This document shows positions 1 through 64,000 of a stretch of 64,000 nt of DNA, piece after piece. Every line of letters begins with the position of its first letter. The stretch's first letter is position 1. Made by a program: the position numbers and the translations under genes. The notes beneath the pieces were generated by a model, which did no database searches, was not told the origin of the DNA, and saw only the letters and a list, made by a program, of their open reading frames with translations. Source of the stretch: an uncultured Gammaproteobacteria bacterium (GTDB lineage Bacteria > Pseudomonadota > Gammaproteobacteria > JAADHQ01); contig CAMYJD010000018.1 in NCBI GenBank assembly GCA_947258655.1, forward strand, positions 3,294-67,293, written 5' to 3'.

Positions 1-20
1 ATCAGGGCCTGGATCATCCA

Positions 21-1178
21 ATGAAGGAATTGCTTTATCCAGCACGACTTGCAGAATCCAAAAACATGCGGAAAAATTATTCATATAAAGTAGGTGAGGG
101 GGAAATAATGGAAGCACTTGCGAAACGTCTACGATCTACCAGACTCCTTGGGCCATTATCGAAAGAACAATTGATAAATCTGCTGGAGCAGAAAGGGATA
201 ACTACTGCGCGTGCAGGAGATATTATAATCCATGAAGAAAAAGAGATGCATGATCATCTGATTTTAATAGAGGGTGAGTTAGAGGCTCAGCGTACGTGGT
301 CCGTACCCGGAGATAATGACAAAAGTTATACATGGAATCTGAAGCCCGCCAATATAGAAGGAGGTTTTGCTTTTTTAGGTGCCGCCAATCGTATTCGGGC
401 CAGAGCAATTACCGATATCAGGTATGTGCGGATCGATGCAGATAGCATTGATGAATTGTTGGGATGGAGCCAGCAGTTTTCTGAGGAGATTGAGAAGGAC
501 CCGGAATTAAAACATCGCATGTCATTGGTCAAACAGGTAAGTATTTTTCATGAAGTCCCATTAGAGAATGTAAAGACTGCATTTGAGCGCATGCAACCTA
601 AAGACGTACAGGCAGGCGAGACAGTGATAACTGAAGGCGAGATGGGTGATTGTTATTACCTTATTGACAGCGGTGAGGCTGAGGTTATGCGTACTGACCC
701 ATTTACCGATGAAACGAGTTGCGTAGCAAAGCTTGGGCCAGGTGATGCCTTTGGTGAGGAAGCCTTGTTACAGAACGGATATCGGAATGCGACAGTCGCC
801 ATGACGACCCCGGGGAAACTGCTGGTGTTGGATAAAATGGATTTTGATGAATTACTAACCCCTGGACTTATTGAAGAGGTAACAGCCGAGCACGCGATTG
901 AAATGGTAGAAAACGGCGATGCCAAATGGCTCGATTGCAGATATGACATGGAGTATGAAGAATCCAGGATACCAGGTGCACCTTTAATCCCTTTAGACCG
1001 ATTAAGATGGGATATTCATACGCTTGACCCCGATCAAACCTATATTGTTTATTGTCGTAGTGGTCGTCGCAGCAAGGCAGGAGCCTTTTTATTAAGGGAG
1101 AGAAATATTAATGCATTGTCTATGAGCGGCGGGATAAAAGGCTGGCCATACGAAATAGATACATCACCAATTGAATAA
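21..1178 (+). CDS. cyclic-nucleotide-binding (2x cNMP domains) + C-terminal rhodanese domain protein
   Basis: Two 'GDAFGEEALL'-type cNMP-binding motifs. C-terminal rhodanese active-site loop 'YCRSGRRSKAG'. Confidence 0.6.
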   Translation: MKELLYPARLAESKNMRKNYSYKVGEGEIMEALAKRLRSTRLLGPLSKEQLINLLEQKGITTARAGDIIIHEEKEMHDHLILIEGELEAQRTWSVPGDNDKSYTWNLKPANIEGGFAFLGAANRIRARAITDIRYVRIDADSIDELLGWSQQFSEEIEKDPELKHRMSLVKQVSIFHEVPLENVKTAFERMQPKDVQAGETVITEGEMGDCYYLIDSGEAEVMRTDPFTDETSCVAKLGPGDAFGEEALLQNGYRNATVAMTTPGKLLVLDKMDFDELLTPGLIEEVTAEHAIEMVENGDAKWLDCRYDMEYEESRIPGAPLIPLDRLRWDIHTLDPDQTYIVYCRSGRRSKAGAFLLRERNINALSMSGGIKGWPYEIDTSPIE

Positions 1179-1237
1179 AGTTTTCTGAATTTAAAACAAC
1201 CCTGTTACCTTTCTTATGAGCGCATCGGAGGCACATA

Positions 1238-1741
1238 ATGAGAAAACATATTTTTATATGCAGTCACTTATTGGCAATTAGTTTAATGATGATTCCTTTT
1301 GCTCATACCCATGCAAGAGCAGGCAATGAAGATGCACTAAAAGATGTTAGTACTGTTAAAGTGATTACCATGATTTCGTCGGAAAAACCTAAAAAGGTAT
1401 TAGGCCAACTGGATAGCCTGATACCCTTGCATGACCAGTTAAGGGCTCAGGGTGTAAAGCTGGAACTGGTTGTTGTATTCATTGGGCCAAGTGTACGTTT
1501 TGTTATGGCTGAGCCAGATGAGGAAACATTGTTTGAACATGACTTCTATTTACGCAAGATAGAGAATACTTTAAAGCAGCTTGCAAAGCTTAAGAGTGTT
1601 ATGGAGGTCTGCACTTTTTCTACAAATGTCTTTAAACTCGACCACAATAAACTGATCAAACCACTCAAGCCTGTCGGCAATGGTTATATATCGATGGTGG
1701 GCTATCAAGCCAAGGGTTATGAATCTCTTCCTCTTTTCTGA
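1238..1741 (+). CDS. secreted DsrE/DsrF(YchN)-like family protein (tentative)
   Basis: N-terminal signal peptide. Conserved 'EVC..S' and C-terminal 'KGY' pattern resembling the DsrE/TusD fold. Its 3' end is duplicated at 6358-6424. Confidence 0.35.
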   Translation: MRKHIFICSHLLAISLMMIPFAHTHARAGNEDALKDVSTVKVITMISSEKPKKVLGQLDSLIPLHDQLRAQGVKLELVVVFIGPSVRFVMAEPDEETLFEHDFYLRKIENTLKQLAKLKSVMEVCTFSTNVFKLDHNKLIKPLKPVGNGYISMVGYQAKGYESLPLF

Positions 1742-1761
1742 TATTTACTACTTACTAATTG

Positions 1762-1821
1762 AGGTCAGAGTAAAAACTATCCATTATAATTTAACATAGA
1801 TAAAAGTTTTTACTCTGACCC
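1762..1821. repeat. MITE-like palindromic element, copy 1 (TIR GGGTCAGAGTAAAAACT)
   Basis: Terminal inverted repeats 'ggtcagagtaaaaactatcc ... agtttttactctgaccc' preceded by 'taatt'. Six related copies occur in the window. Confidence 0.7.
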
Positions 1822-2084
1822 GAATGGCACTTACTTAAGATGACAATCTCTTTCAGAGTAATAGATTGTCGTCATTGCGAGCCAATGGCAATACCTTACT
1901 ATGATAAATTCGTGGTCGCAGCGCGGCAATCTGCTTCAGCAGCCATTCCCTATCAGGCAATGCGATATCTCAATACGGAATTGGGGAGAAAATGTTAGGG
2001 GAGTAAACAGATTATGAAGGGGCTCAGCGACAAATCGCAATACGAATGATTATCAATTGTCACCGACCCCTTTTCCTACTTTTG

Positions 2085-3167
2085 CTATGGCAGGGCCGGA
2101 ATTGTCTGATCTGCGCCGGGGGCAGTTTGTCCAAAACCCCCGAGAACGCTAGATAACTGCCCGCTAGCGATATTTTCCCGACCACCGCTTACACTGCTCC
2201 AGGATCCGCTGGCGTGATTTGCAACACCACCGCTTACAGAACTATAGATACCACTGGCAACGTTGTCGATACCGCCGGTCACGCTGCTTCGATTACCACT
2301 GGCTACGTTAAACTGACCACCGACCACATTGCTAAAATTACCACTGGCAACGTTGTCGATACCGCCGGTCACGCTGCTGTGAAAGCCGCTTGCGATATTT
2401 TTTTCACCTCCAGTTACCGTGGCAGACGCACCATTTATTGCATTGAGTTTGCCGGCGACGACGCCGCCCCAGCGGGAGTAGCTGTTGCGGTCACCGATAA
2501 CGATATTGTGTGAGCCACTTTTATGGTCTATCGCCCAAACTTCACCTGCGGCTTGACAGGCTATTTGATCGGGATATTTACCGTCTGAGCAAACAGCAAG
2601 CGCTGGGCTAATGCGCGGTGTATTGTAGCCTACGATCATATTGCCCAGGCCATTCGTGACTGCGATCGAGCCTGTGCCATTTACCACCTGAAGGTTAACA
2701 CCATCAAACAGAGCGGTGGCATAGCCACTTGTATTGTCCAGATAAAGCAAGCCATCAAGATCAAGCACCGTGTTATTCTCAATCGCGGAAACACGCCCCT
2801 CTAATACCGTCACATCAAGGCCGGCAACAGTTTGTTCTAGCGCAGTCAGGTCGTTTTGCAAAGTGCTTATCAATCCGCCGTTTTGTGTGACATCAGTTTG
2901 CAGACTACCAAGGTCGTTTTGTAAGATAGTGATCGAACCCCCATTTTGCGCAATGCTGGCTTGCAGACTGGTGATAGTGCTGTTGGCGTTCGCTAAATCA
3001 GCCTGGAGAGAACTAATCGCATCCTGCGCTTCTGCCAATGCGCTCTCAAGCGCGGCAACACGTTTCGACACTGAACCAACTTTTTTAGGTTGTGCTGCCT
3101 GAGATATTGATACACCGGCAATAGTAATTAATAAAATACCAATACACGTTGTGATATAAGCTTTCAT
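2085..3167 (-). CDS. secreted coiled-coil protein with C-terminal Hep_Hag-like (YadA-head) repeats
   Basis: Signal peptide, LQxDL heptad coiled coil, then about 9 repeats of 'S.VTGG..N.ASG'. Internal 42-bp direct DNA repeat at about 2261/2341. Confidence 0.5.
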   Translation of the reverse strand: MKAYITTCIGILLITIAGVSISQAAQPKKVGSVSKRVAALESALAEAQDAISSLQADLANANSTITSLQASIAQNGGSITILQNDLGSLQTDVTQNGGLISTLQNDLTALEQTVAGLDVTVLEGRVSAIENNTVLDLDGLLYLDNTSGYATALFDGVNLQVVNGTGSIAVTNGLGNMIVGYNTPRISPALAVCSDGKYPDQIACQAAGEVWAIDHKSGSHNIVIGDRNSYSRWGGVVAGKLNAINGASATVTGGEKNIASGFHSSVTGGIDNVASGNFSNVVGGQFNVASGNRSSVTGGIDNVASGIYSSVSGGVANHASGSWSSVSGGRENIASGQLSSVLGGFGQTAPGADQTIPALP

Positions 3168-3265
3168 GACTACATCTCCTTGTCAGACGAGTAAAGGAAG
3201 AATAAATGCTTTATTTTTCCAAGTCCACTGCAAGTTTACTGTGAATGAGACAGCCTAGATTAATT

Positions 3266-3326
3266 GGGGTCAGAGTAATAACATTCCTTTCTCCTTAATG
3301 ATTTAGACCAGAGTTTGTACACTGAC
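3266..3326. repeat. MITE-like element, degenerate copy 2
   Basis: 'taattggggtcagagtaataac...gatttagaccagagtttgtacactgac'. Mutated arms of the same family. Confidence 0.55.
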
Positions 3327-3595
3327 TACAAAGGTTGCGTTATTCCTTGGTCATCGAGCATAAAATATTTACAAGCGCGAAAAGGCATCATAAAGAGATC
3401 AGACTCTTTTTATCGTAATGTTAAATTATTGTTAAGGATATTCTATCGATCTTCGTGTATACCCTATCTTGCGTATAATTCTCTTCTTAAGCATGCCTAT
3501 TTAACACCTATAAATTACAAACAACATTCAGCTTTGATTCAGGTTAATCATAGTAAACTGATTAACTTATCAACCACTACAGTAATGGTGAAATT

Positions 3596-4207
3596 ATGCA
3601 ATCAATTAAGTACGCTCTATACATATTCACTCTCGCCTTAATGACAAGCACGCCTACGGCATATGCAGACAAACCAGACAGGGAACTGAAACGTGAGCAT
3701 CGCCTTGATCGCGAAGAAGCGTACAAGGAACGCATGGAAGAAGAGCGCGTACGCCGCGAGGAGTGGGATGAAAGTCGCAGAGAAGAACAGGAGAAGCGCG
3801 AAGAGGCACGTAATGAGCGCATAGAAGAAGAGCGTGAACGTCGCAAGGAGTGGAAAGAAAGACACAAAGAAGAACACAAGGAACGTAAAGAGGCGCATAA
3901 GGAAAAAAAGAAAATAGAACGCGAGCAAATGAAACGTGAGCGTGAATTAGAAAAGGAAGAGCGTAAACAATATAGAGAAATGAAGCGCGAGGAGCGTAAA
4001 GATCGAGAAGAAATGAAGCGCGAAGACCGTAAGCATTATGAAGAAATGAAACGTGAGGATCATAAGCATCGTGACGAGATGAGGCATGAACATCACAAGC
4101 ATAATGAAGAGATGGAAAAAGAATACAGAGAATCAGGTAAAGGTTCGGAACAAGGGCAGCATCGGAGGGAAGATGTACGCAAGAAATGGTGGAAATTCTG
4201 GGAGTAA
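3596..4207 (+). CDS. secreted hyper-charged (K/R/E/H-rich) tandem-repeat protein
   Basis: Signal peptide 'MQSIKYALYIFTLALMTSTPTAYA' followed by degenerate 'EEMKRE[DE]RK' repeats. His-rich C-terminal part. Confidence 0.5.
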   Translation: MQSIKYALYIFTLALMTSTPTAYADKPDRELKREHRLDREEAYKERMEEERVRREEWDESRREEQEKREEARNERIEEERERRKEWKERHKEEHKERKEAHKEKKKIEREQMKRERELEKEERKQYREMKREERKDREEMKREDRKHYEEMKREDHKHRDEMRHEHHKHNEEMEKEYRESGKGSEQGQHRREDVRKKWWKFWE

Positions 4208-4904
4208 CTTACATGTACTAGCTCGGACTTAATCTGACAGTATTATATCTGCGTTTCTATAAAGTCTGACAATAGACAAGGACTCAAATTTAGTCAGGAT
4301 CGGACCTTACACTGAAATAGACTGAACATCCGAGAACGACCCAAATCGGCCTATTAGATAAATTTAATAAAGGTTTGATGTAAACCAGAAATGACAGTTT
4401 AGCAATTAGAAGTTTATACATCTTAATTCAGGATAAGTGTAATCATTTGTGTATTGCGCTATCAGTGGGCAAGCGGGTCTGCTTGACTGAGTTCTGTAAA
4501 TAACATACAACACCTGTTGTTGCACATACGTGCCGCAGCCCGGATACGTTATGCCGAATGGCTGCAACGGGGCGTATGGGGAGGTAAAGCACTCGATTTT
4601 CCATTGATATTGATGGAATTCAGACTAAATCCGGGACCATCTATCCGCTAGCCGACAGCGTGGCAGTCGATCACGGGCCGAACAATGAAGCGGTGGAGTT
4701 TTTCGGACCGTGCCCGGCCGAGGATGTGCGAGGTAACAACCGACCAGTCGACGCCTCGCAGTGTGACATCGGCGCATCCGAGATCTCGCGGTGAGCACCC
4801 GAAAAACCGGGGGTCAGCTATCAAGGATCTGACCGTCTGAGTGGGCTCGATTTGAGGTTCATGGTGGGTCGGACCAGGCCTGGTCCGACCCCGTATTGCC
4901 GTTG

Positions 4905-5828
4905 CTATTTCGAAGACAGGGTATCGAAGGGTTTGCTCCAGGTCGCTCCAATCCTGAACAGGTTTCCTGGCAAGACATTTCCAAAACGAATTCGAAAATC
5001 CAGCTCCGTACCAGGTAGCGACGACGGCGACTCACCCGGCTGCCACCAGAAACTATCGTCGGCCCCAGGATTCTCAAACTCTCCACCATCGATATTTTCC
5101 CATTGCCCTCCGGCAACCCGATAGTCATAGCCCCACCAGGGAAAGTCATAATTAAACTCGGCATCAGGATCAATAAAACAATGGACTACTTCAGCATAGA
5201 AGGCCCGTACATCGTATGCCGTCCCTGTTAACCTGAAATAGTTATTCTCGTCATCATACCAGTGTTGTGGTTTGCTTTGCGGGCCATCATTATCACTCAA
5301 AAAGGCCAGTCCGTAACCGAAACCTAGAATGTCATTGCTAAAACTGGCAAAATCCTGCTGCTCAATACAGAAATTACCTCCACCTTCGGATGGTGGATTG
5401 CCCAGGCCGAGCTCTGTGCGCGCCCATCCCTGCTGCCTAGTCCGATCCGGCTTACCATAAACCTTAAGCAGCGTGTCTGGAATTCGGGTTCCCACCGTGG
5501 TGACAGCCCACAGCAAGTCTACCGGGTTAGACCGTCTCAATATAGGCTGTTGTGAAATTCGTTGGGTGGCATGCTGGCTAGTTTCTCTAACGACAAAACC
5601 AAGTGTCACCCCACTCTTATCTTTGATCTCGAAAAGTCGCAAGACGCTGCCGTTATCAAACTCCAATTTGAGGCTGTTGTTCATTGTTAAAGCACCTGCT
5701 CCCCCGGGCTTTTCGATAAAATCATCGGTCAAGGTAGCAGAATGGACACTGGGTATAATCATCGCAACACCCAGAAACAGCGAGGTGAGGTACATTAATA
5801 GATAGTTATGAATAGATTCGTAGCGCAT
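4905..5828 (-). CDS. hypothetical secreted protein
   Basis: Internal ATG (MRYESIH...) with upstream AGGGAGAG RBS and signal peptide. The longer track ORF 4905..6044 has an implausible N-terminus. Confidence 0.5.
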   Translation of the reverse strand: MRYESIHNYLLMYLTSLFLGVAMIIPSVHSATLTDDFIEKPGGAGALTMNNSLKLEFDNGSVLRLFEIKDKSGVTLGFVVRETSQHATQRISQQPILRRSNPVDLLWAVTTVGTRIPDTLLKVYGKPDRTRQQGWARTELGLGNPPSEGGGNFCIEQQDFASFSNDILGFGYGLAFLSDNDGPQSKPQHWYDDENNYFRLTGTAYDVRAFYAEVVHCFIDPDAEFNYDFPWWGYDYRVAGGQWENIDGGEFENPGADDSFWWQPGESPSSLPGTELDFRIRFGNVLPGNLFRIGATWSKPFDTLSSK

Positions 5829-6283
5829 TGGACTCTCCCTTTCATATCTTGTTGGTCTATAGCTGCAACTGCAATGATTAAAAACTAAAGCAATGGTTCT
5901 GCCATGACAGTGAAAAATCTCACACACGGTGTGTGATAAATTTGCGTAGATGGGGATCTGAACTCGTAAAGATAATATATATCCACGAAATAACCACTTC
6001 CAATGATATCTTGCAGCAGGAGTGGATACGAGTCGTGCTGCCATGCGCCAAGCTCATCGGAACATGACAGGCGATTACCGTCTAACGCGGACAGTAAGAA
6101 AAGAAAGAAAAGGGGTCTGACCCCTTTTAATTTGAAAGACTGCTATAGGGTGTATCAGACCTTCATGTTCAGTCAATATTGCCAGGTCAAGTATAAATCT
6201 GTTCTGTAATATGTCAGATGAGGTTTGAACTACTACAACTTACATAATCTTTTCTTTAGTTTTTTGATAAAAATAACTAATTT

Positions 6284-6345
6284 GGGCTCAGAGTAAAAAC
6301 TATCCTTCATCCTTTGATTTAGACCAGAGTTTTTACTCTGACACC
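6284..6345. repeat. MITE-like element, copy 3
   Basis: 'gggctcagagtaaaaactatccttcatcctttgatttagaccagagtttttactctgacac'. Confidence 0.7.
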
Positions 6346-6357
6346 AAATATTACAAC

Positions 6358-6424
6358 TATTAATGGTTATATATCGATGGAGGGTTATCAGGCCAAGGGC
6401 TTTGAGTCTCTATCCCTCTTTTGA
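6358..6424 (+). pseudogene. 3'-terminal fragment of a DsrE-like paralogue (..INGYISMEGYQAKGFESLSLF*) abutting the MITE
   Basis: Near-identical to the 3' end of the 1238-1741 gene (GNGYISMVGYQAKGYESLPLF*). Followed by the same ~70-bp downstream block (6477-6548 vs 2010-2078). Confidence 0.45.
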
Positions 6425-6612
6425 GATTTACTACAGCAGTTATGATAAATCACAGAGAGAAAGTATTGAGGGCAGTAAACAGATTATTAAAGAAGGTCGG
6501 CGATAAATCGTAATACGAATGATTATCAATTGTCACCGACCCCTTTCTTGTTGCCTTTCTTGGAAGCCGACGTTCATAATTATTGAGAAAGGACACGAAT
6601 TCCTGATACTAA

Positions 6613-8442
6613 CTAAATTTCATTATCAGCCAGTAATTCTTTCACCGCTTTTTTGAATTCATCAACACGAATGGGTTTGGAGAAGTAACGACGGAATCCA
6701 GATCGTAGCCCCATTTCAACTTCCTGTGGCATGGCATTGGCACTCAAGGCTATCGTCGGCGTGTCACTGAGTTTTTCATGTTCTTGCAGTTTTTTTAATA
6801 CTTCAAAACCATCCATTCCCGGCAAGCAGACATCCAGAATTATTAGGTCCGGTTTATGAGCTGCCGCCATCTCCAGACCCAGTTGAGGCGTATGTGCTGT
6901 CAATAAATGAATCTTCGGCATATCTTCAACGAGGGCCTTGAGCAACTTAATGTGAGAAGGGTTATCTTCAATATATAACAGGGTATTACGCTGTTTCGTC
7001 TCAGTTCCAACTAAGGATGCAGACATGACAGGTTCTTTCTTTTCACATTCTGATGCGGTCTGTTGAGCCAGTTTCAGATCAACCCAGAATGTACTGCCCT
7101 TTCCGGGTTGCGATTCCACACCAATGGAACCGCCCATTAATTCGACCAGATGCTTGGAAAGGGACAAACCTATACCGGTGCCCTGGGTTGCATAGGTGTT
7201 GAGGTATAGCCGACTGAAAGGCTCGAATAACACTTTCTGATCTCCTTTTGCTATCCCGGCACCGGTATCAGTCACAGTGATCCGCCCGAACCCAGCATCC
7301 GTTTCCTGGCATGTCACGGCCACGCTGCCGCCTTCGCGGTTGTATTTAACCGCGTTGGAGAGGAGATTCAGCAATATCTGTTTTACGCGCAAGACATCGG
7401 CCTTCACGGTACAGCCCTCACAATTCACATTTTCCATATACTCAAGAGTGATATTCCGGTCCTGGGTCAATGGCAGCATGGTATTCACGCATTCCTGGAT
7501 GATTGCAGACGTGTTGATAGTGTCCATCGAAAGTTCCAGCTTATTTGCCTCAATGCTGGCTAGATCCAGTACATCATCGACCAGACTCAACAAGTGCCAT
7601 CCTGAACTCAGGATCGTCTGGGCATATTCACGGCGTTTAACTTGATTAAGACTGGCATCGTCGGCGTTTAGTAGCTGGGAAAAGCCAAGAATAGAATTAA
7701 GGGGTGTGCGCAGCTCGTGGCTCATGCGTGCCATGAATTGTGATTTGGCCAGGTTTGCAGATTCAGCCTCCGCTACAGCCATTTCCATCTGTTCTTCTCT
7801 CTCTTTAGCTTCAATATGTAACGCAATATTTTGCCTTGTTGTTTCATTAAAATTTCGTGCGCTATTGAGAAGAACAATCAGATATAACGTCAACATAACA
7901 CCCATAATAATGCCTATCTGCGTGCCTGTTATCGTTATGCGCACAATTATGGGTAACAGGAGCAAAATGAGAAAGCTGTAAACCGGTAGTCGTTGAAATG
8001 AAAGTGTTCCTATTGAACCTGCAGTCATACCGCCTAATACGAACACGATAAATACCTGGTGAACAATCGAGCTATCCGGGAATAAGAATATACTTACAGA
8101 TGCCCAGGCAATACCGGTTAAAATAACACCGATATTGAATTTATATGCCCAGTTTTTATACTCTTCAATATTGGGTGAAGCTTGTTTGAAGGCAAAGCCA
8201 TTCCAGCCTCGCCATAACATCAGTATTATGATAATTCCTAACCACATCGACAGGGCTTTAGCATCAACAGTATTCCACAACACAACTGCCAGTAAAACAG
8301 CATTAACTATCGTTGCAAAAACAATCAGAGGAATGCTTTTGTAAAGCAATCGTATTTGTTCGGCATGAATCAAGCCTGAACTTATGTTGATTACATCAGA
8401 ATCCCCGTCTTCTTGTTGCCCCTGTATATTTGAATTTACCAA
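6613..8442 (-). CDS. hybrid sensor histidine kinase/response regulator (multi-TM sensor, HisKA, HATPase, C-terminal receiver)
   Basis: H-box 'SHELRTPLNSILGFSQLL', G-boxes, C-terminal REC domain with 'DLIILDVCLPGMDG'. Confidence 0.8.
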   Translation of the reverse strand: MVNSNIQGQQEDGDSDVINISSGLIHAEQIRLLYKSIPLIVFATIVNAVLLAVVLWNTVDAKALSMWLGIIIILMLWRGWNGFAFKQASPNIEEYKNWAYKFNIGVILTGIAWASVSIFLFPDSSIVHQVFIVFVLGGMTAGSIGTLSFQRLPVYSFLILLLLPIIVRITITGTQIGIIMGVMLTLYLIVLLNSARNFNETTRQNIALHIEAKEREEQMEMAVAEAESANLAKSQFMARMSHELRTPLNSILGFSQLLNADDASLNQVKRREYAQTILSSGWHLLSLVDDVLDLASIEANKLELSMDTINTSAIIQECVNTMLPLTQDRNITLEYMENVNCEGCTVKADVLRVKQILLNLLSNAVKYNREGGSVAVTCQETDAGFGRITVTDTGAGIAKGDQKVLFEPFSRLYLNTYATQGTGIGLSLSKHLVELMGGSIGVESQPGKGSTFWVDLKLAQQTASECEKKEPVMSASLVGTETKQRNTLLYIEDNPSHIKLLKALVEDMPKIHLLTAHTPQLGLEMAAAHKPDLIILDVCLPGMDGFEVLKKLQEHEKLSDTPTIALSANAMPQEVEMGLRSGFRRYFSKPIRVDEFKKAVKELLADNEI

Positions 8443-8536
8443 CGTATAAATCCTGGTTTTTATGATATTTAGATTAAGTCTATACTAGTAGGCAGGAAAA
8501 CTCTTTATATTATAGATAGGATAATTACCTGGTGTT

Positions 8537-8641
8537 ATGAATATAGGTGATATATTAGCAAATTGTATATTATTACACTCACCCAACAAAATGATCCTGT
8601 ATGAATATCTCTACTTCAGGTCGGCTCCAGAGTTATATTAG
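8537..8641 (+). CDS. candidate small peptide ORF (34 aa, MNIGDILANCILLHSPNKMILYEYLYFRSAPELY), possible RiPP precursor
   Basis: GGTG 6 nt upstream of the ATG. Stops 10 nt before the radical-SAM frame-A ATG. Aromatic-rich C-terminus. Speculative. Confidence 0.2.
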   Translation: MNIGDILANCILLHSPNKMILYEYLYFRSAPELY

Positions 8642-8797
8642 AAATCCCTAAATGACCCCTTTCGGTCAACTCCGGCCTGACAGCCCCATTGCTGCGGGCA
8701 GAAAAGGGGTCAGACTGAACCTCCCCCACTGTGCCAGTTAAAATGCCCTGGATGCAAGCAGAGTAAGGCAAATTATAAAAAACAATTTCGAAATAGC

Positions 8798-9589
8798 ATG
8801 CAAATAACAGTTGATGAATTTAAGAATATTGTTGATCCACTTAGTGACACCCTTCTTGGGATTAGTTTAAGCAATCATGGAGAACCTTTGCTCCACAAAA
8901 ATATTTCCACGCTAATCGAATACGCTCACCAGAAAAATATTGCTGTTAGCTTCCCAACTAATTTGTCGCTAAAGCTAGACAAAGCATCAATAGAGAAACT
9001 TGTTAAATCTGGATTGGACTCCATTGTGGTTTCTTTAGATGGAGCGTCGGAAGAAACATATAGTAAATATAGAGTTGGGGGTGACTTCAAATTAATCCTA
9101 GACAACGTTAAAACAATTTCACGGGAAAAACGACTTCTTGGGCTAAACCGACCTAAACTTATATGGAAATTCGTAGTGTTTGATCATAACAAACATGAAC
9201 TAGATATGGTTGTAAAAAGACACCGTGAGTTAGGTTTTGATACATATAGCTTTGTACAAGATTACCGGTCTAACATTGCCAAAAAGGCAGGACACAAATA
9301 TAAAAAACGTTTTCGGAGAAAGCATCAAGGCTGCTTTTGGTTATGGCATGCGATGATTATCAGCTGGAATGGCGAGGTATTTCCTTGTTGTAAAAGCCAA
9401 TCCTTTGATCTTGGAAATGCCATTAATGATAACAGCGTTGATATTTGGCGATCAGAGGGCTATCGGACTCTGAGGCAGGGATTTTCGAGTGCAGAAGATT
9501 TAACTATGATGAATCCAATATGCAGAAGGTGTATGGGTTATGAATCAGCACCTTCCGTTGATACAAAAAGCCTTACAAAGGCAGTCTAG
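8798..9589 (+). CDS. radical SAM / SPASM(twitch)-domain protein, N-terminus disrupted (see findings)
   Basis: 'GEPLLH' SAM-binding motif and C-terminal Cys cluster 'CCKSQ...ICRRCMGY'. The CX3CX2C motif (CQLKCPGC) is encoded in-frame upstream of the first start codon. An alternative ATG at 8652 lies in another frame. Confidence 0.6.
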   Translation: MQITVDEFKNIVDPLSDTLLGISLSNHGEPLLHKNISTLIEYAHQKNIAVSFPTNLSLKLDKASIEKLVKSGLDSIVVSLDGASEETYSKYRVGGDFKLILDNVKTISREKRLLGLNRPKLIWKFVVFDHNKHELDMVVKRHRELGFDTYSFVQDYRSNIAKKAGHKYKKRFRRKHQGCFWLWHAMIISWNGEVFPCCKSQSFDLGNAINDNSVDIWRSEGYRTLRQGFSSAEDLTMMNPICRRCMGYESAPSVDTKSLTKAV

Positions 9590-9973
9590 TAAGACACGCT
9601 AAGATACGTCTCATAGCAGGCATTACACGCTCTGAGTGTCAGCCATACTCAATTTTAACCTGACCCGGATGTACATTACTGGCATCTGCCTAATAGCTCA
9701 AATATCTGAACAGCTACTCCAAGGTGTTTTGTAACGTTCATGTAACCATGTAGATTTACCGGTAATCCTGTTTTGCTCCTCCTCTTACATACAGGATCTA
9801 TGACTAATCGGTTTAGCTAAGACAATATTTTGGACAAAAATCGTTATGATTAGACCATGATGTGAGAAGAAAAATTAATGCTACGGGTAGCACTGGGGAG
9901 CACCGGCCAAATATCAAAATAAACTCACCGACAAGTAAGTTCGCTTTTATCTTTTTAATTCAGGGATTTAAAA

Positions 9974-10049
9974 TGGTGGCCAGGGACAGAATTGAACTGT
10001 CGACACGAGGATTTTCAGTCCACTGCTCTACCGACTGAGCTACCTGGCC
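9974..10049 (-). tRNA. tRNA-Phe (GAA)
   Basis: Reverse complement gives GGCCAGGTAGCTCAGTCGGTAGAGCAGTGGACTGAAAATCC...GTTCAATTCTGTCCCTGGCCACCA. Cloverleaf with GAA anticodon and encoded CCA. Confidence 0.9.
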
Positions 10050-10054
10050 TTAAT

Positions 10055-10110
10055 ATAGGGACGAGTTGCTAGTGGCGAGTAACTGGGAAAAGCCTGGCGC
10101 CAGTAGCAAG
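10055..10110. repeat. REP-like element of the 'GCTAGTGGCGAG' family
   Basis: 'gttgctagtggcgagtaactgg...gcgccagtagcaagg' imperfect inverted repeat. Related copies at 13181, 39791 and 43741. Confidence 0.5.
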
Positions 10111-10290
10111 GAGGCGTAATTAAACCGGGATAGGAGCCAGGAGTCAAGTAAAAACACGCTTTTTTGCAAGAAAAACATCTTTGAGAACACCATAAACCTA
10201 TGTTTACGCTCTGATTTTCAATATACCCTTGCTAATCCACCCTTGATAGCTACATGCGAATACTCTAGTGTGTCAGTTTTGGATACCGTT

Positions 10291-11367
10291 ATGAGCCTAG
10301 CGCGCACTGCCCCGCAGCAATACCAGCTGGTCGAAACCCGACTGCAGGAAAAGATCGACAATGGCACGACCCGTTGCCATCTGTGTCTGTGGCGCTGCAA
10401 GATCGGCCATGGACAACGCGGCTTTTGCCAGGCCCATGTGAACCGCAATGGCACGTTGTACAACCTCTCCTACGGCATACTGTCGGCCATCGATATCGGC
10501 CCGATCGAGGACAAGCCGGTTAAACATTTCCACCCGGGAACAAAGGTCATGTCGATCGGCAGTTATGGTTGCAATTTCCGCTGCGGCGGTTGCCATAACC
10601 TGGACATCTCATGGGGTGTCAGTGCCCTCGATGAACTGGCACAGGGCCAGTCCACAGCCGCGTATGTGACACCGGAACAACTGATCGACAGCGCCCTGCG
10701 CCACAAGGTCGATGGCATCGCCTTTACCTATTCGGAACCTGCGGTGTGGCTGGAGTATGTACTCGATGTGTCCGAGCTTGCTCATCGGGCCGGTCTGTAT
10801 ACGGTCTATGTCAGCAACAGTTTTGTTACCGATGAGGCCCTCGAACTGATGGCAGCGCATGTCGATGTGCTGTGCTCGGACATCAAGAGTATGAGCGATG
10901 CGTTCTACCAGGACATCTGCAAACCCGCTTCCGTCAACCAGGTGCTGGCATCGATAGAGAAAGCGCAACAACTGGGAATCCATGTCGAGACGCGCACCAA
11001 TATCATTCCGGGCAAGAATGACACTATCGAGGAACTGACCCAGATCGCGCAATGGATCCATGATCATCTCGGTGCCGACAGCCCGTGGCATATCACACGC
11101 TTCTTTCCGGCCTTCCAGTTATCCCACCTGCCTCAGACGCCGGCAGACATCATGCATGCGGCCCATGATGCAGCGCGCCAGGTCGGCCTGAGCAATGTAT
11201 ATGAGTATGCGGACAAGGGTTGTGATTGCGCCGAACAAAATCTGCCGGTCGATGCCTACCTTGACGCTGACCCCGATAGTATCCATGAGATCAAGAAATG
11301 TTCGGCCAGTTGTTGTGGTGACGAGGGGATCCTGTTGAAAAAATATGAGCAGGACAGGGACGCCTGA
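10291..11367 (+). CDS. radical SAM enzyme, PflA/AmmeMemoRadiSam (AmrS)-like
   Basis: 'GCNFRCGGCHN' CX3CX2C-type cluster plus N-terminal CxxC...C. Start chosen at MSLARTAP; the alternative is 10243. Confidence 0.55.
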   Translation: MSLARTAPQQYQLVETRLQEKIDNGTTRCHLCLWRCKIGHGQRGFCQAHVNRNGTLYNLSYGILSAIDIGPIEDKPVKHFHPGTKVMSIGSYGCNFRCGGCHNLDISWGVSALDELAQGQSTAAYVTPEQLIDSALRHKVDGIAFTYSEPAVWLEYVLDVSELAHRAGLYTVYVSNSFVTDEALELMAAHVDVLCSDIKSMSDAFYQDICKPASVNQVLASIEKAQQLGIHVETRTNIIPGKNDTIEELTQIAQWIHDHLGADSPWHITRFFPAFQLSHLPQTPADIMHAAHDAARQVGLSNVYEYADKGCDCAEQNLPVDAYLDADPDSIHEIKKCSASCCGDEGILLKKYEQDRDA

Positions 11368-11392
11368 GACTAGTTTTATAACACACCTTAAA

Positions 11393-11790
11393 GACGATTC
11401 AGCAGATTGCTTCACTCCCGTTCGCAATGACAAATTATATTTATGTCATCGCGAGGACAAAGGGCCATTCATTTAAAACATATATAAACGGCCGCCGCTT
11501 TTTGGGCGACGCGGCGATCTGTTCATGCAGGTATCCAGATATAAAACAAGCTGGATAAGGGATTTGAGCGATTGCTTCACTCCCGTTCGCAATGACAAAT
11601 TATTTTTGTGTCATCGCGAGGACAAAGGGCCATTCATTTAAAACATATATAAACGGCCGCCGCTTTTTGGGCGACGCGGCGATCTGTTCTTACAGGTATC
11701 CAGATATAAAATAAGCTGGATAAGGGTTTTGAGAGATTGCTTCACTCCCGTTCGCAATGACAGGTGGGTATGTTTATGTAGTCATAATCC
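11393..11790. repeat. 165-bp tandem repeat, 2.3 copies (~95% identity)
   Basis: Unit 'gattgcttcactcccgttcgcaatgaca...ctggataaggg' starts at 11405, 11570 and 11735. Each unit has a GC hairpin 'cgccgcttttt..gcggcg'. Confidence 0.75.
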
Positions 11791-11826
11791 CGGATGCACA
11801 CCATCTCTGATGGTTACAAGATGTAG

Positions 11827-12096
11827 CTAGATCTTCGGCGTAAACCCTGCCGGCATGTCGCTGTCACCTTCGAACAGGAATTGCTCCATCTGCTGTTCGA
11901 GAAATTTGCGATGCTCGGGATCGATCGGCGTCAGACGATACTCGTTCATCAATATGGTCTGCTGCTTGACCCACATGCTCCACGCCTCTTTTGAAATCGT
12001 ATCATAGATGCGTTGACCGAGTTCACCCGGATAGGGAGGGCGATCGAGGCCTTCCGCTTCCTTGTTCAGTTTTTGACAGTCGACCATGCGCGTCAT
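11827..12096 (-). CDS. yggX: Fe(2+)-trafficking / oxidative-damage protection protein YggX
   Basis: 'YPGELGQRIYDTISKEAW...FLFEG' conserved YggX signature. Follows mutY. Confidence 0.85.
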   Translation of the reverse strand: MTRMVDCQKLNKEAEGLDRPPYPGELGQRIYDTISKEAWSMWVKQQTILMNEYRLTPIDPEHRKFLEQQMEQFLFEGDSDMPAGFTPKI

Positions 12097-12107
12097 ACCG
12101 ATTTCCT

Positions 12108-13166
12108 TTATGCTGTTTTGTATTCATTGATGTAATGCCTGACCGATGCAGCCAGACCAAGCTTCTGTGTTGCGCTGCCGTTATACCAGATATAGCGCTG
12201 ATCATCCATTACCCTGTCAGGGTATGCCGATATATCAATGGTGCACGGATACACATTCAGGCGGTAATGACTGAAGGTATGCTGCCACGGAGACAGGGCC
12301 GACATGTGCTCAACCTGCATACCCCAACGTTCCTGACAGACCTGCTCGACCTGATCCAGTGATGGACATTCGGGCAGACTCCACAGGCCACCCCATATGC
12401 CGCTTGGTGGGCGCTTCTCGAGCAGGACATTATTATCCTGCTCTATCACCAACATGACCGTGTCGCGCACGGGCAGGGTTTGCCTGGCTTTGGGTGTCGG
12501 CAGCTCGGCAACCCGGTCTGCAGACAGGGCAACACAGTCCTGCGCGAGCGGACAGTGTTCACAATCCGGTCTGGAGCGCGTGCATAAGGTTGCCCCCAGA
12601 TCCATCATGGCCTGGTTATAGTCGGCGACACGCTCGGCAGGAGTCAACTCCTCCGCAATCGCCCACAGGTACTGCATGATCTTCGCATTACCGGTCCAGC
12701 CCGTTACTGCGCAGTGGCGCGCGAGCACACGCTTGACGTTGCCATCGAGAATGCTGTGATGTTGAGCGCGCGCCAGGGACAGGATCGCAGCGGCGGTAGA
12801 ACGCCCTATGCCGGGTAGCTCAATGACCTGCTCGATAGCCTGCGGGAAACGGCCCTTATGCTGCGCGACGATAAGTTGTGCGCTCTTGTGCAGATTGCGC
12901 GCACGGGCATAATAACCCAGTCCCGACCAGTGATGCAGCACCTCATCCAGATCTGCCTGCGCCAGCTGTTTCAGACTCGGGAAACGCTGCATGAAACGCC
13001 GGTAATACGGAATCACGGTATTGACCTGGGTCTGCTGCAACATGATTTCCGAAACCCAAACCCGGTAGGGTGTTGGATTTTTCTGCCATGGCAGGTCTTT
13101 GCGACCGTGGTGGTCGAACCAGTCAAGCACGCGCGAACTGAAAGAGGGTAATTGAGTATCTGGCAC
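12108..13166 (-). CDS. mutY: A/G-specific adenine DNA glycosylase MutY
   Basis: HhH-GPD and [4Fe-4S] Cys cluster (CTRSRPDCEHCPL). Classic mutY-yggX pairing. Confidence 0.9.
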   Translation of the reverse strand: MPDTQLPSFSSRVLDWFDHHGRKDLPWQKNPTPYRVWVSEIMLQQTQVNTVIPYYRRFMQRFPSLKQLAQADLDEVLHHWSGLGYYARARNLHKSAQLIVAQHKGRFPQAIEQVIELPGIGRSTAAAILSLARAQHHSILDGNVKRVLARHCAVTGWTGNAKIMQYLWAIAEELTPAERVADYNQAMMDLGATLCTRSRPDCEHCPLAQDCVALSADRVAELPTPKARQTLPVRDTVMLVIEQDNNVLLEKRPPSGIWGGLWSLPECPSLDQVEQVCQERWGMQVEHMSALSPWQHTFSHYRLNVYPCTIDISAYPDRVMDDQRYIWYNGSATQKLGLAASVRHYINEYKTA

Positions 13167-13180
13167 GTATTTACTGTCCT

Positions 13181-13297
13181 GGTCGGTAGCTAGTAGCGAG
13201 TGGCGAGTAGCTAGTAAATAACGGTGTTTTGATAATGTTTTCCTCGCTACTCGCCACTAGTAACTCGCTACTGATGTTCTCACGCGCGCGTGAGAAC
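13181..13297. repeat. REP-like 'TAGCTAGTAGCGAGTGGCGAG' inverted repeats plus 28-bp perfect palindrome gatgttctcacgcgcgcgtgagaacatc
   Basis: Seen directly in the sequence between the asmA stop and the mutY start. Confidence 0.6.
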
Positions 13298-13298
13298 A

Positions 13299-15266
13299 TC
13301 AAAAAAGACCCTTGAGCTTGTCCTTCAGCTTGTCGTCCAGTTTTTCATCAAGTTTCTTCTTGATCTTTTCCTCGACCTTCTTCTTGACCTTTTCCTTCAA
13401 CACTTCGTCCATCTCGACCTTGTATTTGAGTTTGGCAAACGGTCCCTGAATACGCACCGGGATCGTCCTGCCCTTCAGCTTGACCATCGCCTCGCCAGCA
13501 CTGTCGGCAAGTTTTTCATTGACGGTGGCCTTAACCAGATAATTCATGGCCTCTTTACCCAGATCGACCTGGCCTTCACCATTGACGACCAGTAACGGCG
13601 TATCCATTTTCATATCGCGATTATCGACGACACCATCCTTGACCGTAGCGGTTGCACTGATCGAAGTAAACGGGGTCTCCGCCGGCTCGGGTTCCGGTGC
13701 CGGCAGTCCCTTGATCAGGTTATAGGCCTGGCGGATCTTGTACGGTATGTTCACGCCCTTGATCTTGCCATCGGCAAAGGAAATACTGATATCCCCGCCC
13801 AGGCTGCTGCGGATCGCCGTCATTGTATTACCCCGGCCGCTTAATTTTGCGCTCAGGTCGCCCTGGCCGTCGATCCAGTCCAGATCGGCCAGGTCCTTGA
13901 ACAGTGGTGCGGCCTGGATGCCGTTCAACCTCTCGTTCATTGCAACCCTGAGTTCCTTGCCCCTGACATCAAGGCTGATATCACCGGCATAGGCACCGCC
14001 ATACATTTTCGCACTGGCGGGATGAATCCTGATCAAACCCTTGTTCGCGCTCAACGCCATACTGATCTGTTCTGAACGCAGGTTAGCTGCCTTCATGTTG
14101 TCGATTTTGAATTGGCCTTTGACATTCAGTGTGCGCAGCATCTCGACCGGCAACTCAATGCTGTCATCAGCGGGCGCTTGTTTATCAGCGTCTTGCTGTT
14201 GCTCCTGTACCGGCGGCAGGTAGCGGTCCACATCGATCTTATCGACATTCATATCGAAGCGGATGGCCGGGCTGCTGAAATTGGACACGCCCGCCTTGCC
14301 GCTGAGGCTGGTCTCGTCCAGGCGCACCAGCAGTTTACTGACATCGATACTGTCGCTCGTGCCCTTCATGACCAGTTCCAGCATGGCCTTGCCGAACACG
14401 GTCGCATCACTGGTGTTCGGCATATCGATCCCGAACTCGGCAAAGGTTTCACGCGGTACGAATTCCGTGCTTTTCAGGCTGGCATTGAATACTGGCGCTG
14501 TCATCATCTGCTCGATGCCGATTGCGCCTTGCAGGCGGATATTGGCCAAATCGATACTCAGCTTGTCGAAGCGACAGCTTTCTTTCTGCATATCCATTTG
14601 CACGAGGCTGTCCAATCCAAAGTGCCAGCTCTTGTCGGCCTTGTTGTCCTGCAAGTCAAATCCCAGGCTGACATCGACCGGCTTGTCTGCGCCGATGGCA
14701 CCACTTTCAAGTTGCACATTCGCCAGTGTATAGGCAATCCCGGCCTGATCATCCTTCCACGACAGGCGCGCATCCTTGATGCGTATACCGCCGATCTGCA
14801 ATGACTCCAGCCCCATCTCATGCTTTTCGGGCTCTTCCTCTTGGCGTGGCGTTTCCGCTTCCTCTTTGACGAGGTCATCCCAGTTGCTGACGCCGCGCTT
14901 GTTCCTGGCCAGATTCAGGCTCATGCCATCGAGCGTGACCGCATCCATTTGCACGGATTTCTTCAATAATGGCAGCACTTTGACCTTGAGGTTTATCTGC
15001 TCGAATTGTGCAAACGGCTGCTCGCCAAATCCTTGCGCGTTACTGAGCGTCGTTTCGCCGATACTCAGCCCCACCCACGGGAAGAAAGACAGTGACAGGT
15101 CACCCTTGATCTGTAATTCACGCCCGGTTTCCTTGTTAACGAAGGCGCTGATTTTATCCCTGTATTCATTGGTATCGATCAGCATTGTGGCGGCGACAAT
15201 GGCCAGCACCAGCAAGATCACTACAACTCCAATCATAACTCCTGTTATTTTCAGTATTTTCTTCAT
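13299..15266 (-). CDS. asmA: AsmA family outer-membrane assembly protein
   Basis: N-terminal TM anchor, AsmA-like length and composition, K/E-rich C-terminal tail. Adjacent to mutY as in many Proteobacteria. Confidence 0.75.
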   Translation of the reverse strand: MKKILKITGVMIGVVVILLVLAIVAATMLIDTNEYRDKISAFVNKETGRELQIKGDLSLSFFPWVGLSIGETTLSNAQGFGEQPFAQFEQINLKVKVLPLLKKSVQMDAVTLDGMSLNLARNKRGVSNWDDLVKEEAETPRQEEEPEKHEMGLESLQIGGIRIKDARLSWKDDQAGIAYTLANVQLESGAIGADKPVDVSLGFDLQDNKADKSWHFGLDSLVQMDMQKESCRFDKLSIDLANIRLQGAIGIEQMMTAPVFNASLKSTEFVPRETFAEFGIDMPNTSDATVFGKAMLELVMKGTSDSIDVSKLLVRLDETSLSGKAGVSNFSSPAIRFDMNVDKIDVDRYLPPVQEQQQDADKQAPADDSIELPVEMLRTLNVKGQFKIDNMKAANLRSEQISMALSANKGLIRIHPASAKMYGGAYAGDISLDVRGKELRVAMNERLNGIQAAPLFKDLADLDWIDGQGDLSAKLSGRGNTMTAIRSSLGGDISISFADGKIKGVNIPYKIRQAYNLIKGLPAPEPEPAETPFTSISATATVKDGVVDNRDMKMDTPLLVVNGEGQVDLGKEAMNYLVKATVNEKLADSAGEAMVKLKGRTIPVRIQGPFAKLKYKVEMDEVLKEKVKKKVEEKIKKKLDEKLDDKLKDKLKGLF

Positions 15267-15637
15267 TGGTGCGTCCTATCCTTTATATCAGCAAATTAAT
15301 AATTACTAACCTTTTTCCGCGCATACCTGGCAAGATATTACAGTAATCTTTCCTGTTTATTTCGACTGGCGAAAAATGAAAATCTGACTACGATTAAATA
15401 AGGACATTTGTATCTTCAAGATCCTTGACTCGTATGTAGCCACCATATTTATATATTAGTTGATTAATATCAATGAAAACTATGCCCAACTGTATAACAT
15501 CGTAAAATATTCATTATGCGGGACGCACATTTCCACCATATAAAAGATCCCGCAATAAAACAGCAGCACCTTGAATCAAGGTCTGTACCTTAACCGGGCA
15601 AGTCTGTATTTGTGCCCCTGATCTATGGAGGATTCGC

Positions 15638-16126
15638 ATGAATCAATACTGTGTTGTAGTTGCCAATGGAAAAAAAGCGCGTTTCTTTACCCTCAAAAAC
15701 CCCGAAAAGCCTGAACTCGAATCCGGACCCAACCTCGTCAAACATAAAGACCTCTGCAGCGACGAACTGAGCATGCACAATGAAGAGCTGTGGAGTGAAA
15801 ACAAAAGCGGTGGCAACCGTGGCCACGGCGGACAATCCCATGGTTATGATGACCATCGCGCACAGCATGAGAACGATGTTGAGCGGCGATTTGCCAACTC
15901 CATCGCCGATGAATGCAAGCGTATTAGCCATAACAAACGTACCAATGTCGTGCTGGTGTCACAAAAACGTATGCTCGGCCACCTCCGCAACGCCATCGAC
16001 TCCCGCGTACATGGCGTCCATACCCATGAACTGGCCAAGGACCTGATCAAACTGAGCCCGCTAGACCTGCACAAGCATCTGGCCAGGGAGAAACTGATAC
16101 CTGAACGGCGCAACCCGGCCATTTGA
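15638..16126 (+). CDS. host-attachment protein family (PF10116-like) protein
   Basis: N-terminal 'VVVANGKKARFF' motif typical of this family. Followed by a terminator hairpin. Confidence 0.45.
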   Translation: MNQYCVVVANGKKARFFTLKNPEKPELESGPNLVKHKDLCSDELSMHNEELWSENKSGGNRGHGGQSHGYDDHRAQHENDVERRFANSIADECKRISHNKRTNVVLVSQKRMLGHLRNAIDSRVHGVHTHELAKDLIKLSPLDLHKHLAREKLIPERRNPAI

Positions 16127-16150
16127 GCGTATCCACGTTAGATGACGCAG

Positions 16151-16175
16151 ACGCCCCAATTTGGGGCGTTTTTTA
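16151..16175 (+). terminator. rho-independent terminator
   Basis: acgccccaatttggggcgt followed by TTTTTT. Confidence 0.7.
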
Positions 16176-16259
16176 CTGAAATTAAGATTTGACTAATATA
16201 CTTCAGCTATACTATACTTAATTGCTCAAGTATTTCCTGTAATGTTTGGAGGCAATCCG

Positions 16260-16550
16260 ATGGATTTAAATGTTGATGGCGAAGGTTTTCTGGTTGACCG
16301 TGACGACTGGAGTGAAGATGTAGCGCGTGAACTGGCCAGTCGCGATGGCATGGAAGTAACCGACCAGATCATGGGATTCATCAACGAGGCGCGCAAAATG
16401 TACGATGAAAACGGTGTTGTTCCTCCGATCCGCAAGTTTTCCAAGGAAATGAAGGTCTCTACCAAGGATCTGTACGATATTTTCCAGAAGGGTCCGATGA
16501 AACTTATTTGCAAATGGGGCGGACTGCCCAAGCCAACCGGCTGCGTATAA
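16260..16550 (+). CDS. TusE/DsrC/DsvC family sulfur-relay protein
   Basis: C-terminal 'ICKWGGLPKPTGCV' with the conserved Cys pair. GGAGG RBS 8 nt upstream of the ATG. Confidence 0.75.
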   Translation: MDLNVDGEGFLVDRDDWSEDVARELASRDGMEVTDQIMGFINEARKMYDENGVVPPIRKFSKEMKVSTKDLYDIFQKGPMKLICKWGGLPKPTGCV

Positions 16551-16567
16551 GTCTCGCTCCATTGCCT

Positions 16568-16598
16568 GCGGCCTGCACATTGTGCAGGCCGTTTTTTT
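16568..16598 (+). terminator. rho-independent terminator
   Basis: gcggcctgcacattgtgcaggccg followed by TTTTTTT. Confidence 0.75.
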
Positions 16599-16698
16599 AT
16601 TCGCTATTTGCCCTGCCCGCATGCAATCTGCATGTCCATGTTAGTCATAATCAGGTAAAATTGCCGCTGTTTAGCCCATATTAATTCTGGACCATGAC

Positions 16699-17754
16699 AT
16701 GAATAGCAAAGCTGATTTTGAACAAAACCGGGCTGTTGCCATCTGGCTGCTCGCGGTCTGCACGCTTATATTCAGCATGGTTGTTCTAGGCGGGGTCACA
16801 CGCCTGACCAACTCCGGCCTTTCAATGGTTGAATGGGAACCCGTGATGGGCATTATCCCGCCATTGAATAACAGTGAATGGCAGGAAACCTTTGCCAAAT
16901 ACAAGCAGTCTCCGGAATACCTGAAAGTCAATCTGGGTATGAGTCTTGACCAGTTCAAAAGGATTTTTTATTTCGAATATGGACATCGTGTCCTCGGTCG
17001 ATTGATAGGCCTGGCCTTCCTGCTCCCGTTCCTTTACTTCCTGATGCGCAAAAAGATCTCAACTCCGATGATCCCGAAGATGATCGCGATGTTTATCCTT
17101 GGGGGCCTGCAGGGTGTACTAGGCTGGTATATGGTAAAAAGCGGGCTCGTCCATGACCCCCATGTCAGCCAATACCGGCTAACCGCTCACCTGTTGGCGG
17201 CGATTATTATCTACAGCTACATCCTCTGGGTAGCCATGGGAATGCTATGGGACAACAGGGCAAACACCGACATTGACGGGGTAACGCGCTTGCGCCGGTT
17301 TTCACTGACCATTACCGTGTTGATTGTGGTCATGATTATCTCGGGCGGTTTCGTCGCCGGCACCCGCGCTGGCCTGGCCTTTAATACATTTCCGTTGATG
17401 AACGGGCAACTGGTTCCTGACGGCCTGTTTTCACTAAGCCCGTTATATATGAACTTTTTTGAAAATCTGCTTACTATACAGTTCAACCACCGCTTGATTG
17501 CGCTGGTGCTATTTATTTCAATACCAATTTTCTGGTATTTTGTACAAAAGAGCGCATTACAGACACGTACCCGCATCATTGCCCACCTACTGATGCTGAT
17601 ACTGGGCGTGCAGGTCGGTCTCGGAATATCGACGCTGTTATTCCATGTGCCTGTGGCACTGGCGGCGACACACCAAGCCGGGGCCCTGGTACTACTGACC
17701 CTGTCGCTGTTACTGAATCACGATCTGCGCAAGGCCCCACGCACAGTGACTTGA
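16699..17754 (+). CDS. ctaA: heme A synthase (COX15/CtaA)
   Basis: Multi-TM protein with conserved His pairs. COX15 family similarity ('FEYGHRVLGRL'). Confidence 0.8.
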   Translation: MNSKADFEQNRAVAIWLLAVCTLIFSMVVLGGVTRLTNSGLSMVEWEPVMGIIPPLNNSEWQETFAKYKQSPEYLKVNLGMSLDQFKRIFYFEYGHRVLGRLIGLAFLLPFLYFLMRKKISTPMIPKMIAMFILGGLQGVLGWYMVKSGLVHDPHVSQYRLTAHLLAAIIIYSYILWVAMGMLWDNRANTDIDGVTRLRRFSLTITVLIVVMIISGGFVAGTRAGLAFNTFPLMNGQLVPDGLFSLSPLYMNFFENLLTIQFNHRLIALVLFISIPIFWYFVQKSALQTRTRIIAHLLMLILGVQVGLGISTLLFHVPVALAATHQAGALVLLTLSLLLNHDLRKAPRTVT

Positions 17755-17829
17755 TCCGCAGCTAAATAGAGACTAGATTGATTAGTAATGGCGAAACGCG
17801 CAGCGACAGCTCATCGCCCGGAGCATTGC

Positions 17830-18831
17830 ATGAATAAACAGAACACAGCAAGACCCGTACTCACCGACCCGTTTGGCCGGCGCATTGAATATATTCGCCT
17901 GTCGGTCACGGACCGCTGTGACCTGCGTTGCTTCTATTGTATGCCCGAAGGTTACCGCGATTTCGAAGTGCCGGAGCACTGGCTCAGCTTTGCTGAAATC
18001 GAGCGCGTCGTTGGTGCATTTGCGGCCCTTGGCACACAGCGTCTACGGATTACCGGTGGTGAACCGCTGGTACGAAAAGATCTACCGCAGCTGATCAATA
18101 GACTGAACGGGCTAGAAGGTATCGCTGACCTGTCACTGTCAACCAATGCCACGCGCCTGGGCAAGTATGCGCAGCCGCTGTATGATGCCGGCATCTCGCG
18201 CATCAATGTCAGCCTCGACACGCTGAAGCCGGAACGTTTCAAGCAGATCACCGGCGGTAAACTGGACAAGGTCATGACCGGGCTGATGGCCGCGAAACAG
18301 GCCGGCTTCAGCCCGATTAAGATCAACATGGTCGCAATGCAAGGCGTCAATGATGATGAAATCGAGGACATGGTGGAATTCTGTATTGAGCATGGTTTCA
18401 CATTACGCTTTATCGAAACCATGCCCATGGGCGATACCGGCCGACGCGCCAGTGAAAACTACCTGGATCTGAAACAGGTCAAACAACGCCTTGCCGATCG
18501 TTATGAACTGATCCCCGGCACAATGCCCGGTGGCGGTCCGGCACGCTATGTACAGGTAGCCGGCACCGATCTGCGCATCGGCTTTATTACGCCGATATCC
18601 CAGCATTTCTGCGAGACCTGCAACCGCGTACGCCTGTCAGTGGATGGTACGCTGTATATGTGCCTGGGCCAGGATCATAAGTTTGAATTACGCTCGCTGT
18701 TGAGGGCCGGTATCAGCGACGAGGAGCTGCAAGATGCGATTCAACATGCCATCACGCTGAAACCCGAACGTCACGAATTCACCGACAAACCACAACAGAC
18801 TGTGCGCTTCATGTCGATGACCGGCGGCTAG
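17830..18831 (+). CDS. moaA: GTP 3',8-cyclase MoaA
   Basis: 'RLSVTDRCDLRCFYCMP' radical SAM motif and C-terminal MoaA Cys cluster. GGAG RBS before the internal ATG. Confidence 0.9.
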   Translation: MNKQNTARPVLTDPFGRRIEYIRLSVTDRCDLRCFYCMPEGYRDFEVPEHWLSFAEIERVVGAFAALGTQRLRITGGEPLVRKDLPQLINRLNGLEGIADLSLSTNATRLGKYAQPLYDAGISRINVSLDTLKPERFKQITGGKLDKVMTGLMAAKQAGFSPIKINMVAMQGVNDDEIEDMVEFCIEHGFTLRFIETMPMGDTGRRASENYLDLKQVKQRLADRYELIPGTMPGGGPARYVQVAGTDLRIGFITPISQHFCETCNRVRLSVDGTLYMCLGQDHKFELRSLLRAGISDEELQDAIQHAITLKPERHEFTDKPQQTVRFMSMTGG

Positions 18832-18839
18832 CATCGCCG

Positions 18840-20159
18840 TTAAAAGGCACCCTTGGTCCTGAAATACAGGCGATCCTTTTTATCCTCAAGGTTGTAGGCA
18901 TACTCCAGACTCAGGTCCAGTTTAACAAAGCCCTTTATGCGCCAGCGCAAGCCCAGGCCGGTCGCCCATTTCAGGTCGGACAGATCGACATCACTGCTAT
19001 TGGCATAGGCATTACCTGCATCCACAAATAACAGGCCACGCACATACTTCCTGTCGAATACGGGGCGCAGGTATTCGATATTCAGCAATACAAAGGCATC
19101 CCCGCTGACCGCATCATCATAGGCACGCAGGTCACCATAGCCACCAATATCATAGACATCCTCGCCAAGATTGTTCGAATCTCCGCCCGAGAAACCCAGT
19201 CTGGCCTGGATATTCAGATTATGATGCGCCTCGTGCAAGGGTAAAAAACGGCGGTAATAAAACAAATGGCGATTGAATTTATAATCCGAGCCGAGAAACG
19301 TCAGCCCCTGCTCGACACTGTATCCGTATTGAACACCGGTGCGGCTGTAAAGATAGTCATGGACATCGATATAACTGATCTCGCCCAGAATACTCACCGC
19401 ATGATCATCGATATAGGCATCATTGAGCCCGGACACATAACGATAATCATGCTCCTCGACATGTACACCAAGGCCCATCAACCAGCCACTAGACGGCCCT
19501 TTTTTTTTCCACCAACGCGACACGAAAAGGCGCGCATCGATATTGCTCTGTTCGTATTCCGCAACAACAGTGCCCGACTGTTGAGCCTGCAATGGCGAAC
19601 GCACGACACTAAATGAAGTACTTAGATTGTATTTGCTGCCGTTGATCTTCGGGTAGACATATTCCAGACCCAATTCATCCTGTTTGCCATGATTGGCTTT
19701 TTCCGGATCACTCTGGATATAAGTCAGTTTGAGGCGCTGATTCAGGCCGGCAACGTTATTAATGGTCAGGCGGGCGCCGGGTTTTATTTCGTTTGTATCA
19801 CTGTCCTGTGAAAAACGCGGCAACAACAGCACATAGTGTTTTTCTTTAACCGTGAATACGACCACGCCCGCTTCACTGACAACGACGGCCACAGATATGA
19901 ACAGCCCCAGGTCCATGATCGACTGTCTCGAGTCCTGCAGGCTAGCCTTGTCGACAGGGTCACCGACCTTGATCGTCAGCTCCTGGCGTAGCACGCGCTC
20001 TTTAGTGACATTGTTGCCAATGAATCGTATCGCACTGATGGTGTCTGCCTGCGCCTGCACAGCCGATATCGACAGCAGCAAGTAAACTAATAACAACCAA
20101 CATGTAATATAACGAACAGAAATACTCAACAATCCACACCCACAGGAACAGCAATGCAT
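18840..20159 (-). CDS. Omp85-family outer-membrane protein with single POTRA domain
   Basis: Signal peptide, POTRA-like 'ISAIRFIGNNVTKERVLRQEL', beta-barrel ending in aromatic '...RTKGAF'. Confidence 0.55.
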   Translation of the reverse strand: MHCCSCGCGLLSISVRYITCWLLLVYLLLSISAVQAQADTISAIRFIGNNVTKERVLRQELTIKVGDPVDKASLQDSRQSIMDLGLFISVAVVVSEAGVVVFTVKEKHYVLLLPRFSQDSDTNEIKPGARLTINNVAGLNQRLKLTYIQSDPEKANHGKQDELGLEYVYPKINGSKYNLSTSFSVVRSPLQAQQSGTVVAEYEQSNIDARLFVSRWWKKKGPSSGWLMGLGVHVEEHDYRYVSGLNDAYIDDHAVSILGEISYIDVHDYLYSRTGVQYGYSVEQGLTFLGSDYKFNRHLFYYRRFLPLHEAHHNLNIQARLGFSGGDSNNLGEDVYDIGGYGDLRAYDDAVSGDAFVLLNIEYLRPVFDRKYVRGLLFVDAGNAYANSSDVDLSDLKWATGLGLRWRIKGFVKLDLSLEYAYNLEDKKDRLYFRTKGAF

Positions 20160-20162
20160 ATA

Positions 20163-21047
20163 TCAGAATAACAGCATTCGCACACCAATTAACAGTAGTA
20201 ATAGCGCAAATATTCGCTTCAGAACCTGGACAGGCAGACTGTGTGCCCATTTCGCACCCACAGGTGCAGCGATGACAGTGCCGGCCGAGATCGCAATGAA
20301 AGCCGGCCCGTATACATAACCCAGGCTGGCGTCCGGCAAGGCCTGTTCATCCAGCCCGAGGATGATATACGAGATGACGCCTGACAATGCAATCGGAAAG
20401 CCACAGGCTGCTGACGTTGCAACCGCCTGCCTGATACTGCGCTGACACCAGATTAGAAAAGGCACCGTTAACGTCCCTCCACCGATGCCGAGTATGGCCG
20501 ACACGCTGCCGGTTATCAGTCCGGCAGCCGACAGGGTCGTCGCACCTGGTTGTGTTATCGCCGCGGCAGGGCGTACGGACAGGCTCATCTGGATCGCAAC
20601 GAAAATCTCGAATAACGCAAAAATATTTTTCAGTACATTGTAAGGCAACAGCTCGGCCACATTCGCACCAACCACGGCACCGACCAGAATCCCCGGTGTC
20701 AACAGGCCCATGTCCCGCCATAATACCGCGCCACGACGGTGGTGAGCATAGGTGGACAGGATCGAGGTCATCAAAATAGTCGCAAGCGAGGTCGCTATCG
20801 CCAGATGCATCAATTGGGACGACTCAAAACCCTGGTAGGCAAACATCATCACCAATGCCGGGACGATGAGCAAACCCCCACCCACGCCGAGCAAACCCGC
20901 CAGTATGCCGGCCACAACACCCAGAACAAGATACAATGTGATTATCACGGCAAGGTCTTTTGTTTGTTCATGTTCGAGTGAAACGTGTCTTCGTAAATCT
21001 ATGTTAGTAATGCTTCCTGTTTTACTGACAACTGACGCAAAAGGCAA
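20163..21047 (-). CDS. TauE/SafE family sulfite/anion exporter
   Basis: Duplicated 4-TM halves with 'GxGGG' motifs (LGVGGGLLIVP / LGIGGGTLTVP). Confidence 0.75.
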   Translation of the reverse strand: MPFASVVSKTGSITNIDLRRHVSLEHEQTKDLAVIITLYLVLGVVAGILAGLLGVGGGLLIVPALVMMFAYQGFESSQLMHLAIATSLATILMTSILSTYAHHRRGAVLWRDMGLLTPGILVGAVVGANVAELLPYNVLKNIFALFEIFVAIQMSLSVRPAAAITQPGATTLSAAGLITGSVSAILGIGGGTLTVPFLIWCQRSIRQAVATSAACGFPIALSGVISYIILGLDEQALPDASLGYVYGPAFIAISAGTVIAAPVGAKWAHSLPVQVLKRIFALLLLLIGVRMLLF

Positions 21048-21195
21048 ACCTGGCGTTCCATTTCACAGAACCAGCATCAATCCGCATCGGGATTGATTCC
21101 GCGCATAAAAAACCAGCCAATGTGGCCGGTCTGGATACTGATACAGAATTACTGGCGTGTAATAATGATCAGGCAGGGCAGATTTCACGCCGCAG

Positions 21196-21960
21196 TCAAT
21201 GACCCTGCTGACGCATCATCTCCTGAATCTTTTTTTGCATCGCCGGATCCATTTGTCCGGGCGCACCTGGAGGCATCGCGCCACCCATGGCCTCCTTCAT
21301 TTTCTGCTGCATGCTGATCTTGCGATATCCGGCCGGCATAGTAAACCCGCCCGGCGGCAATGGCGCATTTTTGACAATACGCCTGACCTTGTCGCGAATC
21401 TTGCCGCTGCGGTCCAGGGTACCCAGAGGGAGACCCAGCTTCTGCAGACGCTGTGCAAAAAGTAATTCAGCGCGATCACATTCATTCATGAACTCGCTAC
21501 CCATAGGATTAAAATCCAGCTTGGCCATGGCCTCCATTAACGAGCCAAGATTGGTGTCCTTTAATGCCTTGGCTGAAACCAGAGTCGTATCACAGGTACG
21601 TCCGTTTACGATCAACGCATACTTTTGGGTAGGATATTTGGCAACGATCGGGCCGTTTCCCAAATGCTTGACCCTGACATTCAGCCCCTTGGTATGATTT
21701 GAGTGAGCGCTGGCAGACTGACTGGTAATGATGATTTCCTTTTCCTCGGGATTGATTAATGCCACCTCTCCTTTCGCGTAATCAGCGACAACAAATTCGC
21801 CGCCCTTTCCGGTATGCATGCGCATCTTACTGCCTTCGACCCACATTTTCTGCACACCATCATCGCTGTCTTCCGTCTCGATCAGGGTCGCAGCATGCAC
21901 ATGTGTTAACGCAAACAACAAAACAACAGACAGGCCCATAGCTGTGAACTTGGGTTTCAT
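21196..21960 (-). CDS. hypothetical periplasmic protein
   Basis: Internal ATG (MKPKF..) with AAGGAGG RBS and signal peptide. Met/Pro/Gln-rich C-terminal tail. Confidence 0.5.
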   Translation of the reverse strand: MKPKFTAMGLSVVLLFALTHVHAATLIETEDSDDGVQKMWVEGSKMRMHTGKGGEFVVADYAKGEVALINPEEKEIIITSQSASAHSNHTKGLNVRVKHLGNGPIVAKYPTQKYALIVNGRTCDTTLVSAKALKDTNLGSLMEAMAKLDFNPMGSEFMNECDRAELLFAQRLQKLGLPLGTLDRSGKIRDKVRRIVKNAPLPPGGFTMPAGYRKISMQQKMKEAMGGAMPPGAPGQMDPAMQKKIQEMMRQQGH

Positions 21961-22065
21961 GAACAACCTCCTTATCGAACCTAGGTAAATGATAGTGCCC
22001 CGATTATACGAGCGTGATTCTGCTAAAAACAAGACACAGTTCACTAAAAGCCGGCCCAAACGCCA

Positions 22066-23292
22066 TTAAACGACAAGGGTTTTTATTAGCTTGAAAGCGA
22101 CAAAACCCGAAGCTGTTAACAGCCCCATAACAGGTATAAACAAAGGATAAACTCTGACCCCAAGTGGTGCCGGCGCACGCCGCTTGATTGCTATCAGTGC
22201 GGCATTTATCAGTATAAAGACGATCAGAATAACAAAACTGGTATTTTCTGCCAATGAAGAAATATCAAAAAACAGCGCTAATAGCATGACTGTCAGCGCT
22301 GCCAGTGATGTCGATATAATCGGCGTACGCGTGCGCGAGTGTACACTGCCAAACAATGGCGGCAACCATCCCTTGCGACTGAGTCCATACATGATACGTG
22401 AAACCATAATAATCTGAACCAATGCGCCATTAATCACAGCGAACAGACCGATTGTGGAAATGACCAGGGGTTCCTTTCCGGTATAGTGCTGGTAGATCAA
22501 TGCCAGTGGCGCATCGCTGGCGGCCAGTGCCCGCGCCGGCACGCCTAACACCGCCACCAGCGCGACTAGAAAATACAGTAACGCAGATACCACCAGAGCA
22601 ATGATGATCGCATTCGGCATCGTCCTCTGGGGGTTTTTCACTTCCTCGGCCACATTGACCATATCCTCAAAGCCGATATAGGCATAGAAAGCCAGCAGCC
22701 CTCCCCAGAAAATACCAAACCATACGAGGGAACTGGCGTCCGGTGTTAACTCCGGCACTCGGGATGCCACTGTAAACAGATCAGCGCGTCCGCTCCACAG
22801 GATCAACAGCAGTCCCACTACTTCCAGCAAGGTCAGCAGTGCCGCGATACGCACCGACTCGACAATGCCCCAGATCGCAAAGGCACACAATGATGAAACA
22901 ACGATAATGATCGTCAACTCTCGTGGCGCATTGATGAAAACATTCGCATAACCCACAAAACCCTGTACGATCGCAGCGCTGGACAACACGCCGGCCAGCA
23001 CAATCAATAGCCCCACGCCCTGGGACAGGACACGCAGGCCAAAGGCCTCATGCAAATACACAGACTCACCTGCACTGAATGGATAACGCGCCGACAACTC
23101 AGCATAGGAAATCGCACTGAATACGGCCAGCAGTGATGCCAGTAGAAAAGACAATGGGGCATACATACCGGCAACAGCAACGACCTTGCCGACCAGCACA
23201 TAGATACCGGCACCGAGGATATTACCGAGGCCATAGAATGTTAGTAACGGCAGCGATAAACTGCGCTTCAGGCTTGTCTTGCGTTGCATCAA
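22066..23292 (-). CDS. APC-family amino acid permease
   Basis: 12-TM protein. 'GAGIYVLVG' signature of amino-acid/polyamine/organocation transporters. Confidence 0.75.
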   Translation of the reverse strand: MMQRKTSLKRSLSLPLLTFYGLGNILGAGIYVLVGKVVAVAGMYAPLSFLLASLLAVFSAISYAELSARYPFSAGESVYLHEAFGLRVLSQGVGLLIVLAGVLSSAAIVQGFVGYANVFINAPRELTIIIVVSSLCAFAIWGIVESVRIAALLTLLEVVGLLLILWSGRADLFTVASRVPELTPDASSLVWFGIFWGGLLAFYAYIGFEDMVNVAEEVKNPQRTMPNAIIIALVVSALLYFLVALVAVLGVPARALAASDAPLALIYQHYTGKEPLVISTIGLFAVINGALVQIIMVSRIMYGLSRKGWLPPLFGSVHSRTRTPIISTSLAALTVMLLALFFDISSLAENTSFVILIVFILINAALIAIKRRAPAPLGVRVYPLFIPVMGLLTASGFVAFKLIKTLVV

Positions 23293-23329
23293 TTTATTCT
23301 GACGTTAGTGGAAACCGGTATGATTTTTA

Positions 23330-24694
23330 TTATCGAATCCATATGGTCTTGGCATTGACGAATTCGCGGATTCCGTGCACCGAAAGTTCACGCCCATATC
23401 CGGATGCCTTGACACCCCCGAATGGCAAGCGCGGATCACTTTTGACCATACCGTTCACAAAGGCGCAACCGCATTCGAGTTGGCGCGCGACCCTTTCACC
23501 GCGCTCACTGTCGGCGGTCCACACACTGCCGCCAAGGCCATAACGACTGCCGTTGGCGATCCTTATCGCATCCGTTTCACCGCTGGCGCGGATAACGATC
23601 GCAACCGGACCAAACAACTCCTCGTCATAGGCGCGCATACCCGGCTTTACATGATCGAGTATCGAGGCCTGGTAATAGGCTCCCGGATGGTCCTCGGGTG
23701 CACAACCTGTCACTGCAACCGCACCGGCTGTGATTGTGTCCAGCACCTGTTGATGTATTTCGTCGCGAAGATCATGACGCGACATCGGTGCAAATGTCGT
23801 GTTTTCATCCATCGGATCACCGGGCACGAGGCCCTGTACTGCCCGGCGGAAGGATTCAACAAATGTATCGGCAATTTCCTCGACGACAATAAAGCGTTTG
23901 GCCGCAATACAGCTCTGGCCACTATTGAGATAACGGGACATCACGGCCTGAGCGACCGCTAACTCCATATCAGCATCCTCGAGCACGATAAATGCATCCG
24001 AGCCACCCAGTTCGAGTACGGATTTTTTCAATGCCTTGCCAGCAGTAGCGGCAACCGCCATACCGGCAGGTTCACTGCCGGTCAGGGTCACGGCATGTAC
24101 GCGCGGGTCCTCGATGACGTCAGCCACCATCGATGCGGGTATCATCAGGGTGCGGAATACATTGTCAGGAAAGCCGGCCTCACGAAAGATATCCTCGATC
24201 GCCAATGCACATGCGGGCACATTGGAGGCATGCTTGAGCAGGCCGACATTACCGGCAACCAGACCGGGTGCGGCGAAGCGGAAAACCTGCCAGAATGGAA
24301 AATTCCATGGCATAACGGCCAGCACGGTGCCGAGTGGCTGATAGGCGACCAGACTGCGGCCGGCGTCAGACTCTATCATTTCATCGGCAAGGAACTGTGG
24401 CCCCTTGTCTGCATAGTATTCACAAACCGCTGCGCATTTTTCGATTTCTGCGAGCGCATCCTTCAGTAATTTGCCCATCTCCAGCGTGATCGTCCTCGCC
24501 AGTTCATCCTTGCGTTGACGAAGCACGGATGCAGCCGAGCGCATCAAATCACAGCGCTCGGCAATTGGGCGCGAGGACCAAGCCGGGCGTGCCTCAGCAG
24601 TGGCATGCAGTACTCGCTGCAGATGGGCATCATCCCAGGTATCGTATACTTCTATCGTCTCGCCATTGGCCGGATTAATCGATCGCATGCTCAT
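23330..24694 (-). CDS. NAD(P)-dependent succinate-semialdehyde/aldehyde dehydrogenase
   Basis: ALDH family motifs (catalytic Cys 'GQSCIAAKR', 'ELGGSDA'). Confidence 0.75.
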   Translation of the reverse strand: MSMRSINPANGETIEVYDTWDDAHLQRVLHATAEARPAWSSRPIAERCDLMRSAASVLRQRKDELARTITLEMGKLLKDALAEIEKCAAVCEYYADKGPQFLADEMIESDAGRSLVAYQPLGTVLAVMPWNFPFWQVFRFAAPGLVAGNVGLLKHASNVPACALAIEDIFREAGFPDNVFRTLMIPASMVADVIEDPRVHAVTLTGSEPAGMAVAATAGKALKKSVLELGGSDAFIVLEDADMELAVAQAVMSRYLNSGQSCIAAKRFIVVEEIADTFVESFRRAVQGLVPGDPMDENTTFAPMSRHDLRDEIHQQVLDTITAGAVAVTGCAPEDHPGAYYQASILDHVKPGMRAYDEELFGPVAIVIRASGETDAIRIANGSRYGLGGSVWTADSERGERVARQLECGCAFVNGMVKSDPRLPFGGVKASGYGRELSVHGIREFVNAKTIWIR

Positions 24695-24814
24695 TGTTTT
24701 TATCCCGTTTCCGATTGTTTATTGTCGCAATATGATTTATTAGTAGTAATATAGTATAAATCGGCCGGTTATAGTGAAAAAACATTCAATCATTGCGCAG
24801 TCAGGAACAGTACC

Positions 24815-25792
24815 ATGCAATATAAAACCGTAGGTATTCTGGGTGGAAGTGGCTTTGTTGGCCAGCATCTGTCCACCATGCTCTCAAGCAAGGGTTATCG
24901 GGTTCACATACTATGTCGTCAACCACGCAGACACCCCGAACTGGCACTAATACCTGGCACCGACATAACAAAGGGCAATTGTTTCGATATGGCGGAACTG
25001 GAGGCCTTTTGTCGTAATGTGGATGTCATGATCAACCTTGTTGGCATACTCAATGAAAAACGCGACAACGGCCAGGGCTTCGATCGAGCACATGTCGAGC
25101 TTGCTCACAGGCTTGTGCAGGCCTGTGAAAAAACCGCTGTGCACAGGTTGCTGCAGATGAGCGCATTGAATGCCAGCAAGGATGGCGGCAGCTACTACCT
25201 GCGCAGCAAGGGCGAAGCCGAGGACTGGGTCCATCAGGCAGCCAGACACGGATTGCAGGTCACCAGTTTCAGGCCATCCGTGATCTTTGGCCGCAACGAC
25301 TCCTTTTTCAACCGCTTCGCCGGCCTGTTGAAACTGATGCCGTGGCTGTTCCCGCTGGCATGCGCGCAAAGCCGCTTTGCCCCGGTGTATGTCGGTGATG
25401 TCTGCCAGGCCTTCGCCCATGCCCTCGAAGATCCTGACACCATTGGCCGGCATTATGATTTATGTGGGCCTCATGTTTATACGCTAAAGGAGCTGGTAGA
25501 ACTCACGGCCGCTATGCTGGACCTGAAGCGCAAGGTCATTGGCCTGCCCGACCTGTTATCACGACTGCAGGCACGTATGCTGGGTCTGGTGCCCGGCAAG
25601 CCCTTCAGTATGGATAATTATCGTTCACTGCAAACCGATAGCGTATGCGCGGACAATGGTCTGGCCATGCTGGATATTGAGGCGCAATCGATAGAAGCCA
25701 TCGTACCCGCCTATCTGGCCAATGCCAATCGCAAGGGGCGCCTGGATCAATACCGCAAGCTTGCGCCGTTTGCGTACAGAAAAAAAGACTAG
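24815..25792 (+). CDS. NAD-dependent epimerase/NmrA-like (complex I NDUFA9-like) family protein
   Basis: N-terminal Rossmann motif 'ILGGSGFVGQHL'. Confidence 0.65.
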   Translation: MQYKTVGILGGSGFVGQHLSTMLSSKGYRVHILCRQPRRHPELALIPGTDITKGNCFDMAELEAFCRNVDVMINLVGILNEKRDNGQGFDRAHVELAHRLVQACEKTAVHRLLQMSALNASKDGGSYYLRSKGEAEDWVHQAARHGLQVTSFRPSVIFGRNDSFFNRFAGLLKLMPWLFPLACAQSRFAPVYVGDVCQAFAHALEDPDTIGRHYDLCGPHVYTLKELVELTAAMLDLKRKVIGLPDLLSRLQARMLGLVPGKPFSMDNYRSLQTDSVCADNGLAMLDIEAQSIEAIVPAYLANANRKGRLDQYRKLAPFAYRKKD

Positions 25793-26865
25793 TTCGCCAT
25801 CAGTGTATGCAGATAGGCCTGTCTTGTGGATATCTCCATTTCCATCAGGCGCTGTATTTCCCGGTAAAAGAGCCTGAGGTCACCGTGCTGCTGTGACAGG
25901 ATTTTATTGAATGCCGGCAGATAGTCGTAATAGGTCGCGACCGATTGCACTTTGGCATTATTAACCCCCGAGAATATCCATCTATCATAGGCATCATAAC
26001 CGCCCCATTGTTCGCGTAATTCCAGGTAGCGACGACGCAACTGTCTGAAGATATCAAGCTTGGACGCAAACATCGTTTCCTGAGACAGACCGGAGCTGTA
26101 CAGGTCAGTCAACTGTTCACGCGTAGCCAGAATCAGGCGAATAAATTCCTGTTCCCGCCTGGACTCCAGCAGGTAGCGCTGATAATCCTGACTGTGCCGA
26201 CGTTGCGCCATCCATCTGCGCAGACCCTCCTGCTCGATGGCCCTGGCCAGGGATTCATTAAATACGGTATCACCGGGGATGTAGAACTTCTGATGGGCCA
26301 GCTCATGGAATAGAGTACCAACGAGATCGTAATTCTCCCAGTGCATCATCGTGTTCATGACAGGGTCATCAAACCAGCCCAATGTGGAATAGGCCGGCAC
26401 GCCGGCCACATAGACATCGTAACCCTGCTTTTGCAGTGCATCTGCATAGGCACGCGCAGGCACCGGGGAAAAATAATTGCGGTAACTGATACAGCCGACA
26501 AAGGGATAACACCATTGCTTCGGTTCCAGTGAATAGGGGGGCGTAACAAATACATTCCACAAGGCATATGGCCGGCCAAGGTCGGCGTAATCGCTATAGC
26601 TGTCATTGTCGGGCAATAACAGTTCACGCACGGCAAACACACGCGCTTTCTGTATCATCTTCAGACGCTGGCGCACACGTTGATCCACAGCCGGATCGGT
26701 GACGACCGTATCAATGGGCCGGCGTTTTTGCAATAATTCCATTTGCCCGCCGATAGCCTGGCGATAATAGGAAAGACTCGAACAGGCGTTTAGTGCAAAC
26801 GTGGAAAGCAGCAATATCAGCAGCCGCGTCACTGTGCTTGTTGTGTATGAGCCGAGAATATGCAT
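25789..26865 (-). CDS. lipoprotein, predicted zinc aminopeptidase (DUF2265-like, HELAHQ)
   Basis: Lipobox 'LNAC' and 'HELAHQ' metallopeptidase motif. Start set at the internal ATG (MHILGS). Confidence 0.6.
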   Translation of the reverse strand: MHILGSYTTSTVTRLLILLLSTFALNACSSLSYYRQAIGGQMELLQKRRPIDTVVTDPAVDQRVRQRLKMIQKARVFAVRELLLPDNDSYSDYADLGRPYALWNVFVTPPYSLEPKQWCYPFVGCISYRNYFSPVPARAYADALQKQGYDVYVAGVPAYSTLGWFDDPVMNTMMHWENYDLVGTLFHELAHQKFYIPGDTVFNESLARAIEQEGLRRWMAQRRHSQDYQRYLLESRREQEFIRLILATREQLTDLYSSGLSQETMFASKLDIFRQLRRRYLELREQWGGYDAYDRWIFSGVNNAKVQSVATYYDYLPAFNKILSQQHGDLRLFYREIQRLMEMEISTRQAYLHTLMAN

Positions 26866-27072
26866 ACTTTGTGTTTTATATACCGTTAACCCTGTTGATA
26901 CCGACATCATGACACAATACCTTACTCTGCAGGCAACAAACCGACAACACTTGCAAACCCTTCCGTTGTGCACTCCCATTTCGTCTTGCCGCGACCACCA
27001 AAGCAACATTACCAAGCATAACAGATTAATCTCGCCGTACTGCAGCCAATCAGGCAAGGGACGGCAGCCATC

Positions 27073-28338
27073 ATGAAAGTATATCTGGTAGGTGGTGCGG
27101 TACGCGACAAGTTACTGGGACTGCAGCCACGCGAATTCGACTGGGTTGTCGTCGGCAGCACGCCCGCGGAGATGCTGGCGCTGGGCTACGAGCAGGTTGG
27201 CAAGGACTTCCCGGTTTTCCTGCATCCGCAGACACATGATGAATACGCGCTGGCACGCACGGAAAGAAAGACCGGCCCCGGCTATACCGGCTTCGAGGTC
27301 CATGCCGCGGCGGATGTGACACTGGAACAGGACCTGAAACGCAGGGACCTGACCATTAATGCGATCGCCGAGGATAAAGACGGCAATCTGTTTGACCCTT
27401 TTCATGGTCGCGACGACCTGGATGCCGGCCTGCTCAGGCATGTATCCCCTGCTTTTAGTGAAGACCCGGTCAGGATCCTGCGTATTGCGCGTTTTGCCGC
27501 GCGCTTTGCCAAATGGGGCTTTCACGTGGCCCATGGCACCAATAAACTGATGCGCGACATGGTCGCTGCCGGCGAGGTCGATGCCCTGGTACCCGAGCGC
27601 GTCTGGGCGGAAACTGAAAAGGCCCTCGGTGAAGACCATGCCGAACGTTTTTTTCAGGTCCTGCGCGGATGCGGCGCACTGGCCAGGGTATTTCCGGAGA
27701 TCGATGCGTTGTTCGGCGTACCGCAACCGGAAAAACACCACCCCGAAATCGATACCGGCGTCCATGTCATGATGGTCCTGCAACAGGCCTGCCTACTTAG
27801 CGATGACAAACAGGTACGTTTCGCCGCACTGATGCATGACCTCGGCAAGGGCACAACACCGGCTGACATTTTGCCCGGTCACCACGGTCATGAAAAACGC
27901 GGCATAGATCTGCTGGAGGCACTATGCGAGCGTATCAAGGTACCTAATGAATATCGTGATCTGGCCATCATCACCTCCCATTACCATACCCATTGCCACC
28001 ATGTCGATGAACTGAAGCCTGCCACGGTCCTCAGGGTGCTGGAGGGCACGGATGCCTTCCGGCGTCCGCAACGTTTTGAACAATTCCTGCTCGCCTGCAC
28101 GGCCGATGCCAGAGGGCGTAGCGGGCATGAGGATGATGAATACCCGCAGGCGCACAGCTTGCGACAGTCGCTCCAGGCATGCAATGCAATCGACAATCAG
28201 GAGTTATTACAACGCGGCTACGAAGGCAAACAGTTTGCCGAGGCATTGCGCCAGGAACGTATCAACAGGATCCGTGATGTACAGAAAAAGTTCACCGCCG
28301 CTAATACAGATAATCCGCCGGGAGATGGTGGAGAGTGA
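27073..28338 (+). CDS. cca: multifunctional CCA-adding tRNA nucleotidyltransferase with HD domain
   Basis: 'GGAVRDKLLG' polymerase-beta motif plus HD phosphohydrolase domain (HDLGK). Confidence 0.85.
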   Translation: MKVYLVGGAVRDKLLGLQPREFDWVVVGSTPAEMLALGYEQVGKDFPVFLHPQTHDEYALARTERKTGPGYTGFEVHAAADVTLEQDLKRRDLTINAIAEDKDGNLFDPFHGRDDLDAGLLRHVSPAFSEDPVRILRIARFAARFAKWGFHVAHGTNKLMRDMVAAGEVDALVPERVWAETEKALGEDHAERFFQVLRGCGALARVFPEIDALFGVPQPEKHHPEIDTGVHVMMVLQQACLLSDDKQVRFAALMHDLGKGTTPADILPGHHGHEKRGIDLLEALCERIKVPNEYRDLAIITSHYHTHCHHVDELKPATVLRVLEGTDAFRRPQRFEQFLLACTADARGRSGHEDDEYPQAHSLRQSLQACNAIDNQELLQRGYEGKQFAEALRQERINRIRDVQKKFTAANTDNPPGDGGE

Positions 28339-28383
28339 CAAACATGGAGACAATGACATATGCAGGTCCTTGACCTGCGCTTG

Positions 28384-28788
28384 TCATGATTTCTTCAACA
28401 CCCTACTCTCAAACCACAGCAACAAACGATCCATACCCAGCGTGGCCGCCAGCCAGCCCAACACTATGCCACTCGTATTGGCCATCATGTCGGCCAGCTC
28501 GAAAACTCTAACACCACCCAGGCCCTGCAGATATTCAAGCCCAATACCCATCGCAACGAATAACAGCGCATACAGCAGACGCGTCCCCTTACCTGTGTAT
28601 AACTGCATGAACCACAACATCAGGCAGAAATAACCGAGCGTATGACTGACCTTGTCATTGAAGAAACCACCGACAACCACTGATCCAGTCGTCGTCAATG
28701 ACAGATAGATAATCAGACACACCATGGTCCAGCCGATAAAAACCCAGACCTGGTGAAAACGTAAGTTACTGCTTTCTCTACGGGACAT
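28384..28788 (-). CDS. VanZ family membrane protein
   Basis: Small 4-TM protein with VanZ-like 'DKVSHTLGYF' motif. Confidence 0.55.
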   Translation of the reverse strand: MSRRESSNLRFHQVWVFIGWTMVCLIIYLSLTTTGSVVVGGFFNDKVSHTLGYFCLMLWFMQLYTGKGTRLLYALLFVAMGIGLEYLQGLGGVRVFELADMMANTSGIVLGWLAATLGMDRLLLWFESRVLKKS

Positions 28789-29605
28789 CTGTGAAAAACC
28801 CGGGCTGCAGGAATACCAGATAAAACAGCACGCCCCCGAGTAAAAATCGATAGACTACAAACGGAAACATGCCGATACGCTCAAGCAATTTGAGAAAAAA
28901 GTGAATACAAAGATAGGCACTGATCGCCGACACCACGGTACCGAGGGCGAGCATGTCCCAGGCAATGGCGATATCGCTTTGCAGCAACTGCAGTGACAGA
29001 TAGGCGCCTGCGAGCAGGATTATCGGTATCGACAACAGAAACGAAAAACGTGCGGCAGCTTCACGGGTCAGTCCCAGCATCAGACCTGCCGTCATGGTAA
29101 TACCCGAACGGGATGTGCCCGGTATCAATGCTATCGCCTGGGCGATACCTATGAACAGCACATCGAACCAGCCTACGCTGTGCTCGTTACGCCGGCGTTT
29201 GCCATTGACATCGGCCCACCATAACAGAGCACCGAACAATACCGTCGTTATCGCGATGACCAGCGGTGAGCGTAAGTACAATTCAATCAGATCTTTCATG
29301 AACAGGCCGGCAAGCCCGGCCGGTATTGTGCCAAACAGAACCGCCCATGCGAGGCGGCTTTCGCCGACAAGTTCACGCGTCTGTACCGACTTGAACCAGT
29401 CGACCGCCATCAATTTCAATTCATGGCGAAAATAGCTGACCACCGCGATCAGGCTACCGATATGCACGGCGACATCGAACGCCAGCCCCTGATCGCGCCA
29501 GCCGAACAGGTTGGGCAGTAGAATCAGGTGCCCTGAACTCGATATCGGCAAAAATTCAGTCAAGCCCTGCAATAGCGCAAGGTATATCGCATGTAATTGA
29601 TCCAT
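28778..29605 (-). CDS. uppP: undecaprenyl-diphosphatase UppP/BacA
   Basis: 'LLQGLTEFLPISSSGHL' and 'PGTSRSG' signatures. Confidence 0.9.
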   Translation of the reverse strand: MDQLHAIYLALLQGLTEFLPISSSGHLILLPNLFGWRDQGLAFDVAVHIGSLIAVVSYFRHELKLMAVDWFKSVQTRELVGESRLAWAVLFGTIPAGLAGLFMKDLIELYLRSPLVIAITTVLFGALLWWADVNGKRRRNEHSVGWFDVLFIGIAQAIALIPGTSRSGITMTAGLMLGLTREAAARFSFLLSIPIILLAGAYLSLQLLQSDIAIAWDMLALGTVVSAISAYLCIHFFLKLLERIGMFPFVVYRFLLGGVLFYLVFLQPGFFTDVP

Positions 29606-29698
29606 CGGATTTTTATTCTATGACCGTCTTGTTAATCTGGAAATAAGGATCGTAGTGACCCATGATAGCGTAGCTTGTAACGCGCCACTACTCTTTTA

Positions 29699-30529
29699 TT
29701 AACAGCAACTGGTCTTATGTGGCTTGACTGCCTCGATGTATGCAGACACGACATAGTCCTCAACTCCACGCCCCGGCGCCCAGTCCTTGATGAACTCTCT
29801 GGACTCGTCTTTTGGCTTGATTGCGATATCGGTAAAACCGGACTCGCGCATCATTTGCGCGAGCGTATCGATTGTCGACGCTCCGGCCATGCACCCGGAA
29901 TACAATTGCAGGTCCTCGCGTATTTCATCCGGAAGTTCCATACTAGCAACGACATCGGATACGGCCAGACGCCCACCCGGTTTCAAAACCCGAAATGCCT
30001 CGCTGAACACGCGCGCCTTTTCCGGTGACAGATTGATAACGCAATTGGAAATAATCACATCGACCTCGGCATCGGCAACGGGCAGGTATTCGACTTCCCC
30101 GAGCCTGAACTCGACATTGGTATGGCCAGCCTTATCAGCATTGCTGCGCGCCTTGCTGATCATCGTCGGGGTCATGTCAACGCCGATGACTCGGCCCTGC
30201 GGCCCGACCTCGGCCACGGCCAGAAACGCATCAAAACCACCGCCACTACCGAGATCGAGCACGACCTCGCCAGCCTGCATAGCGGCAATTGCGCGCGGAT
30301 TGCCGCAACCCAGACCCATGTCGGCACCCGCGGGTACACTGTTCACATCGTCTTCGGAATAACCCATGCGCACAGAGTTGACCGCATTGATCTCCTGATC
30401 GGCTGCAACCCCGCAGCAACTCGACTCTACACCGCAACAATCGCCGGCATTGCTGGCCTCCGCCACTTCGGCATAACTGGCGCGTACATTCTGACGGATC
30501 TCGTCAGCTTCTCTCTGCTTCATTTTCAT
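29699..30529 (-). CDS. arsM: arsenite S-adenosylmethionine methyltransferase ArsM
   Basis: SAM-MTase motif 'VLDLGSGGGFD' and Cys-rich N-terminal region (CCGV..CCGV). Start taken at the internal MKMKQ. Confidence 0.75.
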   Translation of the reverse strand: MKMKQREADEIRQNVRASYAEVAEASNAGDCCGVESSCCGVAADQEINAVNSVRMGYSEDDVNSVPAGADMGLGCGNPRAIAAMQAGEVVLDLGSGGGFDAFLAVAEVGPQGRVIGVDMTPTMISKARSNADKAGHTNVEFRLGEVEYLPVADAEVDVIISNCVINLSPEKARVFSEAFRVLKPGGRLAVSDVVASMELPDEIREDLQLYSGCMAGASTIDTLAQMMRESGFTDIAIKPKDESREFIKDWAPGRGVEDYVVSAYIEAVKPHKTSCC

Positions 30530-30833
30530 GCTCCTGGTTTGCTGTAGCAAAAAACGCCGACAACCTGTGCAGCGTCTGTGGTTCGATCCAGCATTCAACG
30601 TTTTGCCCATTGCGACGCATACTGATCAGGCCGGCTCGATGCAGTTCCTTGATATGATGCGACAGCGTAGAGGCCGCCACATCCAGGTCCGAGCCCAGAT
30701 CACCGACACAGCGTACATTCAGGTCATCGTGACTGCAAAGCGTGCCTGGCGCACAGCACTGCGTCAGTTGCAGGAAGATCTGCAGCCTGTTCGGGTTTGA
30801 CAACGCCTTGAACATTGCAGGGAAATCCAGCAT
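30504..30833 (-). CDS. arsR: ArsR/SmtB family transcriptional repressor
   Basis: wHTH 'LSNPNRLQIFLQL...STLSHHIKELHRAGL'. Overlaps the arsM start. Start taken at the internal MLDF just downstream of a palindromic operator. Confidence 0.65.
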   Translation of the reverse strand: MLDFPAMFKALSNPNRLQIFLQLTQCCAPGTLCSHDDLNVRCVGDLGSDLDVAASTLSHHIKELHRAGLISMRRNGQNVECWIEPQTLHRLSAFFATANQEHENEAERS

Positions 30834-30840
30834 TTGCTTA

Positions 30841-30876
30841 TTTCTATAATTCGACATATATCGAATTATAGAAATA
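30841..30876. promoter_or_regulatory. 36-bp near-perfect palindrome (atttctataattcgaCatatatcgaattatagaaat), candidate ArsR operator
   Basis: Inverted repeat immediately upstream of the arsR start. Confidence 0.45.
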
Positions 30877-31163
30877 AGCGATATCATTGTCAAAATATTT
30901 ATTATTTTTTTCAGCAATCAGTGCTGAACACAGGCGCACAAATATTTCATGCGATTATAATCATTGACATAATCATTACATGTCTTCCACAAAATAACGT
31001 TCGTGCATCAACTAGTTATGACCGTTTCACATAATTGTTTCCGCTTACGCATGCATATATCAGCACATAAATCCCCAGCATCATCAACTACACCATGTCA
31101 CGCAAACAAATACTCCTCATATCATGTTATTCGTGAGTAATGCCGCAGTAGACGCAGATTTCT

Positions 31164-33410
31164 TTACTGACCTTTGTCGACCGGCAAGGTAAAGAAAATG
31201 GTTGCCCCCTTGTCAACCTCGGATTCTGCCCAGATGCGCCCACCGTGTCGGTGTATTATCCGCTGCACTGTTGCCAATCCAATGCCTGTACCGGCGAATT
31301 CCTCATCTGAATGAAGTCGCTGGAAGGTGCCGAATAACTTATCGGCATAACGCATATCGAAACCCGCACCGTTATCCTTGAAATAGAATATCTGCTCGCC
31401 GTCGTGCTCATATGCGCTGAATTCTATTTTTGCATACTCGCACTTGCTTGTGTATTTACTGGCATTATCCAGTAGATTAATCAGGGCAATATTCATTAAA
31501 TTCGGATCGGCATAGGCTTGCAAGCTTTCTGTTATATCAATCTCGATCTGGCGATCTAACAGGTTTTCCCTTAGTTGTTCATAGCTTGTTCTCACTAGAC
31601 CGCTCATATTGACAGTTTGCCGTTTCACTGGAGCTTGCGTAGTGCGGGACAGCATCAGCAAATCATCGATAAGTGCCGCCATACGCTGAGCTCCACCCCG
31701 TACTCGCTGCAAGAATTTTTTACCTTTCTGATCAAGTTGATCCGAGTAGTCTTCCAGCAGGACCTGACTGAATCCATCGATGGCACGTAGCGGTGCACAC
31801 AGATCATGGGAAACAGAGTAACTAAATGCCTCTAACTCCTTGTTCATCATTTCCAATTCCGTCGTGCGTTGTTCGACACGATCTTCCAGTTCTGTATTCA
31901 GGCTTCTGAGCTCTTCCTCGATTCGTTTGCGCTCGGTTATATCATCAAAAATACCAATGTAATGCGTGATGTTGCCCTCCTCATCTCTTAAAGCAGTGAT
32001 AGACAACCATTCAGGATACAGGATACCTTCCTTGGTATTGTTGATAATTTCACCTTGCCAGGCACCTCGCCGCCTGATCATCTTCCACATTTCTCTGTAG
32101 AAGTCTGCATCATGCAATCCTGATTGCAAGATTTTAGGAGTCCTCCCGATTACTTCTTCAAGAGAATACTTGGTGATTTTTGAAAACGATTTGTTCACAC
32201 GTAATATTTGCAAATCTGAATCGGTAATCATCATCCCCTGGCCGCTTTCTTCAAACAGACGGTTCGTCAGTCTCAGGGCGATATTTTTGTCCTGCAAGCT
32301 CGCAACCAATTCTGTCAGGGAGCGGGCAAACACCGCGATTTCATCCTGACCTGATGGTTGCGGGATCGGTATCGTCAAATCTTCTGTACGGATTTTGTCC
32401 GCGGCATCACTAACCTGCTCCAGCGGCCGGAGCTGACGGTTCAGCATAATCCACATCACCACCATGAATAGAGCAGCGATAGCCATACCGAGAATGCTGA
32501 TATTGTTTGCCAGCCTATCAGCGGGGGCAAATGCCACGGCTTCAGCCTTACGCGCCACGACGACCCACCCCATACGTGGATTATTTTCGATTTGTGGTTC
32601 TGCCACCGCCGCAGTCAAATAGGTTTTGCCATCAGGCCATAGCTCGACATCAGGGTGTATATCTTCTGAGGCTGCTTGCTGGAAAGCGCGCAAACCCTGT
32701 AAATCGACCTTCAATGAAGGTAGTTCAGGCGTCCCCATCAGGACCTTGCCAGCTTTATTCAACACCACCAGATCAATGTTTCTGTCCTTCAGTTTCGCCA
32801 ACATGCGCGAACGCACCTCAAACGCCCAATCCAGGCTCAAGTGTCCGGCAATCACCCCGAGTAAGCGGCCATCTCTATCCCGCAATGGCATGGAAATATC
32901 GACCAGTCTGAGTGGCAGGTCATCATATTTCGGTGGCGGCATCAGCTTTGCCAGCAGAAAGGCGTCATGTGCGTCACCATAGTGCAGCCCCTTGCTACCT
33001 TCGAGGAACCAGCTTCGTGTGGCGACACTCTTACCTTCTGCCAGACCTCCGGTAGCGACTGTGATCGTACCATTGACATCGGTCAGCCCGAGCCAGGCAT
33101 AATGGGGATCAGCTTGCTTGACTTGCTCAAGCAAGCTGCGTTTACCTTCCCACGGTACTGTTGTTGACTGGATTGGCTCAAGTTTAGCCGCAAAGGCAAT
33201 CTGATTGGCACGTGTGTTCAGGTCCTCGCTCAGTCGAGATGCCATTCTTAGTGAGACTTCCTTCAGTAAACCGCCCTGGTCACGTTCGATCTGTGACCTG
33301 CTGAAATGACCGGCAACCTGACTGAGCGATAGAACACCCAATAGCGCCAATCCGCCAATCATCATGGCGAGCCTCAGCTTCAAACTTTTGCTCTTAAACG
33401 CAAATTGCAC
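31164..33410 (-). CDS. sensor histidine kinase (periplasmic Cache-like domain, HAMP, PAS, HisKA, HATPase)
   Basis: Two TM segments flank a large periplasmic domain. PAS region, H-box 'SHDLCAPLRAI', G-boxes. Confidence 0.75.
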   Translation of the reverse strand: MQFAFKSKSLKLRLAMMIGGLALLGVLSLSQVAGHFSRSQIERDQGGLLKEVSLRMASRLSEDLNTRANQIAFAAKLEPIQSTTVPWEGKRSLLEQVKQADPHYAWLGLTDVNGTITVATGGLAEGKSVATRSWFLEGSKGLHYGDAHDAFLLAKLMPPPKYDDLPLRLVDISMPLRDRDGRLLGVIAGHLSLDWAFEVRSRMLAKLKDRNIDLVVLNKAGKVLMGTPELPSLKVDLQGLRAFQQAASEDIHPDVELWPDGKTYLTAAVAEPQIENNPRMGWVVVARKAEAVAFAPADRLANNISILGMAIAALFMVVMWIMLNRQLRPLEQVSDAADKIRTEDLTIPIPQPSGQDEIAVFARSLTELVASLQDKNIALRLTNRLFEESGQGMMITDSDLQILRVNKSFSKITKYSLEEVIGRTPKILQSGLHDADFYREMWKMIRRRGAWQGEIINNTKEGILYPEWLSITALRDEEGNITHYIGIFDDITERKRIEEELRSLNTELEDRVEQRTTELEMMNKELEAFSYSVSHDLCAPLRAIDGFSQVLLEDYSDQLDQKGKKFLQRVRGGAQRMAALIDDLLMLSRTTQAPVKRQTVNMSGLVRTSYEQLRENLLDRQIEIDITESLQAYADPNLMNIALINLLDNASKYTSKCEYAKIEFSAYEHDGEQIFYFKDNGAGFDMRYADKLFGTFQRLHSDEEFAGTGIGLATVQRIIHRHGGRIWAESEVDKGATIFFTLPVDKGQ

Positions 33411-33688
33411 TAAATATCCTTAATATTGCACACTTAGCGACCGGCGAGTTGTCCCAATTGCTTATTACTTAACTATAGACGGAGAATAGAAAGAGTGGAA
33501 ATTCAAACCCCCCAATTTTTATTTAAAACCACACTGCAAAGTTGGAATCCAGTAGACCGTCCGCACCCTTGCGTTGCTGACCTGACAACGTCCCTGTCAG
33601 TCATAGAATTATCGAATCATGAAGATAATGAAGAGGAGCCGCATGGTTCAAGTACAACGCTACGGTTCTTGCACACGCTCAACCAGGA

Positions 33689-34921
33689 TTAGAGACTTCT
33701 ACGCTGGTCCTGCAATCTGAATCCCAGCAGTTCCTGATCCATATCCTTGCCGACCGCCATGACCTTGAAGCGTTCACCCATCTCACTGGGCAGGGTCAGG
33801 GTCTTGACCTGTTGGGCAAAGGCCATCAGTTCCTGCTGCGATACCTTATCGGGATCCGGCATCATGCCCTCCAGTCCATTCTCAAGCAAAAAACCGCACT
33901 GGGTCGTATAACCGAGCAATTGCATACCATTGTTGACCGCAGCCTCGGCCACAGCGGTGAAATCGACATAGGCGGTGATGTCCTGCAAGCCGATATAATG
34001 GAACGGATCATCATGGGCGCGATGGCGAAAATGACACAGCAATGTGCCCATGGTGCGTTGCGGGTGATAATACTCGGGGCGACCATAGCCATAATCGATT
34101 AACAACACGACCCCCTGCTCGAGTATATCGCCAACACTACGCAACCATGCGCGTTGCGCCAATGACAGCTCGGAATGATAGCCAGGCGGAAAAGTATATC
34201 CCACACTCTGCTGGACATGATCCACAGCCGCGCCGAGTTCCTCGCTCGCGTCCAGCGCTTGCAACACAAAGCGTGTTTCGTCCGCCGACCAGGTGACGCC
34301 TAATTCGCTGATGCCGGACTCGTCACAGCTAAATCGCTGTACCGGCATCGCATCCAGTAATTCATTGGCCAGCACGATACCGCGAAAGCCCGCTTCAGGC
34401 AGGGTATGCAGCCATTGCACGCGCTCAAGCAGGTGTGGAACGCATGCTTGCAAAGTCTGGTACTGACGTTGCTGTAACTCGGCACTGAGCTCAACGATCA
34501 GGTAGTGTGATGGCAGCGCATTGCGCTCATCCAGTTCCTGTAATATGTCCGCTGCCATACGCCCGCTGCCGGCGCCGAACTCGAGTATCTTGCCATCATC
34601 GACAGAGGACAGGGCGCGCTGACAAAAATTGGCCAGACAACGCCCGAACAACGGTGACACCTCGGGCGCGGTAATAAAGTCGCCCTGCGCGCCAAATTTG
34701 CGCAGGCCCGATGTGTAGTAACCCAGACCCGGTTCATACAGGGCCATGCGCATGAACCGATCGAAACCGATGACACCACCCTGGGATGCTATCGTTTCGC
34801 GGATAAGGGCTTGCAGGCGTTCACTCTGTGCACGCATCGCCTCATCGACCTCGGGCAGTTGCGATGCTGCATTACTCGCCGTGGTTAGCTGCTGGTGGAA
34901 ATCACGTGGTTTGTCTGTCAT
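33689..34921 (-). CDS. MidA/NDUFAF7-like class I SAM-dependent methyltransferase (DUF185)
   Basis: COG1565 family signature 'ILEFGAGSG'. Confidence 0.65.
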   Translation of the reverse strand: MTDKPRDFHQQLTTASNAASQLPEVDEAMRAQSERLQALIRETIASQGGVIGFDRFMRMALYEPGLGYYTSGLRKFGAQGDFITAPEVSPLFGRCLANFCQRALSSVDDGKILEFGAGSGRMAADILQELDERNALPSHYLIVELSAELQQRQYQTLQACVPHLLERVQWLHTLPEAGFRGIVLANELLDAMPVQRFSCDESGISELGVTWSADETRFVLQALDASEELGAAVDHVQQSVGYTFPPGYHSELSLAQRAWLRSVGDILEQGVVLLIDYGYGRPEYYHPQRTMGTLLCHFRHRAHDDPFHYIGLQDITAYVDFTAVAEAAVNNGMQLLGYTTQCGFLLENGLEGMMPDPDKVSQQELMAFAQQVKTLTLPSEMGERFKVMAVGKDMDQELLGFRLQDQRRSL

Positions 34922-34969
34922 TTGCCTGAATAATCCCGTTACTACCCGTGCACGGCTTTTTAAGGTAAA

Positions 34970-35749
34970 GTGGTGCTCAAATTCCTGTTACGGAGACAGA
35001 ATTTGCCCGATCCACTCGAAAATAAAACAATATTGATCACCGGTGGTGCCCACCGCATCGGCGCGCATATGGCAAAAACCCTGCATCAACAGGGCGCTAA
35101 TATAGTACTTCACTACCGAAACAGCAAAGATACTGCAGAATCACTGCAATCCGATCTGAATACGCAACGACCCGAATCCGTCTTCCTGGTGCAGGGCGAC
35201 CTGCTCGATAGTGGCAACATCGACGACATCGTCGAACATACACTGCAGCAGGCCGACCATCTCGATGTGTTGATCAACAATGCATCGTCATTCTACCCGA
35301 CACCGGTCGGCAGCGTCAGCGAGCAACACTGGGATGACCTTGTCGGTACCAATATGAAGGCGCCATTCTTTTTGTCACAGGCAGCAGCGCCACACCTGCA
35401 AAAGCAACACGGCTGTATTGTCAATATCGTCGACATCCATGCCGAGCGCCCGCTCAGACAACACCCGGTCTATAGCATGGCCAAGGCCGGCCTGGTCATG
35501 ATGACACGCGCACTGGCCTGTGAACTGGGACCCGAAGTGCGTGTCAATGCGATAGCGCCGGGCGCGATACTGTGGCCGGATACCGACATGGACGCTGCCA
35601 CCAGGGAGAAAATCATCTCGCGTACCTTCCTGAAGAGAAAGGGAGATCCGCATGATATTGCCAAAACCGCGTTATTTCTGATTAAAGATGCTACCTATAT
35701 GAGCGGCCAGGTGCTCACCGTTGATGGTGGACGATCACTGAATTCATAG
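34970..35749 (+). CDS. SDR-family pteridine reductase-like oxidoreductase
   Basis: 'ITGGAHRIG' Rossmann motif and 'YSMAKAG' catalytic motif. The start codon may be further downstream (TTG at about 35003). Confidence 0.6.
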   Translation: MVLKFLLRRQNLPDPLENKTILITGGAHRIGAHMAKTLHQQGANIVLHYRNSKDTAESLQSDLNTQRPESVFLVQGDLLDSGNIDDIVEHTLQQADHLDVLINNASSFYPTPVGSVSEQHWDDLVGTNMKAPFFLSQAAAPHLQKQHGCIVNIVDIHAERPLRQHPVYSMAKAGLVMMTRALACELGPEVRVNAIAPGAILWPDTDMDAATREKIISRTFLKRKGDPHDIAKTALFLIKDATYMSGQVLTVDGGRSLNS

Positions 35750-35755
35750 GAAATC

Positions 35756-36268
35756 ATGAATACCAACGAAAATCCAATCATTCTCGACATTGAGGCATCC
35801 GGTTTCGGCACGGGTAGCTACCCGGTTGAAGTTGGTTTTGCATTACCCGACAAAAACACCCACTGCTACCTGGTAAGACCGCTGGAAAGCTGGACCCACT
35901 GGAACCTGGGCGCAGAAGAGGTACATGGCATCAGCCGTGATATCCTTCTGCAAAAGGGCCAGGCAGTCGGCGAGATCGCCGAGCAACTCAATCTCTATCT
36001 GGGCAACAAGACCGTCTACAGCGATGGCTGGGGCTATGATCTGAGCTGGATTGCGCTATTGTTCGATGCCGCACAAGTCCCGATGAATTTTCATATCGAG
36101 ACGCTGTATGCCTTACTCCAGGACGATCAACTGGTTTTGTGGGAAAAAACCCGTCGCGCCGTCATCGAGGACCTCGGCATCAAGCGCCACCGCGCCAGTT
36201 CCGATGCGCGTATTATCCAGGAGACCTATATCCGCACACGCGACAAGCTCAGAGAGCAGTCGCTGTAA
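35756..36268 (+). CDS. DEDD-family 3'-5' exonuclease-like protein
   Basis: 'ILDIEASGF' Exo I motif and C-terminal 'H..SD' motif. Confidence 0.55.
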   Translation: MNTNENPIILDIEASGFGTGSYPVEVGFALPDKNTHCYLVRPLESWTHWNLGAEEVHGISRDILLQKGQAVGEIAEQLNLYLGNKTVYSDGWGYDLSWIALLFDAAQVPMNFHIETLYALLQDDQLVLWEKTRRAVIEDLGIKRHRASSDARIIQETYIRTRDKLREQSL

Positions 36269-36321
36269 TACGTTTACAGCTTTTTGTCTGATCATTACGC
36301 ACAGAGAACTACACTGACAAA

Positions 36322-36810
36322 TCAGGCAATCCCCAGATCAACAACCGTCATTGATTGCTTCGGTTCGAATGTCTGCCAAAGCTCACGCATGGTTTTATGC
36401 AATTCAGGATGAATCAGGTCCGGGGCCAGTTCCGCCAGGGGTTTTAATACAAAGGCATAGCGGGTGATCTCGTCACGCGGGACATCGAGCCCTTCTTCTT
36501 TCAGCACCCGGTCGTCATACAGTAACAGATCAACATCGAGTGTACGTGAACTGAAACGTTCGCCACCACGAACACGACCATGCTCCGATTCTATTTTACG
36601 AAACACCGGCCCCAGTTCACGCGGCTGTAATTCGGTATGAAAACCAACGACGAGATTGTAAAAGTTATCGCCATCAAAGCCGACGGCCTCGTTTTCATAA
36701 ACCGCGGAGACCCACAGTTCACCGAACTGGTCTCGCAGAGACTGTAGACAGGAAACGATATTCCTGCGCCGCTCAACATTACTGCCAATACTGACATAAA
36801 CCATGGCCAT
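36322..36810 (-). CDS. folK: 2-amino-4-hydroxy-6-hydroxymethyldihydropteridine pyrophosphokinase FolK
   Basis: 'VYVSIGSN', 'RTLDVDLL'. Lies 2 nt downstream of the folB stop. Confidence 0.85.
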   Translation of the reverse strand: MAMVYVSIGSNVERRRNIVSCLQSLRDQFGELWVSAVYENEAVGFDGDNFYNLVVGFHTELQPRELGPVFRKIESEHGRVRGGERFSSRTLDVDLLLYDDRVLKEEGLDVPRDEITRYAFVLKPLAELAPDLIHPELHKTMRELWQTFEPKQSMTVVDLGIA

Positions 36811-36812
36811 GC

Positions 36813-37178
36813 TTATGCCTGGGTCGGCCGCGTGCCGCGCTCTATGATGATGCCAACACCACGCGCACCCGTGATAGCACCGAGTTTGTTTAGCGTCAGC
36901 CGCAGCCACGGCACATTAAACTCATCCAGTATGATCTCGGCAACACGTTCAGCCAGCGTTTCCACGAGCTCGAATTTGCTGTCTTCGACAAAACCTATAA
37001 TACGTTTGGCAACGGCCTTGTAGTTCAGCGTATCATCGATATGATCGCTGGCGGCGGCCTTGCGAATATCGGCAGCCATCTCGATATCAAATACAACCTT
37101 TTGCTTGATCTTGCGCTCCCAGTCATAGATACCGATAACGGTGTCTATTTCGAGTGCCTGTAAAAAAATTATATCCAT
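36813..37178 (-). CDS. folB: dihydroneopterin aldolase FolB
   Basis: FolB family, 121 aa. 'GIYDWER' motif. Confidence 0.85.
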   Translation of the reverse strand: MDIIFLQALEIDTVIGIYDWERKIKQKVVFDIEMAADIRKAAASDHIDDTLNYKAVAKRIIGFVEDSKFELVETLAERVAEIILDEFNVPWLRLTLNKLGAITGARGVGIIIERGTRPTQA

Positions 37179-37325
37179 GACGAATCCAGTTGTTATTCAT
37201 TCATGCCGCCAGTTGCAGGGTGACGGCTTGTAGTCCGGGCAATATAGCGATTTACTGGCGCAGATGCCAGTCAGGCAAGCAGATAAGCCTTGACCTGATC
37301 TGGCGTTACGGTTCCAATATGCTCC

Positions 37326-37916
37326 ATGCTTGCGATGTTAACAGATCATTACCTGTGGTTGCTGTTCGGTTATTTGCTCGGCTCGGTATCGAGTGCGATT
37401 ATCGCCTGCCATCTGGCCGGGTTGCCTGACCCGCGCACACAGGGCTCCGGGAATCCTGGCGCGACCAATGTGCTCAGGGTCGGTGGCAGGAGAATCGCCG
37501 CTTTGACGCTGGCCGGCGATATTATCAAGGGTGTGATTCCGGTCCTGATAGCGAAGCTGTATGGCGCCAGTCTCGACCTGCAGATCACAATAGGGCTGGC
37601 CACATTTCTGGGCCATCTGTACCCGGTGTTCTTCCATTTCAAGGGAGGCAAGGGAGTCGCCACTGCCATCGGGGTACTGATTACGGCGTCATGGCCTGTC
37701 GGTCTGAGCACGGTGGCGACCTGGCTGTTTGTCGCCAAGGTCATGCGTATTTCATCATTATCGGCGTTGATCGCATTCCTGCTAACACCGCTGTATGCAT
37801 GGTGGCTGGAGCCGGGGCAGACCTATTTTCTGACGCTTGTCTGTATCATGTCGGTCATGCTGTTCTGGCGCCATCGCAGCAATATCCGCAAACTGCTGGC
37901 CGGCACCGAGACCTGA
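37326..37916 (+). CDS. plsY: glycerol-3-phosphate acyltransferase PlsY
   Basis: 'SGNPGATNVLR' signature motif. Confidence 0.85.
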   Translation: MLAMLTDHYLWLLFGYLLGSVSSAIIACHLAGLPDPRTQGSGNPGATNVLRVGGRRIAALTLAGDIIKGVIPVLIAKLYGASLDLQITIGLATFLGHLYPVFFHFKGGKGVATAIGVLITASWPVGLSTVATWLFVAKVMRISSLSALIAFLLTPLYAWWLEPGQTYFLTLVCIMSVMLFWRHRSNIRKLLAGTET

Positions 37917-37921
37917 GCAGC

Positions 37922-38935
37922 CTACAGCGCGTCCAGATCCTGCAATTGCCAACGTGGCCTGGCCTCGATCGTAGCGCTAGCATACTGGCCTGCCTGCAGG
38001 CGCAGACAACCGGCATAAGCGATCATCGCACCGTTATCGGTACAGAATTCCAGGCGCGGGTAGTATACCTTCGCCTGCTGATCTGCAGCCAGTTTGTCCA
38101 GGCGTTGACGCAGGCGGGTATTGGCACTGACCCCACCCGACACCACGAGCCTGTGCAATCCGGTTTGCTGTAGCGCACGCCGGCACTTGATCGCCAGTGT
38201 ATCGACGACGGCCTCCTGAAAGGCATGGGCGATATCGGCACGGGCCTGGGCACCCTTGTCAGAGGCATTCCAGGTATTCAGGGCATAGGTCTTCAGGCCA
38301 CTGAAGCTGAAATCCAGGCCCGGACGGTCGGTCATCGGTCGCGGAAATTTATAGATATCCGCACGTCCCTGTTCCGCCAAGCGTGCCAGTTCCGGTCCGC
38401 CCGGGTATGGTAATCCGAGCATTTTCGCGGTCTTGTCAAAGGCCTCGCCAACGGCATCATCGACACTGTCACCGAGTAAACGGTACTGACCGACTGCATC
38501 GACCTGGATCAGCATACTGTGCCCACCCGACACCAGCAGGGCAATAAACGGAAATGAGGGCGGATCGGCCTCGAGCATCGGCGCCAGCAGGTGACCTTCC
38601 ATATGATGGACAGGGATGGCCGGCCGCGCCAGGGTCCAGGCCAGCGAGCGGCCGATGGAGGCCCCGACCAGCAGCGCGCCAACCAGCCCCGGGCCGGCCG
38701 TATAGGCGATGCCGTCGATATCCGTCAACTCCAGGCCGGTTTGATCAAATAACTTATTAATCAATGGGATAGTCTTGCGTATATGATCACGCGAGGCCAG
38801 TTCCGGGACCACGCCGCCATATTCTGCATGCAACTTGATCTGGCTATACAGTACATGCCCGAGCAGGCCGGCGTCACTGTCGTAGATCGCAACCCCGGTC
38901 TCGTCACATGATGATTCAATCCCTAATACGCGCAT
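37922..38935 (-). CDS. tsaD: tRNA N6-adenosine threonylcarbamoyltransferase TsaD
   Basis: '[18 protein letters not shown]' N-terminus. Divergent from rpsU as in E. coli. Confidence 0.9.
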
Positions 38936-39068
38936 AATTGACTCTATTTTAATCCGGATTAACAAAAACTGCTTTGATTTTTTACAGTTGTAGCTGTATT
39001 ATTGCCTGCTCCGTCCCAACTGGGCCGGATTTTTTAACGCTATCATCAACTTCAAGGTTATAAAGTTT

Positions 39069-39284
39069 ATGCCAAACGTACGAGTCCGTGACAACGAACC
39101 TTTTGATATTGCCCTGCGTCGCTTCAAGCGTGCCTGTGAAAAGGCAGGTGTTCTTTCCGAAGTTCGCCGTCGTGAATTTTATGAGAAGCCAACTGCAGAA
39201 CGCAAGCGCAAACAGGCTGCAGCCGTCAAGCGTCACCAGAAAAAGATCTTTCGTTCAAACGCCCGCAGGGTACGCATGTATTAA
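39069..39284 (+). CDS. rpsU: 30S ribosomal protein S21
   Basis: [21 protein letters not shown]... is near-identical to bacterial S21. Confidence 0.95.
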
Positions 39285-39342
39285 GCAAGCCTGGTAAGTC
39301 GACTGTCTGTTCCATCATACAGTCACATCGGAGTACACCGCC

Positions 39343-39792
39343 ATGCCACTTAAGCAGCAAATTTCCAACGAAATGAAGAATGCCATGCGTTCCGGCGACA
39401 AGCCACGCCTGGGCACTATTCGCCTTATCCTGGCCGCAATCAAACAGATCGAAGTTGATGAACGCGTCGCCGACCTTGCCGACGAACGTGTGCTCGCATG
39501 CCTCGACAAGATGGCCAAGCAACGGCGCGAGTCGATCACCCAGTTCGAAAAGGCCGAACGCAACGACCTCGCCGACCAGGAAAAAGCCGAACTGAAGATC
39601 ATCCAGGAATTCCTGCCCGCAGCACTGGATGACAGCGAAATCGATGCCATGATTGCCGCTGCGATCTCCGCGAGCGGTGCCAGCAACATCAAGGACATGG
39701 GCAAGGTCATGGGCATCCTCAAACCGCAAATGCAGGGCCGCGCCGACATGGGCAAGGTCAGCGGTCTTATCAAGGCCAAGCTTTCCGCTTGA
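39343..39792 (+). CDS. GatB/YqeY domain protein
   Basis: YqeY family. Located between rpsU and dnaG as in many Proteobacteria. Confidence 0.85.
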   Translation: MPLKQQISNEMKNAMRSGDKPRLGTIRLILAAIKQIEVDERVADLADERVLACLDKMAKQRRESITQFEKAERNDLADQEKAELKIIQEFLPAALDDSEIDAMIAAAISASGASNIKDMGKVMGILKPQMQGRADMGKVSGLIKAKLSA

Positions 39793-39875
39793 CCTTGAGT
39801 AGCTAGTGGCGAGTTGCTAGTAGCTAGAAAATCTCATACATCACAACACATTTTTCCTCGCTACTAGCTACTGCC
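39791..39875. repeat. REP-like element of the 'GCTAGTGGCGAG' family
   Basis: 'gagtagctagtggcgagttgctagtagctag ... cctcgctactagctactg' inverted repeats. Confidence 0.55.
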
Positions 39876-39940
39876 AAAAAGAACCGAAATATAAAATCAC
39901 CCTCTTGTACCTTTTCCCGTGAGCCATTAACCTCCCCCAC

Positions 39941-41707
39941 ATGGGCCGAATTCCGCAATCATTTATCGATGAGCTGTTAAACCGTATCGATATCGTCGAC
40001 GTCATCGATGCACGTGTACCGCTGAAAAAGGCCGGCAGCAACTACAAGGCCTGCTGCCCGTTTCATACCGAAAAAACCCCGTCTTTCACGGTCAGCCAGA
40101 CCAAACAGTTCTATCATTGCTTTGGCTGTGGCGCGCACGGTACTGCGATCAGTTTCCTGATGGAATACGAGCATCTGGATTTTGTCGATGCGATCGAGGA
40201 CCTGGCGCAACAGGCCGGACTCGAAGTCGAGCGCGAACAGGGCAGTGGCCGCCCGCCCCAGCGCGACGACAACCTCTATGACATCATGCAGCAGGCCGGC
40301 GCCTGGTATAAACAACAGCTACGCTCGCACCCGCAGGCGGAACGGGCCGTGCAATACCTGAAACAACGCGGCATGAGTGGTGAAATTGCCGCCGAATTTG
40401 GCGTCGGCTATGCACCGCCGGGCTGGGACAACCTGATCAAGGCACTGGGCACGGACGAAGCATCGCGCCGGCAACTGGCCCGTGCCGGCATGACGATAGA
40501 ACACGATAACAAGGGGCCCTATGATCGCTTTCGCGACCGCATCATGATCCCGATTACAGACCGGCGCGGGCGCATTATCGCCTTTGGCGGGCGCATCCTG
40601 TCGACTCAGGATGAACAAGGGCCCAAATACCTGAACTCGCCCGAGACCCCCATCTTCCACAAGGGCCGCGAACTGTACGGACTGTACGAGGCGCGCAAGG
40701 CGATCAGGAACCCGCAAAAGCTGATGGTTGTCGAAGGCTATATGGATGTCCTGGCGCTGGCGCAATACGGTATCCGTTATGCGGTCGCGACACTGGGTAC
40801 GGCGACGACGAAAGAGCACCTGGAGACCTTGTTCCGCGTCGCGCCACGGCTCATATTCTGTTTTGACGGTGACCGCGCCGGGCGCGAGGCCGCCTGGCGC
40901 GCACTGGAAAACGCCCTGCCGGTCATGCACGAGGGCCGCGAGGCCGCTTTCCTGTTCCTGCCGGAAGGCGAGGACCCGGATAGCCTGGTCAGAGACGAGG
41001 GCCGCGAGGCCTTCGAGCAACGCGTCGATCAAGCCATGCCGCTATCACGCTTTCTGCTCGAACATATGGCCCAGCAGGTTGACCTGACGACGAAGGATGG
41101 CTGCTCAAGAATGGTTGCGCTGGCAAAACCCCACCTGAACAAAGTGCCGGACAAGGTCTTCCGGCACATGTTGTTCGATCAACTGGCGCACATGGTGAAC
41201 ATGAAAACCGAGCAACTCGAGCGCCTGGCCGACCATCAACCCGCTGCCGAGCAGCGCACACCCCGGGCGGGCGCCCCCGCCAGGGCTGGCAAGAACACCC
41301 CGATACGCCAGGCCATCAATCTGATCCTGCAGAAGCCGCAATTGGCCGTGAATAGCCCGCCCTGCGAGTTCCTGCAGCAACTGGATCTGCCCGGCGCGCA
41401 ACTGTTGCATGATTTGCTTGAAATCGTCCGCAACGACCCCCACCTAAATACTGCAGCCCTGCTGGAACGATGGCGCGACAAACCGGAGCATATTCACCTG
41501 TCGAGGTTGGCCGAAAACCAGCTTCCGGGCGACGATCAGGGCCTTGAAAGCGAGCTGCATGACATTATTCTGTACCTGAAACGGCAAATAAAGCTGCAAC
41601 GTTGGCATTTTTTGCAAGAAAAACTGACCCGTGAAGGACTGGATGATGCCGAACTTAATGAATGGAATCAACTGCTTAATGAAAATAGCATGTTTCAGGA
41701 CAAATAA
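39941..41707 (+). CDS. dnaG: DNA primase DnaG
   Basis: Zn-ribbon 'CCPFHTEKTPSFTV...CFGCGAHG', TOPRIM 'EGYMDV', C-terminal DnaB-binding domain. Confidence 0.95.
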   Translation: MGRIPQSFIDELLNRIDIVDVIDARVPLKKAGSNYKACCPFHTEKTPSFTVSQTKQFYHCFGCGAHGTAISFLMEYEHLDFVDAIEDLAQQAGLEVEREQGSGRPPQRDDNLYDIMQQAGAWYKQQLRSHPQAERAVQYLKQRGMSGEIAAEFGVGYAPPGWDNLIKALGTDEASRRQLARAGMTIEHDNKGPYDRFRDRIMIPITDRRGRIIAFGGRILSTQDEQGPKYLNSPETPIFHKGRELYGLYEARKAIRNPQKLMVVEGYMDVLALAQYGIRYAVATLGTATTKEHLETLFRVAPRLIFCFDGDRAGREAAWRALENALPVMHEGREAAFLFLPEGEDPDSLVRDEGREAFEQRVDQAMPLSRFLLEHMAQQVDLTTKDGCSRMVALAKPHLNKVPDKVFRHMLFDQLAHMVNMKTEQLERLADHQPAAEQRTPRAGAPARAGKNTPIRQAINLILQKPQLAVNSPPCEFLQQLDLPGAQLLHDLLEIVRNDPHLNTAALLERWRDKPEHIHLSRLAENQLPGDDQGLESELHDIILYLKRQIKLQRWHFLQEKLTREGLDDAELNEWNQLLNENSMFQDK

Positions 41708-41812
41708 CTTTACCCTGGATATAAACAGCTACTTATATTAAACTGTTAGATTACTTTGTTTAATGGTGCAATTTGCCCCCCCAGTTTTGTGAAGTATTGA
41801 CTCGTGAGTGAT

Positions 41813-43669
41813 ATGAACCAGGAAAAAATCAACGAAAACGCCCAGGATAAGCAATCCAGGCTCAGGATGCTGATTGCCAAGGGCAAGGAAAAAGGCTTTC
41901 TGACCTACCGGGAGGTCAATGACCACCTGCCCAATGAAATTGTGGATCCCGACCAGATCGAGGAAATCATCAGTGTTATCACTGAAATGGGCATTTCCGT
42001 ACACGAGACTGCCCCCGATGCAGACACGCTGCTGTTGCAGCAGGGCAAGGAAACCGACGAGGATGCGGCCGAAGAAGCCGCCGCAGCACTGGCCTCGGTT
42101 GAAGGCGACTTTGGCCGCACCACCGATCCTGTGCGTATGTATATGCGCGAAATGGGTACCGTCGAACTGTTGACCCGCGAAGGTGAAATCAAGATCGCCA
42201 AGCGTATTGAAGCCGGGCAGAAGCAGGTTCTGGAGGCACTGGCCAGCTACCCGTCAACCGTCGCCCACATCTTCTCTGTCTACGACAACATTATCGAGGA
42301 AGAAGGCCGCATCACCGACCTGATTACCGGCTTTGTCGATCCTGACGAGGATGACAGCTTTCCCCCGCCTGCTGCGCCCCCGGCTGCGGATAGCGATAGC
42401 ACAGAAGTCGCCGCTGACAGCGATGACGATGACGACGCAGAAGTCGTCGATACCGGCCCCGATCCGGAAGAGGTGGCTGCGCACATTGCAGACCTGAGAA
42501 AGCTGTATAACAAATACCAGACCCTGGCAAAGAAACACGGCTCTGCTGACGAACGCGCACTGAAACAGTATGCCAAGGCCATTGAAGTGTTTATGCAGTT
42601 CAAGCTGGCACCGAAAATTATCGAAAAATTGCTGAGTGACCTGCGTAGCATGGTCACACGTATCCGCAGACACGAACGTGTCATCATGGATATCTGCGTA
42701 CAGAAGGCACATATGCCGCGCAAGGAATTCATCACCACGTTCCCGGATAATGAAACCGACATGAACTGGCTCGACCAGCAGATCCAGTCCGGACAGAAAT
42801 ACTCGACGGTACTGGAAGAATATGCCGACGAGATTCGTATTGCGCAGAAGAAACTGCTGAAAATACAGGACGAGACCGGTCTCAGCATCAAGGAGATCAA
42901 GGATATCAATCGTCGCATGTCGATCGGTGAAGCCAAATCACGCCGGGCGAAAAAAGAGATGGTCGAGGCCAACCTGCGCCTGGTGATCTCGATTGCGAAA
43001 AAATATACCAACCGCGGCCTGCAGTTCCTCGACCTGATCCAGGAAGGCAATATCGGCCTGATGAAGGCGGTCGATAAATTCGAATACCGTCGTGGTTACA
43101 AGTTCTCGACCTATGCGACCTGGTGGATTCGCCAGGCCATCACGCGTTCGATCGCGGACCAGGCACGCACGATCCGTATCCCGGTGCATATGATCGAGAC
43201 CATCAACAAGCTCAATCGTATCGCGCGCCAGATGCTGCAGGAAATGGGCCGCGAACCCACACCGGAAGAACTGGCCGAACGCATGGAAATGCCGGAAGAC
43301 AAGATCCGCAAGGTGCTGAAGATCGCCAAGGAGCCGATCTCGATGGAAACCCCGATCGGCGACGACGAAGATTCGCATCTGGGAGACTTTATCGAAGACC
43401 TGAATGTGATGTCGCCATCCGACTCCGCCAACTCGGAAGGCCTGCGCGAAGCCACACATTATGTCCTGACCGGCCTGACCCCGCGTGAAGCCAAGGTCCT
43501 GCGTATGCGTTTCGGCATCGACATGAATACCGACCACACTCTCGAGGAAGTCGGCAAACAGTTCGATGTGACCCGTGAACGTATCCGCCAGATCGAAGCC
43601 AAGGCCCTGCGCAAGCTGCGTCATCCGTCGCGGTCCGAGGCGCTTCGAAGCTTCCTGGATCTGGAATAA
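41813..43669 (+). CDS. rpoD: RNA polymerase sigma-70 RpoD
   Basis: Regions 1.1 to 4.2 are conserved with an acidic spacer. An alternative GTG start lies at 41804. Confidence 0.9.
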
Positions 43670-43696
43670 GCCTAGCAAAATAAGCTGTAGTTTAAA

Positions 43697-43721
43697 GGGG
43701 TGCTCCAGGCACCCCTTTTTA
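43697..43721 (+). terminator. rho-independent terminator after rpoD
   Basis: ggggtgctccaggcacccc followed by TTTTTAT. Confidence 0.75.
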
Positions 43722-43740
43722 TTGACAGTGTCTAGTTGCC

Positions 43741-43830
43741 GGTCACCAGTAGCCAGGAATTACCACAATACTACTCTTCTCCACCCTCGCCACTAGCAAC
43801 TCGATCCTCGCTACTGGACGAAAATATCAT
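43741..43830. repeat. REP-like element of the 'GCTAGTGGCGAG' family
   Basis: 'ccctcgccactagcaactcgatcctcgctactgg'. Confidence 0.45.
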
Positions 43831-43901
43831 TCCACTTATACATAAAACATCAATCTAAACTATCGAAAAAGCTAATTCTTGTGTAAAATGCGAGTCCATT
43901 A

Positions 43902-44237
43902 GGGCCTGTAGCTCAGTTGGTTAGAGCAGTGGACTCATCAAAAAGGTGCGTTCATACCGAAAGGTATGAAATGAACGGGATGAATTCAGGGAAACCTTAA
44001 CAGCCACAATTCTGTGGGCTGATGGCAATCCTGAGCCAAGCCGGAAGTACACTTCCGGAAGGTGCAGAGACTACCTGGGGACTGGTGTAAACCGAGCGTC
44101 CTTAATCACAGGCAAGAGCGTCCCGCGTCCTAACAAGCTTAATCGCGTTGAGGATGATGAGATAGTCCGCTCCTGATAGAAATATCCGGAACAAGTGAAT
44201 CCATTGGTCGAAGGTTCAAGTCCTTCCGGGCCCACCA
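43902..44237 (+). tRNA. tRNA(CAU), most similar to tRNA-Ile2 (lysidine), interrupted by a 259-nt group I intron at 43939-44197
   Basis: The exons 43902-43938 and 44198-44237 assemble to GGGCCTGTAGCTCAGTTGGTTAGAGCAGTGGACTCAT|AATCCATTGGTCGAAGGTTCAAGTCCTTCCGGGCCCACCA. The intron lies after a U, ends in G, and has a GTG IGS. Confidence 0.85.
43939..44197 (+). ncRNA. group I (Azoarcus/IC3-like) self-splicing intron within the tRNA(CAU) anticodon loop
   Basis: P2 'ttcatacc-GAAA-ggtatgaa'. 'GGGATGAATTCAGGGAAACCTTAA' and 'GGTGCAGAGACTAC' match Azoarcus pre-tRNA-Ile intron core elements. Confidence 0.8.
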
Positions 44238-44475
44238 TTCATTCTCATTCATGCTAAGTGTGCATGAAAGCATAGTTTGTTCAAAACGGCCAATTTATAG
44301 TTTTATGAAGGCATGAGTTCGCCGCGCTTCATAAATACAATATTCCGCTTACACCCTGCTACAGGCCGTTCAGACTTTTTGGTTATTCGTCAGAGAACGG
44401 CCAGAAGCAGCCGTTCCTTCCGACCGTCATCCCCGAATGACTTTGTCGGGGATCCATTCAAATATTAAAATTTCA

Positions 44476-44499
44476 TAGTTTTTACTCTGACCCCAATTA
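44476..44499. repeat. solo half-site of the MITE-like element
   Basis: 'atagtttttactctgaccccaattact' is the right arm only. Confidence 0.55.
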
Positions 44500-44506
44500 C
44501 TCATAC

Positions 44507-45133
44507 TTAGCCGATACTCAACAGCATAAAGAGCCCACCTGACAGGATTGCCAGCGAACTTCCCAGCCGGGTCATGGTCGCCTGCAATGCGAAAGCACGG
44601 ATAACTGCGCCGATGATCAAATATTGAATAACAGAGAAGCCGATCAGGTAGGCCAGTAACGGGCCGGTTTCAGCGCCGACGATGGCTTCACCATAGGCAT
44701 AACCGTGGAATACACCGGATACGGCAAATACAGCACCGAGAAATACCGCGCCCAGGCTTTTTCTGGTCACAGCGATGATACCCGCGCCCAGCACTGACAA
44801 CGCGACCAGCGTTTCGGCAAACGGAATATTGCCATCAGCCAGATGAAAGACCGTGCCTCCAAGCGTGGCGGCGACGAACAACAGCGGCACGACATAGCGC
44901 GCCACCCCACTCAGGGTAAAGGCCAGTACTGCCGCTATCAGCAAGAATATAAAATGATCGAGGCCGATGACCGGATGCGCAATCCCGGAGATAAAGCCCT
45001 GGGCAAAGGTCACCGGCGTCTGCCCATCCATTGCATGATGCGCATTGGCCTCTGTTGCCATGAATAACATCATGGCTGCACCCATGCCCATATGACGGAG
45101 ATTAGAAGTATTTATATTAGTTAATGTGCTCAT
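44507..45133 (-). CDS. HupE/UreJ family Ni/Co transporter
   Basis: Signal peptide plus 'HPVIGLDHF' signature. Confidence 0.75.
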   Translation of the reverse strand: MSTLTNINTSNLRHMGMGAAMMLFMATEANAHHAMDGQTPVTFAQGFISGIAHPVIGLDHFIFLLIAAVLAFTLSGVARYVVPLLFVAATLGGTVFHLADGNIPFAETLVALSVLGAGIIAVTRKSLGAVFLGAVFAVSGVFHGYAYGEAIVGAETGPLLAYLIGFSVIQYLIIGAVIRAFALQATMTRLGSSLAILSGGLFMLLSIG

Positions 45134-45197
45134 TTGCTCACCCCTCAGTTATCTGCCATAAAAATTAATAAATCTATATAAATAATCACTAACATCG

Positions 45198-46238
45198 TTA
45201 TGCAGGTACAACAGCATATTGCTGAACCTGCCCTTGTTTATTGCCGGCAATCAGAATCTGATCGTCAGGTGACCATAGCAGGCGCGTAATCTCGGCATCA
45301 CCGGGCCATTTGCATACCGGTTCGAGGCCGTTCTTCAATTGCCAGATCAGGATGTCGCCATCCTGGGCAGCACTGGCCAGGTACGCTCCTTTATGCTGGT
45401 AACTCAATTGCGTTATGCGCTGACGATGACCCTTTAATACTTTCGGCGCTGTACCCGTCGGCCCCTTGCCCTTATTGCTCCACACAACGACTGTATTGCC
45501 GCCAGCGGTTGCAAGGTAATTGCCCTTGCTGTTCCAGCTGATATTGCTGACCTTTTCCGGATAACCTTTCATTTCGGCATGCCCACCTTTGTTCGCTGAC
45601 AGGCGCCAGAACTGCAACATTCTGTCCTGTGAACCGGCGCATATGCACTCACCATCCGGGCTCCATTCCAATGCAATCAGTGAACCCAGACAATGCAGAG
45701 TCTTGTAGGGCTTTGCACCTTGCATACGAAACAGGCGCACACCCTTGTAACAGGCAGTGGCGATTTCACGACTGTTAAATTTCCATTTGATCGCCGTGAT
45801 CGTACTGGGATGATCCTCGCTACGCAGTATTTCACTGCCTTGCTGATCCCAGACGATCAATGTTTTACCGCTGGCCGCCGCTAGCTTGTCAGCATCAGGC
45901 GACCAGGCAATGTGATCGACCCATATATCACTGACAGTACGCGAGCTCTGTAACTCTCCACTCGCAGGGTCCCAGAGCTTTATCAGCCCGTCCTGGCCTG
46001 CGCTTGCAATGACACCGCCATCCGCTCGCCACTCCACTTGTAGTACACCCGACACATGCGCGATGACAGACCAGATCATGACGCCGGCCTGGACATCAAA
46101 CACGCTTATCATGCCAGCCGCATCGGAAACCGCGACCTTGCCAGAATCAGGCGACCAGCTCAGGTCAGTCACGCAGTCGCCAACATTCCACTGCTGAACG
46201 GCATCATTTACTGTCGATTGTTGGACTAGACCAGACAT
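45198..46238 (-). CDS. WD40-repeat (beta-propeller) protein
   Basis: About 7 repeats with a 'xxSPDG...WD' pattern. Confidence 0.6.
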
Positions 46239-47611
46239 GCGTTAAATTCGCGCTCCAGTGACTCCCGATCCAGGTCCCGGCCAATAAATACCAGCTGGTT
46301 TATCCGTGCATCATCGCCCCAGGGGCGATCAGGCTCGCCATCGAACAGCATATGCACACCCTGAAAGATGAAGCGCCTGTCCTCACCCTGCAGGCTGACA
46401 ACGCCCTTCATACGGAATATATCCACGCCCTTGTTGCGTAATAACGTGGTAATCCAGTTTTCAAACAGGCCGGGGTCCAGATCACCACGGGCACTGATAC
46501 CGACTGAGGACACGCTGTCATCATGTTCATGCGGGGCCGCGTACTCCTGCGCTTTTTGCGCTTCATATACTGTCTCACCCGACTCCAGTGTCATCGTGAA
46601 CTCTTCCGGCAAATGCTGGGTAAACAGCGCATAATAGCCGCTGGCGGGTATTTGTATTTCGAAATCATTGTGTGCCTGACCAAGCTGTAACGCATACAGG
46701 TTTTGCGCAGGTATCAGACTACCACCAGGCATTACCGCAGCAGGCTCATCCGAAAACAATAGCATCCCCTGTTGCTTGGCCTTGTTGAAGTCGCTGTCTG
46801 CATCGCAACACAAGGGCAGGAGCACAACATTCATGGATGGATCGGGCCCTTGCAGACAACGCAGCATGTAGGAACCCGCATCCAGATGATACAGGCCACC
46901 CCATTCATACGGGAGTTCTTCCTGGAGAAAATCAGGATCGATATCGAGTTTGCCATCCAGGTCAAACGCATGCACATTTAGCACTTTATCCATATCAACG
47001 GCTGCCTGCGTCGTCCGGTGGATCCTGGCCACGGAATTCATCGAACTGATCTTTTCTTCCAACGCAGACAGCTCCGCGGCAGAAACCAGGTCGGTCTTGT
47101 TGAGCAGGATGACATCGGCAAATGCGATCTGTTCCTGACATTCATTACTGCTATCGATGTGGTTACTGACATGGCCGGCATCCACCAACGTTACGATAGC
47201 ATCCAGGCGCAGCTTGTCCTTGATCTCGTCGTCCATAAAGAATGTCTGCGCCACCGGGCCCGGGTCGGCCAGGCCTGTGGTCTCAATCATGATGTGATCG
47301 AAGGAGTCCCGACGTGCCATCAATCGGCCGAGTATACGAATCAGGTCTCCACGCACCGTGCAACAGATACAGCCGTTGTTCATTTCGAAAATTTCCTCGT
47401 TACTCTGGATCACGAGTTCATTATCGATGCCGATTTCGCCGTATTCGTTTTCTATGACAGCAATGCGCTTGCCATGCTCTTCGGTCAGAATGCGATTTAA
47501 TAGCGTTGTTTTGCCTGAACCGAGGAACCCGGTCAGCACCGTGACGGGCACTCTGTCATCAGCTAAATCAACGGCAACATCTTCTTTGACGGCGCTCATA
47601 CTTGTTACCAT
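46226..47611 (-). CDS. COG0523 (CobW/ZigA-like) metallochaperone GTPase with extended C-terminal domain
   Basis: P-loop 'GFLGSGKTT', CxCC motif 'GCICCTV', CobW C-terminal domain. Confidence 0.75.
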
Positions 47612-48045
47612 GAACGGTATGGCAGGAATTTACCATTCATCGTGACGACGACGCGGTCACCTGCAGGATTCTCTTCCTTGTCTATGGTCATATTGAAGTC
47701 AATTGCACTCATGATACCGTCACCAAACTTCTCATGAATAATTTCCTTGATCGTATCGCCATAGACACCCACGATTTCGTACAGGCGGTAGACGACCGGA
47801 TCGGTGGGCACCAGCTTGTCCCAGTGCTTATGTGGAAATTCCTGCAATGTCGCGCAGACATCGTCGCCCAGACCCAGTGCAGCACAACATTTCTCCGCCT
47901 GCTCCTTGGTCATACTATTCATGCCGAAACAGGCGGAGGTCACCCAGACAACGCCCATACCCATAGCATCAGCAATATCCTCCCAGGTTTTACCCTGTTC
48001 TTTTTTTGCCAGTACGATTGCATCGGTCATTTGCTCTTTGTTCAT
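47605..48045 (-). CDS. cynS: cyanate hydratase (cyanase) CynS
   Basis: C-terminal catalytic domain '[39 protein letters not shown]' closely matches E. coli CynS. Confidence 0.9.
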
Positions 48046-48053
48046 AACTTCTC

Positions 48054-48977
48054 CTACGCTTTATGTTTCTCTAGTTTTATTACCTGCTCATCACCTTCAA
48101 CCATATCGGTGGCAGGATTAACATCGGGTGGATACACCCGCTTCATGGATTCGCGTTGCTCTTGCCCGGCCCTGAGTTCCGGATTCGACAACTCTTTGGA
48201 ACGCTTGACCAGAAACTCCACCAGGTGATTACGAATAGGATAATAATTCGGGTGATGAATAATATCTGTACGTTCGCGGTGCCGTGGGATATCGACAACC
48301 ACGGATTCGGCTATCCGCGCGTATGGGCCATTGGTCATCAGCAGAATACGATCTGCCAGCAGAATGGCCTCATCGACGTCATGGGTAATCATGAATACCG
48401 TCTGATTGGTCTGCTCCCAGATTTTCATCAGCTCTTCCTGGATGATGCCGCGCGTGAGCGCATCCAGGGCTCCAAACGGCTCATCCATCAATAGCAACTT
48501 TGGCTCGATGGCAAAGGCACGCGCAATACTCACGCGCTGACGCATGCCACCCGATAATTGCGATGGCTTGCGATTTTCTGCACCGCCAAGGCCGACCATA
48601 TCGATATACTTCATGCTGTGTTCCAGCACCTGCTCCTTGCTCCATGATGGCCAACGGGCGCGCACCGCAAACGTGATGTTCCTCAGTGTGCTGATCCACG
48701 GTAATAAACTGTAATTCTGGAACACGACTCCGCGATCCAGACTGGGTCCGGCCACCTCGCGGCCATCCATCAGCACCGTGCCACTGCTGGCCTCATCCAG
48801 ACCGGCAAGGACATTGAGTATCGTGGACTTACCACAACCGGAATGCCCGATAATACAAATGAATTCGCCTTTATTGATACCAAAACTGGCGTTCTCAAAT
48901 ACCGTCAGGCTTTCCCCTCCTTTCGGGGCGGGAAAAGTCTTGCTCAAATCCTGGGCGTCTAAAAAGTAGTTTTCCAT
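48054..48977 (-). CDS. ABC transporter ATP-binding protein, nitrate/cyanate (NrtD/CynD) type
   Basis: Walker A 'GHSGCGKST', signature 'LSGGMRQRV', Walker B 'LLLMDEP'. Confidence 0.85.
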
Positions 48978-48984
48978 ATGTCGT

Positions 48985-49815
48985 CTATTCCACGTACTGG
49001 ACCATTTTGGTTGCCTTGGCCAGCAGTAAGTCCAGTACCATACCGACGATACCGATCATCAGGATGGAGAAAATAACTGCTGTCAGATCGAGATTGTTCC
49101 ACTCATTCCAGACGTAATAACCAATACCTGTTCCTCCAACCAGCATTTCTGCCGCAACGATAACAAGCCAGGCAATACCGATAGATATACGCATACCAGT
49201 CAGAATAGTGGGGGCTGCGGCCGGAAGGATCACCATGACCGCCGTGCGTAACTTGCTCAGCTCATGTGTACGCGCAATATTGATCCAGTCTTTCTTGACC
49301 GAACCGACACCAAACGCGGTGTTGATCAACATCGGCCAGATTGAACAGATAAAGATTACAAATACCGAGGATACTTCGGAGTCCTTCAAGATGAACAAGG
49401 CCAACGGCATCCATGCAAGCGGAGATATGGGTTTCAACACCTGGATAAATGGATCCAGCGCCTTATGCATCAACGGCGACATACCGATCATAAAACCGAT
49501 CGGTATGGCAATCAAGGCAGCAAGGAAGTAACCCGACATGACCCGCTTGATAGAATACAGCAGCTGCAGGCCGATGCCCTTGTCATTGGGGCCCTTGTCA
49601 TAGAACGGATCGCTCAATTCCGCTAGCGCGAGCGTGCCGATCTCGGAAGGATTGGGAACCCGGGCATGCGGCGCCGAACCTCCCATCAGCATTTCATACT
49701 CGGTCTTGGCTTCCTTGACTTCCGGTGGCTGATTGGCGATTTCCCAGACACCCAGGGTTACGATCAATATAACCACCGACAACAGTGCCGCCCGCACATT
49801 CAAACTACTTAACAT
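48985..49815 (-). CDS. ABC transporter permease, NrtB/CynB type
   Basis: 6-TM binding-protein-dependent permease with EAA-like loop. Confidence 0.85.
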
Positions 49816-49819
49816 CCTC

Positions 49820-51352
49820 CTATGTCCTCTTGATGGCGAAGCTCTCTATGTATTCCTCCGGCTTGGTATAGTCGAAGGTCTTACCCATGATGGTGTAGTT
49901 CTCGTAGGTCTTGGCTGGCGGTTCATAGCCAAGGTCCGTCATGAGCTTGCCACAATCGGCGGCCAGATAGACCTGCTCCGAGATCTTCTTGTAATCAACA
50001 TCGCCTTTGATATAACCCCAGCGTTTCATTTGCGTCAGTATCCACACGGCCATCGAATGCCAGGGGAATGGATCGAAATCGATACGATCCGGTTCATTAC
50101 GGACATTACCCAGACCATCGGCAAAACGCCCCGTCAGCACCTGCTCGACTACGGGCACGGGCTGATTCAGATAGTTTTTGGGTGAGATGGCCTTGGCGAT
50201 ATCCTTGCGGTTCTCTGCCCGAGATGAGAAATGTGTTGCATCCACAATGGATCTGAACAGCGCACCATAGGAATTCGGGTTCTCGCGAGCGAATTCCGCA
50301 CTCGTGGCAAAGGCGCAGCAGGGATGACCTTGCCAGATCTCCTTCGTCAGCAAGTGAATAAACCCGACCTTCTCCCATACCGCACGTTGATTGAACGGAT
50401 CCGGCGACAGGTAGCCATCGAGGTTTTCCGCACGCAGATTAGCAACCATTTCCGGTGGCGGTACAACGCGGATCTGGATGTCCTTATCCGGATCGAGACC
50501 ATGCTCGGCTACGTAGTAACGCAACAGGAAGTTATGCATCGAGTACTCAAACGGCACGCCAAATTTGAAGCCTTTCCATTTTTTCGGATCACGCTTGTCC
50601 TTGTGCTTGTTATGCAGAACAATGGCCTGGCCATTGATGTTCTCCACCGCCGGCATTATGAAAGGCATGGCCGTGGAACCGGCACCCATGGTCATGGCCA
50701 GCGGCATTGGGGTCAGCATATGGGCCGCGTCGTATTCCTTGTTAATGGATTTATCACGGGAAACCGCCCAACCGGCCGTCTTGATGACGTCCACATCGAG
50801 ACCATATTTGTCGTAGAAGCCCATCGGGTGCGCCATAATAATAGGTGTCGCACAGGTAATGGGTACAAAACCCACTTTAAGCTTCTTCTTCTCAAGCGGC
50901 CCAATCTTGTCCTTGAACGCGGCCTTGGCTGCCTCCATCGGGAATATGCTCGCCAGGATAGACGCTGCCGTACCACCACCTAGCATTTTCATGAAGTTAC
51001 GTCGCGAGGCTTCGTTATGACCGAACACTGCGCGTACCACAGCACTTTCAATGGCGCGATCGATAATGGTCTCGGGGGTTTCGGTAGGATTATCGGGAGA
51101 ACCGTCTGCCCTGAATGCATTCGGATCAGCAGGCGCTGCATCAGCACTGGCATCTGCATCAACATACTGGGAGTCAGTCGCTGTACCTTCATATACAGCC
51201 CGCTCCAGGCGCTCCGTCATTTCTGACTCTGTACACTCATAACGCGACTCGGCTTCTTCACGTTTGAATACACAAATAGGACAGTTACATGCAGGACCAT
51301 GCTGCAAATCACTTTCCGGATTAAATGGATCACCAAGACTCTTATTCGACAT
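49820..51352 (-). CDS. NrtA/CmpA/CynA-like periplasmic substrate-binding protein with a Tat-type 'SRRNFMKMLGG' signal. The ORF carries a ~105-aa Cys-rich upstream extension.
   Basis: Strong NrtA-family similarity after the RR motif. The extension contains 'GPACNCPIC...YEC'. The true start may be a GTG near residue 105. Confidence 0.7.
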   Translation of the reverse strand: MSNKSLGDPFNPESDLQHGPACNCPICVFKREEAESRYECTESEMTERLERAVYEGTATDSQYVDADASADAAPADPNAFRADGSPDNPTETPETIIDRAIESAVVRAVFGHNEASRRNFMKMLGGGTAASILASIFPMEAAKAAFKDKIGPLEKKKLKVGFVPITCATPIIMAHPMGFYDKYGLDVDVIKTAGWAVSRDKSINKEYDAAHMLTPMPLAMTMGAGSTAMPFIMPAVENINGQAIVLHNKHKDKRDPKKWKGFKFGVPFEYSMHNFLLRYYVAEHGLDPDKDIQIRVVPPPEMVANLRAENLDGYLSPDPFNQRAVWEKVGFIHLLTKEIWQGHPCCAFATSAEFARENPNSYGALFRSIVDATHFSSRAENRKDIAKAISPKNYLNQPVPVVEQVLTGRFADGLGNVRNEPDRIDFDPFPWHSMAVWILTQMKRWGYIKGDVDYKKISEQVYLAADCGKLMTDLGYEPPAKTYENYTIMGKTFDYTKPEEYIESFAIKRT

Positions 51353-51566
51353 ACTTTTGTCCCCTCTCCGATTACATTAAAAGCTCGTTACCGCTGCATA
51401 GCGTGCATACATTGCTACGAATTCAATCGTTCACGTTTATGCGCTATTGCAGTGCACTGCGAATACTTTTTGCATTACATGAAGGCGCGCTCACTATATA
51501 CACCTGATCTTTTTACCCCTGATTCAGGCGCCTGGCACACCTCCATTGTTTGCATAAATTTAATTT

Positions 51567-51582
51567 TGCAATATGCATACCA
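51567..51582 (-). promoter_or_regulatory. candidate sigma-54 (-24/-12) promoter for the cyn operon: TGGTAT-N5-TTGCA
   Basis: GG-N10-GC spacing is satisfied on the minus strand. It lies 80-130 bp downstream of three palindromic sites and about 200 bp upstream of the SBP gene. Confidence 0.3.
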
Positions 51583-51651
51583 ATAACGAATTAATGTCAT
51601 AGCTGCCTGAATATTTAATCTTTTTTCTTATTTTCATGATTGCAATAGCGG

Positions 51652-51706
51652 TTACGAATTTTCGTAATTTACGAAATATCGTATTTATAATTACGATATT
51701 TCGTAA
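51652..51706. promoter_or_regulatory. three 16-bp palindromes TTACGAwwTwTCGTAA (candidate enhancer/operator sites)
   Basis: 'ttacgaattttcgtaa', 'ttacgaaatatcgta' and 'ttacgatatttcgtaa' lie in the divergent intergenic region. Confidence 0.5.
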
Positions 51707-51773
51707 GAAGGAATGGATCTTGTATGAGTTATCTGCAGACACATCGACCAGGTAATATTTTCAGGGGAAGATT

Positions 51774-53708
51774 ATGCATTCCAGTTCAAATGCAATCAGA
51801 TCCACGAATCCGGATCAATACAGGCAAGTGTTTGAAAATTCCAGCGATGCCATTCTGTTAATCGATCCTTTTCTGGATAGGGTTGTAAATGCCAATGCAG
51901 CCGCATGCAATATGCTGGGGTATGAAAAGGATGAAATCACCGCACTGTGTGCAAGCGCATTGCATGCCCATGAAATCCCGGCGCTGATCGTGTTTTCCCA
52001 GTCCGTGCTGGACAAGGGCAACGACTGGACAGACGAACTCAGCTGCCGGAAAAAACATGGTGAGCTGCAGCCAGTAGATTACTCGGCATCGACATTCGAA
52101 TCTGACGGTAGGAAACTGATCATCGCAACATTACGCGACCGGGAACGACTGCAAAACCTGAAAAAGGAGTCCAATGCAAATATATATGTACGCCAGGGTA
52201 TATCAGACTGGAAGCACATTGAAAATATTTTTCAACAGATAGAACATGAAAACAAGCTCATCCTGAAAGCCGCCGGTGAAGGTATATACGGTGTTAATGC
52301 CGATGGCAATACGACCTTCGTCAATCCTGCTGCCGAGCGCATGCTGGGCTGGACCGCAGAGGAAATGGTCAGCCATAATATTCATGACATGATCCACTAT
52401 AACAAGGCGGATGGTTCACATTACGATGTGCATGATTGCCCTATTCTCGCAGCCTTCAAGGACGGCGAGGTCCACACGGTGGACAATGAAGTATTCTGGC
52501 GCAAGGATGGCACTCCGATTCCGGTTGAATATACGAGTACACCGATCAAGGATCATGGTAACCTTGTCGGTGCCGTAGTCATCTTCCGTGACATCAGCGA
52601 ACGCAAGGAAGCCGAACGCAATCTCCATGCGGCACTCACTAAGGTCGAAGAACTCAGGCACAAACTGGAAATGGAAAATGCCTACCTGCAGGAAGAGATC
52701 CGCTCGGAACATAATCATCATGAAATAGTCGGCAAAAGCGTTGCCATACAACAAGTTATAAAACAGATCGAACTGGTTGCGCCAACAGATGCAAATGTCC
52801 TGATTAGCGGAGAATCAGGCACGGGCAAAGAGCTCATTGCACGCGCCATCCATCAAAGTAGCACACGTAACGAACGCCCGCTAATCAGGGTCAATTGCGC
52901 TGTTATTCCACACAACCTGTTTGAAAGCGAATTCTTTGGCCATGCAAAAGGCTCCTTTACAGGCGCTGTCAGCGATCGCGCCGGCCGTTTTGAACTGGCG
53001 GACGGCGGTACGCTCTTTCTTGACGAGGTAGGTGAAATTCCGCTGGAGCTACAAAGCAAATTATTACGTGTATTACAGGAAGGGCAATTCGAGCGCATAG
53101 GTGAAAATAAAACGCGTAACGTCAACGTGCGCATTATTGCGGCGACCAATCGCGATCTACGTCAGGAGATCAGCAAGCAGAAATTTCGTGAAGACCTATT
53201 CTTCCGCCTGAATGTATTCCCGATAGAATCAGCACCATTACGCAGACGTGCAGATGACATACCGCTGCTCGCAATACATTTTTTGAAACGTGCCTGCCAT
53301 AAACTCAATAAACCCGATGTGCGTCTCACACAGGGTAATATCGAGAGCCTTGTTGCCTACAAATGGCCGGGTAACATCCGTGAAATGGAAAACGTAATCG
53401 AACGCGCCGTCATTGTCTCGCAAGGCGGCCGCCTCAAACTCGATCTGCCAGACAATGACCCTGATCTCCTGGAATCAACTCCCGAACCATCATACAAGCG
53501 AGATCAGCCGGGGTCAGGAGGTATACTGTCACACCATGAAATTCGTTGCCGCGAACAAGACAATATTATCCATGCATTAAAAGAGAGCGGTGGCAAGATA
53601 TTCGGTGCCGGTGGTGCCGCCGAACTCCTCGACATAAAACCAACTACACTGGCATCAAAAATAAAGCGCCTGGGTATTGATAAATCACAGTATAGAGCAC
53701 CGTCATAA
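51774..53708 (+). CDS. sigma-54-dependent transcriptional activator with two N-terminal PAS domains (no receiver domain) and C-terminal Fis-type HTH
   Basis: AAA+ '[15 protein letters not shown]', 'GSFTGA' sigma-54 contact motif, '[19 protein letters not shown]' HTH. Confidence 0.85.
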
Positions 53709-53813
53709 TGCCAGGCTACGCATGTTCGCCATACACATCTGCCTGCGCCGACTGTTCGCAATCAAATTGCTGCCTGCGATACTTTACAATTATTCCGGAC
53801 TGTGGGGTTCAGA

Positions 53814-54293
53814 TCAAAGACCAAGGTCCGACAAACCGGGATGATCGTCCGGTCGCCGTCCACAAGACCAGTGATACAGACGTTCGCTCTCCGTAATCGT
53901 CAAATCGTTAATACTTGCTATACGGCGCTGCATCAATCCATTCTCGGCAAATTCCCAGTTCTCGTTCCCGTATGAACGGAACCACTGCCCGGAATCATCA
54001 TGCCATTCGTAGGCGAAGCGTACCGAGATACGGTTTTCATGAAAGGCCCATAACTCCTTGATCAGCCTGTAATCATGCTCCCGATTCCACTTGCGCATTA
54101 AAAACTCAACAATCGCATCACGACCCGTGAAAAATTCGGCACGGTTACGCCATACACTATCCGGGGTGTATGCCAGCGAGACACGCTCCGGCTCCCGCGT
54201 ATTCCAGGCATCTTCCGCCATCCTCACTTTCTGTATTGCCGCACTCATATCAAATGGAGGCAATGGCGGCCTTGCTGATTCAACATTACTCAT
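53814..54293 (-). CDS. DUF1348 (NTF2-like) family protein
   Basis: 'WNTREPERV...[23 protein letters not shown]' is typical of COG3558/DUF1348. Confidence 0.6.
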
Positions 54294-54553
54294 TTGATCC
54301 TTCCTTCATTCTGATATAAACCTGTAACGCAGTTTCGCACCATGAAGGCATCCACACAATACCTTATACGCGCATTTATTATATACAGGCACGACAACAG
54401 ACGGGTTTTAGTAAATGATTGATACTCTCGTGATCATTCGATATTTTTTAATCCTGTCGGAAACAAACATCGGAGCAGATGGAATTAACAAAGCAAACAA
54501 ATCAGACTTGTATTTTATAAGAAAACTCTTGTGTCCGGCGACTTTCGCTTTAC

Positions 54554-55213
54554 CTACGAGGATGTACGGCCCGGTAATAGCGGCTTAAAGAATGCAGCTC
54601 CAAACCTGATTGCGTCATGAAGGTTGAAGATTGAAATACTGTCCGCATCACTTCCCTGCCATCGACGCGCAATTTCACTGTCTTTTAGAAATACCATTTC
54701 CATGCACATGCTATGAGCGGCCACCCCCGCTGGCATTTGCCAACGAATACCGACGCAAACATCCTTCGGCTTCACGTCCGCAAGCTCAAATCCACGCATA
54801 TGGATTTCAACCGCTTCGGCCGTCACATGACAACGTGACATAATAGAAACCTCGGTATCGAATAGCGTTGCTACCGAGAGCGCATCCAGTGCACACATGG
54901 CATAGATGGTATTTGCTCCGACCCTCAGCTTATGCGCTGTCTGTTCGACAGTCACCGGATAGGCGCCGACAACAGCTGTACCCTCGGCATTCAGCACGAC
55001 CAGGTCATTTTCACCCAGAATGAGCAATGCCTCGACCACGCCATCAGCGCCGACGCGTTCTGCAATTTCAGTATTCGACAGTGGTTCACCACGCATGATC
55101 AATGACTCAAGGATAGCCTGATGCAGGTGTTTTAATAGCGGCGGTAACTGCTCCTGTCTTGCCTTCAGTGGCAGCAGGGAATTCAATCGATCGACGGCAG
55201 CTTGAATATGCAT
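54554..55213 (-). CDS. MerB-like organomercurial (alkylmercury) lyase family protein
   Basis: 'YAMCALDAL' (Cys/Asp catalytic pair) and a later Cys-containing segment resemble MerB. N-terminal HTH-like region. Confidence 0.45.
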   Translation of the reverse strand: MHIQAAVDRLNSLLPLKARQEQLPPLLKHLHQAILESLIMRGEPLSNTEIAERVGADGVVEALLILGENDLVVLNAEGTAVVGAYPVTVEQTAHKLRVGANTIYAMCALDALSVATLFDTEVSIMSRCHVTAEAVEIHMRGFELADVKPKDVCVGIRWQMPAGVAAHSMCMEMVFLKDSEIARRWQGSDADSISIFNLHDAIRFGAAFFKPLLPGRTSS

Positions 55214-55346
55214 CGCAATTTACCTCTCAACGGTTCAACAACAGTTCAATTTGGCCTGAAATCAAAATAACATGTCTTTATACAACACAAATAAAACCTT
55301 CATTAAAGAAGCCATTCTGCTATCTACAATGCCGGAGGAATTAATT

Positions 55347-55408
55347 GGGGCCAGAGTAAAAACTATCCTTTATCCTTTGATATAGACCAGGGTTTTTACT
55401 CTGGCCCC
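55347..55408. repeat. MITE-like element, copy 5
   Basis: 'ggggccagagtaaaaactatcctttatcctttgatatagaccagggtttttactctggcccc' flanked by taatt/aatta. Confidence 0.7.
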
Positions 55409-55431
55409 AATTACTAAGCAGTGTATATATT

Positions 55432-56319
55432 TCAGATATCGTCACTATGTTTTAGATGTTTTGCCAAGGAAACAACCGTATCTTTCGATGTCTCTTTTTG
55501 TATATAACTAATATCTTTTAACTTCGCATGATCTTCTAGTATTTCCTTATGGATGTCGCTTGATAAATTAGTAATAAAAATACTACTTTTACCTTCAATC
55601 GTTTTCTTGTTTATGTATAGATCATCCATAAGAACGATTGCATCGTCATTACCATTTATAATCTCCGTAAGTTCATTAAGGGTCTTTGAATCAAGATAAT
55701 TTTTACCACCCTTGATTAAACCAGCTATTGTCTTTTTCAGATACCCTAACAGCTGCGCCCCGTTATATTTTAATTTTCTCCATTGTGTATATGAGCCGTA
55801 GATCGGCTCCATTAATAAATAATTATCAAAGCATAGATCCTGTATAACATGTTCATATACCTCAAATTCAGCAACATAATAATCCTCGCTATCACGCGCT
55901 TCATCTCTATTATTCAGAGATAGGCAAGCCTCTATAACTGGATTTTCTGATTTTATTTTTTTGATTTCTTCACTAACAGCCGTTTGTATTCTAACAGTAC
56001 TACCTTCAGTACTATATATATCATGAAAGGAACCCGAGATTATATTTTGAGCAATCAACCTTAACTCAGGTCTAATATGAGCATCGCTAAACTCCATCAT
56101 GACCAGATCATTTAGAGCATATAAAATATCCAATCGATTTTGAAAATCTGGCATACCATTTAAGACGGAGTCATCTGCCGATTGATACGTATCATAGACC
56201 GCCTGGTATAGCTCATATAACTTATGATTATCTTGTGATGACTCAGGATAATGTTCGAATGTATAAAGATAATATTTAACCAATGTATCTACATTAGACA
56301 CATCATCGATCCCAAGCAA
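55432..56319 (-). CDS. hypothetical protein on an AT-rich islet flanked by inverted MITE copies
   Basis: 295-aa ORF, markedly AT-rich versus surroundings, no recognisable motif. AT-rich promoter region 56320-56458. Confidence 0.5.
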   Translation of the reverse strand: MLGIDDVSNVDTLVKYYLYTFEHYPESSQDNHKLYELYQAVYDTYQSADDSVLNGMPDFQNRLDILYALNDLVMMEFSDAHIRPELRLIAQNIISGSFHDIYSTEGSTVRIQTAVSEEIKKIKSENPVIEACLSLNNRDEARDSEDYYVAEFEVYEHVIQDLCFDNYLLMEPIYGSYTQWRKLKYNGAQLLGYLKKTIAGLIKGGKNYLDSKTLNELTEIINGNDDAIVLMDDLYINKKTIEGKSSIFITNLSSDIHKEILEDHAKLKDISYIQKETSKDTVVSLAKHLKHSDDI

Positions 56320-56458
56320 CTCTCCAATATAGGATTCAATTGTTATATTTTTGAACTTTAGCGATCTGCATAATAAAGCATACGCAACTTTTTAAATTCA
56401 ATTCCTGAATTACCCATATATTGATATTCCTTTATTTATTGTTTTATTGTAACTAATT

Positions 56459-56520
56459 AGGGTCAGAGTAAAAACTCTGGTCTAAATCAATGGGTAAACG
56501 ATAGTTTTTACTCTGACCCT
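56459..56520. repeat. MITE-like element, copy 6 (inverted orientation)
   Basis: 'agggtcagagtaaaaactctggtctaaatcaa...gatagtttttactctgaccct'. Confidence 0.7.
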
Positions 56521-56555
56521 AAATGTTCTACATACAATGCTGGAGTGACTCCAGG

Positions 56556-57329
56556 CTACTGTACAATCTCCCATTTGCCGTCGGCCATGCGGCATGCACT
56601 GCCATAGGCAATTTCGCTTCTGCCACCTATCCTGATGTCTTGTTTGAATTCGCGGCAATAGCGACCATGATCATGCGGTCCTTCCCAGATTGGCGTCACT
56701 GTGCCGCTGACCCTGCCCTGCCTCCAGACGAGCGCCTCCCTTAGTGGTGATGTTGTTGCGCGGTATAGCGCGCGCTCGTATTCACGCTGTTGCCCTTCAT
56801 CCAGATGATCAAGAATTTGTAATGTAAATTCGGAGACGGCCAACCATCCCCACAAACGCCGGTTATGATAAAGACGCTTGTATTCGGGATAGCTGGAAGC
56901 AAATGGCCTGATATAAAGATAGTGATTGTGGTCGCGAGGCGATGGCATGACTACGATCACATTGTCCAGTATTCGGCGCCTGCGGTCTTTAGCATATAGC
57001 CATCTGTCATTATATCGGGAGCCATAAAACCTGCTGTCGTAACGATGCGATGGGTAACTGTGTGGAATTCCCAGCCAATGATATTGCCTGTTTCCTGCCC
57101 TTGAACCGGCACGGTTCCGCGGCTGCCCCTGGCTGCGATAGTAGCCACCCTGATCTCGGGCTGCATGATCATAACCGCTGTTGTCGTTCATGTTATGTGG
57201 TTTTTGACCCGACTGTTCAGCGTTTCGTTCGTATTCTGGCCCAGGATCAGCAATAACATACGACAGCGATAGCACCAACGACATCAACAGTGTCCGCAGT
57301 AAAAATGATGGGATCATGCCTGTTTGCAA
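56556..57329 (-). CDS. hypothetical exported protein (C-terminal Cys/Gly-rich surface-antigen-like segment)
   Basis: Signal peptide and Arg/Tyr-rich sequence. C-terminal 'CREF..IGG..YGSACR..DGKW'. Confidence 0.4.
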   Translation of the reverse strand: MQTGMIPSFLLRTLLMSLVLSLSYVIADPGPEYERNAEQSGQKPHNMNDNSGYDHAARDQGGYYRSQGQPRNRAGSRAGNRQYHWLGIPHSYPSHRYDSRFYGSRYNDRWLYAKDRRRRILDNVIVVMPSPRDHNHYLYIRPFASSYPEYKRLYHNRRLWGWLAVSEFTLQILDHLDEGQQREYERALYRATTSPLREALVWRQGRVSGTVTPIWEGPHDHGRYCREFKQDIRIGGRSEIAYGSACRMADGKWEIVQ

Positions 57330-57730
57330 AGTAACATTACTCCGTAGATATTATATGCGGCCAATACTGGCAACTCAAAACTCTTATAGGCGTCTCTGCA
57401 GAATGGGTAAAATATTATCATTATGCAAGGTTTGCACACTAAAATTATCTGCATAATTTATTTTCATATACATGCAAGGCTCGCTGATAAAGACTGTACC
57501 TACATCCAATTAAGCACGATAAATAAAAACATTATCATGCTTGATTACAGCAGAGGGTGAAGGAACAGCGATCAGAATACGCCAGACACAGCCCCCCTGA
57601 AAAGCGCACAAACATGCGCGCGGCACTGTAAAAAACACTAATATTACATTCCCTTATCGCACCCAATTGATATATACTTTAAATCGGATTTATATATTTT
57701 CCCATATATTACAAATAGATAATCTATTAT

Positions 57731-58840
57731 ATGAAAGTCATGAGCCTGCCAACAGTTTTCCTTGCACGATGCCGGTTGCTATTTTGGCTGCCTGTGATCC
57801 TGACCGCACTGTTAAGCGCTGCATGTAATGAAACAAACACCACGAGCAGTAGCGAAAAGAAGAAGGCCCGCCCGGCAAAACTGGTCGCTGTCGATAAAAG
57901 CAGGATTATGAACCTGAGCACGTCGAGTACACGCTCCGGGACCTTGCTGGCATTGCGCCAGGTCAGGATCTTTAATCAGGAGGAAGGGAAAATAACTTCA
58001 CTGCCCAAATATCCCGGAGACACATTCAAAAAAGACGATATCCTCGTATCCATGGACGGCAGCCTGCTACGTGCCCAGCTGGACAAGGCAATTGCCACAC
58101 GCAAACAGGCCGAACAGGACCTGCGCCGCACCAACAGCCTGGTGAAGAAACGCCTCGCTGCGGAAGATGAACTTGCCCGGATCGAGACCAGCCTCAGAGT
58201 AGCGAAAGCGGAAGAACAATTATTGCGCACACGCCTTGCCTATACAACGATACGCGCACCATTCGCCGGCACCATCAGTGAACGTCTGCTGGAACCGGGA
58301 GATATTGCGCCGCGACATACACACCTGTTGACGATCATCGACCCGGGTTCGATGATTACCCGTGTACATGTGTCCGAGTTATTACTGGCCTTGTTGAAGG
58401 CAGGTGATCCTGCCAACATAACGATTGACGCTCTGGGCAAACAGATGTTTAAAGGCAAAATTACGCGCATCTATCCAACCGTCAACCCGAAGACCCGCCT
58501 GGGTACGATAGAGGTTTCATTTGACAAGCTGCCGCCACAGGCCAGTGCCGGTTCATTATGTCGCGTTACCCTCATGCCCCCTGCCCGGCCTTATTTGATG
58601 ATTCCATTTACCGCACTGCGTCGCGATGAGCAGGGCGAATACGTGTATGTGATAGATAAAAAGCAAAAGGCCACAAAAAAATATGTCACGACCGGGATGC
58701 GCCATCAAAATCTCATCGCCGTCAGCAGCGGCCTCAAGGAAGGCACGGCGGTTATCACCAAGGGATTTCTCGGGATCAAGGAAGGCAAAAAGGTTGAAAT
58801 CGAACTCAAGGGCAAGCAGGAAGCTCCCCTTCCTTCCTGA
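57731..58840 (+). CDS. efflux RND transporter periplasmic adaptor (membrane fusion protein)
   Basis: Lipoprotein signal 'LLSAAC'. Coiled-coil hairpin and beta-barrel domains of the HlyD/AcrA family. Confidence 0.85.
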   Translation: MKVMSLPTVFLARCRLLFWLPVILTALLSAACNETNTTSSSEKKKARPAKLVAVDKSRIMNLSTSSTRSGTLLALRQVRIFNQEEGKITSLPKYPGDTFKKDDILVSMDGSLLRAQLDKAIATRKQAEQDLRRTNSLVKKRLAAEDELARIETSLRVAKAEEQLLRTRLAYTTIRAPFAGTISERLLEPGDIAPRHTHLLTIIDPGSMITRVHVSELLLALLKAGDPANITIDALGKQMFKGKITRIYPTVNPKTRLGTIEVSFDKLPPQASAGSLCRVTLMPPARPYLMIPFTALRRDEQGEYVYVIDKKQKATKKYVTTGMRHQNLIAVSSGLKEGTAVITKGFLGIKEGKKVEIELKGKQEAPLPS

Positions 58841-58857
58841 TTGAGTCTGGCAATAAC

Positions 58858-61800
58858 GTGAGTAAAAAATCCCTTCAGACAAGAATATCAAGCAGCGGCG
58901 GCGGCATGGCTGCGTGGTCGATCAGACATCCGATCGGGGTGATCATGATCACACTGGCGATAATGATGCTGGGCCTGTTTTCACTTGGACGGCTGTCCGT
59001 CGACCTGCTGCCGCATATCATCTACCCGGATATCAGGGTACGCATCAATAATCCGGGCGTTCCCGCCAAGATCATCGAAGACCAGATCACTCGCCAACTT
59101 GAAGAACAACTGGCGATCACCGAGGATGTCGTCAGTATCGAGTCAACCAGCGCGGAAGGCAGAAGCAGGGTCAATATGTCTTTCCAGTATGGCAAGGATA
59201 TCGATGTTGCCCTGCGTGACGCCAGCACCCGACTCGACCGTGCCAAACGATTTCTCCCGGATGATATAGAACCACCAATCATTTACAAGCGTGACCCATC
59301 GCAACGCCCGGTAGCCGAATTTATCGTCAGTTCCGCTCTCCGTAATCCGATTGAACTGCGCAACTGGGTCGATGATGTGTTCAGTAAATGGATGATCACC
59401 TTGCCCGGTATAGCCGCCGCCGAGGTAGGTGGCGGACAGGTTCGGGAGATTCGAGTCCTGCCAGACCAACAGCGTCTGGCCGGTCTTGGCCTGACCACGG
59501 AAGATGTCATAACTGCGTTGCAGGAAGGTAATCGCGAGGATCCGGCAGGTCGCATCAAACTTGAACGGCGCGAACTCAGTGGTCGCATTTCGGCGCGCTT
59601 CGAGTCGGTTGACGAGATCGCCAGTCTGCCTGTGCCGCTAACGGATGGCCAGTATGTATACCTTAAAGACATAGCCCGCGTCATTGATACACATGAGGAC
59701 GAAACCCTGCGTGTTCGTTTGAATGGCACACCCGGTGTCAAGCTGTCCATCCAGAAACAACCCAATGCCAATTCCGTTACCGTTGTAGACACAATCAATC
59801 AACGGCTCTCAGAACTCGGCAAACAACAGGTGATCCCGGACGATATCAGCATTAAAATTGTCGGCGACCAATCGATATATGTACGCAACTCCCTGAACCA
59901 TGCTGCACTCGCAGCCATCTCCGGTGCGATACTGGCCATGCTGGTGGTTTACCTTTTCCTCGGCAGCCTCAAGCGCACGTTGATCATAGGTAGCGCGATT
60001 CCGATTGCCATCACGGTAACCTTCCTGATCATGGAGCTGGGCGGGCTTAGCCTGAATATCATGACCCTGGGCGGCCTGGCCGTCGGCGTCGGCATGCTGG
60101 TCGACAGTACCATCGTCATGCTTGAGAACATTTACCGCCATCAGACTGAAGGTGAAAACAGCTTTGAGGCCGGCACCCATGCCGCGCGTGAAGTGAACAG
60201 CGCCATCGTTGCCTCGACCAGCACCAATCTCGCCGCTATCGTACCTTTCCTGTTCATCGGCGGTCTGGTTGGGCTCTTTTTCCGTGAACTGATCTTCACT
60301 ATCACTGCCGCCATAATCGCGGCGATGTTTGTAGCACTGACACTGGTACCCGCACTGGCAACACGCCTGCAACAATCCACGCACCAGGCCCGCAACAACG
60401 CTGTTGACCGACTCATGCGTTATTTGCAACAGAAATACCGCAGCAGTGTTCGTTACCTGGTCCACAACCTGGCCCCCAGAGTTGCGCTGGTCATCGCCTT
60501 GCTGATAGCGATTGGTCTCAGCTGGCCGACATTCATCAATGATGAAGAAACAGTATTTTTACCGGCAATGGATGATGGCAGAATCGGAATACGTATCACC
60601 TCCGATCCCGGTGTAAAACTGGATGTGACAGATGAAGCAACATACAAAATAGAATCCCTGCTGCAGCAAATGCCACACATAAACACCTTGTTTACGATCA
60701 CGGGCGGCTTCATCTTTGGACGCACCGAAATAGAAGCGCGCAACAAGGCACGTATCGATGTACAACTGATACCCAAGACTCGGCGTACGATGAGTAGCGA
60801 AGAATGGATAGTGAAATTCAAGGCACTGCTGTCGAAAAACAAAATGCCCGGTGTACGTGTATTTGTTAGCAAGCTGAGTATACCCGGCACACGTTTCCAT
60901 CGTGGCAGCAATGATATCAGTCTGCGCGTTAGTGGCCCCGATTTCGATGTGCTCGATGAAATCGGCTACGCAGTGGCGACACACCTGCGTCCCATCGAGG
61001 GCCTGGATAATATTGAACATTCTTCCGATGAAGGTGGACAGGAGTTATCTATCACTATCGACAGGGAACGTGCCATCAATCTCGGATTTTCGGTCAAGCA
61101 AATCAGCCGCATTATCAGGACTGCAATAAGAGGGGAAATCGCCGGCGACTACCTGGAGGGTGACAAGTCGTATAATATTCGTGTACGCCTGCCCGACATC
61201 ACAATATCCAGCCTCAGCGACCTTGACTCCCTGCTACTCGGCAAGGTATCCGCAAGCGATTCGTCCATCTATCTTGCCGATATTGCCAGGATTGAATTAA
61301 TCCAGGCGCCTTCAAGGATACTCAGGGATAACCAGCAGAGAATCATCAGAGTTACGGCCAAGATCAGTGAAGGTTATACAAGCGGCAAGGTACTGGAGTC
61401 GATATCTGAATCATTGCAGGATTTCGAGCTGCCGGATGGTTACCAGATCTACGACGCCGGCATCTCTGAATTACTGAAAAGCAGCCAGACCACGGTCTTT
61501 CAACTACTGGGCATGGCCCTGTTCCTGGTACTGGTCGTCATGGCCGTACAATATGAATCATTACGCAACCCGATTATCATTATGCTCGGTGTGCCGTTCG
61601 CAGCCATCGGGGTTGCCATGGCAATAAACTGGGCTGAACTGCCGCTGTCGATGCCATTATGGCTGGGGATGATCATGCTCGCAGGCATTGTCGTCAATAA
61701 TGCCATTGTCATGGTCGAATATATCGAAATATTACGTAAACAGGGCGAATCACTGGAAGATGCCATTACCGAGGCCGCCGGTCTGCGCCTGCGCCCGATC

Positions 61801-61989
61801 CTGATGACTTCGCTGACGACGATGATCGGCCTGTCGCCATTGGCAATCGGATGGGGTGAAGGTGCGGAAATGCTGAAACCACTGGCAATCACAATCATAT
61901 CGGGACTGGGATTTTCACTCATTGTCAGCCTCTACCTTATTCCGGTGTTGTACCGGGTATTTCATCGCCAACAAGAACCAAGTGTATAG
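58858..61989 (+). CDS. efflux RND transporter permease (AcrB/HAE family), 12 TM
   Basis: 1043 aa, AcrB-like duplicated 6-TM architecture with large periplasmic loops. Confidence 0.9.
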   Translation: MSKKSLQTRISSSGGGMAAWSIRHPIGVIMITLAIMMLGLFSLGRLSVDLLPHIIYPDIRVRINNPGVPAKIIEDQITRQLEEQLAITEDVVSIESTSAEGRSRVNMSFQYGKDIDVALRDASTRLDRAKRFLPDDIEPPIIYKRDPSQRPVAEFIVSSALRNPIELRNWVDDVFSKWMITLPGIAAAEVGGGQVREIRVLPDQQRLAGLGLTTEDVITALQEGNREDPAGRIKLERRELSGRISARFESVDEIASLPVPLTDGQYVYLKDIARVIDTHEDETLRVRLNGTPGVKLSIQKQPNANSVTVVDTINQRLSELGKQQVIPDDISIKIVGDQSIYVRNSLNHAALAAISGAILAMLVVYLFLGSLKRTLIIGSAIPIAITVTFLIMELGGLSLNIMTLGGLAVGVGMLVDSTIVMLENIYRHQTEGENSFEAGTHAAREVNSAIVASTSTNLAAIVPFLFIGGLVGLFFRELIFTITAAIIAAMFVALTLVPALATRLQQSTHQARNNAVDRLMRYLQQKYRSSVRYLVHNLAPRVALVIALLIAIGLSWPTFINDEETVFLPAMDDGRIGIRITSDPGVKLDVTDEATYKIESLLQQMPHINTLFTITGGFIFGRTEIEARNKARIDVQLIPKTRRTMSSEEWIVKFKALLSKNKMPGVRVFVSKLSIPGTRFHRGSNDISLRVSGPDFDVLDEIGYAVATHLRPIEGLDNIEHSSDEGGQELSITIDRERAINLGFSVKQISRIIRTAIRGEIAGDYLEGDKSYNIRVRLPDITISSLSDLDSLLLGKVSASDSSIYLADIARIELIQAPSRILRDNQQRIIRVTAKISEGYTSGKVLESISESLQDFELPDGYQIYDAGISELLKSSQTTVFQLLGMALFLVLVVMAVQYESLRNPIIIMLGVPFAAIGVAMAINWAELPLSMPLWLGMIMLAGIVVNNAIVMVEYIEILRKQGESLEDAITEAAGLRLRPILMTSLTTMIGLSPLAIGWGEGAEMLKPLAITIISGLGFSLIVSLYLIPVLYRVFHRQQEPSV

Positions 61990-62147
61990 TGATATCTGTT
62001 CAAGGGGCGGATATGCTTAAATCAATGAACCAGGTCACCACTGCCCTCAATTTTCCGTGATAAGACATGCATGATTTATAGTTAGCGTATTAGCAGATTT
62101 ATTGCGCATATATACGATTGCATGTATCTAAATATAAGACTTTAACT

Positions 62148-63977
62148 TTATTTTCGCACAGCTCCGGATCTTAACGCCTCACCCATCGCGAGAATATGCG
62201 TCGCATACCAGAAGCTGTCCGTTTTAAGAATACCGTGCCCGCGATTCAAGGCTGACAAGGCCTGCTCCAGCAATTGCTTGTCTTTGCTCATCCGCGCCAG
62301 CTCGAGTGTTACACGTATCAGTGTCGCCGATGCCGAAGGCATTGGTCCGTCTGCAACAGTCGCTTCACGTGAGGAAATACCGGCAATCATGTCTTCGGAC
62401 AGTGACCATCCCTGCGCATTATAAAAACGCTTCCAGGCCTGTTGTATGAGCTTGTTAACCAAGGTGATATCCGCCTGCCTTGCTGTATGCTTTGCCCAGG
62501 CCAGCAAGCCGGCTGATACATAGGCATAATCTTCCAGTGTAGCGTCACCCAGATAGCGACCATCTGCTAATGCCCTGTGCAGGGATTGGCCGTCCCAGAG
62601 TTTGCCGACGATGAAATCCCTTAGTGACTCGGCCTTGTCCAGATAGTCCTGGTTGTGTCCGCCCGCCAGCGTCAAGGCCTGCAGGGCCAGGCCGTTCCAT
62701 GATGCCAGGAGTTTGTCGTCCCGCGGCAATACACGCTCGCGTTGCTTTTTTAATAACTTCGTCTTTGCATTCTCTATCAATTTGCCAATTTGTGCGCTGC
62801 TCTTACCGGTTTCCGTGGCCAATTCGGCAAGCGTCGACGCGATATGCGCATGATGGCCCGCATCCAGCGATGGTACATGTTGCATACCCCAGTGCATTTT
62901 CAGCATCTGCAGTTCCGGTGGCGTTAATATCGCCTTCAACTCCTGATCCGACCACAAATAGTAACCACCCTCGACATTATTATTGTCGATCGCGGACAGA
63001 CTGCTGATCATACCTCCCGATGAATCTGCCAGTTCACGCAACATGAAATCCAGGGTCTGGAACGCAATCTGTTTATATTCATTTTTATTAAATACGGCTG
63101 AGGCGTGTAAATACAGGCTGGCCAGCTGCGCATTGTCATATAGCATTTTTTCGAAATGAGGGATGAGCCATCCGGGATCGACCACATAACGGTAAAAACC
63201 GCCGCGCAGGTGGTCATACATGCCCAAAGATGACATCCGCTCCAATGTCAGCTCAAGAAATTCACCCAGCGACTTGTCACGATTATGCTGGTATAGCTCA
63301 AGCAGCAGCGTCAGTTGGGGTACCAGCGGGAATTTACTCTGCTCGCCGAAACCACCCTGCATCTGGTCGGCCGATTGCAGCGCCTGTGCTATATAGTCCG
63401 TGCGATAGCTATCGACCTGCCTGGCATCCAGCTTCGGGCCAAGCGATGGTTCCGATTTTTCCCACATCGCCGCTGCCGATTCGGCCATGGCCTGCATACC
63501 CGCCATGTCACCGACCCAGGTCTGTTGCATACTAACCAGTAATTCACTGAAGTCCTTGGGCGGCAAATAAACGATGCCGAGCAAAGGATAGCCTTGCGGG
63601 GTAATGAACACATTCAGTGGCCAGCCGGCATAACCACGCGTCCTTTCTACAAATTCTATCAGGCGCGCATCCAGCGCCGGCTGCAATTCCCGGTCGACCT
63701 TGACCGGAATAAAATCCCGGTTCAGTATTTTGGCGATGGCGGGGTTCTGATACGACTCGCGCTGCATGACGTGACACCAGTGGCAGGCAAAATAGCCGAT
63801 CGATACAAACACCAGCTTGTTTTGCTTACGCGCGCGCTCGAATACCTGCTTGTCCCAGCCTTGCCAATGCACCGGATCTTCGCCATGCATGGCCAGATAG
63901 GGTGACGGGTGGTCTTTGAGCCGATTTTCACCGGCCGCACTCGGGTTGGGCGACAGCAGTATCAGGCACAGCCACAA
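62148..63977 (-). CDS. thioredoxin-domain protein of the DUF255/YyaL (SPATA20-like) family with six-hairpin glycosidase-like domain
   Basis: 'FVSIGYFACHWCHVM' thioredoxin-like motif plus C-terminal alpha/alpha-toroid region. The N-terminus may extend beyond the listed start. Confidence 0.75.
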   Translation of the reverse strand: MWLCLILLSPNPSAAGENRLKDHPSPYLAMHGEDPVHWQGWDKQVFERARKQNKLVFVSIGYFACHWCHVMQRESYQNPAIAKILNRDFIPVKVDRELQPALDARLIEFVERTRGYAGWPLNVFITPQGYPLLGIVYLPPKDFSELLVSMQQTWVGDMAGMQAMAESAAAMWEKSEPSLGPKLDARQVDSYRTDYIAQALQSADQMQGGFGEQSKFPLVPQLTLLLELYQHNRDKSLGEFLELTLERMSSLGMYDHLRGGFYRYVVDPGWLIPHFEKMLYDNAQLASLYLHASAVFNKNEYKQIAFQTLDFMLRELADSSGGMISSLSAIDNNNVEGGYYLWSDQELKAILTPPELQMLKMHWGMQHVPSLDAGHHAHIASTLAELATETGKSSAQIGKLIENAKTKLLKKQRERVLPRDDKLLASWNGLALQALTLAGGHNQDYLDKAESLRDFIVGKLWDGQSLHRALADGRYLGDATLEDYAYVSAGLLAWAKHTARQADITLVNKLIQQAWKRFYNAQGWSLSEDMIAGISSREATVADGPMPSASATLIRVTLELARMSKDKQLLEQALSALNRGHGILKTDSFWYATHILAMGEALRSGAVRK

Positions 63978-64000
63978 GGATGTGAAATTAATGGTTTTCA

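Follow-up and report, generated by a model that had tools for sequence, protein, structure and literature searches.

The 64-kb window, the whole stretch of DNA analysed here, carries five palindromic elements of ~72 bp and one solo arm, all in intergenic positions (Table 1). A search with TAATTGGGGTCAGAGTAAAAACT, allowing up to 3 mismatches, recovered 10 arm matches where 100 shuffles predict 0.00, bearing out the five full copies and solo arm listed in the initial annotation; an eleventh, degenerate arm lies at 3313-3326. The full ~72-bp units described there are present, but its positions fall 5-6 nt inside their true ends. Copy 1 starts 15 nt past the stop codon of a DsrE-like gene (1238-1741), in a gap between convergent genes, and copy 2 occupies the divergent gap between the genes at 2085-3167 (minus strand) and 3596-4207 (plus strand). 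The solo arm sits between an intron-containing tRNA(CAU) gene and the stop of a HupE/UreJ gene (44507-45133, minus strand). Copy 4 ends 19 nt short of the stop of an orphan gene (55432-56319, minus strand), with copy 5 positioned between the start of this same gene and the stop of the next (56556-57329, minus strand). The Hep_Hag label earlier given to gene 2085-3167 finds no support in Pfam, which gives only sub-threshold beta-roll and coiled-coil matches. At gathering threshold, an Rfam scan of the window reports a group I intron and tRNA-Phe only; a permissive scan yields only chance matches to microRNA hairpin models, far below threshold.

Table 1 Repeat copies and the adjoining duplicate in the window.
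Feature	Position	Strand	Remarks
Copy 1, full element	1756..1827	+	arms 1756-1778, 1805-1827
Copy 2, degenerate element	3261..3332	+	left arm 2 mismatches; right arm (GTCAGTGTACAAAC type) more; 2-4 per arm
Copy 3, full element	6279..6350	+	fold -15.4 kcal/mol, z -6.0; reference copy in the window repeat comparison
Partial diverged duplicate of 1679-2073	6362..6546	+	84-89% identity; junction beside copy 3, not part of the element
Solo arm	44477..44499	-	0 mismatches to consensus
Copy 4, best-preserved element	55342..55413	+	arms 22/22 complementary; fold -24.0 kcal/mol, z -7.1
Copy 5, full element	56454..56525	-	core inverted relative to other copies; fold z -7.2 / -8.0

As single-stranded DNA, four of the window copies fold at between -14.7 and -24 kcal/mol (z-scores -5.4 to -8.0). 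Copy 1 lies at the weak end of this range (-14.7 kcal/mol, z -5.4), its arms carrying uncompensated mismatches (GAGG vs CGGG), and copy 2 folds no better than its shuffles (z -0.27), indicating that it has decayed. The arms of copy 4 contain a compensated T>C / A>G change (GGGGCC/GGCCCC), and at the foot of copy 5 a compensated G>A / C>T change is found in both arms (AGGG/CCCT). The core, previously described as variable, is in fact shared among the window copies at 72-88% identity, copy 5 matching copies 3 and 4 at 87% in reverse complement. This gives the element an orientation, with copy 5 flipped relative to the rest, in agreement with the earlier report of copies in both orientations. None of these copies resembles an intrinsic terminator: the right arm is followed by AAATAT or AATTA and not by a T-tract.

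The surroundings of the copies differ from the remainder of the window. All of them, partly degenerate, lie in low-GC accessory DNA, with a GC content of 39-47% in the flanking regions vs 49-56% elsewhere. The truncated paralogue noted at copy 3 is confirmed: starting 11 nt to the right of this copy, 6362-6434 is 84% identical to 1679-1751, the 3' end of the DsrE-like gene, and 6490-6546 is 89% identical to 2017-2073, which lies downstream of that gene. The positions of the copies thus support the proposed association with AT-rich accessory genes and one rearrangement junction. In two close relatives (L119 and L120; RpoD identity 90-92%), no arm is present in the 21.8 kb examined around rpoD in each. 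Synteny with both relatives breaks right after the tRNA, at the site of the solo arm, which they lack. The window repeats are marks of horizontally acquired or rearranged low-GC segments; most likely they came in with this accessory DNA or date, as relics, from an earlier burst, and have ceased to be maintained; they are probably inert.

Small palindromic repeats have a formative effect on intergenic DNA in bacteria, as well as on transcript ends and genome rearrangement. The repeat family to which the window copies belong extends well beyond this genome. The GGGGTCAGAGTAAAAAC arm occurs in more than 118 gammaproteobacterial stretches among the matches listed, spanning 38-70% GC. These hosts, many of them marine and sediment Gammaproteobacteria, include Halieaceae, Woeseiaceae, Cycloclasticus, Thiotrichales, Chromatiales, Granulosicoccaceae and Oleiphilaceae MAGs, and others, and the arm is near-invariant among them; the scan that collected them required 12+12 exact bases, an ascertainment bias that accounts in part for the conservation of the arm in orthologue pairs. 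No real match was obtained in 2.9 million viral contigs, 72,556 plasmids, phage records or 5,426 E. coli genomes, nor was a real match to the repeat found in the literature.

Across the family, the unit measures ~70-85 nt, with the near-invariant 17-mer GGGGTCAGAGTAAAAAC at the heart of each of its two inverted arms. Each arm, 17-24 nt long, has the consensus (A/T)TTTGGGGTCAGAGTAAAAAC; except for the GGGG at its foot, it is AT-rich. Together with an outer foot of ~7 nt, rich in A/T, and a small number of inner pairs, the arms form a stem of ~28 bp, closed by a loop of 20-40 nt that is free to vary and mostly unique. Conservation is 89-100% at arm positions -1 to +15. At -8 to -2 and +16 to +19, the bases vary yet remain paired through several pair types, leaving the outermost bases variable and the arm interior invariant. 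In a covariation test, 87.6% of cells were paired vs 80.3% in shuffles (0/500 reached the observed value), pairing fell to 51% or less once partners were slid out of register, and 18/28 stem pairs contained double changes. Template switching in inverted repeats, known as quasipalindrome mutagenesis, can itself yield paired changes, and the covariation may thus be mutational in origin rather than the product of selection on a hairpin.

The repeat is extragenic, with no copies in coding DNA, and tends to lie behind genes. Convergent gaps hold 43/128 classifiable copies, an enrichment, with a median distance of 14 nt to each stop; overall, the medians are 22.5 nt to stops and 101 nt to starts. 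In some loci (L028, L071, L013, L018) nearly every intergenic gap is occupied. The collected loci contain 161 doublets vs 44 solo arms, 88% of all arms being in doublets and many of the solo arms lying within arrays of partial copies; clusters, tandem partial copies and nested copies are also seen.

Several observations record turnover. Copies with the same loop occupy unrelated sites in the window, in Arabian11_MAG_61 and in a sponge-symbiont subfamily. One element is present in L061 and absent from L086, with tandem repeats in its place in L040 (91% identical), and a loop flip separates 2/5 orthologous pairs. A related hairpin, family B, provides a clean filled-vs-empty site, at which the insertion lies in the single-stranded loop of a small hairpin. 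In the majority of carrier genomes, no two copies share a loop, a pattern that fits very old copies or formation in situ as well as recent transposition. Partial arms beside full arms are strictly polar, 21 being anchored at the outer end vs 0 at the inner end, and outer-anchored partials accompany 33/146 hairpins. Direct target-site duplications of at least 5 nt were found in 0-1 of 146 copies at any of 12 boundary offsets, and the window copies show no consistent duplication. Instead, the flanks of these 146 elements are inverted repeats extending the hairpin, inverted matches reaching 4-8x expectation, and the sole 4-nt direct signal derives from self-complementary ATAT.

Taken together, we put at roughly one half the probability that the six window sequences belong, as old and partly decayed copies, to a widespread, REPIN-like, non-autonomous family of hairpin-forming extragenic repeats. 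The element would be recognised as a folded single-strand DNA hairpin, and an enzyme encoded on the chromosome and acting at the hairpin foot would copy or move it in trans. This enzyme may be an HUH/Y1 protein (RAYT or IS200-type) or a functionally similar nuclease-ligase, starting from the outer end. Because the copies lie just behind stop codons, the transcribed hairpin might also act at the mRNA 3' end as a barrier or modulator, as E. coli REPs do. With a RAYT query validated beforehand, no Y1/HUH open reading frame (RAYT or IS200) was detected in the window or in 883 kb around ~160 elements, a result that is weak evidence either way since one such gene per genome would rarely be sampled.

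A host-maintained, immobile hairpin is the foremost alternative, though a rather unlikely one. The repeat would then be a protein-binding site and/or an RNA 3'-end structure, serving as a bidirectional terminator, mRNA stabiliser or translation-termination modulator, with a conserved partner keeping the arms constant and new copies arising through local duplication, gene conversion or template switching. The proximity of stop codons and the enrichment in convergent gaps suit such a role, as do the constancy of the arm across genomes of 38-70% GC, the retention of the repeat in one and the same intergenic position between species whose identity is only 80% and its absence from the phages and plasmids searched. 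In a minority of copies from other genomes, an inner GC hairpin is followed by GTTTTT, and some loops (L047, L032, L021, L099) are GC hairpins within AAAAAC...GTTTTT, the layout of a bidirectional intrinsic terminator. The window copies, however, have loops too large and stems without a following T-tract; they are decaying, confined to accessory DNA, and missing near rpoD in close relatives. Identical whole units, loop included, at unrelated loci and gain and loss among related genomes also argue against simple host maintenance, and we know of no host factor that binds such a site sequence-specifically as duplex DNA, which counts against it further.

A further reading, again of a mobile element, is one that we regard as unlikely. 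The family and its sister families, which have only the foot (A/T)ATGGGGTCAG in common, could form an undescribed class of single-strand hairpin mobile elements of marine and sediment Gammaproteobacteria, moved by a putative enzyme that is shared horizontally and begins at the outer foot. Such an enzyme would account for truncated copies being anchored only at the outer end, for insertion within the loops of other hairpins, for the absent target duplication and for the identity of the arm across orders. If true, the mechanism of the system would differ from that of RAYT/REP and from that of DDE MITEs. To our knowledge, REP/RAYT and IS-derived MITEs are the only systems of this kind understood so far.

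The initial annotation favoured a MITE, and the dispersed, non-coding and non-autonomous character that it assigned to the family stands; the usual MITE mechanism does not, given the lack of duplications in 146 elements. It is quite improbable that the repeat is a classical MITE, descended by internal deletion from a DDE-type IS and mobilised in trans by a transposase that binds the 17-24 bp terminal inverted repeats in double-stranded form. Terminal inverted repeats around an interior of variable sequence and length, multi-copy subfamilies with common interiors, presence/absence polymorphism and a window free of any transposase, as had been stated, would all be expected of a MITE, and the single clean insertion of family B shows a possible 4-bp TTTT duplication. 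Against this reading, target duplications of 5 nt or more are lacking at every offset in the 146 copies, and the combination of variable outermost bases with an invariant arm interior is the reverse of most transposon ends. Compensated changes between the arms are likewise unexpected if the ends are bound separately. The IS with matching ends that the annotation proposed to look for was found neither in the window and 118 collected loci nor in viral contigs, plasmids or phages, and the 883 kb of loci, like these collections, yielded no full-length element with such ends.

A DNA uptake signal of the Neisseria DUS or Pasteurellaceae USS type, spreading not by transposition but through biased uptake and recombination, is very improbable. 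It would account for a long motif conserved across related taxa regardless of GC, for its restriction to chromosomes (none in the phages or plasmids searched), for pairs at gene ends and for most copies having a unique loop, and hence a unique local context. Uptake signals work, and mostly occur, singly, against the predominance of doublets here; coding DNA lacks copies, the density in carrier loci (~60-75 extra copies per Mb) is ~10x below that of DUS or USS, and neither the multi-copy whole units with the same loop nor the polar partial copies are explained. Least credible, and largely refuted, is a site for site-specific recombination in a cassette system (attC-like or dif-like) with the AT-rich orphan genes as mobile cassettes: hairpins do flank single orphan genes (1756/3261 around 2085-3167; 55342/56454 around 55432-56319), but the outer ends read (A/T)TTTGGGG...CCCCAAA(A/T) and lack the attC core sites RYYYAAC / GTTRRRY, orientations are mixed, no integrase or recombinase occurs in the window or recurs in the collected loci, and in carrier genomes the same hairpin follows housekeeping genes (dnaX, ybaB, TonB receptors). 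The 'bracketing' of genes remarked upon earlier is accordingly not cassette-like, carrier genomes holding the repeat in many successive gaps near stops.

Identity of the arm across orders, its persistence over 38-70% GC, the missing REP head and the missing target duplication point to a conserved, putative trans-acting partner. A cultured carrier, Seongchinamella unica GH4-78, and several closed carrier genomes (e.g. OZ242169.1) make the system tractable.

In comparison with known systems, the repeat has partial counterparts in several. Like bacterial MITEs (Correia of Neisseria, ERIC, RUP, Nezha), it is short, non-coding, intergenic and multi-copy, with terminal inverted repeats, subfamilies with common interiors and presence/absence polymorphism; unlike them, it generates no TA or other target-site duplication, has no parent IS in the loci searched, and combines variable terminal bases with an invariant inner arm and co-varying arms. 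With DUS and USS it shares a short, family-conserved motif, often in inverted pairs in 3' intergenic regions, whereas those signals are mostly single, also occur in coding DNA, are ~10x denser and form no whole-unit multi-copy subfamilies. IS200/IS605 ends and PATEs ('peel and paste') resemble it in the recognition of a folded single-strand hairpin proposed here, insertion without duplication and an expected link to the replication fork, and the family-B insertion in a hairpin loop fits this likeness; IS200/IS605 elements, however, combine two dissimilar subterminal hairpins with a fixed tetranucleotide target, in contrast to the one large symmetric hairpin and the lack of a consistent target motif here.

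The REP-like alternative offered by the initial annotation lies nearer the evidence than its MITE, though with clear departures. Defining features are taken from PMC3116915, PMC2817692 and PMC6006769: a REP has a 5' GT[AG]G head and, after it, an imperfect palindrome rich in GC (PMC2817692, PMC6006769), and a REPIN is two inverted REPs forming a hairpin, with doublets outnumbering singlets (PMC3116915). The main family's arm has no GTAG/GTGG head and no GC-rich internal palindrome of its own, its partial copies are polar and anchored at the outer end, and the window and 883 kb of loci, in which one gene per genome would rarely be sampled, yielded no RAYT. REPs are normally genus- or species-specific and co-evolve with their RAYT, whereas the arm here is identical across many orders. 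As in the REPIN/RAYT systems of Pseudomonas fluorescens SBW25 and the BIMEs of E. coli, inverted conserved arms enclose a less conserved spacer and form a long hairpin; the copies are extragenic, chromosomal, on the order of 100 or more per genome and not ordinary IS; the doublet is the persistent unit, with singlets as remnants, alongside clusters and tandems; and copies arise without target duplication and are long retained at orthologous sites. In conclusion, the family resembles REP/REPIN more than a classic cut-and-paste MITE.

The palindromic family described in the initial annotation is real: its 23-mer arm, with up to three mismatches allowed, matches ten times in the window and never in shuffled sequence, and five full copies and one solo arm are resolved. 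A looser 14-mer search also recovers the right arm of copy 3261, which is degenerate. All window copies are intergenic. The core of about 26 nt is also conserved between them (72-88%), so the element has an orientation, and copy 56454, whose core is 87% complementary to those of copies 6279 and 55342, is flipped. With the solo arm on the opposite strand, this bears out the reported occurrence in both orientations. The description of the core as variable does not hold within the window but does hold elsewhere, where most loops differ. Folded as single-stranded DNA, four window copies reach z scores of -5.4 to -8.0, far better than shuffles, and copy 3261, a decayed relic, scores -0.27, not better than shuffles. 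Two window copies carry matched changes in both arms.

Coordinates of the hairpin element and of other repeats and genes (positions in the window unless a locus from another genome, L, is named)
Feature	Position	Strand	Remarks
Full element	1756-1827		
Full element	3261-3332		decayed
Full element	6279-6350		
Full element	55342-55413		
Full element	56454-56525		core flipped
Solo arm	44477-44499	-	perfect
tRNA gene, anticodon CAU (Ile2 or Met type)	43903-44237	+	group I intron 43927-44189 (Rfam RF00028, 84 bits)
Partial duplication, DsrE-like 3' end and downstream region	1679-2073 and 6362-6546		84-89% identity
Orphan gene	2085-3167	-	coiled coil and 45-bp-periodic beta-roll-like protein
Orphan gene	3596-4207	+	secreted Lys/Glu/Arg-rich protein; 87-bp and 33-bp tandem DNA repeats
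Small perfect bidirectional terminator-like hairpin	6108-6128		AAAAGGGGTCTGACCCCTTTT; stem starts with the GGGGTC foot of the repeat family
Heptamer-like palindromic family	10056-10091, 13183-13274, 39798-39830, 43730-43815		at 13183-13274, 36-nt arms 20 nt apart
Tandem repeat, 165-bp unit	11405-11762		about 2.2 units, 96% identity; terminator-like minus-strand hairpin in each unit
Tandem repeat, about 51 bp	L040 7395-7650		GTCATACCGGCGAATGCCCGTCAAACCGCATGCCCGTCATGCCGATGCCCGTCCC
Family B arms	L061 2421-2526; also L006 ~820, L010 ~253		AATGGGGTCAGGTCGCACAATGCACA

One scan of species-representative genomes with the pattern CAGAGTAAAAAC, 20-40 nt, GTTTTTACTCTG yields at least 118 arm-gap-arm stretches. 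Among the matches listed, the carriers are nearly all gammaproteobacterial metagenome-assembled genomes (MAGs), drawn from Halieaceae, Woeseiaceae, 'Lysobacterales', Cycloclasticus, Thiotrichales, Chromatiales, Granulosicoccaceae, Oleiphilaceae and Porticoccaceae and from sponge and bivalve symbionts, together with the isolate Seongchinamella unica GH4-78; the GC content of the carrier loci spans 38% to 70%. Arm conservation and copy numbers hold for matches with the exact arm cores that the scan required, and counts per genome are lower bounds. In the matches listed, the five bases GGGGT outside the required pattern are near-invariant too, which extends the conserved arm to GGGGTCAGAGTAAAAAC; a folded oligonucleotide of the element would read GATATTTGGGGTCAGAGTAAAAAC-loop-GTTTTTACTCTGACCCCAAATATC. 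The loops mostly differ among these matches, even inside one genome, and in some subfamilies one loop is common to many copies and several genomes. In the sponge- and coral-associated MAG loci L005, L006, L013, L045, L048, L093, L096 and L098, the element is nested in a further inverted repeat (CAGCGGTTCCCGC...GCGGGAACCGCTG), a composite that is multi-copy across several MAGs, with the inner loop flipped in some copies.

Beyond the conserved 17-mer, 7-8 positions on the outer side, typically GATATTT, and some 4 on the inner side are variable yet complementary, with several pair types. Aligned without gaps, 98 distinct copies give 87.6% pairing over a 28-pair helix, against 80.3% with shuffled partners (0 of 500 shuffles reach the observed value), and pairing falls to 33-51% when the partners are slid by 1-3 columns. 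Changes on both sides occur at 18 helix pairs, and the alignment shows the two arms evolving in concert. Covariation by itself is no proof of selection on the hairpin, since inverted repeats can acquire the same pattern mutationally through template switching.

Gene positions in the carrier loci follow a simple longest-ORF model and are crude; on this basis, the 128 classifiable copies lie in convergent (43), tandem (64) and divergent (21) gaps, against a baseline of 85, 218 and 98 when every gap of these loci is counted. The median distance to a stop codon is 22.5 nt, with 14 nt to each stop in convergent gaps, and the distance to a start codon is about 100 nt. For E. coli REPs lying no more than 15 nt from a stop codon, effects on translation and on mRNA decay are known; for this element they serve as an analogy only. 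No gene recurs beside the copies; the neighbours are ordinary, unrelated genes, and clustering of 2,842 ORFs yields housekeeping families only. Several carrier loci hold a copy in nearly every intergenic gap, so the window genes earlier singled out as bracketed by copies are explained without cassettes, and the gene-cassette reading is rejected. None of the window copies shows a simple intrinsic-terminator pattern; in a minority elsewhere, AAAAAC and GTTTTT flank an inner GC hairpin, an arrangement resembling a bidirectional terminator.

Related MAGs retain the element at the same site, as in the dnaX-ybaB gap of three species. Of 5 orthologous pairs, 2 differ by a reverse-complemented loop, and in one pair the outer stem carries a compensated change. 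Presence/absence differences between related genomes, a property considered in the initial annotation, are found: one gap holds the element in L061, tandem repeats of about 51 bp in the 91%-identical L040, and an 8-nt spacer in a third genome. Doublets outnumber solo arms by 161 to 44 in the loci of the matches listed. With twelve possible boundaries tested, 5-nt direct repeats flank 0-1 of 146 copies, and inverted flank matches are strongly enriched instead. The MITE interpretation, a non-autonomous derivative of a DDE insertion sequence (IS), fails on target duplication; nor is there a parent IS in the window, 118 carrier loci, or the viral, plasmid and phage collections.

Of the 146 hairpins, 33 (about a fifth) have truncated arm copies beside them, every one of which begins at the unit's outer end and breaks off within the arm or loop. 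Beside full arms, 21 partials are outer-anchored and 0 inner-anchored; nested insertion is rejected as their origin, because inner halves would remain. Symmetric 'tip replacement' is likewise rejected as a general rule, 25 of the 33 cases being one-sided, and the junctions carry no homology of the kind suggesting simple slippage. The outer-anchored partials may point to copying or strand transfer initiated at the end. Family B, a sister hairpin family with only the foot ATGGGGTCAG in common with the element, offers one clean filled-versus-empty site, within the loop of a 5-bp hairpin overlapping the ybaB stop codon; the insertion replaces that stop codon, with TTTT on both flanks.

The core of the window runs rpsU-dnaG-rpoD; behind it comes a tRNA(CAU) gene that holds a group I intron and that ARAGORN does not call. 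Two gammaproteobacterial RpoD relatives (L119 and L120; 92% and 90% identity) share this synteny and the intron, and the arm is absent from the 21.8-kb core region of each, even with four mismatches. Synteny ends directly after the tRNA, at the site of the solo arm. A second, unrelated palindromic family, built of heptamer-like units CGAGTNG / CTAGTNG (e.g. TAGCTAGTAGCGAGTGGCGAGTAGCTAGTAA), lies beside tRNA-Phe, in the region upstream of dnaG and in the rpoD-tRNA interval, and is present in L120. The tRNA intron and the heptamer-like units had hinted at a cyanobacterial source, a reading rejected on the gammaproteobacterial affiliation of the scan matches and of the RpoD relatives. The other five copies of the element occupy two low-GC segments (39-47% GC, against 49-56% elsewhere in the window) beside orphan or secreted-protein genes, in agreement with the association first noted; the 'Hep_Hag' label of gene 2085-3167 is not backed by Pfam, whose only match there is a sub-threshold one to LbR_Ice_bind. 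The truncated paralogue is likewise confirmed: one copy abuts a diverged partial duplicate of a DsrE-like gene's 3' end, and the protein of that gene has no homologue apart from itself. These duplicates flank a low-GC segment of orphan genes of about 4.3 kb, and the duplication resembles the repeat that island integration would leave; an integrase is absent. The window copies, with a common loop and mismatched arms, resemble relics that came in with accessory DNA or spread inside it and have since ceased to be maintained.

Neither the window nor 883 kb of carrier loci contains a RAYT (the Y1/HUH transposase of REPs), IS200-type or HUH-Y ORF by RAYT and IS200 TnpA queries and the HUH-Y motif; the sole 13-bit match is discounted as a 50-residue low-complexity stretch. 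The RAYT query is 95-99% identical to database RayT proteins, and the 120 matches listed in its homologue search are from Enterobacteriaceae only. A search of 2.9 million viral contigs gives no match to the element, and those of the plasmid, phage and E. coli collections give matches at chance level only, including a Klebsiella plasmid match (22/24 nt), a single arm-like stretch without a partner. Gathering-threshold and permissive Rfam scans find no matching family, and the arm string, in both orientations, retrieves only unrelated primers from the searchable literature. Readings as attC site, intrinsic terminator or uptake signal each fail on a defining feature.

The REP-like alternative of the initial annotation stands in part. 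REPINs, which are REP doublets, are extragenic hairpins that are abundant and clustered, make no duplication and persist in chromosomes (PMC3116915), and the element is like them in every one of these respects. Two defining marks of REPs are the GT[AG]G head and an arm that is GC-rich and imperfectly palindromic (PMC2817692, PMC6006769); the element has neither, and differs also from their narrow taxonomic range in that one sequence is common to several orders. Given a REPIN-like organisation with both REP features missing, the element is not assigned to REP/RAYT as a member, and we put at about 0.5 the probability that it behaves as a REPIN does, in which case it would be a non-autonomous single-strand hairpin element moved in trans.

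What the first reader, a model, noticed from the sequence alone, without database searches (positions are those of the whole stretch)
43902..44237. tRNA(CAU) gene split by an Azoarcus-type group I intron in a gammaproteobacterium
The two exons assemble into a canonical 77-nt tRNA with anticodon CAU. Its variable loop and T-arm most resemble tRNA-Ile2 (lysidine). The 259-nt insert sits in the anticodon loop, between positions 36 and 37. It follows a U, ends with G, and begins with a GTG IGS that can pair with exon ...CAU. It has a P2 hairpin with a GAAA loop. Its core segments (GGGATGAATTCAGGGAAACCTTAA and GGTGCAGAGACTAC) closely parallel the Azoarcus pre-tRNA-Ile IC3 intron. Group I introns in tRNA genes are known from cyanobacteria and a few alpha/beta-proteobacteria. 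They are rarely reported in gammaproteobacteria, although large sulfur bacteria are notorious for intron-rich genomes. The intron is about 55 nt longer than the Azoarcus one, so it may carry an extra peripheral helix. No homing endonuclease ORF is present.
Basis: partly seen in the sequence, partly recalled or inferred. Interest (0 to 1): 0.85.

Follow-up and report, generated by a model that had tools for sequence, protein, structure and literature searches.

The report
Self-splicing intron inside a tRNA-Ile gene
The tRNA gene that reads the rare isoleucine codon AUA is split by a 259-base self-splicing group I intron, but the same intron sits in the same gene in dozens of other gammaproteobacterial species, so this is an ordinary member of a known class.

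Summary
Window 43902-43938 and 44198-44237 join into a 77-nt cloverleaf tRNA(CAU). The 259 nt between them (43939-44197) match Rfam RF00028 at 84.4 bits (E 5e-20).

The tRNA is tRNA-Ile2. It is 83% identical to E. coli ileX/ileY and lies directly after tsaD-rpsU-dnaG-rpoD, where E. coli has ileX.

The intron sits at 36/37, the classical "Ile2.5Ug" site of the Azoarcus intron, and shares the Azoarcus P4-P7 core. It is not the compact Azoarcus form, however. It belongs to a longer subfamily with a conserved 39-nt hairpin (P7.1/P7.1a, 44074-44112) between P7 and P3'. That hairpin covaries across 85 homologues and also occurs in many phage-contig introns.

The rarity claim fails. One capped genome scan returned 97 split tRNA(CAU) genes, 84 of the long form, and 71 of those are labelled Gammaproteobacteria. 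Intron divergence tracks RpoD divergence (rho 0.70), which points to mostly vertical inheritance. There is no homing endonuclease.

Verdict: real and functional-looking, a new member of a known kind, low interest.

The parts
43902..43938 (+). tRNA-Ile2(CAU) exon 1: acceptor 5' strand, D arm, anticodon stem 5' strand, and loop C32 U33 C34 A35 U36. U36 (43938) is the -1 U at the 5' splice site.
   Evidence: ARAGORN cloverleaf on the spliced sequence; 83% identity to E. coli tRNA-Ile.
43939..44197 (+). Group I intron, 259 nt, with no ORF.
   Evidence: RF00028, 84.4 bits, E 5e-20; 85-sequence alignment: 94% of cells paired, 42 of 62 pairs with compensatory change.
43945..43948 (+). Internal guide sequence GGUG (intron nt 7-10). 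It forms P1 with exon C34-A35-U36 and intron C1, including the U36.G8 wobble at the splice site.
   Evidence: Read from the sequence. G8, T9 and G10 are invariant and G7 is over 90% conserved in alignment A1.
43951..43970 (+). P2 hairpin (8 bp) with a GAAA tetraloop (L2, 43959-43962).
   Evidence: All 8 pairs show compensatory changes.
43976..43982 (+). P3 5' strand, CGGGAUG.
   Evidence: 99.5% of cells paired with 44119-44125, and 3 pairs show double changes.
43986..44034 (+). P4-P5-P5a domain: P4 43986-43991/44029-44034, P5 43995-43996/44024-44025, P5a 44001-44021. The receptor-like CCUUAAC/GAUGG internal loop probably docks L9.
   Evidence: The receptor role is inferred by analogy with Azoarcus.
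44036..44062 (+). P6/P6a hairpin with a UACA loop.
   Evidence: (two full compensatory double changes relative to L240).
44064..44071 (+). P7 5' strand GCAGAGAC, which carries the guanosine-binding site. It forms a pseudoknot with 44165-44170.
   Evidence: alignment; (4 of 6 pairs invariant).
44074..44112 (+). Extra peripheral hairpin between P7 and P3' (P7.1/P7.1a). Basal stem CCUG/CAGG; internal loop G / UUAAUCA; distal stem GGAC/GUCC. The window clade also has a mini-hairpin GG-UGUAAA-CC and a conserved AG.
   Evidence: 43-nt insertion relative to the Rfam model; present in all 84 long-form homologues, absent from 13 short Azoarcus-type ones; 97.6% and 100% paired; GC:47 AU:25 CG:10 at one pair; predicted independently by RNAalifold.
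44119..44125 (+). P3 3' strand, CGUCCCG.
44127..44155 (+). P8 hairpin. The CCUAAC/UGAGG region resembles a receptor for L2.
   Evidence: 96.8% paired. The receptor role is inferred.
44156..44170 (+). J8/7 (GAUGAGAUA) and the P7 3' strand (GUCCGC).
   Evidence: GAGATAGTCC nearly invariant.
44172..44189 (+). P9 hairpin with a GAAA tetraloop (L9, 44179-44182).
   Evidence: All 7 pairs show compensatory changes.
44197..44197 (+). Omega G, the last intron nucleotide.
   Evidence: All 97 parsed homologues also end in G, but my parser required that, so it is not independent evidence.
44198..44237 (+). tRNA-Ile2 exon 2: A37 A38, anticodon stem 3' strand, variable loop UGGUC, T arm, acceptor 3' strand, discriminator A, and an encoded CCA.
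41804..43669 (+). rpoD, directly upstream. It is the last gene of tsaD(-)/rpsU/yqeY/dnaG/rpoD and gives the synteny that marks the tRNA as the ileX orthologue.
   Evidence: (E. coli K-12: tsaD, rpsU, dnaG, rpoD, mug, ileX).
43696..43722 (+). Hairpin GGGGUGC-uccag-GCACCCC followed by UUUUUAUU, a probable intrinsic terminator of rpoD. If real, the tRNA would need its own promoter or read-through.
   Evidence: Read directly from the sequence. The consensus scan did not list it.

Best explanation

Inferred mechanism, by homology with the Azoarcus pre-tRNA-Ile system:
1. The precursor folds so that exon CAU pairs with the intron's GGUG guide, forming P1 with a U36.G wobble.
2. The P3-P8 and P4-P6 domains assemble around P7.
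3. An exogenous guanosine bound in P7 attacks after U36.
4. The terminal G (44197) then takes the same pocket, and U36's 3'-OH attacks the 3' splice site.
5. This joins U36 to A37 and recreates the anticodon loop CU-CAU-AA.

Anticodon-loop modification (lysidine-34 by TilS, t6A37) probably has to wait for splicing, since the intron interrupts the loop; this is untested.

The intron belongs to a long subfamily of the classical 'Ile2.5Ug' tRNA introns. This subfamily keeps the Azoarcus-like core and the L2 and L9 GAAA loops, but adds a conserved hairpin (P7.1/P7.1a) between P7 and P3'. That hairpin most likely acts as a peripheral tertiary brace.

The subfamily is widespread in Gammaproteobacteria at this same rpoD-adjacent locus and appears to be inherited mainly vertically.
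For: - Group I identity: RF00028 at 84.4 bits, E 5e-20, full-length match.
- The spliced product is a canonical 77-nt tRNA(CAT).
- tRNA-Ile2 identity: 83.1% identity over 100% of the length to the E. coli genes annotated tRNA-Ile, two places per genome. The gene order is the same as E. coli tsaD-rpsU-dnaG-rpoD-(mug)-ileX. G1-C72, C4-G69, C5-G68 and G27.U43 are read from the sequence.
- Structure: on 85 homologues, 94% of cells are paired against 34-44% when partners are slid, and 42 of 62 pairs show compensatory changes. RNAalifold recovers the same helices, including the extra hairpin.
- Selection: against the closest relative (L240, 93% identical), all 6 differences in paired positions preserve pairing, and two are full double changes. 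The exons are identical.
- Distribution: 97 of 119 scan hits are tRNA(CAU) genes split at the same site. A RpoD homologue lies in 52 of those 119 loci.
- Inheritance: Mantel rho 0.70 between RpoD identity and intron identity, with 0 of 999 permutations as high.
- No ORF of endonuclease size.
Against: - Splicing itself is not shown. There is no RNA evidence and no assay.
- P10 is essentially absent (A6 in the window, where most relatives have U6), so exon alignment must rely on the tRNA anticodon stem.
- The role of the P7.1 hairpin is inferred from conservation alone.
- The second P7 pair is C.A in 35 of 85 homologues, so that pair is not verified by covariation.
- Only 64 kb of the genome is visible, so an intronless second tRNA-Ile2 copy cannot be excluded.
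Confidence: 0.9

Rival explanations
1. The host gene is an elongator tRNA-Met (or initiator tRNA-fMet), not tRNA-Ile2. The anticodon CAU alone cannot tell them apart.
For: ARAGORN labels the spliced product tRNA-Met(cat), as it does for any CAU anticodon.
Against: The best E. coli matches are the two tRNA-Ile(CAU) genes, at 83% over the full length. The gene occupies the ileX position after rpoD. G1-C72 is paired and the anticodon stem lacks three G-C pairs, so it is not an initiator. C4-G69/C5-G68, variable loop UGGUC and T loop UUCAAGU match E. coli tRNA-Ile2; the TilS determinants are recalled from Ikeuchi et al. 2005 and were not tested here.
Confidence: 0.04
2. The intron is a decayed, non-splicing remnant and the locus is a tRNA pseudogene.
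For: P10 is missing. There is no direct evidence of splicing. Only part of the genome is visible, so a second functional copy could exist.
Against: Every core helix is intact, and the nearly invariant core residues of 85 homologues are all present. Differences from the nearest relative are compensatory or fall in loops, and the exons are identical. The Rfam score is high. The same arrangement is kept across many families.
Confidence: 0.04
3. By structural class the intron is not IC3 (Azoarcus/cyanobacterial type) but subgroup IA, related to phage introns, because it has a P7.1-type element.
For: There is a hairpin between P7 and P3'. The same hairpin, with the UUAAUAA internal loop, is seen in many viral-contig introns that share the core motif. 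The P4-P7 core matches Staphylococcus Kayvirus and Klebsiella jumbo-phage introns at 70-77%. A 2026 survey places some Pseudomonadota tRNA-Ile2 introns in its IA clade (PMC13011429).
Against: GISSD marks the Ile2.5Ug type as IC3 (bioRxiv 10.1101/2020.01.27.920355). The L2 and L9 GAAA loops and receptor-like P5 and P8 are as in Azoarcus. There is one extended hairpin, not the paired P7.1 + P7.2 of IA2. The mosaics L161 and L192 link the two forms. Subgroup-specific covariance models could not be run.
Confidence: 0.35
4. The intron is a recent horizontal arrival by homing or reverse splicing, not an old resident of the locus.
For: Group I introns are mobile in general. Near-identical forms appear under odd taxonomic labels (L176 Verrucomicrobiales, L192 Elusimicrobia, three Bacteroidota). 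Split tRNA-Ile2 genes occur on viral contigs L100 and L021.
Against: There is no endonuclease gene. The same site at the same rpoD-linked locus is seen across many gammaproteobacterial families. Intron identity correlates with RpoD identity, rho 0.70, with 0 of 999 permutations as high. The nearest genome shares both the operon (82%) and the intron (93%).
Confidence: 0.1

Closest known systems
[quoted passage not shown]
   Same: Same host tRNA (Ile2, CAU). Same insertion site after U36, with a GUG guide pairing to CAU and a terminal G. Shared core motifs: AAUUC.G.GAAACC, GAGCCAAGC, AAGGUG.AGAGACUA, AUAGUCC. GAAA loops on P2 and P9. No ORF. Betaproteobacterial copies also lie next to rpoD.
   Different: The window intron is 54 nt longer (259 vs 205; PMC13168695). 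Identity to Azoarcus-type sequences is only about 50%. The P3, P8 and P9 sequences differ. It has the 39-nt P7.1/P7.1a hairpin, which the 13 short-form introns lack.
'Ile2.5Ug' class of bacterial tRNA group I introns (Williams 2020, tFind; GISSD)
   Same: Matches the definition exactly: tRNA-Ile2, insertion at anticodon-loop position 5, U at -1, G at omega.
   Different: None at the level of that definition. The survey text read here does not separate the short and long (P7.1-bearing) forms.
Cyanobacterial/plastid tRNA-Leu(UAA) group I intron (IC3)
   Same: An ORF-less intron in a tRNA anticodon loop, long-lived and largely vertically inherited within a bacterial lineage, with a related core.
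   Different: Different tRNA and site (34/35), and the core ends in ...AGAGACUC rather than ...ACUA (both from memory); whether it has a hairpin after P7 was not checked here.
Phage group I introns with P7.1/P7.2 (subgroup IA2, e.g. Staphylococcus phage Twort and Kayvirus, T4 td)
   Same: A peripheral element inserted between P7 and P3'. The P4-P7 core is similar at the sequence level. Many viral-contig introns have the same CUGG...UUAAUAA...CCAG hairpin.
   Different: They sit in protein-coding genes, often carry homing endonuclease ORFs, and typically have two hairpins (P7.1 and P7.2, from memory). Similarity to the window is limited to about 40% of its length.
IA-type tRNA-Asn/Asp introns of Patescibacteria (mSystems 2026, PMC13011429)
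   Same: Group I introns in a tRNA anticodon loop with a P7.1 helix. That paper reports them as phylogenetically close to some Pseudomonadota tRNA-Ile2 introns.
   Different: Different tRNAs and site (35/36), and some encode HNH endonucleases.

Membership tests
Group I intron (Rfam RF00028) | Score at or above the curated gathering threshold over the catalytic core | tested here: met
   84.4 bits against 50, E 5.1e-20, model positions 1-253 of 253.
Group I intron (Rfam RF00028) | U at -1 forming a U.G wobble in P1 with an internal guide sequence, and G as the last intron nucleotide | tested here: met
   U36 (43938) with G8 of GGUG (43945-48), and G at 44197. GUG is invariant in 85 homologues.
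Group I intron (Rfam RF00028) | P3-P8 and P4-P6 domains with the P3/P7 pseudoknot, supported by covariation | tested here: met
   94% of cells paired against 34-44% in slid controls, and 42 of 62 pairs compensatory. RNAalifold agrees. P7 itself is nearly invariant, so it is neither supported nor contradicted by covariation.
Group I intron (Rfam RF00028) | Guanosine-dependent self-splicing | not testable with these tools
   Needs an in vitro splicing assay or RNA-seq.
Azoarcus-type compact IC3 tRNA-Ile intron | Located in tRNA-Ile2(CAU) between positions 36 and 37 | tested here: met
Azoarcus-type compact IC3 tRNA-Ile intron | Compact architecture of about 205 nt, with P7 followed directly by P3' and no peripheral element | tested here: not met
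   The intron is 259 nt, with a 39-nt covarying hairpin between P7 and P3'. The short forms go straight from AGAGACUA to GACGGC.
Azoarcus-type compact IC3 tRNA-Ile intron | GAAA tetraloops on P2 and P9 with receptors in P8 and P5 | tested here: inconclusive
   L2 and L9 are GAAA (one search gives L9 as more than 90% conserved). The P5 (CCUUAAC/GAUGG) and P8 (CCUAAC/UGAGG) loops only resemble the 11-nt receptor, and docking cannot be tested.
Azoarcus-type compact IC3 tRNA-Ile intron | Close sequence relationship to the Azoarcus intron | tested here: not met
   50-52% identity to three short-form introns, against 84-93% to long-form relatives.
Subgroup IA group I introns | Extra pairing(s) P7.1/P7.2 or P7.1/P7.1a between P7 and P3' (Michel & Westhof criteria, from memory; PMC3984707 names P7.1 and P7.2 as class features) | tested here: met
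   One extended hairpin with an internal loop at 44074-44112.
Subgroup IA group I introns | Best score with a subgroup-specific covariance model | not testable with these tools
   The subgroup models are not available here, and Rfam has a single group I model.
tRNA-Ile2 (lysidine tRNA, ileX/ileY type) | Anticodon CAU in a canonical elongator cloverleaf, without initiator features | tested here: met
   G1-C72 is paired, and the anticodon stem GUGGA/UCCAU lacks the three consecutive G-C pairs.
tRNA-Ile2 (lysidine tRNA, ileX/ileY type) | Closer to known tRNA-Ile2 than to tRNA-Met | tested here: met
   The listed top E. coli hits are annotated tRNA-Ile, at 83.1% over 77 nt, with a median of 2 places per genome. 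K-12 ileX is annotated tRNA-Ile(CAU).
tRNA-Ile2 (lysidine tRNA, ileX/ileY type) | Conserved genomic position downstream of rpoD | tested here: met
   Window: tsaD(-), rpsU, yqeY, dnaG, rpoD, tRNA. E. coli: tsaD(-), rpsU, dnaG, rpoD, mug(-), ileX.
tRNA-Ile2 (lysidine tRNA, ileX/ileY type) | C34 converted to lysidine by TilS; charged by IleRS | not testable with these tools
   C4-G69 and C5-G68 (E. coli TilS determinants, from memory) are present in the sequence. The modification needs biochemistry.

The most novel reading that the evidence does not exclude
The long, P7.1-bearing form may be the ancestral and dominant version of the tRNA-Ile2 intron. On this reading it has been fixed at the rpoD-ileX locus since early in the Gamma/Betaproteobacteria radiation. 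The famous minimal Azoarcus ribozyme would then be a reduced derivative that lost this hairpin.

That would give a natural 'with brace / without brace' pair for studying how a peripheral element contributes to group I folding. It would also be a second example, after cyanobacterial tRNA-Leu, of a very old, vertically inherited bacterial intron.

The papers I could read do not separate the two forms, but I could not see the full survey tables.
Probability: 0.3. Interest if true: 0.4.

Novelty: new member of a known kind. Interest (0 to 1): 0.2.

Why it matters
The practical point is annotation. Default tRNA finders miss this gene, which makes a genome look as if it cannot decode AUA. [quoted passage not shown]

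For ribozyme biology, the window adds one more sequence to a large natural family related to the Azoarcus model ribozyme. Unlike Azoarcus, the family carries a conserved extra hairpin. The comparative set gathered here (85 sequences with strong covariation) could guide deletion and folding experiments.

It does not change what is known about where group I introns occur. The 'Ile2.5Ug' type is classical, and here it proves common in Gammaproteobacteria.

Tried and rejected
- Exact-sequence look-ups of window DnaG, CynS and YqeY found no source contig. Only RpsU matched. It led to the relative L240, not to the window's own genome, so the host is placed only as an uncultured gammaproteobacterium.
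- A paper search for the related assembly and contig accessions found nothing.
- Table S5 of the 2026 survey is truncated in the held copy and has no Pseudomonadota rows, so I could not see how that study classified long-form Ile2 introns.
- ARAGORN's intron placement is unreliable. It reported spurious anticodons for the homologues and i(39,244) for the window, so I parsed exons with my own script.
- MAFFT misaligns short and long forms after P7, so the 50% identity figure is approximate.
- The core motif alone (GAGCCAAG...AAGGTGYAGAGACTA) is too generic. It gave more than 120 viral contigs, so the genome scan was anchored on CTCAT.
- The promoter/terminator scan listed nothing useful, although an rpoD terminator hairpin is visible by eye.
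- I considered a kink-turn or T-loop reading of the UUAAUCA internal loop and dropped it, because the sequence does not fit either consensus.
- The idea that the host is a large sulfur bacterium has no support in anything retrieved.
- The metagenome scan, structure prediction and the big protein searches were not used, because they would not bear on the question.
Full report
**1. The observation**

- Exon 1 is 43902-43938 (37 nt, ending ...GGACTCAT).
- The insert is 43939-44197 (259 nt, starting CAAAAAGGTGCG and ending ...AACAAGTG).
- Exon 2 is 44198-44237 (40 nt, AATCCATTGGTC...GGGCCCACCA).

Joined, the exons give a 77-nt sequence that ARAGORN folds as a canonical cloverleaf with anticodon CAT. 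With introns allowed, ARAGORN finds the gene ends at 43902 and 44237, although it misplaces the intron. The default ARAGORN run finds only a tRNA-Phe elsewhere in the window and misses this gene.

Rfam's group I model RF00028 matches 43927-44189 on the + strand over its whole length, at 84.4 bits (gathering score 50) and E 5.1e-20. It is the only such hit in 64 kb. The single-sequence fold has z = -3.2 against shuffles and already shows P2, P3, P4-P5, P6, P8 and P9.

The splice position cannot be slid, because the bases on either side of each junction differ. It follows a U and ends in a G. The only ORFs overlapping the intron are antisense and 43-55 aa long, so there is no homing endonuclease.

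**2. Which tRNA**

CAU is shared by tRNA-fMet, tRNA-Met and tRNA-Ile2. The spliced sequence has a paired G1-C72 and no run of three G-C pairs in the anticodon stem, so it is not an initiator.

Against all complete E. coli genomes, its best matches are genes annotated tRNA-Ile, at 83.1% over the full 77 nt, typically two places per genome. One of these is the ileY-type copy.

The upstream genes in the window are tsaD (-), rpsU, yqeY, dnaG and rpoD. In E. coli K-12 the order is tsaD (-), rpsU, dnaG, rpoD, mug (-), ileX = tRNA-Ile(CAU). The gene is therefore the ileX orthologue.

C4-G69, C5-G68 and G27.U43 are present in the sequence. These are E. coli TilS/tRNA-Ile2 features recalled from memory, not tested here.

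**3. Relatives**

A pattern anchored on the anticodon and two core motifs (CTCAT N75-105 GAGCCAAG N5-35 GGTGYAGAGACTA) was scanned over one genome per GTDB species.

My exon parser recognised 97 of them as Ile2-like tRNA(CAU) genes split at the same position, with introns of 202-321 nt. They fall into two forms.
- **Short form.** Thirteen introns of 202-223 nt begin AGCGAAAGTTGTGC or AAAATTTGTGCC and end CAAACCGG. After AGAGACTA they run straight into GACGGC... (P3'). This is the Azoarcus type, found in Polynucleobacter, Rubrivivax, Chitinibacter, Rhodocyclaceae and similar hosts.
- **Long form.** Eighty-four introns of 221-321 nt begin CAAAAnGGTGCG and mostly end AGTG, CGTG or CGCG. All have an extra segment between AGAGACTA and GAGCGTCCCGC. 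The window belongs here.

By record title, 71 of the 84 long-form loci are labelled Gammaproteobacteria or a gammaproteobacterial family:
- Steroidobacteraceae, Woeseiaceae, Azotimanducaceae and Granulosicoccaceae;
- Rhodanobacter, Dyella, Lysobacter and Luteimonas;
- Ectothiorhodospiraceae, Acidiferrobacterales, Salinisphaeraceae, Arenicellales and Rariloculaceae;
- the K189A clade and Pseudomonadales.

Six are labelled only Proteobacteria. The rest are three Bacteroidota, one Azonexus, one Elusimicrobia, one Verrucomicrobiales-labelled MAG and one unclassified.

A RpoD homologue lies in 52 of the 119 stored stretches, in both forms.

The closest relative came from an exact RpsU look-up: NCBI GCA_947258755.1 contig CAMYJO010000004.1 (L240). 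It has the same gene order and 82% nucleotide identity over the operon. Identity is 92% over the tRNA region, and an RF00028 hit scores 83.2 bits. Relatives in the RpsU cluster are labelled 'Gammaproteobacteria bacterium'. The host is thus an uncultured gammaproteobacterium. Nothing retrieved points to large sulfur bacteria.

**4. Structure and the extra helix**

I aligned the window intron with the 84 long-form introns (A1). I then wrote a structure on the alignment: P2, P3, P4, P5, P5a, P6, P6a, P7 as a pseudoknot, the extra hairpin, P8 and P9.
- Of 5240 cells, 94.0% form standard pairs. This compares with 81.7% when partners are shuffled and 34-44% when partners are slid by 1-3 columns.
- 42 of 62 pairs show changes on both sides.
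- RNAalifold, run independently on the same alignment, recovers the same helices, with 38 of 52 predicted pairs compensatory.

The extra element is intron nt 136-174, window 44074-44112.
- Basal stem CCUG/CAGG is 97.6% paired. It is replaced by GCGG/CCGC, GUGG/CCAC, AGAAG/CUUCU and others in distant members.
- The asymmetric internal loop is G versus UUAAUCA (consensus UURAUNA).
- Distal stem GGAC/GUCC is 100% paired, with GC:47 AU:25 CG:10 at one pair.
- The loop carries a conserved AG.
- In the window, L240, L211, L227 and L236, a further small hairpin (GG...CC) is inserted in that loop.
- Other members have much larger insertions at the same spot, so this loop is the family's expansion point.

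Its position between P7 and P3' is that of P7.1/P7.1a in Michel-Westhof nomenclature. The conserved unpaired residues suggest a tertiary contact, but that is inference.

Against L240, the window intron differs at 19 positions. Six lie in helices and all six preserve pairing, including two complete double changes in P6a. The exons are identical. That pattern indicates an RNA under selection for its fold, not a decaying remnant.

**5. Is it 'Azoarcus-type'?**

The same:
- host tRNA and insertion site;
- GUG guide;
- GAAA loops on P2 and P9;
- core strings AAUUC.G.GAAACC, GAGCCAAGC, AAGGUG.AGAGACUA and AUAGUCC.

Different:
- overall identity to three short-form introns is only 50-52%, against 84-93% to long-form relatives;
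- P3, P8 and P9 differ in sequence;
- the P7.1 hairpin is present.

That hairpin is not peculiar to tRNA-Ile introns. Among 120 viral contigs carrying the same P6-P7 core, many continue with the same CUGG-A-GAGG...CCUC-UUAAUAA-CCAG hairpin before ...AGCGYCC.

BLAST against phage genomes matches only the P4-P7 core (nt 29-135), in Klebsiella jumbo phages and in Staphylococcus Kayvirus (Twort-like) phages, a few of whose records annotate the site as a group I intron.

Two scan hits (L161 and L192) combine short-form ends with the hairpin.

GISSD files the Ile2 type under IC3. A 2026 survey places some Pseudomonadota tRNA-Ile2 introns in its IA clade. I could not run subgroup models, so IC3 versus IA stays open. 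What is tested and not met is membership of the compact Azoarcus form.

**6. Inheritance**

For 30 genomes with both a full RpoD and a long-form intron, pairwise RpoD identity and pairwise intron identity correlate at Spearman/Mantel rho 0.70, with 0 of 999 permutations as high.

Add the fixed rpoD-adjacent locus and the lack of an endonuclease, and this points to mainly vertical descent. The odd taxonomic labels and the viral contigs L100 and L021 leave room for occasional transfer or mis-binning.

**7. What is already known**

- Williams (bioRxiv 10.1101/2020.01.27.920355) lists Ile2.5Ug as one of four classical bacterial tRNA-intron types. That study found 5292 split tRNA genes in about 80,000 genomes.
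- The tRNAscan-SE 2.0 paper reports tRNA-Ile2 genes missed because of group I introns in Acidovorax and Burkholderia (PMC8450103).
- The 2026 mSystems survey found 333 such tRNAs in 4,934 complete genomes, with Pseudomonadota introns mainly at 33/34, 34/35 and 36/37 (PMC13011429).

The kind is therefore known, and the present data show it is common in Gammaproteobacteria. I found no text that distinguishes the long, P7.1-bearing Ile2 form from the Azoarcus form, but I could not see the full tables.

**8. Mechanism**

Shown by sequence and comparison: the P1 to P9 architecture, the -1 U and omega G, and selection on pairing.

Inferred by homology with Azoarcus: guanosine attack after U36, then attack by U36's 3'-OH after G44197. 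This gives the loop CU-CAU-AA, after which TilS and the t6A machinery can act.

Weak point: P10 is practically absent in the window (A6 where most relatives have U6). Exon alignment presumably relies on the anticodon stem.

**9. Verdict**

This is a real, intact-looking group I intron in the ileX-type tRNA-Ile2 gene of an uncultured gammaproteobacterium. It is a new member of a known and, in genomes, abundant kind. The claim of rarity, which drove the high score, does not hold. Interest 0.2.

The most novel reading still open is that the long form is ancestral and the Azoarcus ribozyme a reduced derivative. I put that at about 0.3, with moderate interest if true.

Noticed in passing
window 44094-44101 and 44116-44123: The octamer GAGCGTCC occurs twice, once as the 3' strand of the extra hairpin and once as the linker plus P3 3' strand. 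The first copy could pair with the P3 5' strand (CGGGAUG, 43976-43982) as an alternative fold. It could also be a trace of origin by local duplication.
   Followed up: no
window 44065 with 44169 (intron C127:G231); alignment A1 columns 169/349: The second P7 pair is C-G in 50 homologues and C.A in 35, with C127 invariant. This position tolerates a mismatch and shows no covariation.
   Followed up: no
window 43902-44237: Default ARAGORN misses the split tRNA entirely. In intron mode it gets the gene ends right but misplaces the intron, and for the homologues it reports spurious anticodons (ctg, ccg, cta). Standard annotation would therefore report this genome as lacking tRNA-Ile2.
   Followed up: partly
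L100 and L021 (IMG/VR viral contigs): Both carry a short Azoarcus-type intron. In L100 it is followed by a tRNA-Ile2-like exon 2 (AATCCTTTGGTCGTGGGTTCAAATCC). So a split tRNA-Ile2 gene occurs on a contig classed as viral: phage-borne, next to a prophage, or misclassified.
   Followed up: no
L161 430-650 (-) and L192 7211-7446 (+): These are mosaic introns. The 5' and 3' ends resemble the short betaproteobacterial form (L161 AGCGAAAGCTGTGC..., both ...AACCTG), but they carry the P7.1 hairpin with covarying basal stems (GCGG/CCGC, GUGG/CCAC). They may be intermediates between the two forms.
   Followed up: partly
L001-L120 (viral contigs): Many phage-contig group I introns that share the GAGCCAAG...AAGGTGYAGAGACTA core have the same hairpin with a UUAAUAA internal loop after P7. 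A second recurrent variant is CTGGGGGTAACACGATCTTGTTACGTAATACCAG. The host genes were not examined.
   Followed up: partly
window 43696-43722: The hairpin GGGGUGC-uccag-GCACCCC followed by UUUUUAUU sits 27 nt after the rpoD stop codon and is a likely intrinsic terminator. The consensus scan did not list it. No convincing sigma-70 promoter was found between it and the tRNA.
   Followed up: partly
window 44238-44279: The 42 nt downstream of the tRNA 3' end lie within the aligned block that is 92% identical to L240. They contain a CATGC...GCATG inverted repeat, possibly a processing or termination signal.
   Followed up: no
window 44507-51352 (- strand): The downstream gene cluster, read by eye from the ORF translations, comprises a HupE/UreJ-like membrane protein, a WD40 protein, a CobW/G3E-type GTPase, cyanase (cynS-like, 47605-48045) and a nitrate/cyanate-type ABC transporter (48054-51352).
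   Followed up: no
L122, L142, L143, L148, L209, L223, L232: RpoD homologues also lie within these loci, which come from betaproteobacterial or proteobacterial genomes and mostly carry the short Azoarcus-type intron. Both intron forms therefore appear to occupy the same orthologous locus.
   Followed up: partly

Follow-up and report, generated by a model that had tools for sequence, protein, structure and literature searches.

Classification of the cyn locus

The 64-kb stretch of DNA analyzed here (64,000 nucleotides from an uncultured gammaproteobacterium, referred to as the window) holds genes for cyanate uptake and cleavage that face a divergent gene for a sigma-54-type activator, raising the question of which type of cyanate system the locus represents and how it is controlled. 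We conclude that it is very probably a cyanate-assimilation module of the proteobacterial cynF-cynABDS type, with control by CynF and sigma-54 through three sites. The cluster is largely ordinary; the unexpected features are a clearly conserved candidate docking site in three parts, to which the activator would bind, and three genes for nickel/cobalt handling attached to the cluster. The core genes and one neighbor are as follows.

51774..53708, plus strand, cynF, sigma-54 enhancer-binding activator (Pfam domain search and orthology)
49820..51352, minus strand, cynA, NrtA-like periplasmic binding protein (NMT1_2; PF13379, 7.3e-90)
48985..49815, minus strand, cynB, ABC transporter permease (TIGR01183, 228.7 bits, cut-off 209)
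48054..48977, minus strand, cynD, ABC transporter ATPase (TIGR01184, 309.3 bits, cut-off 291.8)
47605..48045, minus strand, cynS, cyanase (cyanate hydratase/lyase; TIGR00673 equivalog, 175.1 bits, cut-off 113.3; PF02560, PF21291)
53814..54293, minus strand, DUF1348 (SnoaL-like) gene, convergent with cynF, which may be associated with the cyn cluster (PF07080, 2e-67)

The minus-strand order of binding protein, permease, ATPase, and cyanase was that claimed by the first-pass annotation, with the open reading frames where it had placed them, agreement between Pfam and NCBIfam, and gaps of 4 to 8 bp between the four genes. The presence of cynS with cynABD directly upstream on the same strand, a divergent CynF orthologue, and a predicted -24/-12 promoter points to membership in the cynF-cynABDS group. 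In Pseudomonas pseudoalcaligenes/oleovorans CECT5344 (Luque-Almagro 2008; Saez 2019), a sigma-54-type cynF is divergent from cynA, which has an RpoN site upstream, and loss of cynF abolishes cyanase (PMC6627978); cyanate induction, ammonium repression, and cynF dependence are known only for this strain (PMC6627978). Shared with CECT5344 are the divergent, sigma-54-dependent cynF with a Fis-type helix-turn-helix (HTH) domain, the order cynA-B-D-S, and a CynA N terminus of the form SLxDPFxPxSxLxH...CxCxxC, and the proteins are 59 to 68% identical to those of Ectopseudomonas loci with the CECT5344 promoter. The window differs in its longer cynF-cynA spacer (421 bp versus 268 bp), cynA leader (~200 nt versus ~85 nt), and four-cysteine N-terminal extension of CynA, and, unlike in CECT5344, cynS is followed by COG0523, WD40, and HupE genes. 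Judged by sequence, the locus is an orthologue of the characterized CECT5344 cluster. Its core is thus a rediscovery, correctly read but already known from that strain; the enhancer detail (consensus, fixed spacing, and phasing) is the new part, and the COG0523-WD40-HupE tail is the unexplained part.

When 185,579 species genomes were searched with the CynF PAS region, 80 loci were recovered, from Alpha- and Gammaproteobacteria. A divergent cynA adjoined cynF in 78 of the 80, and cynABDS was complete wherever the contig extended that far; two Methylobacterium loci (L037 and L077) had only cynS beside cynF. The genes, the palindromes, and the -24/-12 element were conserved in the ~80 related loci. 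Among those recovered were Ectopseudomonas loci whose RpoN site is exactly that printed for CECT5344, and L042, L043, and L053 are the loci carrying the published promoter sequence. The closest relative was an Acidiferrobacterales metagenome-assembled genome (L001; 77% identity for CynF and 91% for CynS), and the host is an Acidiferrobacterales-like gammaproteobacterium.

The locus had been labeled a cyanobacterial-type cynABDS operon. Cyanobacterial cynABDS is under NtcA-type nitrogen control, and cyanobacteria are not known to have sigma-54. The order of NrtA-like binding protein, permease, ATPase, and cyanase is the same in Synechococcus/Prochlorococcus (e.g. Espie 2007), but those operons are not known to have a divergent PAS-AAA+ activator or TTACGA-N4-TCGTAA sites, both of which are present in the window. 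The gene order is therefore common and the regulation is not; the order in the label stood, and given the sigma-54 activator and predicted -24/-12 promoter, "proteobacterial cynFABDS type" is the better label. The distinction from enterobacterial cynTSX was upheld. That system uses the same enzyme, CynS, and is likewise cyanate-induced, but it has no ABC transporter and instead comprises the carbonic anhydrase CynT, the MFS protein CynX, and the LysR activator CynR acting at a sigma-70 promoter. No CynT, CynX, or LysR-type CynR domain was found in the genes scanned at 36-64 kb.

A metal-handling tail downstream of cynS

Three further genes follow cynS.

46226..47611, minus strand, COG0523 (G3E) metallochaperone GTPase, 461 aa, CxCC motif GCICCT (PF02492, PF07683)
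45198..46238, minus strand, WD40 beta-propeller protein without a signal peptide (PF00400, 1.4e-37)
44507..45133, minus strand, HupE/UreJ-family Ni/Co permease, last gene of the predicted operon (PF04955, 2.6e-29)

The COG0523 start codon overlaps the cynS stop codon (7 nt), with the tail translationally coupled to cynS, and the WD40 gene overlaps the COG0523 stop by 13 nt, an overlap identical in L082 and L083. The tail layout in L001 is the same as here, and the COG0523-WD40 pair lies between cynD and cynS in L003, L020, L023, and L086. The overlaps, the L001 layout, and the placement in these four loci support the earlier suggestion of co-transcription, and from this arrangement the three genes are almost certainly transcribed together with the cyn genes.

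It is nonetheless conceivable, if somewhat unlikely, that the tail is an independent metal-starvation unit, separately controlled and without a part in cyanate metabolism. The pair occurs in only five of the 80 species loci, and we know of no metal requirement of cyanase. Outside cyn loci the pair accompanies CbiMNQO, ZnuA, and TonB receptors in metal clusters of the Fur/Zur type, a context in keeping with COG0523 subfamily 5 (Haas et al. 2009, PMC2770081). The combination of a CxCC G3E GTPase carrying a CobW_C domain with a WD40 gene downstream matches that subfamily, an assignment based on gene context rather than phylogeny, and the likeness extends to the length of ~450 aa, the overlap of the WD40 gene, and the adjoining metal transporters. 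In distant phyla, the ~450-aa COG0523 subfamily invariably has a WD40 partner gene. Here the pair stands in a cyanate operon predicted to be under sigma-54/CynF control rather than in a Zur/Fur-controlled metal cluster, and its adjoining transporters are of Ni/Co types. An independent unit is opposed by the overlap of cynS and COG0523, which leaves no room for a promoter, and by the insertion of the pair between cynD and cynS in the four loci above. Moreover, the transporter slot of the tail was occupied in ten loci by one of four unrelated Ni/Co transporter families (CbiM-like, CbtAB, or NicO transporters replacing HupE in related cyn operons), the module co-varied with the four-cysteine insertion in the CynA N terminus across non-monophyletic lineages, and a search of 43-55 kb gave no cobalamin riboswitch.

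The transporter genes

CynB and CynD scored above the cut-offs of NCBIfam models named for nitrate ABC transporters, and no cynA-specific model was matched. In Pseudomonas cynBD mutants, cyanate uptake persists via nitrate/nitrite transporters, which indicates overlapping specificity (PMC6627978). The transporter might thus import nitrate/nitrite, with the operon a general nitrogen-oxyanion uptake unit that incidentally includes cyanase. We regard this as quite unlikely. CynA, CynB, and CynD are 62 to 68% identical to their counterparts in the Ectopseudomonas loci sharing the published Pseudomonas promoter, nitrate/nitrite reductase genes are absent from the cluster, and in Pseudomonas, cynABD shares with cynS a transcript that is induced by cyanate, not nitrate (PMC6627978). 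CynB of the window is 68 to 88% identical to cynB products of related loci. The N terminus of CynA aligns with the published Pseudomonas CynA N terminus; its extension of ~115 residues (H18, C22, C24, C27, C40) precedes a Tat-like signal (RRNFMK, residues 116-134) that was borderline in the TAT_signal model (20 bits versus a cut-off of 22.7).

CynF, its candidate enhancer, and the predicted cynA promoter

The cynF-cynA intergenic region of 421 bp contains the following elements, together with the cynA leader.

51691..51706, unstranded, upstream activator site 3, promoter-distal, TTACGATATTTCGTAA, centered at about -143 from the predicted start and 68 bp upstream of the cynF ATG
51669..51684, unstranded, upstream activator site 2, middle, TTACGAAATATCGTAT, centered at about -121
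51652..51667, unstranded, upstream activator site 1, promoter-proximal, TTACGAATTTTCGTAA, centered at about -104
51567..51582, minus strand, predicted sigma-54 promoter of cynA, TGGTAT-N5-TTGCA (TGGTATGCATATTGCA), GG at -24/-25 and GC at -12/-13
51353..51556, minus strand, cynA leader, ~204 nt, with an NtrC-like palindrome TGCACTGCAATAGCGCA at 51440-51456

The divergent gene had been described as encoding a receiver-less activator with two PAS domains, and the Pfam domain search concurred: PAS1 (~15-115) and PAS2 (~161-276) are followed by an AAA+ sigma-54 interaction domain (318-485), an AAA lid, and a C-terminal Fis-type HTH, with no receiver domain. The matches were PF00158/Sigma54_activat (2.7e-74), PAS_9, PAS, PAS_8, AAA_lid_14, and HTH_8 (23.2 bits, cut-off 22), and a PAS fold search returned generic tandem-PAS matches only. 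Across residues 19-641, CynF shares 59% identity with the proteins of L042, L043, and L053. The AAA+ domain with a GAFTGA-type loop and the C-terminal HTH with candidate cognate sites upstream are those expected of a bacterial enhancer-binding protein. The loop reads GSFTGA rather than GAFTGA, which we counted against the sigma-54 model; GSFTGA occurred in 11 and GAFTGA in 104 of 124 sequences, four of which are proteins unrelated to CynF. The HTH recognition helix, PTTLASRIKRLGI, was conserved at ~70-90% or more per position among 117 homologues.

Searching the whole window for TTACGA-N4-TCGTAA with one mismatch allowed, we obtained exactly three matches, the palindromes claimed earlier, against a chance expectation of 0.09 and with three matches in 0 of 100 shuffles. 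At least three palindromes were present in 72 of 76 loci, with the same consensus, and matches with at most one mismatch numbered 60 in 26.8 kb of cynF-cynA spacers versus 0 in 1.38 Mb of flanking sequence. In relatives the sites are spaced by 17 bp and 21-23 bp; here, sites 1 and 2 are 17 bp apart, the mode (58 of 72 loci), and sites 2 and 3 are 22 bp apart, within the modal 21-23 bp (63 of 72). Across loci, the center of the proximal palindrome lies 63-65 or 74-79 bp from the promoter TGG, distances one helical turn apart, and the 78 bp measured here falls in the second mode. The upstream placement proposed for the enhancer stood, but the distance of 80-130 bp did not, the palindromes lying 70-124 bp upstream of the TGG. 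L001 retains all three sites and TGGTAC-N5-TTGC, whereas its spacer bases differ. The published CECT5344 spacer also shows three ACGA-N4-TCGT palindromes, which that paper leaves unannotated. In the literature searched, we found no demonstration of CynF binding to the palindromes for any organism; CynF is the presumed bound protein.

Alternatively, the palindromes could be operators through which CynF or another factor represses cynF, and not an enhancer of cynA. Their distance to the cynF ATG downstream is a mere 68-122 bp, and the Pseudomonas figure places a proposed cynF sigma-70 promoter on the cynA side of the sites, such that cynF transcription would read through the bound protein. As a replacement for the enhancer this is highly unlikely: the interval between the sites and the sigma-54 promoter is conserved, in helical phase, whereas that to the cynF start varies widely (-17 to ~-280), and three tandem dimer sites are the layout expected for assembly of an AAA+ oligomer. 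The two roles are mutually compatible.

The loose -24/-12 pattern had 16 matches in the window, where 6.6 were expected, and by itself is weak evidence. The element at 51582-51567 is convincing because it is conserved in orthologous loci, 76 of 79 intergenic regions having TGG(C/T)A(C/T)-N5-(T/C)TGC in the corresponding place; the palindromes and the element thus both passed the conservation test that the first-pass annotation had set for itself. The TGGTATGCATATTGCA element is the equivalent of the CECT5344 RpoN site upstream of cynA, TGGTACAGCTCCTGCA (Fig. S1, PMC6627978). In addition, a Bradyrhizobium rpoN mutant shows down-regulation of cynS (PMC13207237), and enrichment of sigma-54 control over cyanate lyase genes (COG1513) has been reported for Alpha- and Gammaproteobacteria (PMC12316311). 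Transcription of cynA from a sigma-70 promoter, with a fortuitous TGG-N10-GC match, is scarcely credible despite the 16 loose matches and a long leader that could conceal another promoter, for a sigma-70 scan found no match in the cynF-cynA spacer, the T-G-G and G-C are invariant in the 76 orthologous regions while their surroundings diverge, and the product of the divergent gene is an obligate sigma-54 activator.

Several features were counted against the sigma-54 model: the -24 element carries a T at a position that is C in 89% of orthologues, no IHF consensus was found between enhancer and promoter, and the model does not account for the long leader and the NtrC-like palindrome within it, downstream of the promoter. 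The window contained neither an rpoN gene nor an RpoN-box peptide, so sigma-54 in the host genome is an assumption. The predicted transcription start is near 51556, and a Shine-Dalgarno sequence, GGAGAGGGG, precedes the cynA ATG at 51352. The leader has a predicted fold of -62.4 kcal/mol (z = -3.0) and matched no Rfam family; related gammaproteobacterial loci also have its NtrC-like palindrome, at +49 to +100.

Proposed mode of control

We propose that receiver-less CynF, with its two PAS domains, would bind the three imperfect 16-bp palindromes via its Fis-type HTH. Cyanate is presumably the signal, as in Pseudomonas; in its presence, an AAA+ oligomer formed at the sites would contact sigma-54 RNA polymerase at TGGTAT-N5-TTGCA and use ATP to open the promoter. 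A single mRNA with a ~200-nt leader would then encode the CynABD importer, CynS, the COG0523 GTPase, the WD40 protein, and the HupE Ni/Co permease. The same palindromes probably also autoregulate cynF, because they lie so close upstream of its ATG.

The arrangement resembles NorR-norVW, in which the enhancer has three NorR sites, all needed for assembly of the active oligomer. Both systems have a receiver-less sigma-54 activator divergent from its target and three tandem inverted-repeat sites in the shared spacer, and NorR was the best NCBIfam model for the AAA+/HTH part of CynF, although at 377 bits it fell below the cut-off of 476. They differ in the sensor (GAF with non-heme iron versus two PAS domains), the site sequence (GT-N7-AC versus ACGA-N4-TCGT), and the signal (NO versus, presumably, cyanate).

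As a separate observation, the DUF1348 gene adjoins cynS in L008, L026 (on the opposite strand there), L040, L048, L075, and L079, and it forms the end of the operon in L085.

Gene content and relation to the published cyn system

The cyanate utilization cluster described in the first-pass annotation is confirmed, its interpretation is supported, and at its core the locus is a known kind of system. Every gene call agreed with the ORF map, Pfam, and NCBIfam, including the minus-strand order of NrtA-like binding protein, permease, ATPase, and cyanase and the divergent plus-strand activator with two PAS domains, in which the domain search detected no receiver domain. The features discussed are as follows.

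44507-45133, minus strand, HupE/UreJ permease (Pfam)
45198-46238, minus strand, WD40 protein (Pfam)
46226-47611, minus strand, COG0523 GTPase (Pfam)
47605-48045, minus strand, cyanase, cynS (TIGR00673, 175 bits against a cut-off of 113)
48054-48977, minus strand, ATPase, cynD (Pfam, NCBIfam)
48985-49815, minus strand, permease, cynB (Pfam, NCBIfam)
49820-51352, minus strand, NrtA-like binding protein, cynA (Pfam, NCBIfam)
50903-51352, minus strand, CynA residues 1-150
51774-53708, plus strand, activator, cynF (two PAS domains, sigma-54 interaction domain, AAA lid, and Fis-type HTH, the last matching HTH_8 at 23.2 bits)
52383-52475, plus strand, PAS2 residues 204-234 of CynF

The gene order stood as originally proposed, but the label "cyanobacterial-type" did not, and the operon is better described as the proteobacterial cynFABDS type. 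In Pseudomonas pseudoalcaligenes CECT5344, cynF encodes a Fis-type sigma-54-dependent regulator, lies divergently 268 bp from cynA, and is needed for cyanase, which the cynF mutant lacks; its authors noted that this arrangement also occurs in alpha-, beta-, and gammaproteobacteria (PMC6627978). The core is thus a correct rediscovery and, with the cynF/cynABDS arrangement and its sigma-54 promoter already published, adds little by itself. Figure S1 of that work marks an RpoN site, CTGGTACAGCTCCTGCA, that we also found in three of the related loci (L042, L043, and L053), and the CynA N terminus printed there aligns with that of the window. The printed spacer also holds, unannotated, TGACGATATCTCGTTT, TGACGAAATCTCGTGA, and TAACGAGATTT(T)CGTAT, which correspond to the three palindromes described below; the words "palindrome" and "inverted repeat" are absent from the supplement (PMC6627978). 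Sigma-54 control has independent support from a Bradyrhizobium rpoN mutant, in which cynS was down-regulated (PMC13207237), and from a PSSM survey in which sigma-54 regulation of cyanate lyase genes was enriched in Alpha- and Gammaproteobacteria (PMC12316311). Our literature search found no described CynF binding site. What is new is the predicted CynF operator, with its three-site consensus, fixed spacing, and helical phasing, which is unmarked in the Pseudomonas papers and could guide the design of cyanate biosensors and regulon prediction in Alpha- and Gammaproteobacteria; an unexplained operon variant carrying a nickel/cobalt-trafficking module adds to this.

Three palindromes and a -24/-12 element between cynF and cynA

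The 421-bp spacer contained the three palindromes reported earlier (TTACGA-N4-TCGTAA with at most one mismatch, at 51652, 51669, and 51691), and no further match at this threshold occurred in the 64 kb, where 0.09 would be expected by chance. The proposed -24/-12 element, TGGTATGCATATTGCA, was likewise found on the minus strand at 51582-51567. Taken alone, a match to the loose -24/-12 pattern is weak evidence, as the window held 16 against 6.6 expected. No sigma-70 promoter-like site was detected in the spacer, no IHF site (WATCAANNNNTTR, at most one mismatch) lay between enhancer and promoter, and a search of the 64-kb window for an RpoN box (rpoN) returned nothing. Rfam searches of 43-55 kb at permissive E-values gave no family in the leader or spacer beyond a chance miRNA-like match in the spacer, on the palindromes themselves. 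A second, plus-strand sigma-54 promoter (cTGGCACacc...TTGCA at 51531) was considered and rejected, its spacing being two bases off and the element not being conserved as a promoter in L001, the closest related locus.

To place this architecture among relatives, the PAS region of the activator, aligned with 13 homologues, was used as the query in a scan of one genome per bacterial species. The scan yielded 80 loci from Alpha- and Gammaproteobacteria, among them Bradyrhizobium, Methylobacterium, Ferrovibrio, Thiohalophilus, Thiodiazotropha, Halochromatium, and Ectopseudomonas. A divergent cynA adjoined the activator in 78 of the 80, the exceptions being two Methylobacterium loci (L037 and L077) with cynS alone beside cynF, and cynABDS was complete where the contig extended far enough. 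In 76 of 79 spacers the cynA strand bore a strong -24/-12 element, with T-G-G and G-C invariant. Loss of the palindromes from orthologous cyn operons had been named as evidence that would count against their role; they were kept, with at least three upstream of the -24/-12 element in 72 of these 76 loci. The proximal and middle sites were 17 bp apart in 58 loci and the middle and distal sites 21-23 bp apart in 63, and the distance from the TGG to the center of the proximal site was 63-65 bp in 44 loci and 74-79 bp in 19, two modes that differ by one helical turn. The window matches its relatives: its sites are spaced 17 and 22 bp apart, and 78 bp separate the proximal center from the TGG. Matches with at most one mismatch numbered 60 in 26.8 kb of spacers versus none in 1.38 Mb of flanking DNA, and the site consensus was (T/C)(T/C)ACGA-(A)(A/T)(T)(T/C)-TCGT(A)(A/G). 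In 117 homologues, each position of the HTH recognition helix, PTTLASRIKRLGI, was conserved at about 70-90% or higher, which fits an operator that barely changes. The closest relative, an Acidiferrobacterales MAG (L001/L002; 77% identity in CynF and 91% in CynS), shares the eight-gene layout, set in another neighborhood, and retains all three palindromes and TGGTAC-N5-TTGC, the surrounding bases having changed.

Two observations on individual relatives are recorded here. L003 carries a near-consensus sigma-54 promoter (TGGCACG-N4-CTGCW; 9566-9581, plus strand) on the cynF strand, as do L020, L023, L066, and L078; it lies 41-68 nt from the cynA ATG towards cynF, facing the cynA promoter, and is absent from the window. 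The contig of L085 (GCA_975901915.1, CDLKGN010000153.1) encodes homologues whose source labels them Kaarinaea lacus, a cyanobacterium (Nostocales); since its cyn operon is of the proteobacterial type and comes with a sigma-54 activator, the contig probably derives from a co-cultured bacterium.

Proposed mechanism of CynF and the cynA leader

In the best-supported model, CynF dimers would occupy the three sites, whose centers fall at about -104, -121, and -143 if transcription starts near 51556, as predicted; an AAA+ oligomer would assemble on the occupied sites and, in response to cyanate, would remodel sigma-54 RNA polymerase at the -24/-12 element. With the cynF ATG 68-122 bp away, the palindromes probably also autoregulate cynF. 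The nearest mechanistic analogue is NorR, which has three sites and, of the NCBIfam models, best matched the AAA+/HTH part of CynF, scoring below its cut-off. Within PAS2, H204, H208, D213, G214, Y217, C222-P223, and H234 were invariant in 14 diverse homologues, and these histidine and cysteine residues would suit a metal or heme ligand site. A PDB sequence search with the PAS domains gave weak matches to PA0861, DosP, and FixL, and the AlphaFold model (pLDDT 82) gave tandem-PAS matches including DosP, LOV-PAS, FixL, NifL, and MmoS; these matches are generic, and no PAS cofactor could be deduced from either search.

The predicted cynA leader is about 204 nt long, in contrast to about 85 nt in Pseudomonas, and its predicted fold is more stable than those of shuffled controls (z = -3.0). 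It contains an NtrC-like palindrome, TGCACTGCAATAGCGCA (51440-51456, minus strand), about +100 from the predicted start. Eleven other gammaproteobacterial loci have comparable TGCAC(C)-N5-7-(G)GTGCA sites, located at +49 to +100, and all spacers together contained 32 such sites versus 12.3 expected. An enhancer placed downstream of its promoter is unusual. The leader palindrome may be the entry point of ammonium control.

A COG0523-WD40-transporter tail on the cyn operon

The genes overlap at both junctions, the COG0523 start with the cynS stop and the WD40 start, by 13 nt, with the COG0523 stop, so that the co-transcription of the tail genes with cynS raised as a possibility in the first-pass annotation is well supported as a prediction from gene layout. 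Several related loci carry the same module.

Gene orders of module-bearing loci
Window, L001: cynABDS-COG0523-WD40-HupE
L003, L086: cynABD-COG0523-WD40-cynS-HupE
L078, L087: cynABD-COG0523-WD40-HupE (no cynS match in L078; the L087 contig stops inside hupE)
L020, L023: cynABD-COG0523-WD40-cynS, then a CbiM-like gene
L085: cynABDS-COG0523-WD40-CbtB-CbtA-DUF1348
L088: cynABDS-COG0523-WD40-NicO

One slot is thus filled by four unrelated nickel/cobalt transporter families (HupE, CbiM-like, CbtAB, and NicO), which argues that nickel/cobalt uptake was selected together with the operon. The module is unexpected because cyanase chemistry is not known to require a metal. Our literature search found no paper tying cyanase to COG0523-HupE, and in the Rfam search of 43-55 kb at permissive E-values the metal genes showed no cobalamin riboswitch nearby. 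This ~450-residue COG0523 protein also occurs away from cyn loci, again with an overlapping WD40 gene, in Acidobacteriota, Chloroflexota, and others, where the pair adjoins Fur-family regulators, CbiMNQO, ZnuA, and TonB receptors. The chaperone pair is widespread but uncharacterized, and the eukaryotic ZNG1/CBWD group is related to it. Among the COG0523 subfamilies of Haas et al., the pair corresponds to subfamily 5 (PMC2770081). A reading of the WD40 protein as a thiocyanate-dehydrogenase-like enzyme was rejected, as the protein is cytoplasmic, with canonical WD40 repeats, and is constantly paired with COG0523 in unrelated phyla.

The CynA N-terminal extension and a possible metal client

The first 115 or so residues of CynA form a conserved extension (SLGDPFxPxSDLxH...CxCPxC...YEC) that precedes the twin-arginine signal (SRRNFMK, a hydrophobic stretch, and AAKA). 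This makes the Tat-like signal internal, suggesting that the binding protein is anchored in the membrane and has a cytoplasmic domain, possibly one that binds metal. The extension is shorter in Pseudomonas and alphaproteobacterial CynA, and all extensions carry the motif H-x3-C-x-C-x2-C or, in Alphaproteobacteria, C-x-C-x2-H. The ten module-bearing loci share an insertion of about 45 residues that provides a fourth cysteine and a conserved helix (CxCPxCVF...Y(E/Q)C(T/S)E...TE(R/K)LExAV(F/Y)EG), versus none of nine gammaproteobacterial loci without the module. In neighbor-joining trees of mature CynA and CynB, which like that of CynF are crude and without bootstrap, module-bearing loci were not monophyletic, the module-less L034 and L026 grouping beside the window clade; the CynF tree was less clear, with L026 branching outside the window group. 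It thus seems that module and insertion changed in concert on more than one occasion.

Because the insertion tracks the module, the N-terminal domain of CynA, which would lie in the cytoplasm ahead of the Tat signal, becomes a candidate client of the chaperone pair, a role we regard as possible but not likely. Alternative clients would be PAS2 of CynF (H204, H208, C222, and H234) or a cyanate-inhibited metalloenzyme. More broadly, the CynF-controlled operon would supply its own interchangeable nickel/cobalt importer and a COG0523-WD40 metal-insertion pair, and cyanate assimilation in sulfur-oxidizer-type Gammaproteobacteria would include an unrecognized nickel- or cobalt-dependent step, a proposal we consider rather improbable. 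If functional, the metal link would point to a client for the COG0523-WD40 pair and would mean that sulfur-oxidizing bacteria and symbionts such as Thiodiazotropha have a hidden need for metal when they use cyanate.

Genes flanking the cluster

A DUF1348 (SnoaL-like) gene (53814-54293, minus strand) is convergent with cynF. Members of this family, 65-75% identical, adjoin cynS in L008, L026 (on the opposite strand), L040, L048, L075, and L079, and one is the last operon gene in L085, making DUF1348 a recurrent uncharacterized neighbor of cyn genes. Right of the cluster, a MerB-like (alkylmercury lyase family) ORF (54554-55213, minus strand; 84 bits, well below the NCBIfam cut-off of 193) lies within a stretch of lower GC (0.43). 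At the left edge, between rpoD (41804-43669) and hupE, is a CAU-anticodon tRNA gene (43902-44237, plus strand), called tRNA-Met(cat) by ARAGORN with the intron option on, whose anticodon loop is split by a group I intron (Rfam RF00028, 84.4 bits, 43927-44189).
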